A stretch of DNA of 64,000 nt from Candidatus Marinacidobacterales bacterium (GCA_965219415.1 CBDCNP010000002.1:4160001-4224000), one strand, 5' to 3'. Numbered from the stretch's first letter, positions 1 to 64,000 are shown. Notes: generated by a model not told the origin, from the letters alone. Made by a program: numbers and translations.

Positions 1-2
1 AT

Positions 3-833
3 CTCGCTCCGTTCAAGGAGGGTGGTTTTTCCAAGTACGTGAGTGTGTTCGGCGTGCACATCTTTGCCACGCCCGACGCACGAGACGAGAAGTTGCTACA
101 TGCGGCCAAGGTCATGGCCGAGTACTTAGATAACGACTCCGACGGTGTGCCAGAAAACATGCTGGTGCTAAGCCATCTGGTAAGCCGCAACTCGTTCATC
201 GTGTTTCCGAAAACGCCGGAAGAGCTGGAGAACATGGATCACGATGCCTGGCGGAGCGCGGGATTCAACGCCGGGCAGTTGCTTTGGGACGAAGAAACGC
301 ACCCCGGATTCATGACCGACGGCGTGGTCAATCGGGAGGTCGAGCAGGACGCAGCCCTCGAAGAAATCTGGCACCTTCTTTGCGATGCCGGTTGGTCGCC
401 GGCCTACCCTGAAGCTTTTGCTCCGGAACCTGGGAGCGCGCTCGCCAACTGCATGGACAAGGCGCGCGGTGGGCGCTTCATGGAAATACCTACCGGGGGA
501 CCTAAGGCGGGATATCCCGAAGAGGCCTGGTATCACTACGACGACGAGACCTGTGATTACGGCTGTATGGCGGTCGAGTACATGTATTGGGGCACCACGT
601 CCATCCTCGGAGCGCAGGAGTTCAACTCCGCCAACCGTCCCGAGAGCGGTGAAGGCCCGAGTCAAGAGTGGGGGGCCTATACGCCGGAGTTGATGCGCAC
701 GGTGGACCCATGTCTCTACGGATTGCTCACCGATCCCAGGTACATGATCGCGACCAAGGCTCCCGAGGGGCGCTACACGCCGTCCGCGACGCCGACTATA
801 ATCGTCCCGCTCATCGCGGTGGACGAACGATAG
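3..833 (+). CDS. Hypothetical protein, possible metallopeptidase-like, 5' end outside window
   Basis: Frame open from the window edge; EEIWH and CMAVEYMYW motifs; stop just before the next gene. Confidence 0.55.
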   Translation, partial: LAPFKEGGFSKYVSVFGVHIFATPDARDEKLLHAAKVMAEYLDNDSDGVPENMLVLSHLVSRNSFIVFPKTPEELENMDHDAWRSAGFNAGQLLWDEETHPGFMTDGVVNREVEQDAALEEIWHLLCDAGWSPAYPEAFAPEPGSALANCMDKARGGRFMEIPTGGPKAGYPEEAWYHYDDETCDYGCMAVEYMYWGTTSILGAQEFNSANRPESGEGPSQEWGAYTPELMRTVDPCLYGLLTDPRYMIATKAPEGRYTPSATPTIIVPLIAVDER

Positions 834-847
834 ATAGGGGAATCGAG

Positions 848-2188
848 ATGTACAAATCCATATGCGTTGTCTTGCTGTGCCTCGTAGCCTCCAGCTCGAG
901 CCTGTCGTTGCTGGTCCGCGCATCGACGATCGACGATGCACGCTCGCTTTGGGAGATCTCATGCATGATCCGCAAGGATAAATTCGACTACGTGCTTCCC
1001 ACCGCCATGCGCCGCAACCGCATCGACATGTGGATCGTGCTGGATCGTGGTCGCGGCACCGAACCGATGGCGCGTGACTTCGGCATCGATACCGTCAACG
1101 GCCAAGGGATCTACATTTTCTTCGACCCAGGTGAAGGGCGTGTGGAGCGCATCCAGCTGGGACCGGAGACGGATATGGCGGAAGACTGTGGCGCGTACGA
1201 CTCGTTCGGGAGAAGCACGGAGCTTCGCTCCATCGTCGAAGAGCGCGATCCCAAAACGATCGCTTTGAACTTTCTCGCCGTGCCCAATACGCGTGAGGGT
1301 ATTCACGTTGCCGACGGACTGTCTCACACCGACTACCAGTTCCTTGAGAACGAGCTAGGCGAAAAGTACGCCTCCCGCTTCACCTCGGCACAGCATCTCA
1401 TCGCGGACTATCACGGGGAGCGCGTCGCGGGTGAGATCATCGAGTTCTCCAAGATTGGAGATCTCACCCGTAGGGGCATCGAGCGCGCGCTTAGTAATGA
1501 AGTGATCACGCCGGGGCAGACGACTCTACAGGACGTTTCCTTGTGGTTGGAGGAGCGGCGGGAGGAATGGGGGCTCCAAAGAGCTTGGTATCCGTCGGTC
1601 TGGCTTAGCCGCCCGGGCGGTTCGAGGGCGCGATCGGTGTACGAGGTTATTCGACGAGGCGATATCGTGCAGATCGATTGGGGAGGAGTGCGCAATAACT
1701 TCGGCACTGACATCAAGCGCTTTGCCTACGTCCTGAAAGAAGAGGAGAGCGAGGCGCCCCACGACGTCGTCGCCGCCTTCGAAGAAGCAAGAAAGGTAGC
1801 GGAGATCATTCGCAAGAACGTCCGGTCGGGACGCACCGGTAGAGAGCAGCTGGACGAGCTCAAGCAAATCATTCGGGACGCCGGTTATGTCTACACCGAG
1901 GTGGAGCGTCCCAGCGACGTGCCCGGTATCGAGGTCAACGTCGGTATGCATGCCGCAGGCAACATCGGCCATGATGTGTCGGCTGGTCTCTTCGAGATTT
2001 TCCCGGAGCGGACCAAATACGAAGTTCGCCCCAACACTATCATTTCGCTGGAATATCGGATCTTCCGGCCAGCCAAGGAATGGGGAGGAGCGAAGATAGG
2101 CGTCAATGTCGAGGAAAACGCACTCATCACCGAGCGCGGTATCGAATGGTTGTACCCGCCTCAGGAGAAAGTTCTCCTCATCCGTTGA
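848..2188 (+). CDS. M24 (Xaa-Pro aminopeptidase-like) metallopeptidase
   Basis: Signal-like N-terminus; IDWGG...GTDIKR, GHDV, LEY and VEEN pita-bread metal ligands. Confidence 0.8.
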   Translation: MYKSICVVLLCLVASSSSLSLLVRASTIDDARSLWEISCMIRKDKFDYVLPTAMRRNRIDMWIVLDRGRGTEPMARDFGIDTVNGQGIYIFFDPGEGRVERIQLGPETDMAEDCGAYDSFGRSTELRSIVEERDPKTIALNFLAVPNTREGIHVADGLSHTDYQFLENELGEKYASRFTSAQHLIADYHGERVAGEIIEFSKIGDLTRRGIERALSNEVITPGQTTLQDVSLWLEERREEWGLQRAWYPSVWLSRPGGSRARSVYEVIRRGDIVQIDWGGVRNNFGTDIKRFAYVLKEEESEAPHDVVAAFEEARKVAEIIRKNVRSGRTGREQLDELKQIIRDAGYVYTEVERPSDVPGIEVNVGMHAAGNIGHDVSAGLFEIFPERTKYEVRPNTIISLEYRIFRPAKEWGGAKIGVNVEENALITERGIEWLYPPQEKVLLIR

Positions 2189-2518
2189 CGGCGTACACCG
2201 GCATTGGATTCCGAGTTCAGCGATAAGCCGGGCAGTTAGCGATGCGCTCTTCGATCTCCGCTGCGATGTGCTGGTATTCCGAACCGCCGACACCTCCGAA
2301 GCGCTCGTGAAGCTCGGCTTCCGGGATACCTTCCGGTAGATCGGAGGCCCCCGGGAAGAAGTCGTCCACGCGGAAGCCCGTCGTGTCCGAAAACCCGAAC
2401 GGAGCCCGAAAGTTCGAATCCTAGAGGCGTTCTCGAAATTCGCAGAGACCAGCCGACGCGGCCCTTGGTCTGCGATAGGCGCTCTCGAGGGTGCTTCCGC
2501 CATCAAGTGTTGCTACGC

Positions 2519-2620
2519 CGTCCTGTGCCAAAACTCGGCCCTTTTGAAAGACCATGGCTGTAATTTAATGCACTGTAAAGTCTTAGTGTCATTTTGCCAA
2601 CACTTAATGGCGGAAGCACC
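2519..2620. mobile_element. Hybrid MITE type 1 (rve-type end + IS1-type end), 102 bp
   Basis: Runs CGTCCTGTGCCAAAACTC...GGCGGAAGCACC; second copy inverted at 13695-13796; preceded by a lone IS1-type end at 2490. Confidence 0.75.
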
Positions 2621-2950
2621 GCTGGAAACGGACTTACGGTGCGGCTAGTGAGGCACTCCCATATGAAACGGGGAGAAACAGATAGGCCGCGCCTACGGAG
2701 CACCGCGCCAGCCCTCGACCCTACCGCCGGTCGCAAACACAGACACTAAGCTGCTGATTTATGGCCTATTTCAAAAGGGCCGAGTTTTGGCACAGGACGC
2801 GACGCGCAACGCCCCTCTCATTCTGCCCGTCGCACGACCAAGAAGCCCCCACGAGACCAGCTCAGGGCTGGTGCCTAGAAGTCGATTAGGCGGGAACCTC
2901 GCCCGGCTCTGTATCCCCAAGGACAGTGAAAGAATCGGCCGTGATGGCAG

Positions 2951-5749
<2,799 letters not shown>

Positions 5750-5921
5750 GTGAAGAAGCTCCCTTTCGCTGAATTGACTGCTGTACTAATGGTCATGGGA
5801 ACTTCTAAAAGTGTACCAATTTTAGTGGCGTTGTTGCACCGCTCTTGGCTGAGAGCGAGGCAAGCCTGCGCTGATCGTCGTCAGAGAGCCTGAGTCGCTT
5901 GCCCCGAAGCCCGGCTCGGAG

Positions 5922-6087
5922 GGTGCTTGCGCTGTTTACTGTTGGTAATGTGTACGCATCCCTTTGCAAAAAAGGCGCTTACGCTCCATTTAGCTCGCAG
6001 CGAAGGTCACGAGCGCTATTTTAGCTGTAATTTGATGCACTGTAAAGTCTTAGCGTCATCTCACCAACACTTAATGGCGGAAGCACC
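5922..6087 (+). mobile_element. MITE A1 (IS1-type ends), 166 bp
   Basis: GGTGCTTGCG...GGCGGAAGCACC; diverged copies at 17227-17404, 26724-26889, 39874-40039, 41722-41887, 57411-57576, 62515-62680. Confidence 0.85.
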
Positions 6088-6389
6088 GCGCTTTCATCGC
6101 CTGGCACGGGGTAACGTGTGCCTGACGAAATCTCGAAGCGCAACAGCCAACCGGGACCAGTCTGGCTACAATGACGCCAACTTGACGGTACCGTTGCTTG
6201 GCATGTCCTTATCACCGTGCTGTCCCTACCACCCCGCCAGAGGGATGTGCCTCATCAGATAGTCTGGCTACACATCCTGTTGCCTTAATATATCTAATTC
6301 TGTAAGTTATTTACAATAATAGTTTTCTACTACATCGACATAATTTAAATTAGTCATCATCACAAGTCACAGGCCCTGACGACGCATCC

Positions 6390-6567
6390 CGTCCTGTGCC
6401 AAAACTCGGCCCTTTTGAAATAGCCCATAAATCAGCAACTTAGTGTCTGTGTTTGCGGCCGTGCCAAGGGCCGAGCGCGAACAAACGACGAGATCATGCA
6501 GGCATGGTCCCGGGAGACCGGAGACCGATCAAGTTCGGGGCGCGCGGATGAATAAATAGAAGGCACA
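6390..6567. mobile_element. MITE B-G1, 178 bp, rve-type ends
   Basis: CGTCCTGTGCCAAAACTC...GAATAAATAGAAGGCACA; copy at 22359-22536; related G1 ends at 14258 and 28295. Confidence 0.8.
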
Positions 6568-6572
6568 GCGCC

Positions 6573-7943
6573 TTGTTTCGGAACGCCTTCGTCACCACTC
6601 CTCTGTGTTCGCCGTCGCGGGCGAGTTTCTTGACCGGACAATACGCCCGGGCACATGGCGTCTCGACAAACGCGAGCGCGCTCAGCCCACTCGTCGCTAC
6701 GTCCCCGAGTCTTCTTGAGAATGGAGGTTACGACACGGCCTTCATCGGGAAATGGCACATGGGAAACGACGATACGCCTAGACCGGGTTTCACGCATTGG
6801 GTGAGCTTCCGTGGACAGGGCTCGTACCGGGACCCCGAACTGAACATCAATGGCGAGCACGTGCCGACGCTGGGCTATTTGACGGACGTGCTCAACCATT
6901 ACGCAGTAGACTTCGTTCGCACTGCTGCGCGAGGGTTCCGGCCGTTTCTACTCTACCTTTCCCACAAGGCAGTCCACGGGCCGCTGGATCCACCCGACCG
7001 GCACACGGACCTGTACCGTGGCGCACCGGTTCCCTGCTCGCCCGGGTGCCAGGATACGCTAAAGGGCAAGCCAGCCCTGACGCTGACCAAGCCCCCGAGT
7101 CCCGGAGACGGACTCTCTGATGAAGCTATCCGCAAAAAATTGAGACTTCTGAAGTCGGTCGACGAGGGTGTGGGACGGATTCTCAGGACGCTGGCGCAGG
7201 AAGGAGTCCTAGACCAAACAGCCGTCATTCTCACGAGCGACAACGGGTTCTTCTTGCGGGAGCACGGTCTGCGTGACAAGCGCTGGGCATACGAGGAAGC
7301 GATCCGCATTCCACTCCTCGTGCGTTACCCTCCGCTCACACGTCCAGGGGCGAGAATCGACCAGATCGTCCTGAACGTGGACTTGGCCCCTACGCTGCTT
7401 GAACTTGGGGGTGTGCCCGTTCCTGCCGAGGTGCACGGTCGTTCGTTTTTGCCGCTCCTGAAAGGAAAGAAGGAAGGGTGGAGGGACATGTTCGCGGCCG
7501 AGTATTTCAGAGAGAGCCGTTTCCCACGCACCCCTACATGGGAAGCGCTCCGAACGGAGCGCTGGAAATACATTCGATACCCTGAGTTGGGTATGGAATA
7601 CGATGAACTCTACAATCTACGGAGCGATCCCTACGAACTCCGGAACGTGGTGAACGATATGAGATTGACAGACCTGCTGGAAAGACTTCGGAAAAGGCTG
7701 ACTCGGCTTCTAACATTTCCTCCGCGTGCTGCCTTCGACGATTCAGCCCTCAGCAGCAGCTCACCGGTGCTTCTGCTATCAAGTGTTGCACTGACGGCTT
7801 CGACTACTCTACTCGCTGAAAGTTCTGGCCATGGCCAAGACCGCTGTGAGGCCGTCTCCGGTTGTACTCTCGTGTCTCGAGTTGGTCGTGAGGTCAAAAT
7901 ATTCATGCGGCTTCCCGATGGTAGAAACGTAGCAACCCCGTGA
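6573..7943 (+). pseudogene. Sulfatase, 5'-truncated by a MITE
   Basis: CSPSRASFLTG (CxPxR), GKWH and SDNG motifs; begins right after the MITE end at 6567; the C-terminal tail reads into the end at 7887. Confidence 0.8.
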
Positions 7944-8026
7944 GGTATCAGCCCTTGTCAGCACCGAACGACTGAGATACAACGTGGTACTAACCATGGG
8001 GTCAGGTCACCTTTCACGGACAGGAG

Positions 8027-9226
8027 GGTGCTTCCGCCATCAAGTGTTGCTACGCGGCCGCGGGCAGTGGTACAGGTGCGGAAGAGAGCGGGTTGCGCGC
8101 CCCAGTGAGCACGAAAACCTCGATCCGCGACCACAAAGGAATCGTCGTCACCAAGAAGATGTCTCGAAAGGTGAGCCGTCGCGTGGTCAGACCGGCCTGC
8201 ATAGCCGGAGTTCGGATCTCACGTCCGAACTTCAGAGCTCCGTGCGGTCGGACGAAGTTGTAATAGCAACGGAGCAACTCCAGGTGCTCATTGAGCCTCT
8301 CCGTCGAGCGAGCGTGAGAAAGTATTCGTCTCGAAAGGTATGCCGAGCTTTGCCGGATGGTCAGATTCAACCGCTCGATGAACGACGTGTTCAATGTCGA
8401 GGAGTCCTCGGAGTTATTGAGCGCGTCTTCAAATCGCCACGCGGCTCCGTGCAGCGCTCTCCGTTCGACCTTGATGATGCGATCGTTCCTGCGCGTTTTT
8501 AGGACCTGGCCGTAGAGACACGCTGGACCGAAGAAGCGACGGATGACTTTCTGGTAGAATTCGAATCCATCCGTGACGATCAGGGGAAGACGTCCGAAAT
8601 TCATCCGTCTCGAAAGGTCGCAAAACAGAGCGTGAGTGTTCCGGTAGCTTCGCCTTCCCGTCACCGTCGATGGCCAGAGCCGAGACCAGACTTCGATTGT
8701 AACGAAGACCCAACTCGGTGTCTTCTTGTTGCCCGCGAACGTGCGAATCTCGTCGGCTTGAAGCTCTTCGGCAGCGAAGCCAGCGATCCTTCTGTGATTG
8801 AATCGACGACACACTTGGGCTGCCTTCTCGAGCCAGCGGGCGACGGTGTTCCAGGCAATCCCTTTGATCCGGGAAATCGAGGAAATGCTGACACCCTCGA
8901 CTCTGAGAGCGATGACCCCATCGAAAGTAGCTCTTCGATGTTGGAGACGGTAGTAGGGCTTGCCTTTCGTCGAAGAGAACGTCTTTCCGCACTCGCCGCA
9001 CCGGTATCGACGGCGTTTCCCGGACCTCGTTCTGTAGAATCCGTTGTGAATAATACTTCTGGAACCGACTTTTCCATACGACGGACATGCGGGATTGAGA
9101 CATCTGCGATTCTTCACTTCGGCTCGGCCCTGACGATGAGAGAACTGTGTCTTCAGAATTCTGGTTCAAACTCTAGCACGCGAACGGGTTACGCGGCAGC
9201 CACCAACACTTCATGGCGGAAGCACC
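8027..9226 (-). mobile_element. IS1-family insertion sequence, 1200 bp
   Basis: Terminal IRs GGTGCTTCCGCCAT(C/G)AAGTGTTG; one transposase ORF; no flanking duplication. Confidence 0.85.
8050..9117 (-). CDS. IS1-family transposase
   Basis: N-terminal Zn-ribbon cysteines, HTH, DDE motifs QADE / TDG / IERLNLTIRQ. Confidence 0.85.
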   Translation of the reverse strand: MKNRRCLNPACPSYGKVGSRSIIHNGFYRTRSGKRRRYRCGECGKTFSSTKGKPYYRLQHRRATFDGVIALRVEGVSISSISRIKGIAWNTVARWLEKAAQVCRRFNHRRIAGFAAEELQADEIRTFAGNKKTPSWVFVTIEVWSRLWPSTVTGRRSYRNTHALFCDLSRRMNFGRLPLIVTDGFEFYQKVIRRFFGPACLYGQVLKTRRNDRIIKVERRALHGAAWRFEDALNNSEDSSTLNTSFIERLNLTIRQSSAYLSRRILSHARSTERLNEHLELLRCYYNFVRPHGALKFGREIRTPAMQAGLTTRRLTFRDIFLVTTIPLWSRIEVFVLTGARNPLSSAPVPLPAAA

Positions 9227-9254
9227 AAGGAACGTCTTCATAAGTTGTTCTCCG

Positions 9255-9460
9255 CTATTGGTTGGCTGTTAGTTCAACGTACCGCGCAAGGCGAGATAGC
9301 TCCTGGTCGTCGACATACTTGCCGATCTCTCGCCGGAACTGCTCCATGCTGCGGTAAGGCCGGTACTCCATGAACTCGTGTAGCATGCGTTTTCCAACGC
9401 CTGGGATACTGAGGATGTCGTCTTCGGACGCTTTGTTGAGATCGATGGGGACGAACACGT
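9255..9460 (-). pseudogene. C-terminal fragment of a helix-hairpin-helix protein
   Basis: IDLNKASEDDILSIPGVGKRM; cut at the rve-type end at 9461. Confidence 0.7.
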
Positions 9461-9579
9461 TGTGCCTTCTATTTATTCATCCGCCAGCCCCATGGGTCGG
9501 AAGTCAGCCCTGCGGCGCGAAATACCCTGGATTCTGCGCGGATTCCAAGGGCGTCTAAGCTGCTGATTTGTGGTCTATT

Positions 9580-9820
9580 GGTGCTTCCGCAATCAAGTGT
9601 TGCTACGCCGTGTTTGAATGCTAGTGTCAGCTGGCCTGCCTGTGTCGGCGAACGCCATTAATGATGTCGGCGCGCACACGAAGGTGTCCCTGAACGTCAG
9701 GCACCGTGTGGTCAGCCCAACCCGCATCGCCGAAAGAACTGCGTCTCTCGAAATCAGGCTTAAACTCTAGCACACGAGCGGGTTACGCGGCAGCCACCAA
9801 CACTTAATTGCGGAAACACC
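9580..9820. mobile_element. MITE A2 (IS1-type ends), about 240 bp
   Basis: Shares both ends with IS 8027-9226; copies at 17878-18121 and 11973-13664 (interrupted by IS110). Confidence 0.85.
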
Positions 9821-10773
9821 AGCGCGGCAGTGTCGGGGACCGCCTTCAGCAAGGCCTGCATCAGCATGACGTCCACCATCGAGGTCTCGTCAACGACCAG
9901 CAGGCCGCAATCGAGAGGGTTGTTGCCGTTGCGCTTGAACCCACCGCCCTTGGGATCGACTTCGAGTAGCCGGTGGATCGTTTTCGCCTCGAACCCGGTG
10001 GCCTCGGTCATCCGCTTGGCGGCGCGGCCGGTTGGGGCGCAGAGCAGCAGGGTCACGCCCTTGGCGGCCAGGATGCGCAGGATGGCGTTGACGATGGTCG
10101 TTTTGCCCACGCCCGGCCCGCCGGTGATGACCAATGCCTTGGAGGTCAGGGCTAGGCGAACCGCCTCGGCCTGGCTTGCCGCCAGCGACAGACCGGTCTT
10201 CCCCTCGACCCAGGGTAGCGCCTCGCCGGCATCGATATCCGGCCAAGGAAGCTTGCCGCCCGTAATCCGGAGAACCCTCTCGGCGATCACCCGTTCGGCA
10301 CGGTAGAGGCCGCCAAGGAATATACAGGGAGTTCCGGCAACCGCCGCAGCGACGACGGTGCCTTCTGCCAGTTCGAGGTCCAGCGCGTCTTGAACCAACT
10401 CCTTTGACACTTCCAGCAATTCGACGGCGAGCGGTGAAAGCTTTTCGGCAGGAAGGCCGCAATGACCGTCATCCATCGCCTCGGTGAGCGCATGGGAAAT
10501 CCCCGCGCGAACCCGGATCATGGCTGTTTTCTCGATGCCGAGCTTCATGGCGATCGTGTCGGCGGTCTTGAACCCGATGCCGCGAATATCTCGTGCAAGG
10601 CGGTACGGGTTCTCGGTCATGACCTGAACGGCATCCACGCCGTAGGTCTTGTAGATCCACACCGCGCGCGCCGTGCCGATGCCATGGCTGTGCAGGAACA
10701 CCATGATCTCGCGAACGATCTTCTGTTCCGCCCAGGCGTCGGTGATGCGTTTGGCACGCACACGGCCGATGCC
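9821..10773 (-). pseudogene. recD2: Internal fragment of a RecD2-like helicase
   Basis: ENPYRL...GIGFKTAD, Walker A GGPGVGKT, APTGRAAKR, VVDETSM; both ends abut MITEs. Confidence 0.88.
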
Positions 10774-10921
10774 CGTCCTGTGCCAAAGCTCGGCCCTTTT
10801 GAAATAGACCACAAATCAGCAGCTTAGACGCCCTTGGAATCCGCGCAGAATCCAGGGTATTTCGCGCCGCAGGGCTGACTTCCGACCCATTGGGCTGGCG
10901 GATGAATAAATAGAAGGCACA
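10774..10921. mobile_element. MITE B-G2, 147-148 bp, rve-type ends
   Basis: Copies at 24683-24829 and 63339-63485; partial copies at 9461-9579 and about 57295-57410. Confidence 0.8.
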
Positions 10922-11917
10922 ACTCCAAGACCGGCGCATATAATCGTAAATGTCTGGAGGAAACTGCTTCCGGAAGCGAGGGTGATCCAGAATCTCTGGA
11001 AAATCCAGGACACGGACGTAGGACTGGCGCATCTCCATCGTAGAGACGAAGTAGGGACCGCGGAGAATGTTCGACGAGGGACCCAGGGCCACCGGCTTCG
11101 CACCCCGTACGAGTAGCCTCATGTCCTCGTCGCTGTACTCGGATAATGGACTGGCTGCGAAGACAACGTGCAGTCTGTCAACACCGGCCCGAACCGCGGT
11201 GCGCATGGCGCTCACGTGCCGCGCCTCGGCGTCCACTCCAATGCCAGCCCGATGGGCGGCATCCACCAGCGCCTCCAACACCGGCAGTTTCCAAAATCCC
11301 CCGATTTGGATCTGATCGATGTTTGATGCGATGAGCTGTTCCGCGGCCTCGCGCGCCGCTTGTGGAGTCGTCAACCGATAGAAGTTCGAAACGCCGTCCG
11401 CGGCACGATCGCGTTCGGGGTGATTCTCGATGCTTCGCCCTGTCAGGTAGAGACGAGGACCGAGTCTCTTCCCCGATTCGATCGCCTCGCGAAGCTGCTT
11501 CTGTTCCTCGAGTGGACCGCTCGCATTCCGGAAGCTTGTGACACCGGCCATCAGATTGAGCTCCGCTACGATGGCCATGATCTCCGTCTTCCGATCCGCG
11601 AAGTGGGAAACGAACTCGCCAGGGTTCCCGGCTCCTATGTGAAGGAGATGACCGTGCGACTCCCAGAGTCCGGGCATGACCGTCATGCCATTGGTGTCGA
11701 TGACCCGCGCGCCAGAAGGAATGGCTATCGCTCCGACCCGACCGATTGCGTCGATTCGACTGCCCTTCACCAAGACGACGGCGTTGTCGAGAGGTGGACC
11801 TCCGTACCCGTCGACGAGCCTCCCCCCGGCTAGGGCAAGGGTTTCCGAGCGGGCATCTGCTGATGTGGTAAGCACACAAACGATAAGAACCGAGGCCGCC
11901 GATGTCGAGCGGATCAT
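10922..11917 (-). pseudogene. Amidohydrolase family protein, 3'-truncated
   Basis: Signal peptide, TVMPGLWESHGH motif; the frame runs into the MITE at 10921. Confidence 0.8.
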
Positions 11918-12073
11918 CGGGTCACACTCGCTCCATTATCGTCACCACGCCCTGACCACCACCGATGCAGAGGGTGCTTCCGCCATCAAGTGATGGAATG
12001 GACTCCTCCACTGACATAGACGGCATCGATGTGCCAAAGTCAGTCGAATACGCATCGAAAAGGAGGAGTCCAA

Positions 12074-13105
12074 ATGAAAGATACGACAATCGCTGTGGAT
12101 CTTGCAAAGAACGTCTTCGAGATTGCCATCTCGGGAGAAGCGGGGAAGGTGTCCAAGCAACTCCGTGTGAGTCGACCCAAATTGGTGTCGTTCTTTGCCA
12201 AACAGAGCGCTGCCACCGTGCTTCTCGAAGCCTGCGGCTCGGCTCACTTCTGGGCAAGGACGTTCCGAAGGTTGGGACACGACGTCGTCCTGCTCCCACC
12301 TCACCTCGTGAGGCCGTATCGACGCGGGAGCAAGAACGACCGCGCCGACACGAAGGCGTTGCTCGAGGCCTACAGGAACGAGGAGCTTCTTCCCGTACCC
12401 ATCAAGTCCGTGCACCAGCACACCCTCGCTGCGCTCCATCGCCTGCGCTCAGGATGGCTCTCCACACGGACCGCACGCATCAATGCCGTACGCGGGCTCC
12501 TGCGCGAACTCGGATTCATCATCCCAAAGGGCGCTCACTTCGTCGTGCCCGCCCTCTTCGAACTCGTCGAAGACGCTGATTCTGATTTGCCCGACGTGCT
12601 CCGTTCGCATCTCCGTGATGCCTGCTCCGAGATTCGAGAACTCAAGGACAAGTGCGCTAGCATCGAGCACGAGCTCAAGGCGCTCACCAAGCAGCTTCCT
12701 GAAGTCCAACGACTTCTCGCCATTCCCGGCATCGGACTTCTGGCCGCGACCGCCATCGTGGGCTTCGTCGGCGATCTTCGCCGCTTCCCATCGGGGCGCC
12801 GCTTCTCGAGCTACCTCGGCCTAGTTCCCAAGGAAAACTCCAGTGGCGACATTCGCCGCCTCGGACGCATCACCAAGCGTGGCGACTCCTACCTCCGTAT
12901 GCTCCTCACCCAGGGCGGGCGCGCCGTGCTCCGCGCGGCGAACGTCAGCAAGAGCCCGCCCGACAAGCTCCGCGCCTGGGCTCGGAAGGTCCACCGCTCG
13001 CGGGGACACAACAAGGCCGTGATTGCTGTCGCCAACAAACTCGCCCGGATCGTCTGGGCCGTCTCCACCCGCGAGAGTGAATTCCAGTCGCCGGTGGCCG
13101 CTTAG
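12074..13105 (+). CDS. IS110-family DEDD recombinase/transposase
   Basis: AVDLAK, LEAC, KNDRAD, GLVPKENSSG, AVANKLARI motifs; AGGAGG RBS. Confidence 0.95.
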   Translation: MKDTTIAVDLAKNVFEIAISGEAGKVSKQLRVSRPKLVSFFAKQSAATVLLEACGSAHFWARTFRRLGHDVVLLPPHLVRPYRRGSKNDRADTKALLEAYRNEELLPVPIKSVHQHTLAALHRLRSGWLSTRTARINAVRGLLRELGFIIPKGAHFVVPALFELVEDADSDLPDVLRSHLRDACSEIRELKDKCASIEHELKALTKQLPEVQRLLAIPGIGLLAATAIVGFVGDLRRFPSGRRFSSYLGLVPKENSSGDIRRLGRITKRGDSYLRMLLTQGGRAVLRAANVSKSPPDKLRAWARKVHRSRGHNKAVIAVANKLARIVWAVSTRESEFQSPVAA

Positions 13106-13149
13106 ATTTAGAGGCTCCACTTTCGTGTTTTCCTTTTTCCCTTCCAAAA

Positions 13150-13340
13150 GAGGCTGCGACGATACCCATCCAACTGATGGCGTACCGGTCGGACCGGCGC
13201 GGGGTCAAGCCAATAGCAACACTGGCCCTAAGAGGTCGTTCAAAGTGATTGGCTCCTCGCGCGCGGATTTTCCATCATGGCCCGGAGCACCCAAGACGCT
13301 CCTCACTGAGGCCGAAGATACGTTTGCAGTCTGACCCACT
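13150..13340 (+). ncRNA. Predicted bridge/seek RNA (ends approximate)
   Basis: Two internal loops whose segments match the target (TAGCAACACT, AAGTG) and the donor junction (TTCCATCAT, AGATA). Confidence 0.75.
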
Positions 13341-13796
13341 CGTCACGACGCGATGGATGCGCAGCTTCGATGGAAGATTTATTAAGAAAGGGGCGTGACT
13401 AGAAAGAAAGGGGCTTGACTAGAGGAGTCCAGATATGTTGCTACGCCATGTTTGAATGCTAGTGTCAGCTGGCCTGCCTGTGTCGGCGAATGCCATTAAT
13501 TAAGGATGTCGGCGTGCACACCAAGGTGTCTCTGAACGTCAGGCACCGTGTGGTCAGCCCAGCCCGCATCGTCGAAAGAACTGCGTCTCTCGAAATCGGG
13601 CCCCCAAACTCTAGCACACGAGCAGGTTACGCGGCAGCCACCAACACTTAGTGGCGGAAGCACCCAAAATAGCGCTCATGACGCTGCTTCCGCCGGTGCT
13701 TCCGCCATTAAGTGTTGGTAAAATGACGCTAAGACTTTACGGTGCATTAAATTACAGCCATGGTCTTTCAAAAGGGCCGAGTTTTGGCACAGGACG

Positions 13797-13914
13797 GGGT
13801 ACCCCCGCCGTAGTCTCGCGGGTGCGCCGCGTGGAGATCGATCGCGAGTACCGCAAGAAGAAGGAAGGCCACACTGCGTCTGATCATGCACCGGTGTTCG
13901 CGGATCTGGATTGA
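13797..13914 (+). pseudogene. 3' fragment of exodeoxyribonuclease III
   Basis: ASDHAPVFADLD terminus; starts at an rve-type end. Confidence 0.65.
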
Positions 13915-14258
13915 CCAGAGTTTATGGCAATCGTTGGTCGAGGCCGGAAAGCGCCTTGCCTACGAGGGAAATATCAGCGAAGACGATGAAATTGTGGCTG
14001 GACAGAAGACGCTACGGGCGCTGACTGAATACCGAGATGACATTGCGCACTGGTGGACGGACACCTGTAGCCCGTCAGAGCATTTCGCACAGAATCCCCC
14101 GCTTCGCTAAGGTTCTCCCGACAGCCCCTATGCACCGGCTCTGGCAACCCAGAATCGCGGTCGCTCACTCGTGTTGACCATGTGCGATGCAAGCATGGGG
14201 CCGGCAGACCGGAGACTAATCAAGTTCGGGGCCCGCGGATGAATAAATAGAAGGCACA

Positions 14259-14490
14259 ACCGTCGGAATCGGTCGCGATGCCAACGGGCCACGGTGTTCG
14301 CGTGGACGATGAGCAGGCGGCTCGCCCACACGGGCCACGAACCTCGAAGGGCAACCCAGAAAGCCCGTTCCGTGTCTTCGAGCGGTGGGCGTGGGCGCTC
14401 TTTCTTCAGCGCCGTCACTTGCTGCCGCAAAGCAACGTTCTCCAACACCAGGTCGGCGCGGCGCCGACACATCGCCCGAATGGCACGGAC
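14259..14490 (-). pseudogene. 5' fragment of an rve-type transposase
   Basis: ADLVLENVALRQQV...TVARWHR; cut at the end at 14258. Confidence 0.7.
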
Positions 14491-14509
14491 GACGCGGAAC
14501 AAACCTATG

Positions 14510-15319
14510 CTATTGGGGTTTTCGACCTACGAATTCGCTCGTTGACGCGCTGATTCCCATAAATCGGGCTATGGCATCGAACCAGGAGGTCGGTAGTAGT
14601 CGGATCAAAGGGATGCTCTGAACCATGAGCGGGGTGTGAAGCTGGGCGCGATTCGTCTCGATCGCCCGGAGGATTTTGTCGACGACCTTCTGTTCTTTCA
14701 AGATCGGCAGCAAGAACGAGAATCGCGTCTTCACGCCTTCGAACATCCCAGTGTCGATGTAGTACGGGCACACGACGGTGGTGCGGATGGCCGAGCCCCG
14801 CTGTTTCAGCTCGACGCGGAGCGATTCGTCGAGCCCGACCGCGGCGAACTTGGTGGCGCAATAGTCGGTCAAACGGGGCACGCCGATGAGCCCCGCGGCC
14901 GATGCGATGGTGACGATGTGACCCCGGTTCCGCTCGATCATCGACGGAAGGAAGGCTTTGATCATCCAAAAGAGCGAGTGGGTATTGACCGTCAAGCTCT
15001 TTTCGATCTGCTCGTCGGGGATCTCGAGGAGGCTCTTACCGCTGACCACGCCGGCGTTATTAACGAGGATGTCGACGGGCTCGGGGATGGCCTTGGCGGC
15101 GGCGTAGACCGTGCTTCGGTCGGACACGTCGCACACGACGCTCAGGGCGCTCGCGCCAAGAGCTTCGACCTCGTCGACGACAATGTCGAGGCCGGCGCCA
15201 TCAATATCCCAAAGATACAGCGCCTCGCCGCCGCGCTTGGCGATACCCAACGCCATCAGGCGGCCGAGGCCGCTCGCGGCACCGGTTACCACCACGTGGG
15301 CGCCCCGAAGCTCGGTCAT
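14510..15319 (-). CDS. Short-chain dehydrogenase/reductase
   Basis: TGAASGLG, NNAG, YCATK (YxxxK). Confidence 0.92.
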   Translation of the reverse strand: MTELRGAHVVVTGAASGLGRLMALGIAKRGGEALYLWDIDGAGLDIVVDEVEALGASALSVVCDVSDRSTVYAAAKAIPEPVDILVNNAGVVSGKSLLEIPDEQIEKSLTVNTHSLFWMIKAFLPSMIERNRGHIVTIASAAGLIGVPRLTDYCATKFAAVGLDESLRVELKQRGSAIRTTVVCPYYIDTGMFEGVKTRFSFLLPILKEQKVVDKILRAIETNRAQLHTPLMVQSIPLIRLLPTSWFDAIARFMGISASTSEFVGRKPQ

Positions 15320-15754
15320 GGGGAGCGATTCTATCTTCCATACTGGCGCTTTTATACTGGCGCTTTGCCGATACGGGTTCTCCTGGCGAGTGATTGAGTT
15401 TTGGCACAGGACGCGGACGCAACACTATCAAGAGGGTCCTCGCCGAGCACGGTATCGCTGCTGCGCCGGAGCGGGGCAGGAGCATGTCGTGGAGCACCTT
15501 CATCAAGGCTCCGTAGGCGAGTGCGTTTGCTTTCTTACTGGCTTCTTTGATTTCCTAGGCATTGGTGGCTCCTTGTCCCCCTCTGGAGACGGTTTATTGG
15601 CAGACCTATTCTTAGGCCGGCCAAGGAGCCGCCGCTACCCCAAATTCAACATCCGGCGGGACATCCCCGTTGATTGCGGGCAAGCAGGCTGTCTTCCTTC
15701 ACGCCTTGACGATGGTTTGCCGGTCAACGGTCAAGTCACTCTAAATGGACGACA

Positions 15755-17167
15755 TCAAAGTTCGTCGTTCTCTTCCGGCATGAGGACGAACTCCGGATAC
15801 GCCTCTATCCCCAGCTCCGCGGCATCCTGACCCAACTGCTCGACTCGATCCGACACGCGGATGCCGAGCGTTATAGCCAAACCCTTCCAGAGCAGGCACG
15901 AAAGGATGAAGACGAACACCCCGATGGCCACGATGCCCAGCAACTGCACCCAGATGCTGCCGTCGCCGAAGATGCTGGCCGCCAGCGTGCCCCAGACGCC
16001 CGCAAACAGGTGCGCCGGGACGGCTCCGACCACGTCGTCCACCCGGAGTTTTTCCAGCAGCTTCATGGCGGCCGTGCAGAGGATGCCCCCGATTGCGCCG
16101 ATCAGGATCGCCCAGTGGTGCCCGACCAGTCCGGGGCCGGCCGTAATCGAGACCAAGCCCGCGATGGCACCGTTCAAGCCGACGAGCAGTTCGACCCGCC
16201 CCAGAAGTGGGCGCGACATGGCGATGGCTGCGATGACGCCGGCCGCGCCGGCTAGGTTCGTGTTGACCAGCACATGGCTCATCGCCACCACGTCGGCGGC
16301 GCTTCCCAGCGCTAGCTGCGAACCACCGTTGAAGCCGAACCAGCCGAACCAGAGAATGAACACTCCCAGGGTGACCATCGGAATGTTGGACGGCGGCGTC
16401 GGCTTCGTGGTTCCGTCTCTCCGGAACTTACCGCGACGCGGTCCGATCATCAGCGCGCCCGCCAGCGCCGCCCATCCGCCGGTGCCGTGCACGATGGTCG
16501 ACCCGGCGAAGTCCTGGAACCCCAGCTGGTGCAGCCATCCCCCGCCCCAGGTCCAGGCACCCACAATCGGATAGATGAACGCCGTCAGCACCAGCGTGAA
16601 GATGAAGAAAGACCAGATCTTGACGCGCTCGGCCAACGCCCCCGATACGATCGAGGCCGCGGTCGCCACGAAGACCATCTGGAAGAACCAGTCCGACATC
16701 ACCGCGTACCCGTTGGCGATCACCGCAGCCTGCGTATCCGCGTCCGCCTGTCCTCCCAGCAGCGCGGCCTCCTCGGGCGACGGGCCGTAGAAGAGGGTGA
16801 ACGACCCGATCCATCGCCCGACATCGACGTACATCAGGTTGTAGCCGATAACGTAGAACGCGATCCCGGCGATCGCATACAGGCCGATGTTCTTGAGGCA
16901 GATGACCGACGCGTTCTTCGTGCGCACCGATCCGGACTCGAGCATGGTGAATCCGGCGGCCATCCACATCACCAAACCGCCCCATATAAGAAAGGAAAGC
17001 GTATTGAAAATAAACCTGGTCTCGTCGGTTACCTGTGCGTATGTTGGAGTCGGGATCGCCAGCAGCACCAGCATCACAGTGAAACTCGAAGCAAAGATGG
17101 CCCTGCGCCGCAATCGGCCCGAACTTCTACGAGCCCTGGCAAGTCCTAGCATTTCTTCTCCTTCCAT
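15755..17167 (-). CDS. amtB: Ammonium transporter (start uncertain, possibly later)
   Basis: AGFTMLESG, DFAGSTIVH, WFGWFGFNGGS, DDVVGAVPAH. Confidence 0.93.
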   Translation of the reverse strand: MEGEEMLGLARARRSSGRLRRRAIFASSFTVMLVLLAIPTPTYAQVTDETRFIFNTLSFLIWGGLVMWMAAGFTMLESGSVRTKNASVICLKNIGLYAIAGIAFYVIGYNLMYVDVGRWIGSFTLFYGPSPEEAALLGGQADADTQAAVIANGYAVMSDWFFQMVFVATAASIVSGALAERVKIWSFFIFTLVLTAFIYPIVGAWTWGGGWLHQLGFQDFAGSTIVHGTGGWAALAGALMIGPRRGKFRRDGTTKPTPPSNIPMVTLGVFILWFGWFGFNGGSQLALGSAADVVAMSHVLVNTNLAGAAGVIAAIAMSRPLLGRVELLVGLNGAIAGLVSITAGPGLVGHHWAILIGAIGGILCTAAMKLLEKLRVDDVVGAVPAHLFAGVWGTLAASIFGDGSIWVQLLGIVAIGVFVFILSCLLWKGLAITLGIRVSDRVEQLGQDAAELGIEAYPEFVLMPEENDEL

Positions 17168-17469
17168 CCGATTCGGGTGTACGAACGCCTTCTAGGAAGT
17201 TGTACGGCCGGCCAACCTGCTGGAAAGGTGCTTCCTCCATTAAGTGTTGGTTAGATGACGCTAAGACTTTACGGTGCATTAAATTACAGCCAACATAGCG
17301 CTCACAACCTTCGCCGCGCGCTAAATGGAACGTAAGCGCCTTTTTTGCAAAGAGATGCGTACACATCACCAACAGCAAACAGCGCAAGCACTGGCGGAAG
17401 CACCACCGGGAACACCGTTTGGAGCCACCTACCACCAACGCCCGCTCGTCCCTTCCCGTGCATGTCTGC

Positions 17470-17877
17470 GGGATGTGTCCCGAGGTCCGTGGAAAAAGAA
17501 CAGCGCCCTCCACTCCGTCATCAGAGTATCAGATCAGGCGGCAACCTGCGCGTGTTCGAGAACCTCGCTCAGATGTTGGTAGCCGTCGATGCGTCGTAGT
17601 TGAATCTGGCCAGAGGCGATAAGCCCAAATAGCAAAGCGACCGCGGACTCCTCGCTGGAGAACGACGCTTGGGTTTTCGTCCGGCGTCGAAACTCGCGGT
17701 TGAGATTCTCCAGAGCATTGGTCGTTCGAATCGATTTCCACATGGCACGAGGGAATTCGTAGAAGGTCAGCAGCTGATTACCGGCCCCCTCTAGGCTTCG
17801 GACGACGCGAGAGGCGTCCACTTGGCGACGAGCTCGCCATAGGCTTTGCGAGCGGCGACCTGCCTTGGTGCACAACT
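17470..17877 (-). mobile_element. IS256-family 3' relic with terminal repeat
   Basis: IRTTNALENLNREFRRR; end GGGATGTGTCCCG also at 19171 and 34155; diverged relic near 32025-32199. Confidence 0.8.
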
Positions 17878-18214
17878 GGTGCTTCCGCCATCAAGTGTTG
17901 CTACGCCGTGTTTGAATGCTAGTGTCAGCTGGCCTGCCTGTGTCGGCGAACGCCATTGATAAGGATGTCGGCGTGCACACGAAGGCGTCCCTGAACGTCA
18001 GGCACCGTATGGTCAGCCCAGCCCGCATCGCCGAAAGAACTGCGTCTCTCGAAATCAGGCTCAAACTCTAGCACACGAGCGGGTTACGCGGCAGCCACCA
18101 ACACTTAATTGCGGAAGCACCCAGTGGTCTGGGAAAGCCCCGGGCCGCTGCTCCACCCCTACCCGGGGGCGTCCACTGGGACAACCCCGGAAGGGGACGA
18201 ATACAATGCTTCCG

Positions 18215-18874
18215 CTACTTCGGTTGGGGAACGATCCGGATGTAGGGTAGCGGCGACTGCCAACCGGCAGGATACTTCTTCTTGGCCTCGTCGTCGGACA
18301 CGGCTGGAACAATGATCACGTCGTTGCCCTGTTTCCAATTGACCGGTGTTGCCACCTTGTGGGTCGCTGTGAGTTGGCAGGAGTCTAGGAGGCGGAGGAT
18401 CTCATCGAAGTTGCGGCCCGTGCTCATCGGGTAAGTCAAGGTCGCCTTGATCTTCTTATCGGGGCCGATGATAAACACGGACCGGGCCGTCGCGTTGTCC
18501 GCCGCCGTCCTTCCGGTGGAGGTGTCGCCCTCGTCCGCCGGCAGCATGTCGTAGAGCTTGACGACCTTCAGTTCTGGATCCCCGATCAGCGGATAGTTGA
18601 TCGCGTGTCCCTGGGATGCCTCGATTTCCTTCGACCACCTCTTGTGGTCGCTGACTCCATCGACGCTGATGCCGAGAACCTTGCAGTTGCGCTTTTCGAA
18701 CTCAGGCTTGAGCCCCGCCATATAGCCGAGTTCCGTCGTGCAGACCGGCGTGAAGTCCTTTGGATGCGAGAACAAGATGGCCCAACCTTCGCCAATCCAA
18801 TCATGAAAGTTGACCGTCCCTTCTGTCGTTTCTGCGTTAAAGTTCGGCGCTTCGTCATTGATTCTGAGCGTCAT
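18215..18874 (-). CDS. 1-Cys peroxiredoxin (Prx6 type)
   Basis: SHPKDFTPVCTTELG and GRNFDEILR. Confidence 0.93.
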   Translation of the reverse strand: MTLRINDEAPNFNAETTEGTVNFHDWIGEGWAILFSHPKDFTPVCTTELGYMAGLKPEFEKRNCKVLGISVDGVSDHKRWSKEIEASQGHAINYPLIGDPELKVVKLYDMLPADEGDTSTGRTAADNATARSVFIIGPDKKIKATLTYPMSTGRNFDEILRLLDSCQLTATHKVATPVNWKQGNDVIIVPAVSDDEAKKKYPAGWQSPLPYIRIVPQPK

Positions 18875-19620
18875 AATTCCCTCCAGAGCATGTGAACGAC
18901 CCGTTAACCGGTTTGAATGTGAAAAATCTAAGGCGATGACCGTTGTTGAAATACTCGATTCAACTCGGCTCCCAAGACAGCCTCCTCCTGAAGACTCGAC
19001 AGACCTGGGTAGCCCGGAACTGCCAAGAGAGAGTTCGTCCCCAAGGTGCTTAGTCTCAGATCCCAAACGCTATGAAGTACGGTTGCACGCTTAAATGCTA
19101 CTCAGTTTCAACGGGTCGGACAAGTGCAATCGCGCGTCGGGTGCAGAAGGAGCACACTTTCTTAATTATTGGGATGTGTCCCGAGGTCCGTGGAAAAAGA
19201 ACGGCACCCTCCACTCCGTCATCAGAGTATCATATCAGGCGGCAACCTCCGCGTGTTCGAGAACCTCGCTCAGACGTTGGTAGCCGTCGATGCGTCGTCG
19301 TCCTGTGCCAAAACTCGGCCCTTTTGAAATAGGCCATAAATCAGCAGCTTAGTGTCTGTGTTTGCGACCGGGCCAAGGGCCGTGGGCTTTACAATCGTCT
19401 GGCCCGAGGGTGCTATCTTCAGATCCAGTACCATCCATTGACCACCAGCAGGGCCACCGGCAACCACCGCCGCACGCCGCTAGCGACCGCACTTCCTGGA
19501 TTAGCTGCCGGAAGAGAGAGCAAGCCGGTTTCCCGCATCGCCGAGCCATTCATCCAGTTTCGACCACCGCCGCCGTCCCGAGACATTGCGCACGGCGATG
19601 GCCACAGCCTTCTTCTGGCC

Positions 19621-20247
19621 GACCAACCCATTCGACGGCTTTCTGCGCGGCAAGCGATTCCTCATCCTGGAACCGCGACAAGAAGTTCACCACGGAGTTT
19701 CGCGATTTGCTCGAGCACGCCGGAACGGACGTCATTCGGCTGCCGCACCGTTCGCCGAATCTGAACGCTTATGTCGAAAGGTTTGTTTTGTCGATCAAGA
19801 GCGAGTGCTTGGATGCATCATGAACGGGCCACCCGGCCCCGGAGTGATTCCGGCAATGTGCACTTTTCGCGAAGACAGCTCGATGACGACGAGCACATAG
19901 TAGGTCACGAGCCTGCGAACTGTGGCGACCTCGACGGTGAAGAAGTCGGTCGCAGCAACGGTTTCCCAATGGGCGGCGAGAAACGTGCGCCATGGCGTTC
20001 GCTCACTTCGCTCCGGCGCGGGCTCGATGCCATGTTCTCGCAGAACATTGGCGATGGTGCTCCTGGCTACCGTATGGCCGAGATTCGAGAGGGCGCCGCG
20101 AATGCGTGTATACCCCCACCTCGGATTCGACTTCGCCATCCCTACGACAAGCTTGCTAATCTCGGCCATGACCCGGGGCCGTCCGGGCTGTTTCCGCCGC
20201 TCGCTGTAGTCCCACTTCCGCGCAATCAGCCTTCGGTGCCAAGCCAG
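19621..20247. pseudogene. Two oppositely oriented pieces of an rve transposase
   Basis: + piece TNPFDGFL...[16 protein letters not shown]; - piece NPRWGYTRI...GPFMM. Confidence 0.75.
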
Positions 20248-21505
20248 TGAAGTGACCCCGCTTTCGTGGACAGGTTAAGAGTTAGGGATCAAGCGTCGCG
20301 ATAGTACCTCCTTTCGAATTGGATAGGCGAGCAATAGTCGATGGCGGAGTGTCGTCGTCGCGGGTTGTACCAGCCTTCGATGAAATCGAAGGTCGCCATG
20401 CGCGCCTCAGCGTGGTAGCGAAACGACCGGCGCTCGATCAGCTCGCACTCGAGCGTCGCGAAGAAGCTCTCGCACATCGCATTGTCGTAACAGTCCCCGA
20501 CCGAACCCATCGACGGTCGCACCCCGGCCTCCCGGCATCGCTGGCCGAACGCTAGTGACGTGTACTGCGTGCCCTGGTCCGAGTGATGGATGACGTCGCC
20601 GGGCTTGCGTTGGAACAGCGCCATGTCGAGGGCGCTCAAGACGAGCGACGTCCGCAGGTGGGTAGCCATTGCCCATCCGACGATGCGTCGGCTGAAGGCG
20701 TCCAGCACGACGGCGAGGAACAAGAAGCCCGACCACGTGGGCACGTAGGTGATATCGGCGACCCACAGGCGGTCGGGCCGGTCCACCTCGAAATTCCTGT
20801 CGACGAGATCGGGGGCGGGACGGGCGTCGTCACAGCGAATCGTAGTGTGCGCCCTCTTGCGCCGGTGAACACCTTGAATGCCAGCCTCGCGCATCAGCCG
20901 CGCTACACGCTTGCGTGAGACGTGGAGCTCGTGTGTCTCTCGTAGCTCGTGGAGAATCCTCGGCGCGCCGTACGTGCTCCGCGACGCGGTGTGAATCGCC
21001 CGGATCTTCTCAAGCAACTCCGCATCCGACACCGCGCGGGCCGACGGGGCACGCTCAAGCCACGCATAGTAGCCGCTGGCGGAGACGTCCAGCAGTCGGC
21101 ACATCGTGGCAACCGGTAGTGAATCCTGGTTCGCCCTCACGAATCGGAAGGCTTCGGTGGTACCGACTCGGTCTCCCGAGCGAACCAGGCCGCGGCTTTT
21201 GAGAGGATCTCCCGCTCCAACCGTAGTTGACGGTTCTCCCGTCGCAGGCGGCGGAGCTCCGCACGCTCCTCACTCGTCAGACCGTCCTGCCTGCGACCCT
21301 CGTCGAGATCCGCCTGGTTCACCCAGTTCCGGATCGTCTGGCCCGAGGGCTCAAACTCTCGCGCCAGCTCTTCAGAGCCGCGGCCAGCTCGCACCAGCTC
21401 TACCATTTGGCGCCGGAACTCGGCCGCGTATCTGTTTCCCTGCTTTGACATCGTGGACTCCTGTCTCCCAAAGGATTAGGTGTCCACGAAAGCGGGTCAA
21501 GTCCA
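20248..21505 (-). mobile_element. IS3-family element, 1258 bp, copy 1
   Basis: TG...CA ends with IRs; orfA 21137-21451, orfB 20289-21140 (WVADIT, HHSDQG, ESFF); no flanking duplication. Confidence 0.93.
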
Positions 21506-21507
21506 GC

Positions 21508-21631
21508 GGTGCTTCCGCAGTCAAGTGTTGGTGGCCGTTGCGTAACCTGTTCGCGTGCTAGAGTTTTGCCTGATTTCGAGAGGCACAGTTCTTTCGTCGA
21601 TGCCAGCTGGGCCGAGTTTTAGCGCAGGACG
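21508..21631. mobile_element. Hybrid MITE type 2 (IS1-type end + rve-type end), 124 bp
   Basis: Second copy at 57662-57785. Confidence 0.75.
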
Positions 21632-21723
21632 AGATGCGGCGGCGGGTCCGTCGTTCACACCATCGATTCTCGAGCCCTAGGTCAGCGAACACGTGGCCGC
21701 TGCACCATGCGATCTGCATCGCT

Positions 21724-22020
21724 TCACACCGACGGATGCGGCTGGTATCGCTCGACGTTGATCCGATCTTCGTCCTTGCGCGCTTGGACGAGATCCCAAG
21801 TGGTCTGTCGGCGCAGCCAGAACTCGGCATTGGACCAGCCCGCCTTCTCAAGCCGAATGGCCATCTCCGGGGAGATGGCCGCGTGGCCGTTCAGAACCCG
21901 CGAGAGGGTGTGACGGGCGACACCCAGCACCTTCGCCGCTTCGGTCACGTTCAAACCGAGCGGGTCCAGGCAGTTCTTGCGGATGCTGCGTCCGGGATGC
22001 GGGGGATTGCTCATCGCCAT
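21724..22020 (-). CDS. higA: HigA-family antitoxin
   Basis: [18 protein letters not shown]. Confidence 0.9.
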
Positions 22021-22034
22021 GTTGCTGCCTCCTG

Positions 22035-22313
22035 CTAGTGGTAGTCGATCAGGTCGACATCGTAGGCATCGCCATCTTCGAAGCGGAAGATCACCCGCCA
22101 GTTGCCGGAAATCGAGATGCTCCAGTACCCCTTCAGTCCGCCCTTCAGCGGGTGAAGCCGGTAGCCGGGCAGGTCGAGGTCCGAGGGCTTGCGGGCATCG
22201 TCAAGGTCCGTCAAGGCGAGCGCGACGCGGTCCGCGAGGTCGGGACCCACTCGGCTCGGATCGCCACGCTCGTACATGCGCTTCAGACCACGATGACGAA
22301 ACCTTCGGATCAT
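22035..22313 (-). CDS. higB: HigB/RelE-family toxin
   Basis: [31 protein letters not shown]; lies upstream of the antitoxin. Confidence 0.9.
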
Positions 22314-22319
22314 GAGGGA

Positions 22320-22340
22320 GTGTACCGCATACCGGTACAC
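22320..22340. promoter_or_regulatory. Likely HigA operator
   Basis: Perfect inverted repeat GTGTACCG-N5-CGGTACAC just upstream of the higB start. Confidence 0.6.
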
Positions 22341-22536
22341 ATTTCAATTGGGGAATCCCGTCCTGTGCCAAAACTCGGCCCTTTTGAAATAGCCCATAAA
22401 TCAGCAACTTAGAGTCTGTGTTTGCGGCCGTGCCCAGGGCCGAGCGCGAACAAACGACGAAATCATGCAGGCATAGTCCCGGCAGATCGGAGACCGATCA
22501 GGTTCGGGGCGCGCGGATGAATAAATAGAAGGCACA

Positions 22537-23678
22537 GGCCAGCGCTATTCGCGCTTGCCGGCAGAGGAGTGAGGAGCTCGTTGCCGAGACCTTGGTGGTT
22601 CCGTTCTGTGTGATAGTGCACTACGTATTCGGTTACCGCTGTGCGCAGGTGTCGCTCACTGAGAGGTACGAAGCGGTCGAGACACTCTCGACGTATGGAG
22701 AGAACGAATCTTTCCGCGTATGCGTTCAGATTCGGACTGTTCGCTGGAAGGCGGAGGGGCTTCACACCTGAATCTCTCAAGAGCCCACGTACCGCCTCGG
22801 TGAATAGCGGGTTCCCGGTCGTGGATGAGGTACCGCTTGCCAAGGAGGAAACCATCCCACAGGTCAGTGAGGTTTCTTGCCGCCTGCTTCATCCACTCCC
22901 CGTTTGGGTCCGAGGTCATCCCACCGATGCATACGCAGCGAGTGGCGATATCGATGACAAACAGGACATGGTAGCGGACGAGCCCGAACGGGTTCACCAC
23001 CTCGACGGTGAACAGGTCTGTCGCAGCGATGGCGCCCCAATGAGCCTTGAGGAAAGTGCTCCACGACATGCTCTTGCCCCGCTCCGGAGCCGGCGCGATA
23101 CCGTGCTCGGCGAGGAGCCTCTTGAATGGTGTTGCGTCCGAGTTCATGTCCGAGGTTCTTGAGTGCACCCCGCAGGCGCGTATATCCCCACGTCGGGTTC
23201 TCCTGCGCCACGCGCACAATGAGCTCACGGATGTCCTTCGCCGTCGGAGGTCGGCCTGGGCTCCGGTTCTTGCTGCCATCGTACTTGGCTGCGATGAGGC
23301 AGCGGTACCAGCGCAGGAGCGTAGCGGGTGTGGCAACCGACGCAATCTGGGCCAGCGCCTCGCGGCCTAAAGCTTGGGCCTTGACCGCGAGCCTGCGCCG
23401 GTCGTCGTCCGAGAGACTGAGACGCTTGCCCCGAAGCTCGGCTCGGAGCACACGGTTCTCCTCTTGCAGGTAGTCGATCACATCCTGCTGCTGGCGGTTG
23501 ACCCAGCCAGCCAGAACGAGCAGCAGGAATTGCACGTGGTAGGTCATCATGGGTCTGAAGATAACACCCTCGGGCCAGACGATTGTAAAGCCCACGGCCC
23601 TTGGCCCGGTCGCAAACACAGACACTAAGCTGCTGATTTATGGCCTATTTCAAAAGGGCTGAGTTTTGGCACAGGACG
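22537..23678 (-). pseudogene. Decayed copy of the rve transposase element with its upstream end
   Basis: Highly similar to 38722-39861 but frameshifted and 3'-truncated by the MITE at 22536. Confidence 0.85.
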
Positions 23679-23848
23679 CGGGACCGACTAGGCGCTAGTA
23701 GCCGACTTCACGGCCGTGGTGACGTTGCGTTTACTTCGTCCTCGTCCGATAGAATGCTCTGCCAAATTGTTCACCGACCAGCTGGTCTCGGAACCAGTTT
23801 TCGGGGGGAGGTCCGCCGGATTTTCCTAAAGATTAAAGGTCGAGCGAT

Positions 23849-24400
23849 CTACGACGTAGTCTTCGCCGCCGGCGCGTGCTGCGCCATGCGCTCCTGCATC
23901 TGTCGGGTGAGATGCGGCACCAGACCGATCATGCGCTGAAGCAGCATGAGTTGACCGCGGTGGTGCATCTCGTGCTCCTTTGGTGACAGGAGCATCTCGA
24001 AACGCGTCTTGGTCGCAGGCTCCGCGCCGGGGGGCATCGCGACGGGTTCCGCAAGAAACTCATCCGACAGGCCCTCGAGGAACGACGCGAAAGCCTCTCC
24101 CTGTGATTTGAGGTAGGTGATCGTTTCTGCTTTGGTCCGCGGCTTGGCCTCTTCCGCGCTGAACTTCTGGAACAGCTCCATGAAGTTCACGTCCTTGAGG
24201 TCGGTGACCTTGTTGCGCTGGATATAGTCCTGAAACCCGGTGCTCACCGCGATGTGGGCCAGGGTGGCACCGATGCTGCGCGTGTCGGGACTCGCCTGGA
24301 ATCCGTACTTGTCCCCAGGAATGTCCTCGGCGGTCTGAATGGTGTTGCCGCGAACCTGGCGAAAGCTTCGTGCCAGGTCCTTGCCTCCGTAGTGCGTCAT
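23849..24400 (-). CDS. DinB/YfiT-family protein
   Basis: LAHIA and HEMHHRGQL histidine motif. Confidence 0.85.
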   Translation of the reverse strand: MTHYGGKDLARSFRQVRGNTIQTAEDIPGDKYGFQASPDTRSIGATLAHIAVSTGFQDYIQRNKVTDLKDVNFMELFQKFSAEEAKPRTKAETITYLKSQGEAFASFLEGLSDEFLAEPVAMPPGAEPATKTRFEMLLSPKEHEMHHRGQLMLLQRMIGLVPHLTRQMQERMAQHAPAAKTTS

Positions 24401-25046
24401 TGCGATGTTTCCTCCGATTTCGATATCAGGATCTACTCAAGCTGGCTCGACAGCAGTCGCTGTCGGGTCAGCTCGATGTGCTGCTCCTCGTCGTGGCTGG
24501 CGACAATCACCAGCTCGGGCTCGGTGCGTGACAGCTCGTTCAACCGGGATTTCCATTTTGGCCGTCCTGGTCGGTACCGTTATACACCAAGCGACCTTCC
24601 GCGTGGGCCGGGTGTGTTCGTGGCCGTTTGGTCAAAATACTCGAACGCCAGCGGGTCAGCAGTTTGCATCTTTCCAAAGGCCTGTGCCTTCTATTTATTC
24701 ATCCGCCAGCCCATGGGTCGGAAGTCAGCCCTGCGGCGCGAAATACCCTAGATTCTGCGCGGATTCCAAGGGCGTCTAAGCTGCTGATTTGTGGTCTATT
24801 TCTAAAGGGCCGAGTTTTGGCACAGGACGGGGTCCCGGAACATATTCGCTCCGATAACGGCCCGGAGTTTACGGCCGCGGCTGTCCAAGAACACAAACGA
24901 ACTCAAGCCCCGCGCGCCGGGATGTTTCGGATTAGAGTGGTCTAGGCTTGGTTTGGCAATGGAAGCTAGAATCCTCGGTCATGAGGACGCCGATCCAGCC
25001 CTGGACCCTTGCGCGCCTCGCGTCCTGACAGTACTCGCGAAACGTC

Positions 25047-26075
25047 TCACCTGTCGAACATACCGCCGATCCCGCCAAGCCCACCCAGCACGGAGCCCTC
25101 TCCCCTGCCGCCCGTGCCCGTCTGAGGAGCGGCTTCGTGAATGCGCCCCGCAAGTCGGCTGAACGGAAGTGACTGCAACCACACGGTGCCCGGCCCCGTC
25201 AGGCTGGCGAAGAAAAAGCCTTCACCGCCGAAGATGGCGGATTTGATGCCTCCGACAAATTCAATTTCATAACTTACGGTCGGCTCAAGGGCCACGAGAC
25301 ACCCGGTGTCGACCCTTAGGTTCTCTCCCGCCCCCAGCTGCTTTTCAGCGATCGTGCCGCCAGCATGGAGAAAGGCGAGGCCGTCACCTTCAAGGCTCTG
25401 CATGATGAAGCCTTCACCCCCGAAAAGCGCGACACCGATCTTCTTCTGGAAGGCGATGCTGATCGCAACGCCCTTCGCCGCGCACAAGAAGGCGTTCTTC
25501 TGGCAGATGAGGCGTCCTCCCATGCGATTGAGATCGGCGGGCAGGATCTTACCCGGATGGGGAGCGGCGAAGGCGACGTGTTGTTTTCCCAAACCATGGT
25601 TCACGAATTCAGTGATGAACAAGCTCTCACCGGTGAGCACTCGCTTGCCTGCGCCAAGGAGCCGATCCATGAGGCCTCCGCCAGAGGACGAGCCGTCGCC
25701 AAAGATAGTGCTCATCTGGATTCCCGACGTCATGTACATCATGGCCCCGGCTTCCGCGACTGCGCCTTCACCCGGGTCGAGTTCGATCTCGACAAACTGC
25801 ATCTCGGAGCCCACAATGTTGTAGTCCACCTCGTGTGCTCGCCGTCCTGACTCCGTAGGCAGCGCGGGTAGAGCTCCGGCTCCATCCCTACCCGAAAAGA
25901 TATCCGAGAGTTCGGTGATCTCGCTCGCCGCGACCCAGCCCGACATGCCTTGTTTGAAAACCAGCGTTTCCTGGTTGTACTCACCGGAGCGAAAGCCGCT
26001 GACGAGCTCGAGCTTCGTCATCGGGCCGATACTTTGGCCTCCGACGGCGACGTGCCACTCCTTCGCCTCTGTCAT
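25047..26075 (-). CDS. TIGR00266/AIM24-family protein with N-terminal GYF_2-like domain
   Basis: W..A..GQSIGP..W; AEAGAMMY, TGESLF, FGGEGF repeats. Confidence 0.85.
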   Translation of the reverse strand: MTEAKEWHVAVGGQSIGPMTKLELVSGFRSGEYNQETLVFKQGMSGWVAASEITELSDIFSGRDGAGALPALPTESGRRAHEVDYNIVGSEMQFVEIELDPGEGAVAEAGAMMYMTSGIQMSTIFGDGSSSGGGLMDRLLGAGKRVLTGESLFITEFVNHGLGKQHVAFAAPHPGKILPADLNRMGGRLICQKNAFLCAAKGVAISIAFQKKIGVALFGGEGFIMQSLEGDGLAFLHAGGTIAEKQLGAGENLRVDTGCLVALEPTVSYEIEFVGGIKSAIFGGEGFFFASLTGPGTVWLQSLPFSRLAGRIHEAAPQTGTGGRGEGSVLGGLGGIGGMFDR

Positions 26076-26926
26076 GTCATAGCTCCTGTCTTCTTGTACG
26101 TGCGAACGGCGAGTATAGCAGATGGTAGTGACGCGCTTGCCGCGGTGCTTCCACCATCACGTGTTGGCGGCCGCCGCATAACCCCGCTGCAACTAGTGGT
26201 GGTGCTTGCTCCGTTTACTGTTGCCGGCTCGTCCACATCGTCGTGTGAGGACGGCATTTATGCACAGTTTTGCGCAAGCTCAAGTCTGGTGACGTTAAAA
26301 TCTGATGTAACCTATTGCACTACAAAGTTTTCCCCTCATGCCCTCCCTCTTGCCGAGGCCGAAAAGAACGGGCGCTCTCGACCCTGCTGGCGGCGCACCC
26401 TGCGGCTTGAGCTCGTTTGTGTCTTTGGACACGACGGGCTCAGCAGTTCCATTGCGACACCTCCTCGTATTCCTCAAGGGTTCGAGTCTCGACCGTCACA
26501 CGCTCCCACAACCCTTGATGGTGTGCTGGGACGGTACTCCAGCCCTGCGAGACTTCCTTCAGGCGATGGGTCGCGACCTAGATCTACCATGAACGCCTGC
26601 TTCGCGCCGAGCGACCCGACGACGTCACCGGCGTCTTATGAACGTGGAAAGGCTCGCTCTTGGCGACGACCGTGTCCAGCGAGTGACCGTTCCCAAAGAG
26701 GGCATCCACGTTGCAGTACTTGTGGTGCTTCCGCCATTAAGTGTTGGTGAGATGACGCTAAGACTTTACGGTGCATTAAATTACAGCCAAAATAGCGTTC
26801 GTGACCTTTGCTTCGCGCTAAATGGAGCGTAAGCGCCTTTTTTGCAAAGGGATGCGTACACATCACCAACAGCAAACAGCGCAAGCACCGGCCTATTTCA
26901 AAAGGGCCGAGTTTTGGCACAGGACG

Positions 26927-27436
26927 GGATCGAGACCAGACCTACGGAGCGTACTTCGATACTCGCGTCGACGGCCTCGGGATAGAGCAGGTCCTTACCG
27001 CACCGCGCTCCCCGTGGCAGAATCCATTTGTCGAAAGGATGATCGGCTCCATTCGACGTGAGTGTCTCGACCACGTGATCGTCCTTGATGAGCAGCACCT
27101 GAGGCGAATCCTACGCGAATACGTCGACTACTATCATTCGTGCCGGACTCATTTGTCGCTTGAGAAGGACGCGCCTGAGCCTCGCCGGGTAGAGTCACCG
27201 GCGATGGGCAAAGTGAGAGCCATTCCAAAGGTCGGTGGTCTCCATCATCATTACACTCGACGCGCTGCTTGAGTCCGATCCGCTCGGAACGGCTGCCGGA
27301 CTTCGCACCAGCTTACACCTCTACCCCTGAGTAGAGCCGACGCCGGCTCTTAAAACGTCCTACATGAAGACGACCAAAGCATTCCGGTTGCAGGAAGTTC
27401 GCCAATCTCATACAGCTCGAGTTTATGGAAGGGACA
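26927..27436 (+). mobile_element. 3' part of an rve transposase with its downstream end
   Basis: RDRD...[21 protein letters not shown]...GGLHHHY, stop at 27272; end GAGTTTATGGAAGGGACA; tail repeated inverted at 32200-32355. Confidence 0.8.
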
Positions 27437-27864
27437 ACCGAGACAACAGCCGGGTCGGCTACAAACTCGACTTCTATCGGGCTGTGTTCGACCGGGCGCA
27501 GCAACTGCGGCGCCGATGTCCAGTGCTCGTGATCGGGGATTTCAACACCGCGCACCGCGAGATCGACCTCGCTCGCCCGAAATCCAATGTCAAGAACAGC
27601 GGGTTCCTCCCCGAGGAGCGGGTCGAGCTCGACCGCTGGCTCGAAGCGGGCTGGGTGGACACCTTTCGCGCCCTGCATCCCGACCAGCCGGACCATTACA
27701 CTTGGTGGCGGCAGTGGAGCGGCGCGCGCGAGCGGAACGTCGGGTGGCGGATCGACTACGTCCTCGCGTCGCCGAGCGCGATGGAACGGTTGAAGGACGC
27801 CTTCATCTGGCCCAACGAGCGGGGCTCCGACCACTGCCCAGTCGGTGTCGACATCGACCTCTAG
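27437..27864 (+). pseudogene. xth: 3' half of exodeoxyribonuclease III
   Basis: GDFNTAH, YTWW, GWRIDY, SDHCPV. Confidence 0.85.
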
Positions 27865-27931
27865 GAAGGCAGTACGGAGAAGCGCGGTAGGGTCGAGGGC
27901 TGGCGCGGTGCTCCGTAGGCGCGGCCTATCT

Positions 27932-28295
27932 CGTTGTGTCCAAAAACACAAACGAACTCAAGATCGGCGCGCCGGGGCCGTTTCGATCGTCATCAACCCG
28001 TGGCGAGCCCCAGATCTGGGGGTCGGAGACGATGTCGGCGATTCGAGTTCCCCGTACGCGCAGGAAACACCGTCCAGCAAGGGGATGCCACGCTCCCGAG
28101 CGGAAACTTGGGTCCAGGCCCGGGCCGCACCTGGACCAGAACGTGCTAGCCCGCTGCGCCGCGGTAGCCCCGGCCTCGATTCTAGGTCCTCTAGAGACGA
28201 GAGCGGGAACCAACGACGAAATCATGCCGGCATGGTGCCGGCAGACCGGAGACTAATCAAGTTCGGTGCGCGCGGATGAATAAATAGAAGGCACA
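27932..28295. mobile_element. Non-autonomous element with C-type and G-type ends
   Basis: CGTTGTGTCCAAAAACAC...GAATAAATAGAAGGCACA. Confidence 0.65.
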
Positions 28296-28485
28296 GGTGT
28301 GCCTTCTTCACATTCGTCATTGTCCGAGCCTGATAATCGACGCTATGGCGCCGGGGTGAACCCGCAACGAATCCAGCTGCAGGCAGTGCTTGGAAAATTC
28401 ATCGATCCGGTTTCGTTCACACCGTATGACTGTGTCTCCGCCTTCCTCCGATAAGCCGCCGCACTGTGCAAGGATCGGGGTGCGG

Positions 28486-28824
28486 TCAGAACAAATTCAT
28501 GGAAGCCTTACGGGAGTTCTGGATCGGGATGAGCTGATCGAAGCCGCTGATCATGAAAACTTCATGGATGTGCTCATGCATGTCGCACAGGACGAGCTTC
28601 CCCTGGGTTGCGCTGAGCTTCTTGGCCGCGATGAGAAGCACCCTCAGGCCGGAACTACTGATGAAGTTCAGACGGCTGAAATCGACGATCAAGCGCTGTT
28701 CGCCTTTGCTGATGTGATCCATGACGATGGATTCGAATGCGCGTGCGTTCGTGCTATCGAGCCGGTCGACCGGCAACAGCACCAAGACGTCGTTGTCTCG
28801 TTCTTCAACAACTTCAATGTTCAT
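28486..28824 (-). CDS. STAS anti-anti-sigma factor
   Basis: FISSSGLRVLL, 112 aa. Confidence 0.9.
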   Translation of the reverse strand: MNIEVVEERDNDVLVLLPVDRLDSTNARAFESIVMDHISKGEQRLIVDFSRLNFISSSGLRVLLIAAKKLSATQGKLVLCDMHEHIHEVFMISGFDQLIPIQNSRKASMNLF

Positions 28825-28872
28825 CGATACGCCTCTTCCTCGGGTCGGGAGCGATTCCCGACGGTGTTATTG

Positions 28873-29298
28873 CTATGCGGGCTTGAGATCGTGCTCCAAG
28901 GTCAAACGGTTCTTGCCCCCCACGAACTCGTAGGAGATGCGGCTGGCGAAGTTCTTGACCAGATGGAGGCCCAAGCCGCCCACGTTACGAGCTTCCAGCG
29001 GCGCCGCGGTGTCCGGGTCTGTGTTGAGGGTCGGGTCGAACGGACTCCCATTGTCCTCCATCGTTAGGATCAGGATATCGCACTTGACCTTCAAGTGGAT
29101 ATCGATCCTGGGATCGACCCCGGCCTCGAAGCTGCCGTGAGTCACGGTGTTCGTGATTAACTCGTCCAGTTCCAGGTTGATGGCGAAAACTTTCAGTGCG
29201 GGCACGTTATTGGCCTCTCCGAAATCTTCAACCATGGTCGCCAGATCGCGGAGCTCGGACAGCCGGACGGGTAGTGTGACACGTAATTCATCAGACAT
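28873..29298 (-). CDS. RsbW-like anti-sigma factor kinase
   Basis: ELITN, DNGSPFDP, GGLGLHLV. Confidence 0.9.
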   Translation of the reverse strand: MSDELRVTLPVRLSELRDLATMVEDFGEANNVPALKVFAINLELDELITNTVTHGSFEAGVDPRIDIHLKVKCDILILTMEDNGSPFDPTLNTDPDTAAPLEARNVGGLGLHLVKNFASRISYEFVGGKNRLTLEHDLKPA

Positions 29299-29395
29299 AG
29301 TGTTGGTTGCTCCTTGACGATTTAAGCCGTTCTAACCTCCACAGCATTCCGCGTGCGATCACGCAGGGAAACGAACCTTCACGATTCCGTGAAGC

Positions 29396-31412
29396 TCAGC
29401 GGCGCCGCAGGACGAGGCAGGTCATGTCGTCGTCGGCCGCGGTGCCGGCCGAGAAGTTTCCGATCCGGTCCCAGACATTGTTCACGATGTGCTCCGGCGA
29501 TTGCCGCGAAGAACCGTCCAGCGTTCCCTCCAGCCGCTCCTTGCCGAACAGCTCGCCGTTGCCGTTCGTGGCGTCGGTGAGGCCGTCGGTATACATGAAC
29601 AGTGTTTCTCCCGGCTGAAGGACCTCATGTCCGCTCAAGTAGTCAAAGTCCTCCAACAAACCCATCGCGAGTCCGCCGGTCAGGGCGAGCGCCCGCCTGG
29701 AGTCGTCGGCGCCTATCACAAATGGGGGCTCGTGCCCGGCGCAGACGTAGTCGACCGCGCCGTTTTCGAGGTTGACCATGGCGAGCATGCAGGTGACGAA
29801 CATACCCATCGGGTTCTGGCTGCACAGACGGCGGTTCGTGTCCTCGGCGATCGCGGCGACCTCGGCGGCAATCGTGGCGATATCGGCGCGCCCGAGGAAA
29901 GCGGACTTGACCGCCGACTGGGACGCCGCCATGAACAGGGCCGCGGCCACCCCCTTGCCCGAGACGTCGCCGATGGTGAAGAACAGCATCCCGTCCGACG
30001 GCCCCACGACATCGACGAAATCGCCACCCACTTGCTTCGCCGGAGTCATCCGCGCGTAGGCGGAGAAGGGGCCCAACTCGGCGCCCCCTTCCCGCACCAA
30101 AGCGTGCTGCACGAGCTTCGCCATCGTCAGATCCCTCTTCCATGGCTTCATGTGCCATGCGCAATTGATGGTTGCTATGTTGCAGCTCCCGGGTCCTTTC
30201 CGAAACCAGCGTCTCGAGCTGTTCCTCGCGGTTGAAGACCTGGACCGTCATGTCGCTGAAGACGCGCGCCAGGCTGCCGATCTCGTCGGATCTGCGCATC
30301 ACCGGTTCCATGACGCCGGAATCGGGTTGTTCTCCGGTTTCCACCTGCCGAGCGGCGTCGGCGATGATTTCGATCGGATGCGTCAGCAATCGCGAGCCGA
30401 AGAGCGCAGCCACGGCGGTGAGACCGAGCAGCGCGAACGCAATCAGGGTTGTGTTTCGCGCTTCGCCGCGCACCGCGAGCGCGATGTCGTCTAGACTGAC
30501 GGCAACGGCCAGGCCGCCGATCAGGATCCCACCGGTGTTGACGATCGGGGATGCGACCACGATGCCGCGGTCATCGGGTGAGAACAGACTCAGACTCGCC
30601 CTGCTGACCACGCTTTCCTGGGCCAGCGCATTTTCCATGATCCCTTCGCCGCGGCGCTCGAAGATCCCCGCCGTGTCGACGATCTCGTCACCGGTTTGCA
30701 TCTCGGCGCGCGGCGCAACCGCGGCCAGCTCACCCTCGAGATTGACGATCCAGAGCGCCTGGAGGTTTCGGGAACGGACCAGGATGTCGGCCTGCTGCTG
30801 GTAGACCGAGTAGAGCAGGTTGCCCGCACTGCTTTCGATGGGCACGCCGACCTGGATCAGGCGCGACGAGTCCCGGCTGGCCCTTGTGACGTACTTGTAG
30901 ACGGTGCCGTCGGAGGCGCGCGGCGATGTCGGGTGCTCGGCCACCGGCTCCAACCCGTCCAGCAGGGCGCCGAGGTCCTCGAAATGCGGCGTGTCGGCCA
31001 GAGACCGGTCCGCCCCGCCGGGAGGGAAATTGGAATAGATTGTGCCGCGCCTGGAGTCGACGATGCGAATCTCTCCGATGGTGGTGGTGTCGACGATGCG
31101 CCGCAGCCGGAGGTCGATCTCTTCGGTCGTCCACTCGGCCGCCTCCGCGGTGGAAATAAAGTAATCCAGAATCGTGGTCTGCACGGTCATGTGCTGGCCC
31201 AGGATACCTTCGATCACGGCCGAGACGTCAGGTCGCTGCGAGGCATAGACATTCCTCAGGAGCTCCTGATCGCCGAACACCAGAGCATCCCCGACTTGCA
31301 CGATCCTCGGCTGGTCGACGCCGCCGACGCCGACGTACTTGAAAACCTGTTGGTCGATCTCCCGCACCTGCGCCGGCTGCGTGATGAAGTCATCGCCGTC
31401 GAGGGGCGCCAT
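29396..31412 (-). pseudogene. HAMP + PP2C/SpoIIE phosphatase, frameshifted near 30135, N-terminus probably missing
   Basis: DEIGSLARVF HAMP; VGGDF, GDVSGKG, TDGLTD, DDMT in the shifted frame. Confidence 0.8.
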
Positions 31413-31439
31413 TGCCGAGCGTGTAAGCTCCGGCCGGTT

Positions 31440-31843
31440 GATTCAGCGCAGTGATTCTCTCGGGCTTCGTGGTCATGTCGATCGACGAGGCAACTGAATC
31501 ACCGCAGGCATTAGTAGCTAATACGAGCGCGCACGTGCATCTCCCGGGCGTGATCGTCATGTCGAGGTTGTTCGTAGCGAACGTCCAATCGACGATCGCC
31601 TCGATATCGCCGGTGGCGCTGGTGTTGGAACTCGATGAACTCGACGAAATCGCACTGTACGCCAGTCTGAAAGGCCGTAAGCATGGTCCCGATCTGGAAG
31701 CTGCCTTCCGCAATAACGGTACTAACTCGGGCAGGCGGTCCCGTAGGACTTGAGCCGCTTGAACCGCCGTCCCCGCAGCCTACAAGCGGGAGCCATGCCA
31801 GGAATACCGCAATCACAGGAAGGGCTTTGCGGCGCGGCATACT
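31440..31843 (-). CDS. Small lipoprotein-like hypothetical, probably frameshifted
   Basis: Lipobox-like LVGC followed by a G/S/P linker. Confidence 0.35.
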
Positions 31844-32355
31844 GAACCCCTTTTCTTCAGTCTTGGTGTCTCTACGGGAGCGTCTTTGCGAAGTCAATGA
31901 CATCGGGTTTTCCTTTCTGCAGAGCGGTAAGTAGCCCGGCTAGAACTTGATCCGGATACCGCCTCCTACCCGAAATCCACCAGCATCGACGGCGAGGATG
32001 CGTACCTAATCTCTTGGAAAAAGAATGGCGCTTCTCCGCGTCCACGTGATGGTATCAGATCAAGCGGCGACCTCGCCTCGAGCAAGAACGTCGGCGAGGT
32101 GCTGGTAACCATCGATGCGTCGTAGTCTGATCTGACCCGAGGCAACGAGACCAAACAAGAGCACGACCGCCGACGCCTCGGTCGTGAACGACGCCTGGGT
32201 GTCCCTTCCATAAACTTGAGCTGCATGAGATTGGCAAACTGCCTGCAACCAGGACGGCTTTGGTCGTCTTCATGTAGGACGTTTTGAGAGCCGGCGTCGG
32301 CTCTACTCAGGGGTAGAGGTGTAAGCTGGTGCAAAGTCCAGCAGCCGTCCCGAGC

Positions 32356-33665
<1,310 letters not shown>

Positions 33666-33668
<3 letters not shown>

Positions 33669-33947
33669 GGGCGACCCTGTGCCATTGCCAAGAGGAGGCG
33701 TGGGTAGCATCGCCCAGCTAATGCACCGCTCGGCATCCTCAAGCCAACTTGCCGAATCGGGATCCTTAAGCAGGGGTAGTCCAAGCTTGACCAGACAACA
33801 AGGCAAGTCCAACTCCTCCGATAGCTCCGTCCCCAACCAGCGCACGCCCTTTGCTGCGCCCTCAATCGTCCAGGCTGTCACGCACTGAACCATGACCCGG
33901 TGCTCGGGTCCCTGGATGAGCCACCCCACTGCGCCGACCCAAGTGTT
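33666..33947 (-). repeat. Diverged inverted copy of the 3' end of ORF 40835-41476
   Basis: Matches 41195-41476; same peptide GWLIQGPEHRVMVQC... Confidence 0.85.
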
Positions 33948-34974
33948 GGATCGGTGCGGGTACCACGGCGTACCGGGACCCCGGCGTCCTGTGCCAAAAC
34001 TTGATCCACTGGCAACATTACAAGCGAACAGTCGATGCGGGCGTGGACGGTGGGGCCCGCGACAACCATGGAGCAGAGCTAGGCCCTTGGCCCGGTCGCA
34101 AACACAGACACTAAGCTGCTGATTTATGGTCTATTTCAAAAGGGCCGAGTTTTGGGGATGTGTCCCGAGGTCCGTGGAAAAAGAACAGCGCCCTCCACTC
34201 CGTCAGGGTATCAGATTAGGCGGCAACCTCCGCGTGTTCGAGAACCTCGCTCAGACGTTGGTAGCCGTCGATGCGTCGTAGTTGAATCTGGCCAGAGGCG
34301 ATAAGCCCAAACAGCAAAGCAACCGCCTGACGGCGCCTATGACCAGGTGCCGATCGCCCGCTCCACGTCGCGCGAACCAAGCCTAGACACCTCTCATCCG
34401 AAACGTCCCGACGCACCGGTCTTGAGTTCGTTTGTGTTTTTGGACACGACGCGGTAGTAGGCTTATCGATCATGGGTTGAACTTCCTGTTCTGCCAAGCC
34501 GGATGGTGCGTAAGCCTCTCTGTTAAAAGGTCATAACGCTGGTCTCATTATGAGGTAGGCTGTAACTTGAGTGGCACACCTTCGACGGCCTGATCCTACT
34601 GATGTTGCTGGACGAACTCGTTCGGCGTCAACTCCGCCGGAGTGGTCGGCCTTGATACTTGTATTCCAGAACGTGGAATGGTTGATAAATGGGTCTTCCT
34701 CTGCTCCTGATGTGTCACCGTGACCCTGCTCTCCGTCTTCTGCAGCACGCTTCCACTGTGTGTGATTTCTCCGCGGCTGATTCGTGTGCTGGGTTCGGAG
34801 GGCGAGTCAGTGCCCGCACTGTTGAAGTGGGTTCGGTTGTTTCGACGCCGGTTCGTCAGCGTTGGTCGAAAGCAGTTTACGATTCCCAATACCGGGTGTG
34901 CTCCGCAAAAAGTCGATCCAGCGGTACGCGATCTCTTTTTTGCGGATCACAGGTGGTTTCCGCGCACCGACCGG

Positions 34975-35209
34975 GTAGCGAGCGTGTCGACCGAATCGAG
35001 CTCAGACCAAGGGCAAGGACGAGCGAATGGTGGGCTACATCAAGCACCACTTTTTCGTTCGCTATCGAGAGTTCGTCAGCTGGCAACATCTGAACCAACT
35101 TGCCGAAAGCTGGCTTCGGGAGGAGGCGGACCGTCGAGTCCATGGGACGGTGAAAGAGGTGGTGGCGGAGCGATTCGCAAAGGAGCAACCTCATCTGAGG
35201 CCGCTTCCC
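34975..35209 (+). pseudogene. IS21 IstA fragment
   Basis: CRPNRAQTKGKDERMVGYIK...RRVHGT; cut at the C-type end at 35210. Confidence 0.8.
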
Positions 35210-35393
35210 CGTCGTGTCCAAAAATACAAACGAACTCTAAGACCCACGCGCCGGCCCGTCGCCGAGTTCATCTATCATTATCATGGAGAGCTCAGCCATC
35301 AAAGGCTTGGCAACGCGTTTGTGTTTTTGGACACGACGGGACCGGTCTATTTCAAAAGGGCCGAGTTTTGGCACAGGACGGGGAGCTTAAAAG

Positions 35394-36383
35394 ATGTTCG
35401 GACCCTATGTCCATAATGTCGATCCGATCATTGCCGAAGTGGGCGGCGTCTATCTCTGGTGGTATGGGCTTAGCTATTCGCTGGGATTCCTGCATTTGCA
35501 TCTGTTTCTGCGCCGCCACAGGCTTCGGCTCGGACTCACTTCCAGAGACGTATACACCCTCACTCTTTTCATCGTGGTGGGCGTTTTGGTTGGGGCGCGT
35601 CTCATCGAAGTCGCATTCGACGAGTGGCCCTTCTACAGCGCGCACCCTACCCTCATTCCGGCATACTGGCTTGGGGGCCTGGCGTCTCACGGGGTCCTTC
35701 TCGGAGCGACTGTAGCCGTCACCTCCTTCGCCTTGCTCTATCGAAAGGACCTGCTCGCGCTGTTCGATGCAGTCGTGATCCCCGGTTCGTTTCTGATGGG
35801 AATGGGAAGGATCGGGAACTTCATCGACGGCCAGATCGTGGGTGCTCTCACCGATGTGCCGTGGGGCGTGCGGTTTCCCGACGCAGTTGGAATCCGGCAT
35901 CCGGTGGTTCTCTATGACGGCATCAAGAATCTTCTGCTGGTGCCTTTCCTCCTCCGTGTTCGAAAGATGAACCCAACGCCGGGGGCAACCGCAGCTCGTT
36001 TCGTCTTCTGGTATGCGTTCTTGCGTGTATTCATTGATCTGTTTCGCGACTATCCGACTCACCGTCTGGCTCTCGGGACCGGGCAGACCCTGAACCTCAT
36101 CATGGTGTCGATCGGTGTCGTTTTTTTGATCCGATCGCGCATTCGGCGTCTGGGTCGGCTGCGAAGTGGTGTCAGAGAGGCACTGGAGGTGGAAGCCCCG
36201 CCTGAAAAAGCGCCATTCGTGTTACAGAGAATCGTACTCGTTGTTTTACTGGTGTGCTGTCTGACGTTGCCCAGCAACTGGACACAGAACATACCGGAAC
36301 GATACGGGAAGCGACACGCCGGACTCGAACACTCGTGGCTCTACCCAGACATCAACACGTCGGCGCCGACCGATGAACCCTAG
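35394..36383 (+). CDS. lgt: Prolipoprotein diacylglyceryl transferase
   Basis: WYGLSY, GARL, GGLASHG, GRIGNFIDG, RHPVVLY. Confidence 0.88.
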   Translation: MFGPYVHNVDPIIAEVGGVYLWWYGLSYSLGFLHLHLFLRRHRLRLGLTSRDVYTLTLFIVVGVLVGARLIEVAFDEWPFYSAHPTLIPAYWLGGLASHGVLLGATVAVTSFALLYRKDLLALFDAVVIPGSFLMGMGRIGNFIDGQIVGALTDVPWGVRFPDAVGIRHPVVLYDGIKNLLLVPFLLRVRKMNPTPGATAARFVFWYAFLRVFIDLFRDYPTHRLALGTGQTLNLIMVSIGVVFLIRSRIRRLGRLRSGVREALEVEAPPEKAPFVLQRIVLVVLLVCCLTLPSNWTQNIPERYGKRHAGLEHSWLYPDINTSAPTDEP

Positions 36384-36460
36384 AGGGGAGTCGCCGACAA
36401 CGACGACTGGTGGTTTTGAGCGAGGTGTGACAGGTTGACTAAGCCTCGGAGGAAAAGACC

Positions 36461-37051
36461 GTGAGCAATCGAACCGTGACGCAGCTGGGCGCCATCGTGC
36501 TGATGGCGTCGTCGATAGTGCCCCTATCGGCGAAAACCCAGACGGTAAAGGGAAACACATACGCGGACACGGCAGGGGTAGGTGTCCGGACTCTCATGTT
36601 GATCGGTGCCGGACTTCGTGAGCGGTGGTGGCTTGACGTCTACACGATGGGCGCGTATGCCGAGAACCGCACCTGCGATCCGCAGATGCTGATCTCGATG
36701 GATGGGGCAAAATCCCTCCGTATCGATCTGCTCCGCGACGTCGACGCGAAGAATATGGCCGACGCGCTCGAAGACGCTCTCGATAAGAACTTGCCGCCCG
36801 GCGGCTCCCCCGGTATCCGATCTCAGATCGATACCGTCCTAGGCTATTTTGAAAAGGACCTGGAGAAGGGGAACAGCATGGAGTTGACCTACGTTCCCGG
36901 CGTGGGTACGGCGCTAATGCAGAACCGGGAGCAGCAGGGAGCCGCGATGCCGGGCAGGGGGTTTGCCGACGTCCTGTGGGCTTCCTATTTCAGTTCCGAA
37001 ACTTGCTGTTCGGGGCTCAAGAAGCAGATTCTCGACCATTGTTCCCAGTGA
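36461..37051 (+). CDS. Secreted chalcone-isomerase-like protein
   Basis: Signal peptide; GAGLRERWWLDVY. Confidence 0.75.
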   Translation: MSNRTVTQLGAIVLMASSIVPLSAKTQTVKGNTYADTAGVGVRTLMLIGAGLRERWWLDVYTMGAYAENRTCDPQMLISMDGAKSLRIDLLRDVDAKNMADALEDALDKNLPPGGSPGIRSQIDTVLGYFEKDLEKGNSMELTYVPGVGTALMQNREQQGAAMPGRGFADVLWASYFSSETCCSGLKKQILDHCSQ

Positions 37052-37206
37052 GAGGTTCGCAGGAGGATGGATGTCTTCACGACCAGGCAAGTCGAGGAGC
37101 TTCGCAATGAGCTGTTAGCGGCGACTGTAAATTGCACATTTGTGGCGGACGACAATTGCACACTCGGCACCCCGTCCTGTGCCAAAACTCGGCCCTTTTG
37201 AAATAG

Positions 37207-38464
37207 TGAAGTGACCCCGCTTTCGTGGACAGGTTAAGAGTTAGGGATCAAGCGTCGCGATAGTACCTCCTTTCGAATTGGATAGGCGAGCAATAGTCGA
37301 TGGCGGAGTGTCGTCGTCGCGGGTTGTACCAGCCTTCGATGAAATCGAAGGTCGCCATGCGCGCCTCAGCGTGGTAGCGAAACGACCGGCGCTCGATCAG
37401 CTCGCACTCGAGCGTCGCGAAGAAGCTCTCGCACATCGCATTGTCGTAACAGTCCCCGACCGAACCCATCGACGGTCGCACCCCGGCCTCCCGGCATCGC
37501 TGGCCGAACGCTAGTGACGTGTACTGCGTGCCCTGGTCCGAGTGATGGATGACGTCGCCGGGCTTGCGTTGGAACAGCGCCATGTCGAGGGCGCTCAAGA
37601 CGAGCGACGTCCGCAGGTGGGTAGCCATTGCCCATCCGACGATGCGTCGGCTGAAGGCGTCCAGCACGACGGCGAGGAACAAGAAGCCCGACCACGTGGG
37701 CACGTAGGTGATATCGGCGACCCACAGGCGGTCGGGCCGGTCCACCTCGAAATTCCTGTCGACGAGATCGGGGGCGGGACGGGCGTCGTCACAGCGAATC
37801 GTAGTGTGCGCCCTCTTGCGCCGGTGAACACCTTGAATGCCAGCCTCGCGCATCAGCCGCGCTACACGCTTGCGTGAGACGTGGAGCTCGTGTGTCTCTC
37901 GTAGCTCGTGGAGGATCCTCGGCGCGCCGTACGTGCTCCGCGACGCGGTGTGAATCGCCCGGATCTTCTCAAGCAACTCCGCATCCGACACCGCGCGGGC
38001 CGACGGGGCACGCTCAAGCCACGCATAGTAGCCGCTGGCGGAGACGTCCAGCAGTCGGCACATCGTGGCAACCGGTAGTGAATCCTGGTTCGCCCTCACG
38101 AATCGGAAGGCTTCGGTGGTACCGACTCGGTCTCCCGAGCGAACCAGGCCGCGGCTTTTGAGAGGATCTCCCGCTCCAACCGTAGTTGACGGTTCTCCCG
38201 TCGCAGGCGGCGGAGCTCCGCACGCTCCTCACTCGTCAGACCGTCCTGCCTGCGACCCTCGTCGAGATCCGCCTGGTTCACCCAGTTCCGGATCGTCTGG
38301 CCCGAGGGCTCAAACTCTCGCGCCAGCTCTTCGGAGCCGCGGCCAGCTCGCACCAGCTCTACCATTTGGCGCCGGAACTCGGCCGCGTATCTGTTTCCCT
38401 GCTTTGACATCGTGGACTCCTGTCTCCCAAAGGATTAGGTGTCCACGAAAGCGGGTCAAGTCCA
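37207..38464 (-). mobile_element. IS3-family element, copy 2
   Basis: Near identical to 20248-21505 (two substitutions seen); 3-bp duplication TAG. Confidence 0.95.
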
Positions 38465-38662
38465 TAGGCCATAAATCAGCAACTTAGTGTCTGTGTTTGC
38501 GACCGGGCCAAGGGCCGTGGGCTTTACAATCGTCTTGGGCGGGCGGGTCGTCACCATGCAGATGACCACCTAGTCGAGAGCGAATATCGAAGCATGTTCC
38601 TGAAGCGGTTTCCACGCTACGCCGGTCGAGCCCGCCGAGGGGCTACCGTCGCCGGCGACCAT

Positions 38663-39733
38663 CTACGCGGCACGGCAGTAGTAGTTGAGAATGCCCCCAA
38701 GTCGCTCTCGCGACACGATGGGGCCAGCGCTATTCGCGCTTGCCGGCAGAGGAGTGAGGAGCTCGTTGCCGAGACCTTGGTGGTTCCGTTCGGTGTGATA
38801 GTGCACGACGTATTCGCTTACCGCTGTGCGCAGGTGTCGCTCACTGAGAGGTACGAAGCGGTCGAGACACTCTCGACGTATGGAGAGAACGAATCTTTCC
38901 GCGTATGCGTTCAGATTCGGACTATTGGCGGGAAGGCGCAGGGGCTTCACGCCTGAATCTCTCAACAGCCCACGTACCGCCTCGGTGAATAGCGGGTCCC
39001 GGTCGTGGATGAGGTATCGCTTGCCAAGGAGGAAACCATCCCACAGGTCAGTGAGGTTTCTTGCCACCTGCTTCATCCACTCCCCGTTGGGGTCCGACGT
39101 TATCCCACCGATGCACACACAGCGAGTGGCGATATCGATGACAAACAGGACATGGTAGCGGACGAGCCCGAACGGGTTCACAACCTCGACGGTGAACAGG
39201 TCTGTCGCAGCGATGGCGCCCCAATGAGCCTTGATGAAGGTGCTCCACGACATGCTCTTGCCCCGCTCCGGGGCAGGTGCGATACCGTGGTCGGCGAGGA
39301 TCCTCTTGATGGTGTTGCGTCCGAGTTCATGTCCTAGGTTCTTGAGTGCGCCTCGCAGGCGCGTATATCCCCACGTCGGGTTCTCCTGCGCCACGCGCAC
39401 AATGAGCTCACGGATGTCCTTCGCCGTCGGAGGTCGGCCTGGGCTCCGGTTCTTGCTGCCATCGTACTTGGCTGCGATGAGGCAGCGGTACCAACGCACA
39501 AGCGTAGCGGGTGTGGCAACGGACGCAATCTGGGCCAGCGCCTCGCGGCCCAAAGCCTGGGCCTTGACCGCGAGCCTGCGCCGCTCGTCGTCCGAGAGAC
39601 TGAGACGCTTGCCCCGAAGCCCGGCTCGGAGCACACGGTTCTCCTCTTGCTGGTAGTCGATCACACCCTGCTGCTGGCGGTTGACCCAGCCAGCTAGAAC
39701 GAGCAGTAGGAATTGCACGTGGTACGTCATCAT
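38663..39733 (-). CDS. Integrase-core (rve) DDE transposase
   Basis: [35 protein letters not shown]. Confidence 0.9.
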
Positions 39734-40039
39734 GGATCTGAAGATAACACCCTCGGGCCAGACGATTGTAAAGCCTACGGCCCTTGGTCCGGTCGCAAAC
39801 ACAGACACTAAGCTGCTGATTTATGGCCTATTTCAAAAGGGCCGAGTTTTAGCACAGGACGGGGTGCTTCCGCGGTGCTTGCGCTGTTTACTGTTGGTGA
39901 TTGTGTACGCATCCCTTTGCAAAAGAGGCGCTTACGCTCTATTTAGCGCGCAGCGAAGGTCACGAGCTCTATTTTAGCTGTAATTAATGCACCGTAAAAT
40001 CTTAGCGTCATCTCACCAACACTTAATGGCGGAAGCACC

Positions 40040-40285
40040 CCGTTGCTATTACAACTTCGTCCGACCGCACGGAGCTCTGAAGTTCGGACGTGAGATCCGA
40101 ACTCCGGCTATGCAGGCCGGTCTGACCACGCGACGGCTCACCTTTCGAGACATCTTCTTTGCGACGACGATTCCTTTGTGGTTGCGGATCGAGGTTTTCC
40201 TGCTCACTGGGGCGCGCAACCCGGTCTCTTCCACACCTGTACCACTGCCCGCAGCCGCGTAGCAACACTTGATGGCGGAAGCATC
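40040..40285 (+). mobile_element. 3' fragment and end of the IS1-family element
   Basis: YYNFVRPH...PAAA stop + IR; a shorter copy lies at 60055-60189. Confidence 0.85.
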
Positions 40286-40514
40286 GGGACGGTTTGTGAG
40301 ACCGGGGAACCATACATCGTTTTTCTTTGACAGGAATCTTAGGACATCACCGATTCATGCACCAACACCGTTCTGGCTTGCTAACTTCGTGTAACGCCAC
40401 TAAAATAGTGCCGTTTGAGTTTCGCTCGAAGCTCGAGCACCAACCTCCGGTCGCCCACGCGGTGGGTGCACCGGCTAACGTTGAGTTAGCTTCAAAACGG
40501 AGGAGACTTGAGGA

Positions 40515-40814
40515 ATGGCGAAAAAACCCATGACCAAAACCCAAATCGTGGCCCAGATGTCGGAAGCGATGCAGGTTCCGAAAAAGCAGGCCGCGGCATG
40601 GTTCAAGTCGATTGCCGATCTCGCGGCGAAGGAGACGAAGCGGACGGGCCAGTTCATCATTCCCGGAATTGGAAAACTCGTGAAGGCGCAACGAAAGGCG
40701 CGCAAGGGACACAACCCCCGGACCGGCGAACAGATTCGAATCCCGAAAAAGACGGTAGTCAAGTTTCGAGTAGCGAAAGCTTGCCTGGACGCCGTCGTCT
40801 CACCGAAGAAGTAG
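40515..40814 (+). CDS. hup: HU/IHF-family DNA-binding protein
   Basis: MTKTQIV, IPGIGKL, ARKGHNPRTGEQI, VKFRVAK. Confidence 0.92.
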   Translation: MAKKPMTKTQIVAQMSEAMQVPKKQAAAWFKSIADLAAKETKRTGQFIIPGIGKLVKAQRKARKGHNPRTGEQIRIPKKTVVKFRVAKACLDAVVSPKK

Positions 40815-40834
40815 CTCACAAGCGACGCCTCGGA

Positions 40835-41476
40835 ATGTCCTACCGAACGACGGATGCACGCTGGCGACGTGCCCGGCGTAAAAAGCGGGCGAAGGCGGAC
40901 ACTGAGAATCCGACGGAAACCAAAGCATTGCAGGTTCCAGAACCCCCACCAATTCGGCCGGAGGAGCCAACGGGCGAGGGAGATGTTGGCGAACGGGTTG
41001 CTACCCTTGGACATTCCTTCGCCAGCGAGTCGATGATGCACCACTACAACCTATCGACGCACCACGTGTTCCAGATGCCACGCTCGGATGTTCGCTCCGA
41101 GACATTGGCTGCGTTGCAGTCCATCATCGAGGTGGCCACCGGCGGGCAAGCGGTGCCGTTACCCGGATTCCCCGAATACTTTCTAAGCATCAGGAACACC
41201 TGGGTCGGCGCAGTGGGGTGGCTCATCCAGGGACCCGAGCACCGGGTCATGGTTCAGTGCGTGACAGCCTGGACGATTGAGGGCGCAGCAAAGGGCGTGC
41301 GCTGGTTGGGGACGGAGCTACCGGAGGAGTTGGACTTGCCTTGTTGTCTGGTCAAGCTTGGACTACCCCTGCTTAAGGATCCCGGTGCGGCAAGTTGGCT
41401 TGATGATGCCGAGCGGTGCATTAGCTGGGCGATGCTACCCACGCCTCCTCCGAGGAATGGCACAAGGTTGCCCTGA
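40835..41476 (+). CDS. Hypothetical protein
   Basis: ORF after hup; the reading frame is conserved in the diverged duplicate at 33666-33947. Confidence 0.55.
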   Translation: MSYRTTDARWRRARRKKRAKADTENPTETKALQVPEPPPIRPEEPTGEGDVGERVATLGHSFASESMMHHYNLSTHHVFQMPRSDVRSETLAALQSIIEVATGGQAVPLPGFPEYFLSIRNTWVGAVGWLIQGPEHRVMVQCVTAWTIEGAAKGVRWLGTELPEELDLPCCLVKLGLPLLKDPGAASWLDDAERCISWAMLPTPPPRNGTRLP

Positions 41477-42064
41477 TGGGTGTATCGCCTGAGCTTGGGA
41501 ATCAGACGCAACTCCGGGCGGGACTTCATCGCACCCTTCTTTAATCAACCCGTCACGTGCTGCTCATCTCAATTCCCTGTTCTTCCCTGTTATTCATGGA
41601 TTCTAAGCCAAGACCGGATAGCTCCAAACTGCACCATCCGCACCTCGTCCTGTGGCAAAACTCGGCCCTTTTGAAATAGACTATAAATCAGTAACTTACT
41701 GTCTGTGTTAGCGACCGGGCCGGTGCTTGCGCTGTTTGCTGTTGGTGATGTGTACGTATCCCATTTCAAAAGAAGCGCTTACGCTCCATTTAGCGCGCAG
41801 CGAAGGCCGCAGGCGCTATTTGCGATGTAATTTAATGCACTGTAAAGTTTTAGCGTCATCTCACCAACACTTAATGGCGGAAGCACCACGCACGGATTTC
41901 CTCCGTTTTGCTGGATCCTTGTAAGGGCGCAATAATCTGTGATGCCGAGAGGCGTTAAGCAGATGACGTTCGTCGGCACACGCAATCCAACTGAAACCAG
42001 CATCAAACACCTCTAGCGGCGACCAACACTTAATGGCAGAAGCATCCGTTCCGACCATGGTCCT

Positions 42065-44602
42065 ATGAGGAGCAAGCTACCAAAGCTCGCGGCCCTCGTG
42101 GTGCTGGGCTTGCTTCCCTTCGTTTTCCACTGGAGGCTGTTCACGTTCGACGCCGACGAACGAAAGATTTTCCGCGGCGATTTTCTGAATCAGCACTATG
42201 TCTGGAAGAGTTATGCGCTCACCCGAGTGGCGAGCGGCGAGCTTCCACTCTGGAACCCGCATGTTCTAGGGGGCGTCGCGATTCACGCCAATCCTCAGGT
42301 CGGGATTTTTTACCCTCCTACTTATTTGCTTCTGCCGTTTCAAGTCGACGCTCAGGTGAACTACATCGCCCTGGAGGCTTACCAGCTTCTCCACCAGGTC
42401 TTCGCCGGTCTTGGGATGTGGCTTCTCATGCGCTCGTTCGGTGCTTCGAATCTCGGAGCGCTTTTTGCCGCGCTCGTTTTTATGTTCACGGGATTTTTCA
42501 CCACGCCCGGACACCACGCGATCGTGCTCACGGCAAGCTGGATTCCGTGGACGCTGTACGCGGTAAAACGCGCGATGCTGGGTAAGGGGGCGGCACACCT
42601 CGGCGTTGTCACGCTCGGCCTCGCCGCTATGATCTTGGCTGGACACCCGCAAGTGGCGTACTATGGGATATTGCTGGCGCTGGCGTTCGCGGTGGCGATG
42701 GGAGGATTCAAGAGGACTTGCACACGCGTCGTACCCTCCGTGCTGTTGGCTCTTGGCTTGAGTGCCGTACAGCTTCTCCCGACGTACCAACTCGCCGAGG
42801 ACTCCTCGCGTTCCAAACTCGGCTACGAGTACTCGACATCGTTCGCGTTCTCACCCTACTTGCTCTCATCAGCGTTTGTCCCCCGGGCACAAATCCGGCT
42901 ACCGGGTCAAAACAGCGCCGCTCCTCTTCATCTATACGCCGGTATCGGTACGTTGCTACTCGCCGCTGTTGGTCTCATGCTCGCACCGGAGCGGTGGCGT
43001 TTGTTTTTTGCGGCGTCCGCTCTCGTGGCACTTCTGCTTTCGTTCGGTCGTGACTCGCCGCTATTCGATTTGTTTTACGCCGCAGTGCCTGGTTTCGAAA
43101 AGTTCCGCGTTCCCTATCGTCTTCTTGGCATCTACACGATGGGTGTGGCCGTGCTTGCCGGGCTTGGAGTGAACGTGCTCGAAGATGCTGGTCGCAGGAT
43201 CCGAACTCGCTTGCGAGGAATCGTCAAGGCGGCCTTCGTCGTATTGGCCCTGCTCGCCGCTTGGACTGCATGTCTTCACTCCAACGTCGTTCGTAACGGC
43301 ATGCTCGAGCCAGAGCAAATGGAGCGACTGGTTGGTGGGGGCTACTGGGCAGTGCTTCTGGGCATGCTGAACGTCATTCTGGTGGCTTACGTGGTTTGGC
43401 GACCGAAGGAGCGGTGGGTTGCTCCCGTTGTGCTCGCTATTGCTGTCATCGACTTGGGTGCCTTCGTCAAGGATCGCGGCGAGCGGCCGTTTCAGACCCT
43501 GGCGCGCGCGAACGTGCGACCGGTTCAACTCATAACGCGCGCGCAAGGCTACCGCAGCCGCTACGTTTCTGAATCGAACCTCGCGAACTACGCGACTCTT
43601 CACGGTGTCGACTTCGCCGGCGGCCACGAAGCACTCGTGGACGCCCGCTACTCCGAGCTCCTCGACCTGAGCGATTCGAGCGCGAACGCGTTAGCGCTTC
43701 TAAACGCCAAGTTCATCGCTCGCCGTGGGCCCACCACGAACTACCCTTGGTGCGGATCGCGCTTTGCTTCACCACTTCCGCTGCTCGATATCCCTCCCCA
43801 GATCGCGCCAGTCTCGATTCGGCTGTTACCTCCGGTCACGGCGTCGAGCTTTCGCCTCGATTGGCAGGCGCTCGGCGACCCGACAAGTATCGTGATCGAG
43901 CTGGGCGGAACCACCTACCGCCTCGGACCGGGAACTCCGCTCGACGTCCATTTCGAGAAGCCCGAGCTCATCGAAGAACTCACGGTCCGACTCGTTCGGC
44001 CAAGCCACGGCGTCCGCATCGAATCCATCGAAATCGATCTTAATCCCATAGGGCTTAAAGCCGATTTTCTCGTTCTTGAGAAAATAAAAATCAACTTGCA
44101 TACGTTGCCGCGTGCCTATTTCATGGTGCCGTCACCGGTGCCGAGTGAGCTTCAAACCCTCGAAAATTTGAAGTGTTGGAGCGTACATCAGGGAGTTCAA
44201 ATTCAAGATCCAGAGACGGGCAAAGGGGTATCCGGTTTTTTTCGCAAAAATGCGGTACGGATCAACCGCTATCAGCCGGAATGGATCGAACTCGAGACGA
44301 GCTCACCGCGCGATGGCTTCGTCGTGCTCGCGGACACGTTTCGCCCCGGTTGGATGGCCGAGGTAGACGGGGTGGAAACTCCAATTCTGAGAGCACAGTG
44401 GACGATGCGCGCGGTTTCGGTACCCGCGGGGGAGCACCGCGTGACATTTCGGTACCGACCAAGGTCTTTGCGCACAGGTGCCATCGCGAGTGCGGCCTCC
44501 TCGTTGATGGTGATCGGGTTGCTGGCCGCGGCGTGGCTTCCTGGCCGAAAGGCTAACCTCGACGCCCCTCCCGATGACGATTTCGTCGCTGTGATGCCGT
44601 GA
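42065..44602 (+). CDS. YfhO-family membrane protein (GT-C like)
   Basis: GELPLWNPH, many TM segments, PGWMAEVDG...VPAGEHRVTFRYRP. Confidence 0.85.
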   Translation: MRSKLPKLAALVVLGLLPFVFHWRLFTFDADERKIFRGDFLNQHYVWKSYALTRVASGELPLWNPHVLGGVAIHANPQVGIFYPPTYLLLPFQVDAQVNYIALEAYQLLHQVFAGLGMWLLMRSFGASNLGALFAALVFMFTGFFTTPGHHAIVLTASWIPWTLYAVKRAMLGKGAAHLGVVTLGLAAMILAGHPQVAYYGILLALAFAVAMGGFKRTCTRVVPSVLLALGLSAVQLLPTYQLAEDSSRSKLGYEYSTSFAFSPYLLSSAFVPRAQIRLPGQNSAAPLHLYAGIGTLLLAAVGLMLAPERWRLFFAASALVALLLSFGRDSPLFDLFYAAVPGFEKFRVPYRLLGIYTMGVAVLAGLGVNVLEDAGRRIRTRLRGIVKAAFVVLALLAAWTACLHSNVVRNGMLEPEQMERLVGGGYWAVLLGMLNVILVAYVVWRPKERWVAPVVLAIAVIDLGAFVKDRGERPFQTLARANVRPVQLITRAQGYRSRYVSESNLANYATLHGVDFAGGHEALVDARYSELLDLSDSSANALALLNAKFIARRGPTTNYPWCGSRFASPLPLLDIPPQIAPVSIRLLPPVTASSFRLDWQALGDPTSIVIELGGTTYRLGPGTPLDVHFEKPELIEELTVRLVRPSHGVRIESIEIDLNPIGLKADFLVLEKIKINLHTLPRAYFMVPSPVPSELQTLENLKCWSVHQGVQIQDPETGKGVSGFFRKNAVRINRYQPEWIELETSSPRDGFVVLADTFRPGWMAEVDGVETPILRAQWTMRAVSVPAGEHRVTFRYRPRSLRTGAIASAASSLMVIGLLAAAWLPGRKANLDAPPDDDFVAVMP

Positions 44603-44940
44603 GGTCAAAATACTCATGCGGCTTCCCGATGGTTGGAAACGTAGCAGCCCGCCAAGCCGTTCAAGGGAGCGCACCTTGCGCTCGGACTGAGGTAACTGGT
44701 CGCTGGCTAAGAATAGCAGCAGATTCTCCTTGCCTTGATGATTCCTCTTCGTGGTGATGGTAGACGACGTACTTCCTAAGCGCCACGGACCCTCAGATGT
44801 AGCTCAGCATGGTCTTCCAGTCCATCGCGACTCCTTCCGCTGAACTGGAATACGTATCCGACCGCGATGGCGGATTCAAGCGGCCCTTGGAAAGGTGCAA
44901 ACTGCTGACCCGCTGGGCGTTCGAGTATTTTGACCAGACG
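44598..44940. mobile_element. Non-autonomous element with E/F ends
   Basis: CGTGAGGTCAAAATACTC...GAGTATTTTGACCAGACG; same ends at 7887, 63613, 24625 and 57103. Confidence 0.7.
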
Positions 44941-44969
44941 CCCCTGAGCAGGACTTGAGCCGCGATCCG

Positions 44970-46697
44970 CTACGGAGTGAACGCCCGGTAGTAGTCGCCT
45001 CCTCCGAACGTCGCAGATAGTGCCCTGCCGGTGGCGAGGGCGCTGAAGAGGATCCGTTCTGCAGCGTTCTCATCCCCGACGGCGAAAACACCGTCCTCGA
45101 GAGGGAAGAGTTGCCGTGCTCCTCCCCAGGAAGAGACCAGGTAAAGGTGCCCCTTGCGAGCCAGGACGCGGAAGTTGGTCGTCCAAGGATTGTGCGAGCG
45201 GTAGTGGCCCACGTAAGAGTTCCACGACTCGGGAAGCTCGAAGCTCTCGGGCCCTTTGTACCGCTCGTGACGGAACCACTCGTCGCCGTGGAACGCCTCC
45301 ACCACAGTCCCGTCCACACGGTCGAAGACCAGCGGGAACCGCCCGAAATCCGGATGGTCGACGATAAATGCGTCGCTCATCAATGGCAACAGGCGAATCC
45401 GCTCGGCAGAGTGATCGGATCCGGATCCGTCGTTGGGGGCGACCTCGAGGAAAAGCCGGTCCCCATCCGCTAAGACGGCCACCTGCCGGGAGTCGGATCG
45501 GTAGGTACCGGTGTACTCCTCCGGGTTCTCGACGCGCTCGCGATCCTGCGGCTCCGGCAGCGCGGGCAGGTCCTGGCCACGGCGAACCGCAGCGGCGAGG
45601 TCGACCGCGAAGCGCGCCATGCGTCCCGCGGAGCCTCCGGTGTTCGTCATCACGACAGCCCCAACGCCCGCATCCATGTCCGCGAAGATCTGCGAAGTGA
45701 ACGAGAGATGGCCGCCGCCGTGACCCACCAGCGTGCGACCATCCACCTCCTGGATGCGGAGGCCGTAGCCGTAGTGGGCGTTCTCCCCGACCTCGATCGC
45801 CTTGTCGGTGAACAGGTCGAAGCTATCCTCGGATAGGACACGGCCCTCGGGTCCCTCGCCCCGGTTGAGTAACATGCGGACGTAGGCGGCCATGTCGGAG
45901 GGAGTCGACGCGATGCTGCCGTCGCCGGCTCCGTACTCGTGCCAGCCGCTCGGGACAAGGAGACCCCCGGGGAGGGCAGGACGATCATCGTGCAGCGGCC
46001 GATAGGCGACGGCCGAGAGCCGTCGGGTCTCGTGAGTAATCGACCCGTGGGTCGCCGTCATACCCAGCGGCTTCAAGATGCCGGCCTCGAGAATCTCCCC
46101 GAGTGGCTCGCCGCGCACCGCTTCGAGCAGCAGTCCCAGGGTCTTGTACCCGACGTTGGAGTAGTGGTAGCGCTCGCCCGGCCCCGTCACGCGCCGCGAG
46201 TGGCGCAGGGCCCAGGCCTCCCAGTAGCCGTGGGGTGCGAGGTCCGAGCCGTTGATGATGCCCGCCGTGTGAGTGAGCAGATCGTGCACGGTAATCGGTG
46301 GGAAGTCGGACTCGACCTCGAACCAGGGCAGATAGCTCTGCACGGGGGCGTGCAGAGCTATCGTTCCCCGCTCATGCTCCTGCAAGACAGCGACGGCGGT
46401 GAAGGACTTCCCGATCGAGCCCATCAGAAACAGCGTGTCCGGCCCCACCGTGCTGCGGGCATCGAGGTTGGCAAAGCCGTAGGTCCAGACCCCTAGCAGC
46501 CGATCCCCATCGGTTATCGCCATCGCCACGCCCGGCAGAGCCCATTCATCGACCTGCTGTTGGGCGAAGCGGTCCAGCAGGGTGAACGCCTCGTACCACG
46601 ACTCGTCGAGATCCTTCGCGACCTCCTGGTACTGGGGGCCGGTCGATCCGTTCCCGGCGATCAACAGAATCGCAATCGCGATCGTGCCGACATTCAT
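44970..46697 (-). CDS. Serine hydrolase, beta-lactamase family
   Basis: SIGK (SxxK), YSN, HGG. Confidence 0.9.
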   Translation of the reverse strand: MNVGTIAIAILLIAGNGSTGPQYQEVAKDLDESWYEAFTLLDRFAQQQVDEWALPGVAMAITDGDRLLGVWTYGFANLDARSTVGPDTLFLMGSIGKSFTAVAVLQEHERGTIALHAPVQSYLPWFEVESDFPPITVHDLLTHTAGIINGSDLAPHGYWEAWALRHSRRVTGPGERYHYSNVGYKTLGLLLEAVRGEPLGEILEAGILKPLGMTATHGSITHETRRLSAVAYRPLHDDRPALPGGLLVPSGWHEYGAGDGSIASTPSDMAAYVRMLLNRGEGPEGRVLSEDSFDLFTDKAIEVGENAHYGYGLRIQEVDGRTLVGHGGGHLSFTSQIFADMDAGVGAVVMTNTGGSAGRMARFAVDLAAAVRRGQDLPALPEPQDRERVENPEEYTGTYRSDSRQVAVLADGDRLFLEVAPNDGSGSDHSAERIRLLPLMSDAFIVDHPDFGRFPLVFDRVDGTVVEAFHGDEWFRHERYKGPESFELPESWNSYVGHYRSHNPWTTNFRVLARKGHLYLVSSWGGARQLFPLEDGVFAVGDENAAERILFSALATGRALSATFGGGDYYRAFTP

Positions 46698-46790
46698 TCT
46701 CTTCCTGCACCTCGTTTCGTGAGTCAGCTCAATGGTGGGACCTCATTGCGTGTTGGTGACGGTAGCAGAAGTGCACGTGGCGAGGCAAGA

Positions 46791-46927
46791 AGCGTCTCGA
46801 AGGAGTACAAGGAAGTCCTGGACTCAGGTCGTCGGGTTTCCTGTCCCCAGATAATCGCACCATTCACTTCCACCGACGGCTCTACGAATCCGACATCTGG
46901 ATGCTCACCCTCAACGAGGAGCAGTAA
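46791..46927 (+). repeat. Decayed copy of the kinase gene 3' end
   Basis: Aligns to 50718-50858 with substitutions and indels. Confidence 0.85.
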
Positions 46928-47160
46928 CCCTCTCTTGCCGAGAAAGAAAATTGAATTTTTCTCTTGACAGAATTCCACAACAAAATTTGCAGAGCTTGCT
47001 AACACCTTTGCAGTACTAGCTCTGACGCGCATGTTGACGCTCTAGTCAACGCCTGGAAGTTTCGATACAAAAACTTCGTCGAAGCACGTTCCTCCCGACT
47101 CACGTTGCCTCAAGGCCCAAAAAAATGCGTTGTTATATTGGTCTCGAGGGGGGACGACCT

Positions 47161-48324
47161 ATGTCTAGCAAGTTATTGAAATCGATGTCGGATGATGAGC
47201 TGCTTTGCCGCTTGTCGGGGTTGGTGCAAGAATCGCGACGCGTCGAAGCAGACTTGGTCGCGCACATTGCCGAGGTGGACGCGCGGCGTCTCTACGCACG
47301 TGAAGCTTGCTCGTCGATGTTTACTTATTGCACCGAAGTGTTGCATATGTCCGAGGCGGAGGCCTATCTCCGAATCCGAGTTGCGCGCGCATCGCTAAAA
47401 CACCCGGCGCTCCTCCGGATGCTGGAGGACGGCCGTATCTATCTGACCGGCGCGGCCAAGCTGTCTCCGCACCTCACGGAGGCAAATCGGGAAGCGGTTC
47501 TGCCGCGTGCTGCGCACAAGTCCAAGGCAAAGATCGAAGAGCTGGTGGTGGAGATTGCGCCGAAGCCCGATGTTGCGCCAGCCATACGCAAGCTTCCCGC
47601 GCCCGCCCAACTGCATCCGGACGCAGTAGTGTTACCGAAGGCCACGGCGCCGCGACCCGTTGAGCCCCTGGCACCTGCCCGCTACAAGGTGCAGTTCACG
47701 GCCAGCGCGGAGTTCAAGGACAAGATCGAGCGCCTGCGTGGCCTCATGCCGGAAGGCGACCTGGCCGCCATCATTGAAGAGGCTGTGACCGAGAAGCTCG
47801 AGCGGTTGGAGTCGAGGCGCTACGGTAAGACGCGGGCGCCGAGACGGGATCTCAAAGACACCGACACATCGCCGTCTTCACGCTACATCCCGGCCGCGGT
47901 GAGGCGCGCGGTGAGCGAGCGGGACGGATATCAGTGCACCTTCGTAGTCGCACAAGGTAGACGCTGCAAGGAGCGGCAATCACTTCAGTTCCATCACTGC
48001 GATCCTTACGCACGCGGCGGAGACCACAGCCCAGAAAACATTCAATTGATGTGCCCCACGCACAACCAGTATCTGGCGGATTGCGAGTACGGAACCCAAG
48101 TGATGGAGCGTCATCGCGGTGGAGCGGACCAGGCGCGCGAGCCTGCGCCCGCGTACTCATTGACTTTTCAGCCTGTGGCGGACTATTTTCATATCAACAA
48201 GGGAATCCCTTCATGGTCGGGCGCACACTTTCCCACTACAAGGTTCTCGAAAAGCTCGGCAGCGGCGGTATGGGCGAAGTTTATGTCGCTGAAGATACCA
48301 AGCTCAGCCGCCAGGTCGCGCTGA
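47161..48324 (+). CDS. HNH endonuclease with DUF222-like N-terminus
   Basis: RYIPAAVRRAVSERDGYQC...FHHCDPYARGG...NIQLMCPTHN; the tail overlaps the kinase start. Confidence 0.8.
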   Translation: MSSKLLKSMSDDELLCRLSGLVQESRRVEADLVAHIAEVDARRLYAREACSSMFTYCTEVLHMSEAEAYLRIRVARASLKHPALLRMLEDGRIYLTGAAKLSPHLTEANREAVLPRAAHKSKAKIEELVVEIAPKPDVAPAIRKLPAPAQLHPDAVVLPKATAPRPVEPLAPARYKVQFTASAEFKDKIERLRGLMPEGDLAAIIEEAVTEKLERLESRRYGKTRAPRRDLKDTDTSPSSRYIPAAVRRAVSERDGYQCTFVVAQGRRCKERQSLQFHHCDPYARGGDHSPENIQLMCPTHNQYLADCEYGTQVMERHRGGADQAREPAPAYSLTFQPVADYFHINKGIPSWSGAHFPTTRFSKSSAAAVWAKFMSLKIPSSAARSR

Positions 48325-50858
48325 AACTCCTTCCGCCCGAGATGGCATCCTCTGAGCGTCGGATGCGTTTCGAGCGTGAAGCCAAGGCCGTCGCTGCGCT
48401 CAATCATCCCAATATCGTCACCATTCACTCGGTCGAGGAGGCGGAGAGCATCCACTTCATCACCATGGAGCTGGTGCGTGGTAAGACGCTCAGCGAGCTC
48501 ATCCCCCAAAAGGGTCTGCCGCTCAACAAATTCTTCGAGGTCGCGATACCGCTGGCCGATGCGGTGAGTGCCGCGCACCAGAAGGGAATCACCCACCGTG
48601 ACTTGAAGCCCGAGAACCTCATGGTGAGCGATGAGGGGCGGTTGAAGATCCTCGACTTCGGACTGGCGAAGCTGAAGCAAAAGTTTGCCGAGGCGGGTAT
48701 CAGTGAGCTTCCCACGCAGTCGCCAACTCAGGAAGGTCGGATCTTGGGCACGGTGGCTTACATGTCGCCGGAGCAGGCGGAGGGAAAGTCGGTAAACCAC
48801 CGCTCGGATATCTTCTCCATTGGCATCATTCTTTATCAGATGGCCACGGGTGAGCGTCCATTCAAAGGCGATTCCACGGTTTCGATTCTGTCCTCGATCC
48901 TCAGAGAGGCGCCCGCGTCGGTCACGGAACTGAATCCAGACGTACCCCGAGACCTAAGCAAGATCATCCGGCACTGTCTGGTCAAGGATCCCGAAGATCG
49001 TTACCAGACAGCCAAGGACCTGCGCTATGAATTGAAAGAGCTGAAGCAGGAAGTAGAATCGGGTGAGGTCTTGGGAGGCGTCCCCCCCGCTAAGTCAAAA
49101 AACAGGTGGCCGGTGCTCGCCGCCGTCGCGGCGCTGGCCCTGATAGTGATAGCGAGTGTGGTGGGCTATCTATTGCGTCCGGGTGAAGTCGCTGAGGTAA
49201 CAACCGGGTCGCCTATCGCAGGCACTTTCACTCAACTCACCTCCCGGCCCGGAACGGAGTGGCTGCCAGGGCTTTCGCCAGACGGGGAGTTTTTTGTCTA
49301 CGAGGGTTACGCGTCTGGCAATGCGGACATTTACTTACAGCGGGTGGGCGGAGAAAGGTCCATCAACCTGACGGAGAATTCACTGGCTGAGGACTGGGAA
49401 CCCGCGTTCTCTCCGGACGGAAAGGAAATAGCGTTTTATTCCGACCGTCTTGGTGGAGGAATCTTCATCATGGGAGCGACGGGCGAGAACGTCCGGCGTT
49501 TGACTGATGTTGGTTTCGACCCCGCATGGTCGCCGGACGGGAGTGAGGTTGCCTGCGCTGAAGAAAGGAGCGTTGCTGCACTAAGCAGAAATATCGTCCC
49601 TAGCAAGCTCTGGGCCGTCAACGTCACGAGCGGCGAGAAGCGGCTCATCACCGAGGGGGACGCAGTGGAGCCGATCTGGTCTCCTCACGGTCACCGGATT
49701 GCTTACTGGGGCTTTCTGAAAGGAGGCGCACAGCCAGACATTTGGACGATACCGTCACAAGGGGGAGAAGCGGTTCCCGTCACAGGAGGTGCAGCTCTTG
49801 ATTGGAGTCCCGTCTGGTCACCCGATGGCAAGTTTCTCTACTTCCTCAGCAATCGAGGGGGTGCGGCAGGCTTGTGGCGAGTGGCCATCGACGAGGTATC
49901 GGGAAAGATCCTTGGAGAACCGCAGCCAATGAACCTGCCGTCCACTGATGTGGATAATCTTTCCATCTCTCACGATGGGAAACGCATCGCCTACACCGAC
50001 GGGGACTACAGGGCGAACCTGCATAGAATCGACTTTGATCCCCAGACGGGAAAGACAAGCGGGGAGCCCGTCGCGATCACCCATGGCACCACAACGTCAG
50101 CTTCCCCCGATGTCTCTCCCGATGGCCAGTGGCTAGCCTTTGACTCCCATGCGTCGTTCCAGCCAGTGGATATCTTCCTAATACGAACGGATGGTTCCGA
50201 CCGCATTCAGCTCACCTCCGACATAGTCTGGGACCGTCGGCCCAGATGGTCGCCCGACGGAAGCCGGATTGCTTTTTTTTCCGATCGAGGTGGCAGCACC
50301 GAAATTTGGACTGTCAAACCAGACGGCAGCCAATTTGAGCAGGTCACCGATAAGGGCAACGCGATCGAGCCGGTCTGGTCCCCGGATGAATCGCAGCTAG
50401 CGTACTCTTATAGCGTAGGGGGCTCCACCACACACATTCTTGACGTGGGCAAGCCGTGGAAGGAGCAAACCCCGCGAGTATTGGCCAGGCCCGCGTGGGA
50501 AGGGGACACCTTTGAGGTTAAGTCCTGGTCGCCCGATGGGAAGTTGCTAACTGGTCAAATCCTGACTGCCGCGGGCAGATCCGATGGTGTTGCCACTTAC
50601 TCTATCGATTCTCAACAATACCAGAGGCTGGTAGAGCTCCCAGGTGGGTATTGTCGGTGGCTAAACGACAGCCGCAGACTGCTTTTCGAGTCGGACGGAA
50701 AGCTCTACATACTAGATAGCGTCTCGAAGGAGTACGAGGAAGTCCTGGACCCAGGTGGTTGGTTTTCCCTATCCCGGGATAATCGCACCATTTACTTCGA
50801 CCGCGCAGAACTCTTTGAAGCTGACATCTGGATGCTCACCCTCAACGAGGAGCAGTAA
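48213..50858 (+). CDS. Ser/Thr protein kinase with PD40/TolB-like propeller
   Basis: GSGGMG, HRDLKPEN, DFG, SPEQ, TM helix, WSPDG repeats. Confidence 0.95.
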   Translation: MVGRTLSHYKVLEKLGSGGMGEVYVAEDTKLSRQVALKLLPPEMASSERRMRFEREAKAVAALNHPNIVTIHSVEEAESIHFITMELVRGKTLSELIPQKGLPLNKFFEVAIPLADAVSAAHQKGITHRDLKPENLMVSDEGRLKILDFGLAKLKQKFAEAGISELPTQSPTQEGRILGTVAYMSPEQAEGKSVNHRSDIFSIGIILYQMATGERPFKGDSTVSILSSILREAPASVTELNPDVPRDLSKIIRHCLVKDPEDRYQTAKDLRYELKELKQEVESGEVLGGVPPAKSKNRWPVLAAVAALALIVIASVVGYLLRPGEVAEVTTGSPIAGTFTQLTSRPGTEWLPGLSPDGEFFVYEGYASGNADIYLQRVGGERSINLTENSLAEDWEPAFSPDGKEIAFYSDRLGGGIFIMGATGENVRRLTDVGFDPAWSPDGSEVACAEERSVAALSRNIVPSKLWAVNVTSGEKRLITEGDAVEPIWSPHGHRIAYWGFLKGGAQPDIWTIPSQGGEAVPVTGGAALDWSPVWSPDGKFLYFLSNRGGAAGLWRVAIDEVSGKILGEPQPMNLPSTDVDNLSISHDGKRIAYTDGDYRANLHRIDFDPQTGKTSGEPVAITHGTTTSASPDVSPDGQWLAFDSHASFQPVDIFLIRTDGSDRIQLTSDIVWDRRPRWSPDGSRIAFFSDRGGSTEIWTVKPDGSQFEQVTDKGNAIEPVWSPDESQLAYSYSVGGSTTHILDVGKPWKEQTPRVLARPAWEGDTFEVKSWSPDGKLLTGQILTAAGRSDGVATYSIDSQQYQRLVELPGGYCRWLNDSRRLLFESDGKLYILDSVSKEYEEVLDPGGWFSLSRDNRTIYFDRAELFEADIWMLTLNEEQ

Positions 50859-50907
50859 CGCCCCACCAATAGGGAAACTCGATCGAACAATAAAAGGCGG
50901 TGTCGAG

Positions 50908-53900
50908 ATGAGGCACTTTTACACCCGCAAACCATATCCATTTTTCATCGCTGCTCTGTGCTGGCTAGGGTCGGGCTGGGTCGAAGCTCAAAGCCGTTCC
51001 GAAGGCATGGCACCCACCTTCGAGCCCTCGCTGTATCAGGCACTCGAATACCGATCGATTGGTCCGCTCCGGGGAGGGCGTGCGCCCACGGTCGCGGGTG
51101 TTCCCGGTGAGCTTTTCACTTTTTACATGGGCACGTCCGGCGGTGGGGTCTGGAAGACCATCGATGCCGGCACGACGTGGGACAACATTTCGGACGGCTA
51201 TTTCGAAGCCGGTTCGATCGGAGCCATTGCCGTTGCCGCTTCGGATCCGAACGTCGTTTATGCAGGCACTGGCGAAGCGTGCCTTCGGGGAAATGTTCAG
51301 ACCGGAGTGGGTGTCTACAAGTCTCGCGATGCGGGCAAGACATGGGAGCACATCGGCCTCGAGAATTCGGGACAGATCGGTCGAATTCGTGTTCATCCCA
51401 AAAACCCCGATCTCGTCTACGTGGCCGTCTTGGGGCACGCTTTCGGTCGCAACGAGGAGCGCGGTGTGTTCCGCTCGAAAGACGGGGGAGCGACCTGGGA
51501 AAAGTCCCTTCACGTAAGCGACGAGGCCGGCGCAGTGGATTTGGCTATGGATGTCAACAAGCCCCTGGTTCTGTACGCTGCAATCTATCGAGTTATCCGC
51601 AAACCCTGGCTATTGGTCAGCGGCGGCAAGGATAGCGGCCTCTACAAGAGCACCGACGGCGGTGACTCCTGGACGGAGCTGACGAATGGCCTTCCTACCG
51701 GCCTCAAGGGCAGGATAGGCGTCAGCGTCTCTCCCGCGAACTCGGAGAAGGTCTACGTGAATGCCGAAGCCGACGACGGTGGAGGCGTTTATCGCTCCGA
51801 CGACGGCGGGGAGAGCTTCATTCGCGTCAGCAAAGATCGCATGCTGGTGGCTCGCCCCTTTTACTTCACGCATATCGTCGCTGACCCGGTCGATGAGAAC
51901 ACGGTCTATGTCATGAGCCTGGACTTTTACAGGTCGGTCGATGGCGGAAAAAGCTACGAGGAGATCACTGGAACCCACGGGGACTTCCACGATCTGTGGA
52001 TCAACCCGGACAACCCCAAAGTCATGATCAGTGGAAACGACGGTGGAGGGGCAGTCACGTTCAACGGCGGAAAGTCATGGTCGACGCAAATGAACCAACC
52101 TACCGCTGAGTTCTACCGGGTCGCCGTTGACAATCAGTTTCCCTACCGTGTCTACGGCCCACAGCAGGACAACTCTTCGATTTCCGTTCCGAGCCGTGTT
52201 GCCCGCCGGCGAGTCGTACCGGACATGTATCCGGTGGGCGGAGGGGAGCAAGGGCACGTTTGGGTGCATCCGACGAACTCGAACATCGTTTACGCCGGCG
52301 AGTACGAGGGGCAGATCACCCGGTACGACCACCAGACGGGTGACCTCAGAGACATCGAAACCTACCCTCAGCTCGCGGAGGGGCTACCCGCCGAGGTTCT
52401 GAAGTACCGGTTTCAGATGAACGCTCCCATCCGGGTCTCTCCCCACGACCCGTACACCCTCTACCACACTTCTCAGTACGTACATCGATCGACCAACGAA
52501 GGCCAGAGCTGGGAGATTATAAGCTCCGATCTAACCACCAACGACAAGAGCAAACAGGGGCCATCCGGCGGGCCGATCACCAGGGATCATACCGGTCCCG
52601 AAACGTACTGCACCATATTCGCTTTCGAGGAATCTCCGCACCAAGCGGGAGTCTTCTGGGTCGGCACCGATGACGGTCTTGTTCATCTTTCCCGAGACGG
52701 GGGCGCCAACTGGACGAACATCACTCCCGAGGGGATGCCGGAATGGGGAACGGTGAACATGATCGAGTTGTCTCCTCACGACCCGGGGCGAGCCCTCCTC
52801 GCCGTGCACAGATACCGACTCGACGATTTCACTCCCTACATCTACCGAACCGATGACTACGGCAAGAGCTGGACGCTGCTAACCAACGGCGACGCGAACG
52901 GCATCCCCGCGAAGCATTTTGTCCGGGTGGTTCGGGAAGACCCGTTTCGCAAGGGACTCTTGTATGCGGGCACCGAGTTCGGCATGTACGTTTCCTTCAA
53001 TGATGGAGAGAGCTGGCAATCGTTGCAGCTGAACCTTCCCATCGTCCAAATTGCCGATATGGTGATCAAAGAACAAGATCTCGTCGTGGCAACCCATGGC
53101 CGGTCCTTTTGGATTCTCGATGACATTACCCCGCTTCATGAGATCAACGAGGAAATGTCCAAGAGGCCCTATCTCTTCGAATCGAAGGATGGCGACCGTC
53201 GGACAGGCTTTACCGCCTACTACAACTTGACGGAAGTACCCGAGGAGGCAATCAAGCTCGAATTCCTCGAGTCGAACGAGGAGGTCATTCAGACGTTCTC
53301 GAGCAGCGACGATGACGGTTTATCGGCAAAGAGAGGCATGAATCGTTTCGTCTGGAATCTGCGCTACCCGGCCGCCGATGTCGTGGACGGCGCGTTTTGG
53401 TTCGGTGGCCGAAATGCCGGCCCCCTGGCGGTCCCTGGCAGCTACCGGGTAAGGCTCAGCGTTGGCGAATCGACAGAGACGCGTTCCTTTGAAGTGAAGA
53501 GGGACCCTCGACTCGAGACGAGTCCAGCTGATTTCCAGGAGCAATTCGATCTAGCGGTCGAGATTCGTGACGCGATCACCCGCATGACGGATGCGATCAA
53601 GCGGATCAGGAACATACGCGATCAGGTCGAGAGACTTTCGGCTCTATTGAACGAAGCCGGCTATGAAGATGATTTCGTTCCTGTAGCTACGAATCTCAAC
53701 GGCAAGCTCACATCTATCGAAGAAAAACTGATGCAGACGAAGAATGAGAGGGGTCCGGACACCAGCAACTTTCCGACGCAACTGGATAGCCAGCTCATCC
53801 GGGTCTTGAGTCTCGTCATCGGCTCCGGGCACAAGCCCACCGACGGCGATCACACGCGCTTCGATGACCTGAAGGTCGAGCTGGACTCTTACCTTGAGGA

Positions 53901-53994
53901 GCTCCAGGGTGTGCTGGAAGAAGACCTCGTTGCCTTCAATGATTTGCTGGTGACGAAAAACGTCACCCCGGTAATTTCGCCGGCAACGCGTTAG
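50908..53994 (+). CDS. VPS10/BNR-repeat glycosyl hydrolase-like protein
   Basis: Repeated S.DGG.TW Asp boxes, signal peptide. Confidence 0.88.
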   Translation: MRHFYTRKPYPFFIAALCWLGSGWVEAQSRSEGMAPTFEPSLYQALEYRSIGPLRGGRAPTVAGVPGELFTFYMGTSGGGVWKTIDAGTTWDNISDGYFEAGSIGAIAVAASDPNVVYAGTGEACLRGNVQTGVGVYKSRDAGKTWEHIGLENSGQIGRIRVHPKNPDLVYVAVLGHAFGRNEERGVFRSKDGGATWEKSLHVSDEAGAVDLAMDVNKPLVLYAAIYRVIRKPWLLVSGGKDSGLYKSTDGGDSWTELTNGLPTGLKGRIGVSVSPANSEKVYVNAEADDGGGVYRSDDGGESFIRVSKDRMLVARPFYFTHIVADPVDENTVYVMSLDFYRSVDGGKSYEEITGTHGDFHDLWINPDNPKVMISGNDGGGAVTFNGGKSWSTQMNQPTAEFYRVAVDNQFPYRVYGPQQDNSSISVPSRVARRRVVPDMYPVGGGEQGHVWVHPTNSNIVYAGEYEGQITRYDHQTGDLRDIETYPQLAEGLPAEVLKYRFQMNAPIRVSPHDPYTLYHTSQYVHRSTNEGQSWEIISSDLTTNDKSKQGPSGGPITRDHTGPETYCTIFAFEESPHQAGVFWVGTDDGLVHLSRDGGANWTNITPEGMPEWGTVNMIELSPHDPGRALLAVHRYRLDDFTPYIYRTDDYGKSWTLLTNGDANGIPAKHFVRVVREDPFRKGLLYAGTEFGMYVSFNDGESWQSLQLNLPIVQIADMVIKEQDLVVATHGRSFWILDDITPLHEINEEMSKRPYLFESKDGDRRTGFTAYYNLTEVPEEAIKLEFLESNEEVIQTFSSSDDDGLSAKRGMNRFVWNLRYPAADVVDGAFWFGGRNAGPLAVPGSYRVRLSVGESTETRSFEVKRDPRLETSPADFQEQFDLAVEIRDAITRMTDAIKRIRNIRDQVERLSALLNEAGYEDDFVPVATNLNGKLTSIEEKLMQTKNERGPDTSNFPTQLDSQLIRVLSLVIGSGHKPTDGDHTRFDDLKVELDSYLEELQGVLEEDLVAFNDLLVTKNVTPVISPATR

Positions 53995-55778
53995 GGGCTC
54001 TCCCCTTCGTATCCGGGGCCGCGAACCACCATGCCGGGACGGGCATCCGTGATACGACCCTGATCGACGACCACCTCGCCGTTGACGAGGACGTAGTCGA
54101 TCCCCTCCGAATATTGGTGAGGGTCCTCGTAGGTGGCCTTGTCGATGACCGTCTCGGGGTCGAAGATCACGATGTCGGCATAGAAACCCTCTCTCAAGAG
54201 GCCCCGGTCGCGGATTCCCAGCCTCTGAGCCGGTAAAGAGGTTGCCTTTCGGATGGCTTGTTCGAGGCTGAAGAGATTCAGTTCACGAACATAACGGCCC
54301 AAGATCTTCGGATAGGTGCCGTAGCCGCGAGGATGCACCAACCCCTCCGATAGAGGTCCGTCGGGAGCCACCGTCGCGCCGTCGGTGCCGAAGGCCGCCC
54401 ACTCCTGCCGGAGACCCAGCCGAAGGTCGTCCTCGTCGGTGAGATGAGAGACGAAGCCGGCGCCGCCGCCCTGGATGATATCCATGATGACATCTCTTGG
54501 ATCCTTGCCCTCCTCGGAGGCGATATCCGAAAGAATCCGCCCCTCCATGTGCTTGAGGTCCTCGTTCCCCCTGACGTCGACGATCCGGAAGCCCTTGGCT
54601 CCCCCCACTCCCAGGTACTCGTTCTCCCACTCGGAGGTAGGCGTCTCGAGCTCCCTTTTGATCCGGTCACGGACCGAGGGATCCGCAAGCCGCTCTTTGA
54701 TTTCCTCGCCGGTTCCCGTGCGGGCCCAGGGCGGCAAAAGGGCTCGAAGACCTGCCGAGCCCCAAACATAGGGATAGAGGTCGGCCGCGATATCCAGGCC
54801 CTCCCGACGGGCGGCGGAGATGCGCTCGACCACCTCCGCCATCTTGCCCCAGTTCGCCAGATAGGCAGCCTTCAGGTGGGTGACGTTAACTCGAATGTCG
54901 GCTTCGCGAGCGATGCGAAAGACTTCGTCGAGCGATTCGAAGATGGCGTCACCCTCACTGCGCTGGTGGGTCTGGTACGCCCCACCCGATGGGGCGGCGA
55001 CGCGTGCCAGGGCGATCAACTCGTCGGTACGGTTGAAGCGACCCGGCACGTACATCAACGCCGAGTACACCCCGAAGGCACCGTCTTCCATCGCCTCGGC
55101 TGCTAGCCGTTCCATCTCGGCGAGCTCTTCCTCGGTGGCAGGCCGGTCCTCCGTGCCGACGACGATTTCACGAAGGGTGGCGGTGCCGACAAAAGTTCCG
55201 AAGTTGATAGTCGGGGGATGCGCCTCTAGGCGATCGAAAAACTGCCCAAGCGTTTGCCAGTCCGGCGTGATGCCGCGACGCTCGAAGGAGCTCATTCTTT
55301 CGGCAAGGTAGCTTTCACTGGTCGGGGCGACGGAATCACCCTCTCCCTCCACGACGAGGGTAATCCCTTGCGTTACGGCACTGGCGGCACGCGAATCCAC
55401 AAGAAAGGACCAGGAAGCATGACTGTGTAGGTCGATGAAGCCAGGAGTAACTGGTTTCCCCGTGGCGTCGATGGTGCGGTTGGCGTCGTCTCCACTCAGA
55501 TCTCCAATGGCAGCAATCCTCTTTCCGCGAACGCCCACGTCCCCTCGGTACCAGGGATTCCCGGTTCCGTCTATGATCCGGGCATTGGTAATGATCACAT
55601 CGTACGGGCCTGAGGATGTTACATCCGCCGAGGGTGTACAGCCTTCGGTGGGAAAGGTTGTCGCGAGGAATATGAGGATGGCTCCGTACCTCTTCTTGCT
55701 CGTTTTCTTCCTCCTTTGCTGGACCGAGGAGCGTCGGCCTACCGGCGGCTCGATGTGTGCGAATGGCGGATTTTCCAT
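53991..55778 (-). CDS. D-aminoacylase family amidohydrolase (start uncertain)
   Basis: PGFIDLHSH, HQRSE, GTDG, HPRGYGT, ADIVIFD. Confidence 0.9.
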   Translation of the reverse strand: MENPPFAHIEPPVGRRSSVQQRRKKTSKKRYGAILIFLATTFPTEGCTPSADVTSSGPYDVIITNARIIDGTGNPWYRGDVGVRGKRIAAIGDLSGDDANRTIDATGKPVTPGFIDLHSHASWSFLVDSRAASAVTQGITLVVEGEGDSVAPTSESYLAERMSSFERRGITPDWQTLGQFFDRLEAHPPTINFGTFVGTATLREIVVGTEDRPATEEELAEMERLAAEAMEDGAFGVYSALMYVPGRFNRTDELIALARVAAPSGGAYQTHQRSEGDAIFESLDEVFRIAREADIRVNVTHLKAAYLANWGKMAEVVERISAARREGLDIAADLYPYVWGSAGLRALLPPWARTGTGEEIKERLADPSVRDRIKRELETPTSEWENEYLGVGGAKGFRIVDVRGNEDLKHMEGRILSDIASEEGKDPRDVIMDIIQGGGAGFVSHLTDEDDLRLGLRQEWAAFGTDGATVAPDGPLSEGLVHPRGYGTYPKILGRYVRELNLFSLEQAIRKATSLPAQRLGIRDRGLLREGFYADIVIFDPETVIDKATYEDPHQYSEGIDYVLVNGEVVVDQGRITDARPGMVVRGPGYEGESP

Positions 55779-56215
55779 CGGCCCTCCTTTTTGACGAGGA
55801 CAAGTGTTGCCAGTCCGGTCGCGTCGATGTCACGTTCTTTGTAGCGTGCCTTGATATAGTATTCGGCCGTCACGTACGCGGATTCTGTACTCAGCGGAGT
55901 CGCTCGAATGTCGGTGTGTCCCCATTTCAGGCCTTCGAAACCCTCGAGCTCAGGCCCCAAATGATGATCCCGATAATCGGCCCATCCGCGGTTGATGCCA
56001 CCACCTTCGAAAATGGTGACCTCCGGATCGTAGAACGTGGCGAGCTTGTCGAGGTCCTTCGCGTTGAAGGCCTCGTCGTACGATGCCAAGAAGTCCACGA
56101 ATATCGTGTCGTCAGACCTACCCTGACCAGCGGCACCGAGCGTGAGGCCGACGCAAAAGAGCGCCGCGGCCAGCCACAGAACTGAGATTCTGCTCGTTTT
56201 TATCATCTTCATCAT
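55739..56215 (-). CDS. SnoaL/NTF2-like protein
   Basis: Signal peptide; WKIRHSHTS. Confidence 0.75.
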   Translation of the reverse strand: MMKMIKTSRISVLWLAAALFCVGLTLGAAGQGRSDDTIFVDFLASYDEAFNAKDLDKLATFYDPEVTIFEGGGINRGWADYRDHHLGPELEGFEGLKWGHTDIRATPLSTESAYVTAEYYIKARYKERDIDATGLATLVLVKKEGRWKIRHSHTSSRR

Positions 56216-56621
56216 CCTTTTGCTTCAAAACACCGGGACTCACGACCTCGGGCGCCGTGCGTACGTCAAGTGAACGAGTACCTTGACCTGGCGCCCGTCG
56301 TCAAGCGGCACGACGGGTTCGCAGGAAGCGTCCCAACATAATGCCACGAGAGAATTTGACTTCTCTGGCAAGGCGCGTAGTATGGGCGCGTCTAATATAG
56401 ATGGAGGGTTTATGGGCCAGCTTGCCTCTATCCTGCTGATCCCTTTTGCCATCTCAGTCATCGCGGTGCCTGTCCATCATCATTATTAATCCGGGACTGG
56501 ACTCTAGGGCCCGGACCGCCCTCGAGCACATGCTGGAGAGCGTGGTCAGCGCGCGAGGGAAGGTGCTGAGGACGAACTTCTCGGCGACCAGCCGAGTAAT
56601 AACGCGAGCGACCAAGCTGAC

Positions 56622-56863
56622 TCAGGCTGCCTCTCGCCACTCGTATCGATGGTGCAGTCCACCGACTCGCGGCAGTGCGACTACGTTCGCCGTAGGAGAC
56701 GGTCGGTGCGTGACCGCTCTCAAGCTCGGTGTATCCTTGTGCAGCCCCAAGTGGCAACGGTCCTCATGATAGTAGCTGATGTAAGCTCGCACGAGCCGGA
56801 TGAGATGACATGCGCCGAGAACCACGACGTGCTCAAGGAGCTCGCGACGGCAGCTGCCGACCC
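56622..56863 (-). pseudogene. 3' fragment of an rve transposase
   Basis: CRRELLEH...GGLHHRYEWREAA; abuts the end at 56864. Confidence 0.75.
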
Positions 56864-57890
56864 CGTCCTGTGCCAAAACTCGGCCCTCTTGAAATAGCCG
56901 ATAAATCAGCAGCTTAGCGTCTGTGTTTTGCGACGGTGCCAAGGGCTGTGGGCTTTACAATCGTCTGGCCCGAGGGCGTCCTGTGCCAAAACTCAGCCCT
57001 TTTGAAATAGGCCATAAATCAGCAGCTTAGTGTCTGTGTTTGCGACCGGGCCGTGGGCCGTGGGCTTTACAATCGTCTGGTCCGAGGGTGTTATCTTCAG
57101 CTCGTCTGGTCAAAATACTCGAACGCCCAGCGGGTCAGCAGTTTGCACCTTTCCGAGGGCTGCTTGAATCTGGCATCGCGGTCGGATACGTATTTCTTCC
57201 GGGTGCGCAGTTCGTTACCTGCAGCTCGCCCCGGCAGCCGATTTGAGCCAGCCGTGCGCACCCCCGGTGGGCCTGTCGCCCGCTACCCGCAGCCCAGGGG
57301 TCGGAAGCCAGTCCTGCGGCGCGAAATACCCTGGATTCTGCGCGGATTCCAAGGGCGTCTAAGCTGCTGATTTGCGGTCTATTTCAAAAGGGCCGAGTTT
57401 TGGCACAGGAGGTGCTTCCGTCATTAAGTGTTGGTGAGATGACGCTAAGACCCTACGGTGCATTAAATTACAGCCAAATTAGCGTTCGTGACCTTCGCTG
57501 CGAGCTAAATGGAGCGTAAGCGCCTCTTTTGCAAAGGGATGCGTACACATCACCAACAGTAAACGGCGCAAGCACCCCCGCTGCGCCAGACGGTTCCCCC
57601 GCTGATGCTCAGGGTGCCGACTATAGTTAATGATGAAGGACACGCAACCGATCCACCGATGGGTGCTTCCGCAGTCAAGTGTTGGCGGCCGCTGCGTAAC
57701 CTGTTCGCGTGCTAGAGTTTTGCCTGATTTCGATAGACGCAGTTCTTTCGTCGATGCCGGCTGGGCCGAGTTTTGGCACAGGACGGGAAGACCATGCTGA
57801 ACTACATCTCAGGGTCCGTGGATGAGGAGTCGCTCCTGCGCAACGGGTATCTTGTGGCCGAGAATCGGGTTCTTCGAAATCAGAACCAGG
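56864..57890. repeat. Cluster of nested MITE ends plus an rve 5' fragment
   Basis: Ends at 56864, 56977, 57103, 57410, 57411-57576, 57662-57785. Confidence 0.8.
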
Positions 57891-58204
57891 TCGTCCTCCA
57901 ACTGCCGGATCCGTTCCCGCAACAGTTCATTGTCCATCACCAGGCCGGTTACGGCCGATTGCAGTCTCTTCTGCTCTTCGTCGACGACATCGACCGTACG
58001 GCTCTTCAACCCGTTCTCGCCTCCCACGAGAAACGCCTCGCGCCAATGCGTCAACGTCGCGCCCGTGACACCGTACTTCCGGCTCGTCGTCTCCAGTTCA
58101 GCTCCACGCAACAGCTCCAATACCAAGCTCACCTTGCGCCGCGCCGACCACCGGCCCTTGACGCCGCGCAGTGAATCTGAGATCACTTCGGTCACCCTGC
58201 GCAA
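57890..58204 (-). pseudogene. IS transposase orfA-like HTH fragment
   Basis: RWSARRKVSLVLELLRG...WREAF. Confidence 0.6.
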
Positions 58205-58659
58205 CCACAGATTTCCCCTTCATTCCTCTGGACATATCGTCATCCTCCTCTGATGTAGTTTCTCAAATCACTGTCCAAAGAAATCGTGGGGCGGGGGAGG
58301 AACTTCGCAATGAGCTTCTTCCACAACTCACGTCGGAGGAATCAGCTGCTTAACCGAGCTCGGGGAACCATGCAGAGATTTGACAGGAAAATTAGGACTT
58401 GACCGTCTGAAACCCCCCTCTTGAACTTCCACTCTCGATTCTGCTACATTCCGTAGCGCTAGACAAACGCTGATCCGACGTCGGGTCACCTGTTGAATAA
58501 AACACCCCCTTTCCCGGGGGGAATAGGCAGGGAACCCTGCAAATGCAGCGTTTGTCTAGCAACTGGCCCGGCACCCAATTCCGGGGGCCGGCGAGCCTTA
58601 CAAGGAGCCCACTCACGCTACGAGTAATCGGCTCCCTTGCTGGAAAAAGGAGCATTCAT

Positions 58660-59121
58660 ATGAAGACTTCCAATCGTCACGATGCGTTCACTATCGCAGT
58701 GGTCTTCAGCGTTGGTTTGGTGGCAGTATTCGGAGCACATCTTTATGATCGTTCAGCCAAGGGGCAACAGAAGCTTCAGCAGTTACGCGTTTACGAACAA
58801 TCGAAACAAGCACGTCAGCAGTTAGAAGGAGAGATACGCTCCAAAGTTAAAGCAGAAACAGGTGCCAGAGAGAAGACAAGACTTTTGTGTGAAGGCAGAA
58901 TTCGATCTCAAATGGCGGTTCCAGTCACGGCTTCATGGTTGGCAAGGTTAGACGACAGAGTTGTGTCATTGAGTTCCACAAGGCATCGAATGGTGTCGTC
59001 TGTTGATTATGATTCATCCGGCGTTGAACTTCGACAGTACTTCGAATGTGAGGTTGAAGGTTCCGGTGAGGACCTTTCTGCTTACAAGATCGTGGACTTT
59101 ACGATTTTTGGATCCGATTAG
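58660..59121 (+). CDS. Hypothetical membrane-anchored protein
   Basis: AGGAG RBS, N-terminal TM, lower GC. Confidence 0.55.
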   Translation: MKTSNRHDAFTIAVVFSVGLVAVFGAHLYDRSAKGQQKLQQLRVYEQSKQARQQLEGEIRSKVKAETGAREKTRLLCEGRIRSQMAVPVTASWLARLDDRVVSLSSTRHRMVSSVDYDSSGVELRQYFECEVEGSGEDLSAYKIVDFTIFGSD

Positions 59122-59421
59122 AAGAAGTCTATGAAGCCACACTGAGGAATAGGCAGGACCAATCCCTTCAACAGGACTGATGTTTGGCGACCGGCCCGGT
59201 GACCATCTCCGGTTGCCGACAAACAGGAGTGAGACAATGTTAGAAACCGTAATCTACCAACAGGATCTGACCGGTGCACAAAGATGACTATCTGCCTAAA
59301 AACAGAATTATAATGTTATTAGAGTTGCGAACCTGCAAAGCAATCGTAGGTTGTTCTAGCCGACTGGCCCGATGACCACATACGGTCACCGGGGGAGCGA
59401 ACCCAAAAAAGGAACAGACCC

Positions 59422-59769
59422 ATGCGCCCATTACTGTCTGTGATTCTCGCCTTGATGCTTCTCGCTGCCACATATGTTGGCACCACACTGATGGCCGATG
59501 CAGCAAAAAACTACCGAAAAAGAGCGCAGGAACGAACAGATGCCGATACAACACTGCAGGACATCATCCGCCGCGTCCAAGGTGAGACGGCCTTCATCCC
59601 GGCACGAGCGGATGACCTAGCGCGGGAGATCGGTGTCTACACCGAACGCGGTGAACTCGCGGTCGATGCAGACGAAAAGCTTGAAGCGTACCTAAGGTCT
59701 ACAGGCAAAAGCCAGACGAGCAGTCCCCAGATCCAAGTACCAGAGGAACAAGGGGAAAAAGCTCATTGA
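59422..59769 (+). CDS. Hypothetical secreted protein
   Basis: AAGGA RBS, hydrophobic N-terminus. Confidence 0.5.
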   Translation: MRPLLSVILALMLLAATYVGTTLMADAAKNYRKRAQERTDADTTLQDIIRRVQGETAFIPARADDLAREIGVYTERGELAVDADEKLEAYLRSTGKSQTSSPQIQVPEEQGEKAH

Positions 59770-60259
59770 CGGTTTACCCGTCGTGTCCAAAAACACAAAC
59801 GAACTCAAGACCTGTGTCGCAAGCTAGACGGAACGGATGCTCTGGAGGGCCGAGTTTTGGCAAAGGATGCCGTCAAGCGTACTCGCTAATCAGATCAAAA
59901 ATATCCGGAAGAAACGTAATCTGACGACGGTCGAGCTTTTCACGCTGGGCGAGCGGGACGGCCCTGAACCATTCGTCTTTGGTCTGGGGAAGGCGGCGCG
60001 AAAGGGATTCGACCATTTCTTCGCTCAGGATTCCGTTCTGTCTTTCGGGAAACTGGTGCTTCCGCCATCAAGTGTTGCTACGCGGCTGCGGGCAGTGGTT
60101 CAGGTGCGGAAGAGACCGGGTTGCGCGCCCCAGTGAGCAGGAAAACCTCGATCCGCAACCACAAAGGAATCGTCGTCGCCAAGAAGATGGGTGCTTCCGC
60201 CATTAAGTACGGGGGCGCTGAGAGCGTGGGCCGATTCATTGAAAGCCGCCCCGCGCGGT

Positions 60260-60454
60260 GGTGCGCAACCGACGAGCATCGCGATGATCTACTGTCGCCT
60301 GGGAGATAAAGAACGGGCGTTCGAGTTCCTAGAACAAGGCTACCAAGAACGAATGCGAGGCCTGGTGTACCTTCAGGTAGAACCGCAGTACGATCCGATC
60401 CGCAGCGATCCGAGATTCCAGGACATGCTAGCTCGAATGAATTTCCCGAAGTGA
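60260..60454 (+). pseudogene. C-terminal fragment of a TPR-type protein
   Basis: LGDKERAFEFLE...DPIRSDPRFQDML. Confidence 0.6.
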
Positions 60455-60476
60455 TACCAAGAAAGGAGCAGGGCCA

Positions 60477-60893
60477 GTGATGAAGACATTCCATGTGTTG
60501 GGGGCAATTGCCCTTCTGTTCGGACTCGTTTCGTGCCAACCCGCGCAGCAGGCGCAGCAAGCTGAGCCGGCGGAGCCTCCCATGAAAGAGGAACCCGTCA
60601 AGCTATCACCTGCTGAGCAAATGGAGAAAATCAATGCGGCGCTCGACGACACCAAGTCCGAGCTGGCCAACGCCGGCAAATACAGCTGTTGCACCTTTCC
60701 GAGCTGCAATTGGTGCGCTCTCCACGAAGGACAATGTGCCTGCTACCCGAACGTCGAGGCCAAGAAAGAGGTCTGCCCCGGATGCGGTCTCGGTTGGCAC
60801 AATGGCAACGGAATGGTGGATGGCTTTACGGCCAAGGATGTGAAATGGAACATCACGCATGAGCATCCCGCTGAGGGAGGTCACGCCCACTGA
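60477..60893 (+). CDS. Cys-rich lipoprotein
   Basis: Lipobox LVSC; CC..C..C..CAC..CPGC. Confidence 0.7.
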   Translation: MMKTFHVLGAIALLFGLVSCQPAQQAQQAEPAEPPMKEEPVKLSPAEQMEKINAALDDTKSELANAGKYSCCTFPSCNWCALHEGQCACYPNVEAKKEVCPGCGLGWHNGNGMVDGFTAKDVKWNITHEHPAEGGHAH

Positions 60894-60904
60894 GGAGGTT
60901 AACG

Positions 60905-61540
60905 ATGAAAACCAAAGTGGCAAGTGTATTCGTGGGACTATTGGTCGTGATGGCGACCCACCTGGGCGCACGCGCGGAAACGCAGCAGCCACGAGCCAAA
61001 TCGGTCAAGAAAGATCTTACCGCGGTGGAGCCCGATCCGAACGACACCAAGGTCTTCCCTCTCTACTCGTGGAATCAACGGCTCCCCGGGACCAAGCGTT
61101 TCGAACTGGTCTTCAACGGTAGTGGAGTACTCGACCGAGAGACCGGGTTGGTATGGCAGCGCTACATCGGTGGGAGTCACGATGGTCTTAATTGGCAGGG
61201 TGCGCTGCAGTATTGCTGGCAAGCCCAATCTGGAAAGCGTATGGGATGGCGTCTTCCTACCGCGGAGGAGTTCACCAGCCTTTTGGAGGTTGGTGGGCGG
61301 ACCGGTCGAGAACCTCGGCTACCAGCCGGCCACCCGTTCAAGTCCGACAAGGGACAAAACTTTCGGGGTGGCGGTGTTTTTTGGTCGAGCAGCCGATTCC
61401 TGCCCCCCCACGAATCGAGCGTCAGGGAGATCGTGATGCAGTGCGGTACATATGACGGTTACAACGGCTTTCCGTTCTCCACCGTCAGCACCATGAAGGG
61501 CTCGGTGTGGTGCGTACGCGGAAACAACAACTCCAACTAA
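60905..61540 (+). CDS. DUF1566 (Lcl-like) domain protein
   Basis: VLDRETGLVWQ, WRLPT.EE..SL, FWSSS, VWCVR. Confidence 0.85.
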   Translation: MKTKVASVFVGLLVVMATHLGARAETQQPRAKSVKKDLTAVEPDPNDTKVFPLYSWNQRLPGTKRFELVFNGSGVLDRETGLVWQRYIGGSHDGLNWQGALQYCWQAQSGKRMGWRLPTAEEFTSLLEVGGRTGREPRLPAGHPFKSDKGQNFRGGGVFWSSSRFLPPHESSVREIVMQCGTYDGYNGFPFSTVSTMKGSVWCVRGNNNSN

Positions 61541-61549
61541 GTGATCGCC

Positions 61550-62392
61550 ATGGCAAAGAACAGAGTAGAAAACAAGGTAAGTCTCGACAACCCGGACATC
61601 AGCCAACCGAATCGCAAGAAGATCAAGAACAAAATCTATGAGAAGGTCCTCGCCGGTTTCCAAGTAGAGCTGGTCAAGCTTCAGAAGTGGATCAAGGACA
61701 AGGGCCTCAAGGTCGTCGTGATCTTCGAGGGCCGAGATGCGGCGGGCAAGGGTGGCTCCATCCGACGCATTACGCAAAGTCTCAATCCGCGCATCTGCCG
61801 GGTGGTGGCGCTCGGGACGCCCACCGAGCGAGAGAAAACGCAATGGTACTTCCAACGCTACGTCGCTCACCTCCCGACCGCGGGAGAGATGGTTCTCTTC
61901 GATCGAAGCTGGTACAACCGGGCGGGCGTCGAGCGGGTGATGGGGTTCTGTACCGAGGAGGAGTATCAAGAGTTCCTCCGTTCCGCACCGGAGTTCGAGC
62001 GCATGCTGGTTCGCTCCGGCGTTCAGGTCATCAAGTACTGGTTCTCGGTGAGCGATGAAGAACAGGAGCGTCGGTTCAAACAGCGCATCAAGGACCCCAT
62101 TCGCCGCTGGAAGATCAGCGAGATGGACTTGAAATCGCGCGGGAAATGGGTCGAGTACTCGATGGCCAAGGACGAGATGTTCAAATACACCGACATCAAG
62201 CAAGCGCCCTGGTTCGTCGTGCTTGCGGACGACAAGAAGCGGGCCCGACTCAATGTAATCGCTCACTTGCTAGATCAGATTCCCTACAATGAGCTCAAGG
62301 ACCCCAAGATCAAATTGCCGGATCGCCAGGAGAACGTCGGTTACGTTCGGCCGCCGATCACCGAACAGACTTTTGTTCCCGAAGTGTACTAG
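61550..62392 (+). CDS. ppk2: Polyphosphate kinase 2
   Basis: FEGRDAAGKGG, FDRSWYNR, DDKKRARLN. Confidence 0.95.
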   Translation: MAKNRVENKVSLDNPDISQPNRKKIKNKIYEKVLAGFQVELVKLQKWIKDKGLKVVVIFEGRDAAGKGGSIRRITQSLNPRICRVVALGTPTEREKTQWYFQRYVAHLPTAGEMVLFDRSWYNRAGVERVMGFCTEEEYQEFLRSAPEFERMLVRSGVQVIKYWFSVSDEEQERRFKQRIKDPIRRWKISEMDLKSRGKWVEYSMAKDEMFKYTDIKQAPWFVVLADDKKRARLNVIAHLLDQIPYNELKDPKIKLPDRQENVGYVRPPITEQTFVPEVY

Positions 62393-62840
62393 GAAGAAGA
62401 GACCATCTTAGAGGAGACCGGATGTCCCAATTGAAAAACTTGCGCACTTCCCTTGTTCTCGTAGCCCTGCTTGCCGCCACGCCTTCCTTCGCCGGCGACG
62501 GCGAAATCACCGGCGGTGCTTGCGCCATTTACTGTTGGTGATGTGTGCGCATCCCTTTGCAAAAGAGGCGCTTACGCTCCATTTAGCGCGCAGCGAAGGT
62601 CACGAGCGCTATTTGGGCTGTAATTTAATGCACCATATAGTCTTAGCGTCATCTCACCAACACTTGATGGCGGAAGCACCATTCTTATTTCCACGGGAAG
62701 CGGGACGGATCCGCACAGGACGGGGTCATCGACTCTCCACGGGCCGACGTCGAGCTCGACGTACTATTTGCACCATACGGGGTGATGTGATTGACATCAT
62801 CGTCCAGCTGCCATTGGAGTCTTCACTCTCATGTCCTCGG

Positions 62841-63338
62841 TCAGCGTGGATCATTTGGCGCAACATTCAGTCGCGTGTGAAACAGTCTGGCGAAATCAAC
62901 GTTCCTCCGATCTCTATCGTTCAAGCTGCCAAGCCGCTCGGCCAGTTCAAGTGCCGCGCCGCCCGCCGCCGGGACAGCGATCGTAGTACCGTCCGGATGG
63001 AACTCTGTAAACAGCTCGTATTCAGCGAGCACGCCTTCCATGCCTCCAATGAACACGGCCGCGACAAGGTCGTCCCGTGAAAGCATTGCCTTTCTCATCC
63101 TAAGAAGACTGGCTTCCCGATCGCCCGGTACTGCTTCAACATATTCCACGTTACCAAACCGGAGGTTTTCCTCTGGAAACATGTCGGCAAAAAACCTGCT
63201 CTGATACAGGACAACGGCTTCAGAATAGGCTACTCTGAGGCTCTCACACACTGCCCACACCATTGGCGTGATCGCCGGATGCCCACCCCAGACGATCCGG
63301 AGACGGCCGAGTGTGACGGCGACGAACTCCCGTACTGC
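62841..63338 (-). pseudogene. SLOG-superfamily protein, 5'-truncated
   Basis: WGGHPAITP, QSRFF, SLLRMR, AVFIGGMEGV; cut at the end at 63339. Confidence 0.65.
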
Positions 63339-63652
63339 TGTGCCTTCTATTTATTCATCCGCCAGCCCATGGGTCGGAAGTCAGCCCTGCGGCGCGAAAT
63401 ACCATGGATTCTGCGCGGATTCCAAGGGCGTCTAAGCTGCTGATTTGTGGTCTATTTCTAAAGGGCCGAGTTTTGGCACAGGACGGGATCACAGCTGTTC
63501 CCAGCCAGCGACCAGTTGCATCAGTCCGAGCGCAAAGGTGCGCTCCCGTGAACGGCTTGGCGGGTTGCTCCGTTTCTACCATCGGGAAGCCGCATGAGTA
63601 TTTTGACCTCACGAGGAAATTTTCAGTGAGCAAACGCCTGCCGGGAGCGGGC

Positions 63653-64000
63653 TCAGCCCTCGGCGGGCAGACGAAGACTGAACTCGACCGCGATCTCTCG
63701 TAGCTTCGCCTGGATCCGCTGGACGTTGTCCGGTCCCATGCGAAGAAGCTGTCTCTGAACGGGCGGGAGGTCTTCGATCCACTGCTCGGAGTAAGTGTAG
63801 TTGACGCTTACTGTCTCGACAGCCATATCACCCCGAACAATGGGTGTTTTCAGCACGACCGCGAAGGCTATGGTCAGAACGTCCTCGAATGACTGCTCGC
63901 CGTAGCCGAGTTCCTGATACGCCTCGTCGACTAGGGGTCTCACAGTGCGGTACGTTTCGACGAGGCCAGCGGAATCGAGGGAAACGAAGAGGTCGACGTA
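63653..64000 (-). CDS. DUF3014-like protein, C-terminal part
   Basis: PLVDEAYQELGY, QRQLLRMGPDN..IQAKLRE. Confidence 0.7.
   Translation of the reverse strand, partial: YVDLFVSLDSAGLVETYRTVRPLVDEAYQELGYGEQSFEDVLTIAFAVVLKTPIVRGDMAVETVSVNYTYSEQWIEDLPPVQRQLLRMGPDNVQRIQAKLREIAVEFSLRLPAEG

What the first reader, a model, noticed from the sequence alone, without database searches (positions are those of the whole stretch)
2379..42050. Cassette-like array: unrelated genes and fragments joined by ~80 transposon ends
Seen: every 0.3-3 kb a MITE or lone end separates DNA that is unrelated on its two sides. Examples are amidohydrolase | MITE | recD2 piece | MITE | HhH piece | IS1, and higBA (21632-22358) and lgt plus chalcone isomerase (35381-37172) each bracketed closely by outward ends. 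Interrupted host genes do not resume across an element, and I found no 8-bp duplication around any single IS1-type copy. The pattern resumes at 56.5-64 kb, while 42-56.5 kb is normal. Inference: this is not simple MITE insertion. It may be an integron-like gene accumulation zone built by DDE transposases. Alternatives are repeated adjacent deletion in a hotspot, or misassembly.
Basis: partly seen in the sequence, partly recalled or inferred. Interest (0 to 1): 0.8.

Follow-up and report, generated by a model that had tools for sequence, protein, structure and literature searches.

The report
Transposon nest that shuffles gene modules
This stretch is a real, dense pile-up of transposon ends from about ten families, in which elements land in each other's ends and cut and rearrange DNA. 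What remains is a patchwork of single genes and gene fragments; it is a scrambled mobile-DNA zone and does not work like an integron.

Summary
I count 70 motif-defined termini of 10 IS/MITE families in 2379-42050, 2 in 42051-56460 and 18 in 56461-64000. Truncated genes do not resume across elements.

IS1-like (A) and IS481-like (B) elements lack target duplications genome-wide: 1 of 150 A166 MITEs, 2 of 31 IS_A, 0 of 11 IS_B and 1 of 70 DB150. A young IS3 in the same regions keeps them in 27 of 36 copies.

A does make 8-bp duplications, but the two halves sit on different copies. B ends are insertion hot spots for A, D and IS3. An IS110 sits at one site of the A end in 29 of 29 copies.

Cargo pieces have 97-100% twins elsewhere in the genome, and 92-100% copies in other genera. 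Every copy lies in a different context.

There is no integrase in the window. I could not test long-read support.

Best reading: an IS nest built by end-targeted, non-resolving (IS26-like) transposition plus deletion. It is part of about 2.3 Mb of such DNA in this genome.

The parts
2377..2806 (.). Mosaic of end fragments. It holds a C-type end (2377-2489), an A stub (2490-2517), a 38-nt B stub (2518-2555), half of an A166 MITE (2555-2620), a ~106-bp repeat (2621-2726) and a B right end (2710-2806).
   Evidence: Alignment-end pile-ups. Termini. The repeat starting at 2621 has 12 or more copies.
2951..5749 (-). Intact-looking TonB-dependent receptor gene (932 aa). It is cargo that also occurs at 96-99% identity elsewhere in this genome and in three other genomes.
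   Evidence: Pfam Plug, barrel and CarboxypepD_reg domains. Own-genome twins. Copies in G002, G003 and G018 at 96-98%.
5922..6087 (+). A166 MITE, a 166-bp non-coding derivative of the IS1-like element. Other copies in the window are at 17227-17391, 26724-26889, 39874-40039, 41722-41887, 57411-57576 and 62515-62680.
   Evidence: 150 full copies genome-wide; it shares the 23-26 terminal nt with IS_A. 1 of 150 has a target duplication.
6388..6568 (+). BD181 short element with a B terminus at one end and a D terminus at the other. A second copy lies at 22357-22536.
   Evidence: 37 full copies, 1 of 37 with a duplication.
6573..7943 (+). Sulfatase gene lacking its 5' part. It starts directly at the D terminus.
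   Evidence: The Pfam Sulfatase match starts at profile position 38 of 301. D terminus at 6567/6568.
8027..9226 (-). Full-length IS_A (1200 bp), an IS1-family-like element encoding a 355-aa transposase (8050-9117). It has no target duplication.
   Evidence: NCBIfam IS1 82.3 bits (cut-off 100) and a weak rve_3 hit. 31 full copies. Flanks shown.
9580..9820 (+). A244 MITE. Its right terminus cuts recD2. Another copy lies at 17878-18121.
9821..10771 (-). Internal fragment of a RecD2-type helicase gene, cut on both sides by element termini.
   Evidence: Pfam HHH_RecD2, AAA_19 and AAA_30. The gene continues on both sides in G003, G014 and G018 at 92-100% identity. The adjoining part of another copy is at C3:3462069-3463128.
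10772..10921 (-). DB150 short element (B terminus to D terminus). Other copies lie at 24683-24831 and 63339-63487.
   Evidence: 70 full copies at a median 98% identity, 1 of 70 with a duplication.
10922..11917 (-). Amidohydrolase gene lacking its 3' end. The reading frame runs on into the DB150 element.
   Evidence: Pfam Amidohydro_1, weak. D terminus at 10921. Twin at C3:3048742.
11973..13664 (+). A244 MITE carrying an IS110-family element (11997-13446; transposase 12029-13105) at a fixed site in the A terminal repeat.
   Evidence: NCBIfam IS110 302.6 bits. 29 of 29 full copies have the same left flank inside an A end.
14510..15319 (-). Short-chain dehydrogenase gene (cargo, full-length by domain).
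   Evidence: Pfam adh_short 2-190 of 195.
15755..17167 (-). Ammonium transporter gene (cargo, intact). It lies between a repeat block ending at 15668 and the A terminus at 17227.
   Evidence: TIGR03644 515.9 bits over 1-404 of 404.
17471..17853 (+). F element, the 3' end of an IS256-like (Mutator-family) element. Truncated copies lie at 19172-19298 and 34156-34326.
   Evidence: Pfam Transposase_mut 296-371 of 379. 40 copies with a conserved right flank.
18122..19298 (-). Peroxiredoxin module: the gene at 18215-19066 plus the first 127 nt of F. It is bounded by the A terminus at 18121 and the B terminus at 19297.
   Evidence: NCBIfam peroxiredoxin. The same ~1.6-kb module is present at 98-100% identity in 6 contexts across 4 genomes.
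20248..21505 (-). IS3a, a young IS3-family element with ORFs at 21137-21451 and 20289-21140. This copy has no duplication. The copy at 37207-38464 has a 3-4 bp duplication.
   Evidence: NCBIfam IS3 340 bits. 36 full copies at 99.8% identity, 27 of 36 with a 3-4 bp duplication.
21724..22340 (-). higB-higA toxin-antitoxin pair, between the outward-facing B termini 21633 and 22357.
   Evidence: Pfam HigB-like_toxin and HTH_3. Termini.
22537..23681 (-). 3' part of an IS_B copy with a broken transposase gene (two ORFs).
   Evidence: Pfam HTH_32 and rve_3 split over two ORFs..
23849..26075 (-). Two cargo genes, DinB-family (23849-24400) and AIM24/GYF (25047-26075). They are separated by E, DB150 and C end fragments (24625-25006).
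27364..27864 (+). C-terminal part only of an endonuclease/exonuclease/phosphatase gene.
   Evidence: The Pfam Exo_endo_phos match covers profile 133-225 of 225.
28486..31412 (-). Cargo block: STAS protein, HATPase_c_2 protein and a 589-aa HAMP-domain protein. Different parts have twins at different loci.
   Evidence: Pfam. 28296-29432 is 100% identical at C3:5652673. 29175-31412 is 99.6% identical at C2:71118.
32356..33668 (+). IS3b, a second IS3-family element with its frameshift pseudoknot.
   Evidence: Rfam ALIL at 32682-32798, 82 bits. NCBIfam IS3.
35384..37170 (+). Module of lgt plus a chalcone-isomerase-like gene, between B termini 35382 and 37171.
   Evidence: Pfam LGT and Chalcone_3. 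The twin at C3:4776329-4778175 shares both B junctions and then diverges 23-38 nt inside the B ends.
37171..39865 (-). Full IS_B (transposase 38663-39808, 381 aa) interrupted by IS3a (37207-38464). This is a clean nested insertion with a short duplication.
   Evidence: Pfam HTH_32 and rve_3; NCBIfam IS481 97.6 bits, below the cut-off of 224. Empty site and duplication.
40284..41522 (+). Unknown repeated segment (about 7 copies) with a 322-aa ORF that has no family match.
42065..44602 (+). 845-aa membrane protein gene (YfhO-like C-terminus). It is the first gene of the end-free stretch, but it is itself a shared module.
   Evidence: Pfam. 99% identical in G002 and G003, and an own twin at C3:4784549.

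Best explanation
The region is an insertion-sequence nest. It is part of about 2.3 Mb of IS/MITE-saturated, duplicated DNA in an 8-Mb acidobacterial genome; relatives' records are titled Candidatus Marinacidobacterales. Three processes build it.

(1) New elements land preferentially in the terminal repeats of resident elements, so ends pile up next to ends and genes between them are often spared. This step is shown.

(2) The two dominant families, an IS1-like element (A, with MITEs A166 and A244) and an IS481/IS3-like element (B, with short derivatives DB150, BD181 and B317), do not leave simple insertions. A makes an 8-bp target duplication, but its two halves end up on different element copies. 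That is the outcome expected of replicative transposition that is not resolved: deletion, inversion or replicon fusion, as described for IS26. The pattern is shown; the mechanism is inferred. Each hop therefore joins an intact terminus to new DNA and loses or removes what lay on the other side. This leaves solo ends, hybrid MITEs and truncated genes.

(3) The DNA between two ends behaves as a block that is copied and reshuffled within the genome. Such blocks also occur at 92-100% identity in other genera, so much of the cargo is circulating mobile DNA and not eroded native genes. The sharing is shown; the route of transfer is unknown.

The result looks like a cassette array, but it has no dedicated recombinase, no recombination site and no expression logic.
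For: Density and compartment:
- 70 termini of 10 families lie in 2379-42050.
- Genome-wide there are 670 A, 527 B, 242 D and 228 C termini.
- They are clustered. The median 50-kb bin of C3 has 0 A/B ends, and contig C1 (2.07 Mb) has 3.
- 46 of 114 C3 bins (2.30 Mb) have 8 or more termini.
- In most of the IS-rich 100-kb bins, about 15-30% of the DNA is in more than 20 copies and about 15-45% in 2-5 copies, against 0-7% low-copy in the end-poor bins up to 1.8 Mb.

No same-copy duplication for A and B:
- Copies with a flanking repeat of 3 bp or more: A166 1 of 150, IS_A 2 of 31, A244 1 of 14, IS_B 0 of 11, B317 0 of 14, DB150 1 of 70, BD181 1 of 37. All are at shuffle level, and no duplication appears at any offset.
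- Positive control in the same regions: IS3a has 3-4 bp duplications in 27 of 36 copies and clean empty sites for 21 of 36.
- By the same criterion 7 of 150 A166, 6 of 70 DB150 and 0 of 31 IS_A gave spanning hits. On inspection none was a clean empty site.
- Age alone does not explain this: DB150 copies are 98% alike.

Split 8-bp duplication for A:
- Among 591 distinct A junctions, complementary flank pairs peak at exactly k=8. There are 41 pairs against 2 in the control. k=7 gives 17 against 27 and k=9 gives 2 against 4.5.
- The pairs are mostly the two halves of two sites inside B ends.
- At the site at B positions 5-12, 17 A termini of all A types are found: 14 on the B-stub side and 3 on the interior side. 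For the 8 A166 copies whose other end is visible, 0 of 8 carries the matching half.

End targeting:
- Outer flanks that map into the first 60 nt of a B end (roughly 0.4% of the genome, my estimate): A 25 of 670, plus 14 at the 12-nt stub; D 19 of 242, 13 of them at one position; IS3a 18 of 113.
- The IS110 element is at one site of the A end in 29 of 29 copies.

Cargo:
- 11 window segments have 97-100% twins, each at a different locus, ending at element termini.
- The recD2 fragment is cut from a gene that continues in three other genomes. A differently cut copy lies 0.7 Mb away.
- The ~1.6-kb peroxiredoxin module occurs in 6 different contexts in 4 genomes at 98-100%. Different elements abut it within 12 bp on the left, and different termini are inserted about 20 nt into the same B stub on the right.
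- Genes in the end-free part of the window reach only 64-85% identity to relatives.

Literature: passages of PMC7986276 state that replicative intramolecular transposition gives deletion or inversion, loses flanking repeats, and can explain the assembly of resistance-gene clusters.
Against: - No transposition intermediate or product was observed directly. The replicative, non-resolving mechanism is inferred from end states only.
- E. coli IS1, the namesake of the family, mostly leaves simple insertions with duplications (recalled). A would therefore have to behave unlike its closest named family.
- For B, C and D no duplication of any length was found, even in split form. The test has no power below about 6 bp, so B's mechanism is open.
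- A elements are old (A166 median 91% identity to the reference copy, IS_A 95%). Part of the loss of duplications could therefore be later rearrangement.
- The 14:3 bias for keeping the B-terminal side is not predicted by random replicative events. It needs an extra assumption, local hopping from A ends that already lie inside B elements.
- The genome is a metagenome-assembled one (contamination estimate 8.45%), and I could not map long reads.
- tRNA genes do occur in IS-rich bins, 10 against 26 in the rest of C3. The compartment is therefore not purely foreign DNA.
Confidence: 0.65

Rival explanations
1. Dedicated gene-capture zone. Discrete modules, each a gene plus flanking end stubs, are excised as circles or translocatable units. 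Transposases then insert them next to resident ends, so the array grows by accretion of functional modules, as in IS26 arrays or integrons.
For: - The peroxiredoxin module has near-constant limits in 6 contexts across 4 genomes.
- The lgt module twin shares both B junctions.
- Many cargo genes look intact: the TonB receptor, amt, prx, higBA, SDR, DinB, AIM24 and lgt.
- Insertion is targeted at ends.
- IS26 arrays likewise lack flanking repeats (passages of PMC7986276).
Against: - At least 4 cargo pieces are dead fragments, cut at different points in different copies.
- Modules are bounded by stubs of different families, not by one full element in direct repeat.
- No A-bounded unit with a matching 8-bp duplication was found. 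The only close pair is explained by a repeat.
- There is no recombinase in the window.
- Cargo orientation is mixed.
- No circular form was seen. The contigs available could not show one.
Confidence: 0.13
2. Ordinary simple insertions that were later scrambled by homologous recombination between the hundreds of dispersed copies. On this view the missing duplications reflect age and not mechanism.
For: - A166 and IS_A are diverged, at 91% and 95% identity to the reference copy.
- The one family with intact duplications, IS3a, is the youngest, at 99.8%.
- The split halves of A's duplication lie megabases apart, in mixed orientations.
Against: - DB150 is young (98%) and still has 1 of 70 duplications.
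- 166-bp repeats about 9% diverged are poor substrates for recombination (general knowledge). Yet 149 of 150 would have to be recombined, while 1258-bp IS3a copies at 99.8% identity kept 27 of 36.
- Hybrid ends show breakpoints at transposon termini and not inside homologous stretches.
Confidence: 0.1
3. One ancestral locus shortened by repeated adjacent deletions only.
For: - Truncated genes abut intact termini.
- Two copies of the peroxiredoxin junction differ by 9 bp next to the same A166 terminus.
Against: - Homologues of neighbouring cargo lie at scattered loci in this genome and in G003: TonB at C3:2.26 Mb, recD2 at C2:0.32 Mb, prx at C3:2.15 and 2.68 Mb.
- In three relatives the sequence matching window 19412-19625 lies next to recD2, on the opposite side from its position in the window.
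- Cargo is duplicated, which deletion cannot produce.
Confidence: 0.05
4. Assembly or binning artefact. The contig is stitched across repeats shared by several co-occurring genomes.
For: - The genome is metagenome-assembled, with an 8.45% contamination estimate.
- The same IS and cargo occur at 95-100% identity in other genomes. Such sharing is what could mislead an assembler.
- Contig C1 carries almost none of the A/B ends.
Against: - A 3956-bp block covering window 2518-6473, which holds several element junctions by the map, is 98% identical in G002.
- Junction sequences recur in independent assemblies with small, sensible differences.
- Several relatives with the same kind of regions are listed with one contig (G001, G018).
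- The repeats here are 0.1-1.4 kb.
- IS3a at 99.8% identity is on all three contigs.
- Short contigs of two runs match stretches of the window without a mismatch, but they bridge almost no junction.
Confidence: 0.05

Closest known systems
IS26 / IS6-family arrays and pseudo-compound transposons in resistance plasmids
   Same: - Arrays of unrelated genes and fragments separated by copies of one element.
- Individual copies lack flanking 8-bp repeats.
- The arrays are explained by replicative, cointegrate-forming transposition with intramolecular deletion or inversion, and by insertion next to resident copies (passages of PMC7986276).
- An 8-bp duplication length.
   Different: - The transposases here are IS1-like and IS481/IS3-like, not IS6.
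- Most separators are MITEs, solo ends and hybrid stubs of about 10 families, not full elements in direct repeat.
- The scale is about 2.3 Mb of chromosome, not a plasmid region.
- The cargo is not resistance genes.
- No translocatable unit was shown.
IS1 of E. coli (adjacent deletions, cointegrates)
   Same: - The best family hit of the A transposase is IS1, with an N-terminal zinc-finger hit.
- About 24-nt terminal repeats and an 8-bp duplication.
- IS1 is known for adjacent deletions and cointegrates (recalled; PMC7986276 mentions IS1 as using alternative pathways).
   Different: - The score is below NCBI's cut-off (82 against 100).
- The transposase is a single 355-aa ORF.
- Practically no copy is flanked by its own duplication, unlike E. 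coli IS1 (recalled).
IS4321/IS5075-type IS110/IS1111 elements that target terminal repeats of Tn21-family transposons (recalled)
   Same: The IS110-family element here sits at one fixed position inside the terminal repeat of the IS1-like family in 29 of 29 copies.
   Different: The target is an IS1-like repeat in an acidobacterium. The guide-RNA basis was not examined.
Integrons
   Same: Superficially, a row of short gene-sized units separated by a recurring sequence.
   Different: - No intI-type recombinase is in or near the window.
- The separators are transposon termini of many families.
- Cargo includes fragments and is not co-oriented.
IS-expanded genomes of host-associated bacteria (e.g. 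Amoebophilus asiaticus, search listing and abstract of PMC3196728; Orientia, recalled)
   Same: A very high load of IS and derivatives, gene fragments and rearranged repeats.
   Different: Here the load is confined to compartments, with large IS-free stretches. The elements and cargo are shared at 92-100% identity between genera.

Membership tests
Integron | Adjacent intI tyrosine recombinase | tested here: not met
   PF00589 search of the whole genome found 13 matches, none in C3:4160001-4224000. The nearest on C3 are at 2,869,273 and 5,479,237.
Integron | Cassettes separated by attC-type recombination sites of one kind | tested here: not met
   The separators are termini of 10 IS/MITE families. 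No attC model was run.
Integron | Co-oriented, mostly complete promoterless genes | tested here: not met
   By my reading, 11 of 15 cargo genes are on the minus strand. At least 4 are fragments.
IS1 family (element A) | Transposase matches the IS1 family model above its cut-off | tested here: inconclusive
   NF033558 82.3 bits against a cut-off of 100. It is the best hit, ahead of ISL3 at 31 bits and IS481 at 26 bits. The zinc-finger domain scores 18.7 against a cut-off of 28.
IS1 family (element A) | Terminal inverted repeats and an 8-9 bp target duplication (lengths recalled) | tested here: inconclusive
   Inverted 24-nt termini are present. An 8-bp duplication is detectable only as halves on different copies. 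Same-copy duplication: 2 of 31 IS_A.
IS6/IS26 family | IS6-type transposase | tested here: not met
   No IS6 model appeared among the NCBIfam hits of the A or B transposases. Only the behaviour resembles IS26.
IS481 family (element B) | Transposase matches the IS481 model above its cut-off | tested here: not met
   NF033577 97.6 bits against a cut-off of 224. HTH_32 and rve_3 domains are present.
IS481 family (element B) | Short target duplication | tested here: not met
   0 of 11 IS_B, 0 of 14 B317 and 1 of 70 DB150.
IS3 family (IS3a) | IS3 transposase, two ORFs, 3-4 bp duplication | tested here: met
   NF033516 340 bits against a cut-off of 160. ORFs at 21137-21451 and 20289-21140. 27 of 36 copies have a 3-4 bp duplication.
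IS110 family (11997-13446) | DEDD transposase, no inverted repeats, sequence-specific target | tested here: met
   NF033542 302.6 bits against a cut-off of 140. 29 of 29 copies have an identical left flank in an A end. Absence of inverted repeats was not examined.
MITE (A166, A244) | Short, non-coding, shares terminal repeats with an autonomous element, many copies | tested here: met
   Lengths of 166 and 244 bp. The termini match IS_A over 23-29 nt. 150 and 14 full copies.
MITE (A166, A244) | Flanked by the target duplication of the parent family | tested here: not met
   1 of 150 and 1 of 14.

The most novel reading that the evidence does not exclude
The IS1-like and IS481-like families, with their MITEs, are obligately non-resolving transposons that also aim at each other's terminal repeats. 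Every hop then fuses, deletes or inverts DNA at an existing end. Together they form a self-reinforcing shuffling compartment on the megabase scale. Single-gene modules bounded by end stubs are assembled and copied there, and exchanged at near identity between different genera of the same order. This would be a chromosomal, transposase-only counterpart of IS26 arrays and integrons.
Probability: 0.25. Interest if true: 0.7.

Novelty: new variant of a known kind. Interest (0 to 1): 0.45.

Why it matters
If the reading holds, most of the size difference and plasticity of these large acidobacterial genomes would come from a few transposon families that never make clean insertions. It would also give a natural, non-clinical example of IS26-like array building by unrelated transposases.

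It also suggests a reason why the elements stay confined to compartments: they target each other's ends.

In practice, gene fragments and duplicated modules in such regions should not be counted as native metabolic capacity in metagenome-assembled genomes. Near-identical modules shared between genera also put binning and assembly at risk.

Tried and rejected
- **Long-read support.** The runs found are kept only as short contigs. Laid on 9001-29000, the listed pieces are 310-1520 nt. By the 31-nt rule almost none bridges a junction; one does, X11 record 18 across 15410|15411. Consecutive junctions therefore could not be tested.
- **Depth and cover.** Depth differs between cargo segments, and some segments lack cover in two runs. 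By the tool's own caveats neither can be interpreted, and I draw nothing from them.
- **Habitat.** Several runs labelled sponge metagenome hold small shares, and one holds 0.24 of the sampled words. None of these was laid, so this is only a hint.
- **An 8-bp match at two A termini.** The 8 bp next to A terminus 2620 also lie next to A terminus 17227. This suggested a 14.6-kb segment captured between two ends. I rejected it as evidence, because the flank at 2621 is the first base of a ~106-bp repeat with 12 or more copies.
- **Composite A-bounded transposons.** I searched for units with matching duplications and found none.
- **Empty-site test for window repeat blocks.** It gave 0 of 30, which is uninformative where flanks are unique.
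- **Cassette limits in relatives.** I first read BLAST limits of window pieces in relatives as cassette limits. For recD2 this was wrong, because the relatives carry the whole gene.
- **** timed out. I repeated it without the slow step.
- **Literature.** A search for 'Marinacidobacterales' found no paper. Searches on sponge symbionts and insertion sequences found only general statements. I read passages of PMC11410982, which mention abundant transposases. The search gave nothing on single-ORF IS1 relatives.
Full report
**Observation.** The window is G000:C3:4160001-4224000 of an 8.05-Mb, 59% G+C genome in three contigs. I defined termini by alignment-end pile-ups and then by 24-nt motifs. On that basis the window holds 90 termini of 10 families: 70 in 2379-42050, 2 in 42051-56460 and 18 in 56461-64000. 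Shuffled sequence gives 0-1.

The named examples check out:
- higBA lies at 21724-22340.
- lgt plus a chalcone-isomerase-like gene lies at 35394-37051.
- The region also holds an amidohydrolase piece, a RecD2 piece and an IS1-like element.

There is one slip. The helix-hairpin-helix piece and the RecD2 ATPase piece are one continuous 957-bp fragment.

**The elements.**
- A is a 1200-bp element with a 355-aa transposase. Its best named family is IS1, below the cut-off. It has 31 full copies, plus the MITEs A166 (150 full copies) and A244 (14).
- B is a 1435-bp element with an HTH_32 plus rve_3 transposase, nearest IS481/IS3 but below the cut-offs. It has 11 full copies and about 530 ends. Most of those ends sit in short derivatives: DB150 (70 full copies), BD181 (37) and B317 (14). 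B317 is itself a chimera that contains half an A166.
- Other families are C, D, E, I and J ends, F (the 3' end of an IS256-like element), two IS3 elements (one with the ALIL frameshift pseudoknot) and an IS110 element.

**Insertion signatures.** A young IS3 (IS3a, 99.8% identity among 36 copies) behaves classically. 27 of 36 copies have 3-4 bp duplications, and 21 of 36 have clean empty sites elsewhere in the genome. So duplications and empty sites are detectable here, including inside the IS-rich regions.

A and B behave differently:
- Copies with a flanking repeat of 3 bp or more: 1 of 150 A166, 2 of 31 IS_A, 1 of 14 A244, 0 of 11 IS_B, 0 of 14 B317, 1 of 70 DB150 and 1 of 37 BD181.
- No duplication appears at any offset.
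- No clean empty site was found. The spanning hits, 7 of 150 A166 and 6 of 70 DB150, align on one side only or are self-overlaps.

A does cut its target with an 8-bp stagger. Among 591 distinct A junctions, flank pairs that are reverse complements over exactly k bases peak at k=8, with 41 pairs against 2 in an offset control. Neighbouring k values stay at control level. Most of these pairs are the two halves of two sites inside B ends.

At the site at B positions 5-12 I found 17 A termini from every kind of A element, so these were independent events. 14 keep the 12-nt B stub and 3 keep the B interior. In 0 of the 8 A166 copies whose other end is visible does that end carry the matching half. 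The two products of one A insertion are therefore regularly separated.

**End targeting.** B ends make up roughly 0.4% of the genome by my estimate. Outer flanks that map into them:
- A: 25 of 670, plus the 14 stub cases.
- D: 19 of 242, 13 of them at one position.
- IS3a: 18 of 113.

The IS110 element has the same left flank inside an A end in 29 of 29 copies. Overall, 20-33% of termini abut high-copy DNA, against 13% of C3.

**Cargo.**
- Intact-looking genes: a TonB-dependent receptor, a short-chain dehydrogenase, an ammonium transporter, a peroxiredoxin, higBA, a DinB-family protein, an AIM24 protein, a STAS/kinase-like pair, a HAMP protein, lgt and the isomerase-like gene.
- Fragments: the sulfatase, RecD2, amidohydrolase and nuclease genes.

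Eleven window segments have 97-100% twins elsewhere in the genome, each at a different locus, and the similarity ends at element termini.

Pieces of the window also occur at 92-100% nucleotide identity in genomes of other genera and families of the same order. Genes in the end-free part of the window reach only 64-85%.

Two cases show what happens:
- **RecD2.** Three relatives carry the whole gene. The window copy is cut by an A terminus on one side and a B terminus on the other. A second, differently cut copy overlapping it by 122 bp lies at C3:3.46 Mb.
- **Peroxiredoxin.** A module of about 1.6 kb (A166, the gene, about 410 nt of F and about 20 nt of a B end) is 98-100% identical in six contexts in four genomes. 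On the left, an A244, an A166 or a D terminus abuts it within 12 bp. On the right, D, C or another terminus is inserted at nearly the same point of the B stub.

Neighbouring cargo in the window is not neighbouring in relatives.

**Genome scale.** A and B ends are almost absent from C1 (3 ends) and from most of C3, where the median 50-kb bin has 0. They fill 46 of 114 bins (2.30 Mb), mainly 4.1-5.7 Mb. In most of those regions, about 15-30% of the DNA is high-copy and about 15-45% is in 2-5 copies. tRNA genes still occur there, 10 against 26 elsewhere on C3.

**Mechanism.** The simplest account has three parts:
- Transposition is aimed at resident ends. This is shown.
- A, and probably B, transpose replicatively without resolution. 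Each event gives a deletion, an inversion or a fusion, not a simple insertion. This is inferred from the separated 8-bp halves, the intact termini joined to truncated partners, and the contrast with IS3a.
- The DNA between ends is copied and exchanged as blocks. The copies are shown; the route is not.

This is how IS26 arrays are explained (passages of PMC7986276).

**Rivals.** I considered four:
- Module capture through circular units.
- Later scrambling by homologous recombination. The young DB150 and the retained IS3a duplications argue against this.
- Deletion of one ancestral locus. This is contradicted by non-collinearity and by the duplicates.
- Misassembly.

**Integron test.** None of the 13 tyrosine-recombinase matches of the genome is in the window. 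The separators are transposon ends. Cargo is mixed in strand and partly dead.

**Limits.**
- The genome is metagenome-assembled (contamination estimate 8.45%).
- The public runs that hold the stretch are available only as short contigs, which cannot span the repeats.
- Support for the junctions comes from their recurrence in other assemblies.
- The mechanism of B is open.
- The bias for keeping the B-terminal side is unexplained, apart from a local-hopping assumption.
- Supplementary files of the papers were not available and were not needed for any claim here.

Noticed in passing
window 11997-13446; 29 copies genome-wide: An IS110-family element (99.9% identical copies) sits at one fixed position of the terminal repeat of the IS1-like family. 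This holds whether the host end belongs to a full IS_A or to an A244 MITE, and it is true of 29 of 29 copies.
   Followed up: partly
whole genome (C1, C2, C3): A and B ends are confined to compartments. C1 (2.07 Mb) has 3 ends. C3 has long end-free stretches and about 2.3 Mb of saturated bins. IS3a and F occur on all three contigs.
   Followed up: partly
G001 (same genus), listed matches only: In the single-contig relative G001, the listed matches to these elements fall mostly within about 110 kb (6.22-6.33 Mb) plus the contig start. The nest may therefore be far smaller there, and may account for part of the genome-size difference. 556 matches were not listed, so this is tentative.
   Followed up: no
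window 13695-13798, 2518-2620, 21508-21633, 57662-57787: Short hybrid units have an A terminus at one end and a B terminus at the other, and are present in many copies. The 317-bp B-ended MITE contains half an A166.
   Followed up: partly
window 40284-41522: A segment present in about 7 copies carries a 322-aa ORF with no Pfam or NCBIfam match.
   Followed up: no
window 32682-32798: An ALIL frameshift pseudoknot (82 bits) lies inside the second IS3-family element.
   Followed up: no
Four runs of coded organisms from four studies hold 0.56-0.67 of its sampled words. This hints at a host-associated habitat but does not establish it.
   Followed up: no
L001-L080: Relatives of the IS1-like transposase (61-95% identical) are found in many copies in MAGs titled Candidatus Marinacidobacterales, Vicinamibacterales and Bryobacterales. 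A few, at 51-56%, occur in other phyla.
   Followed up: no
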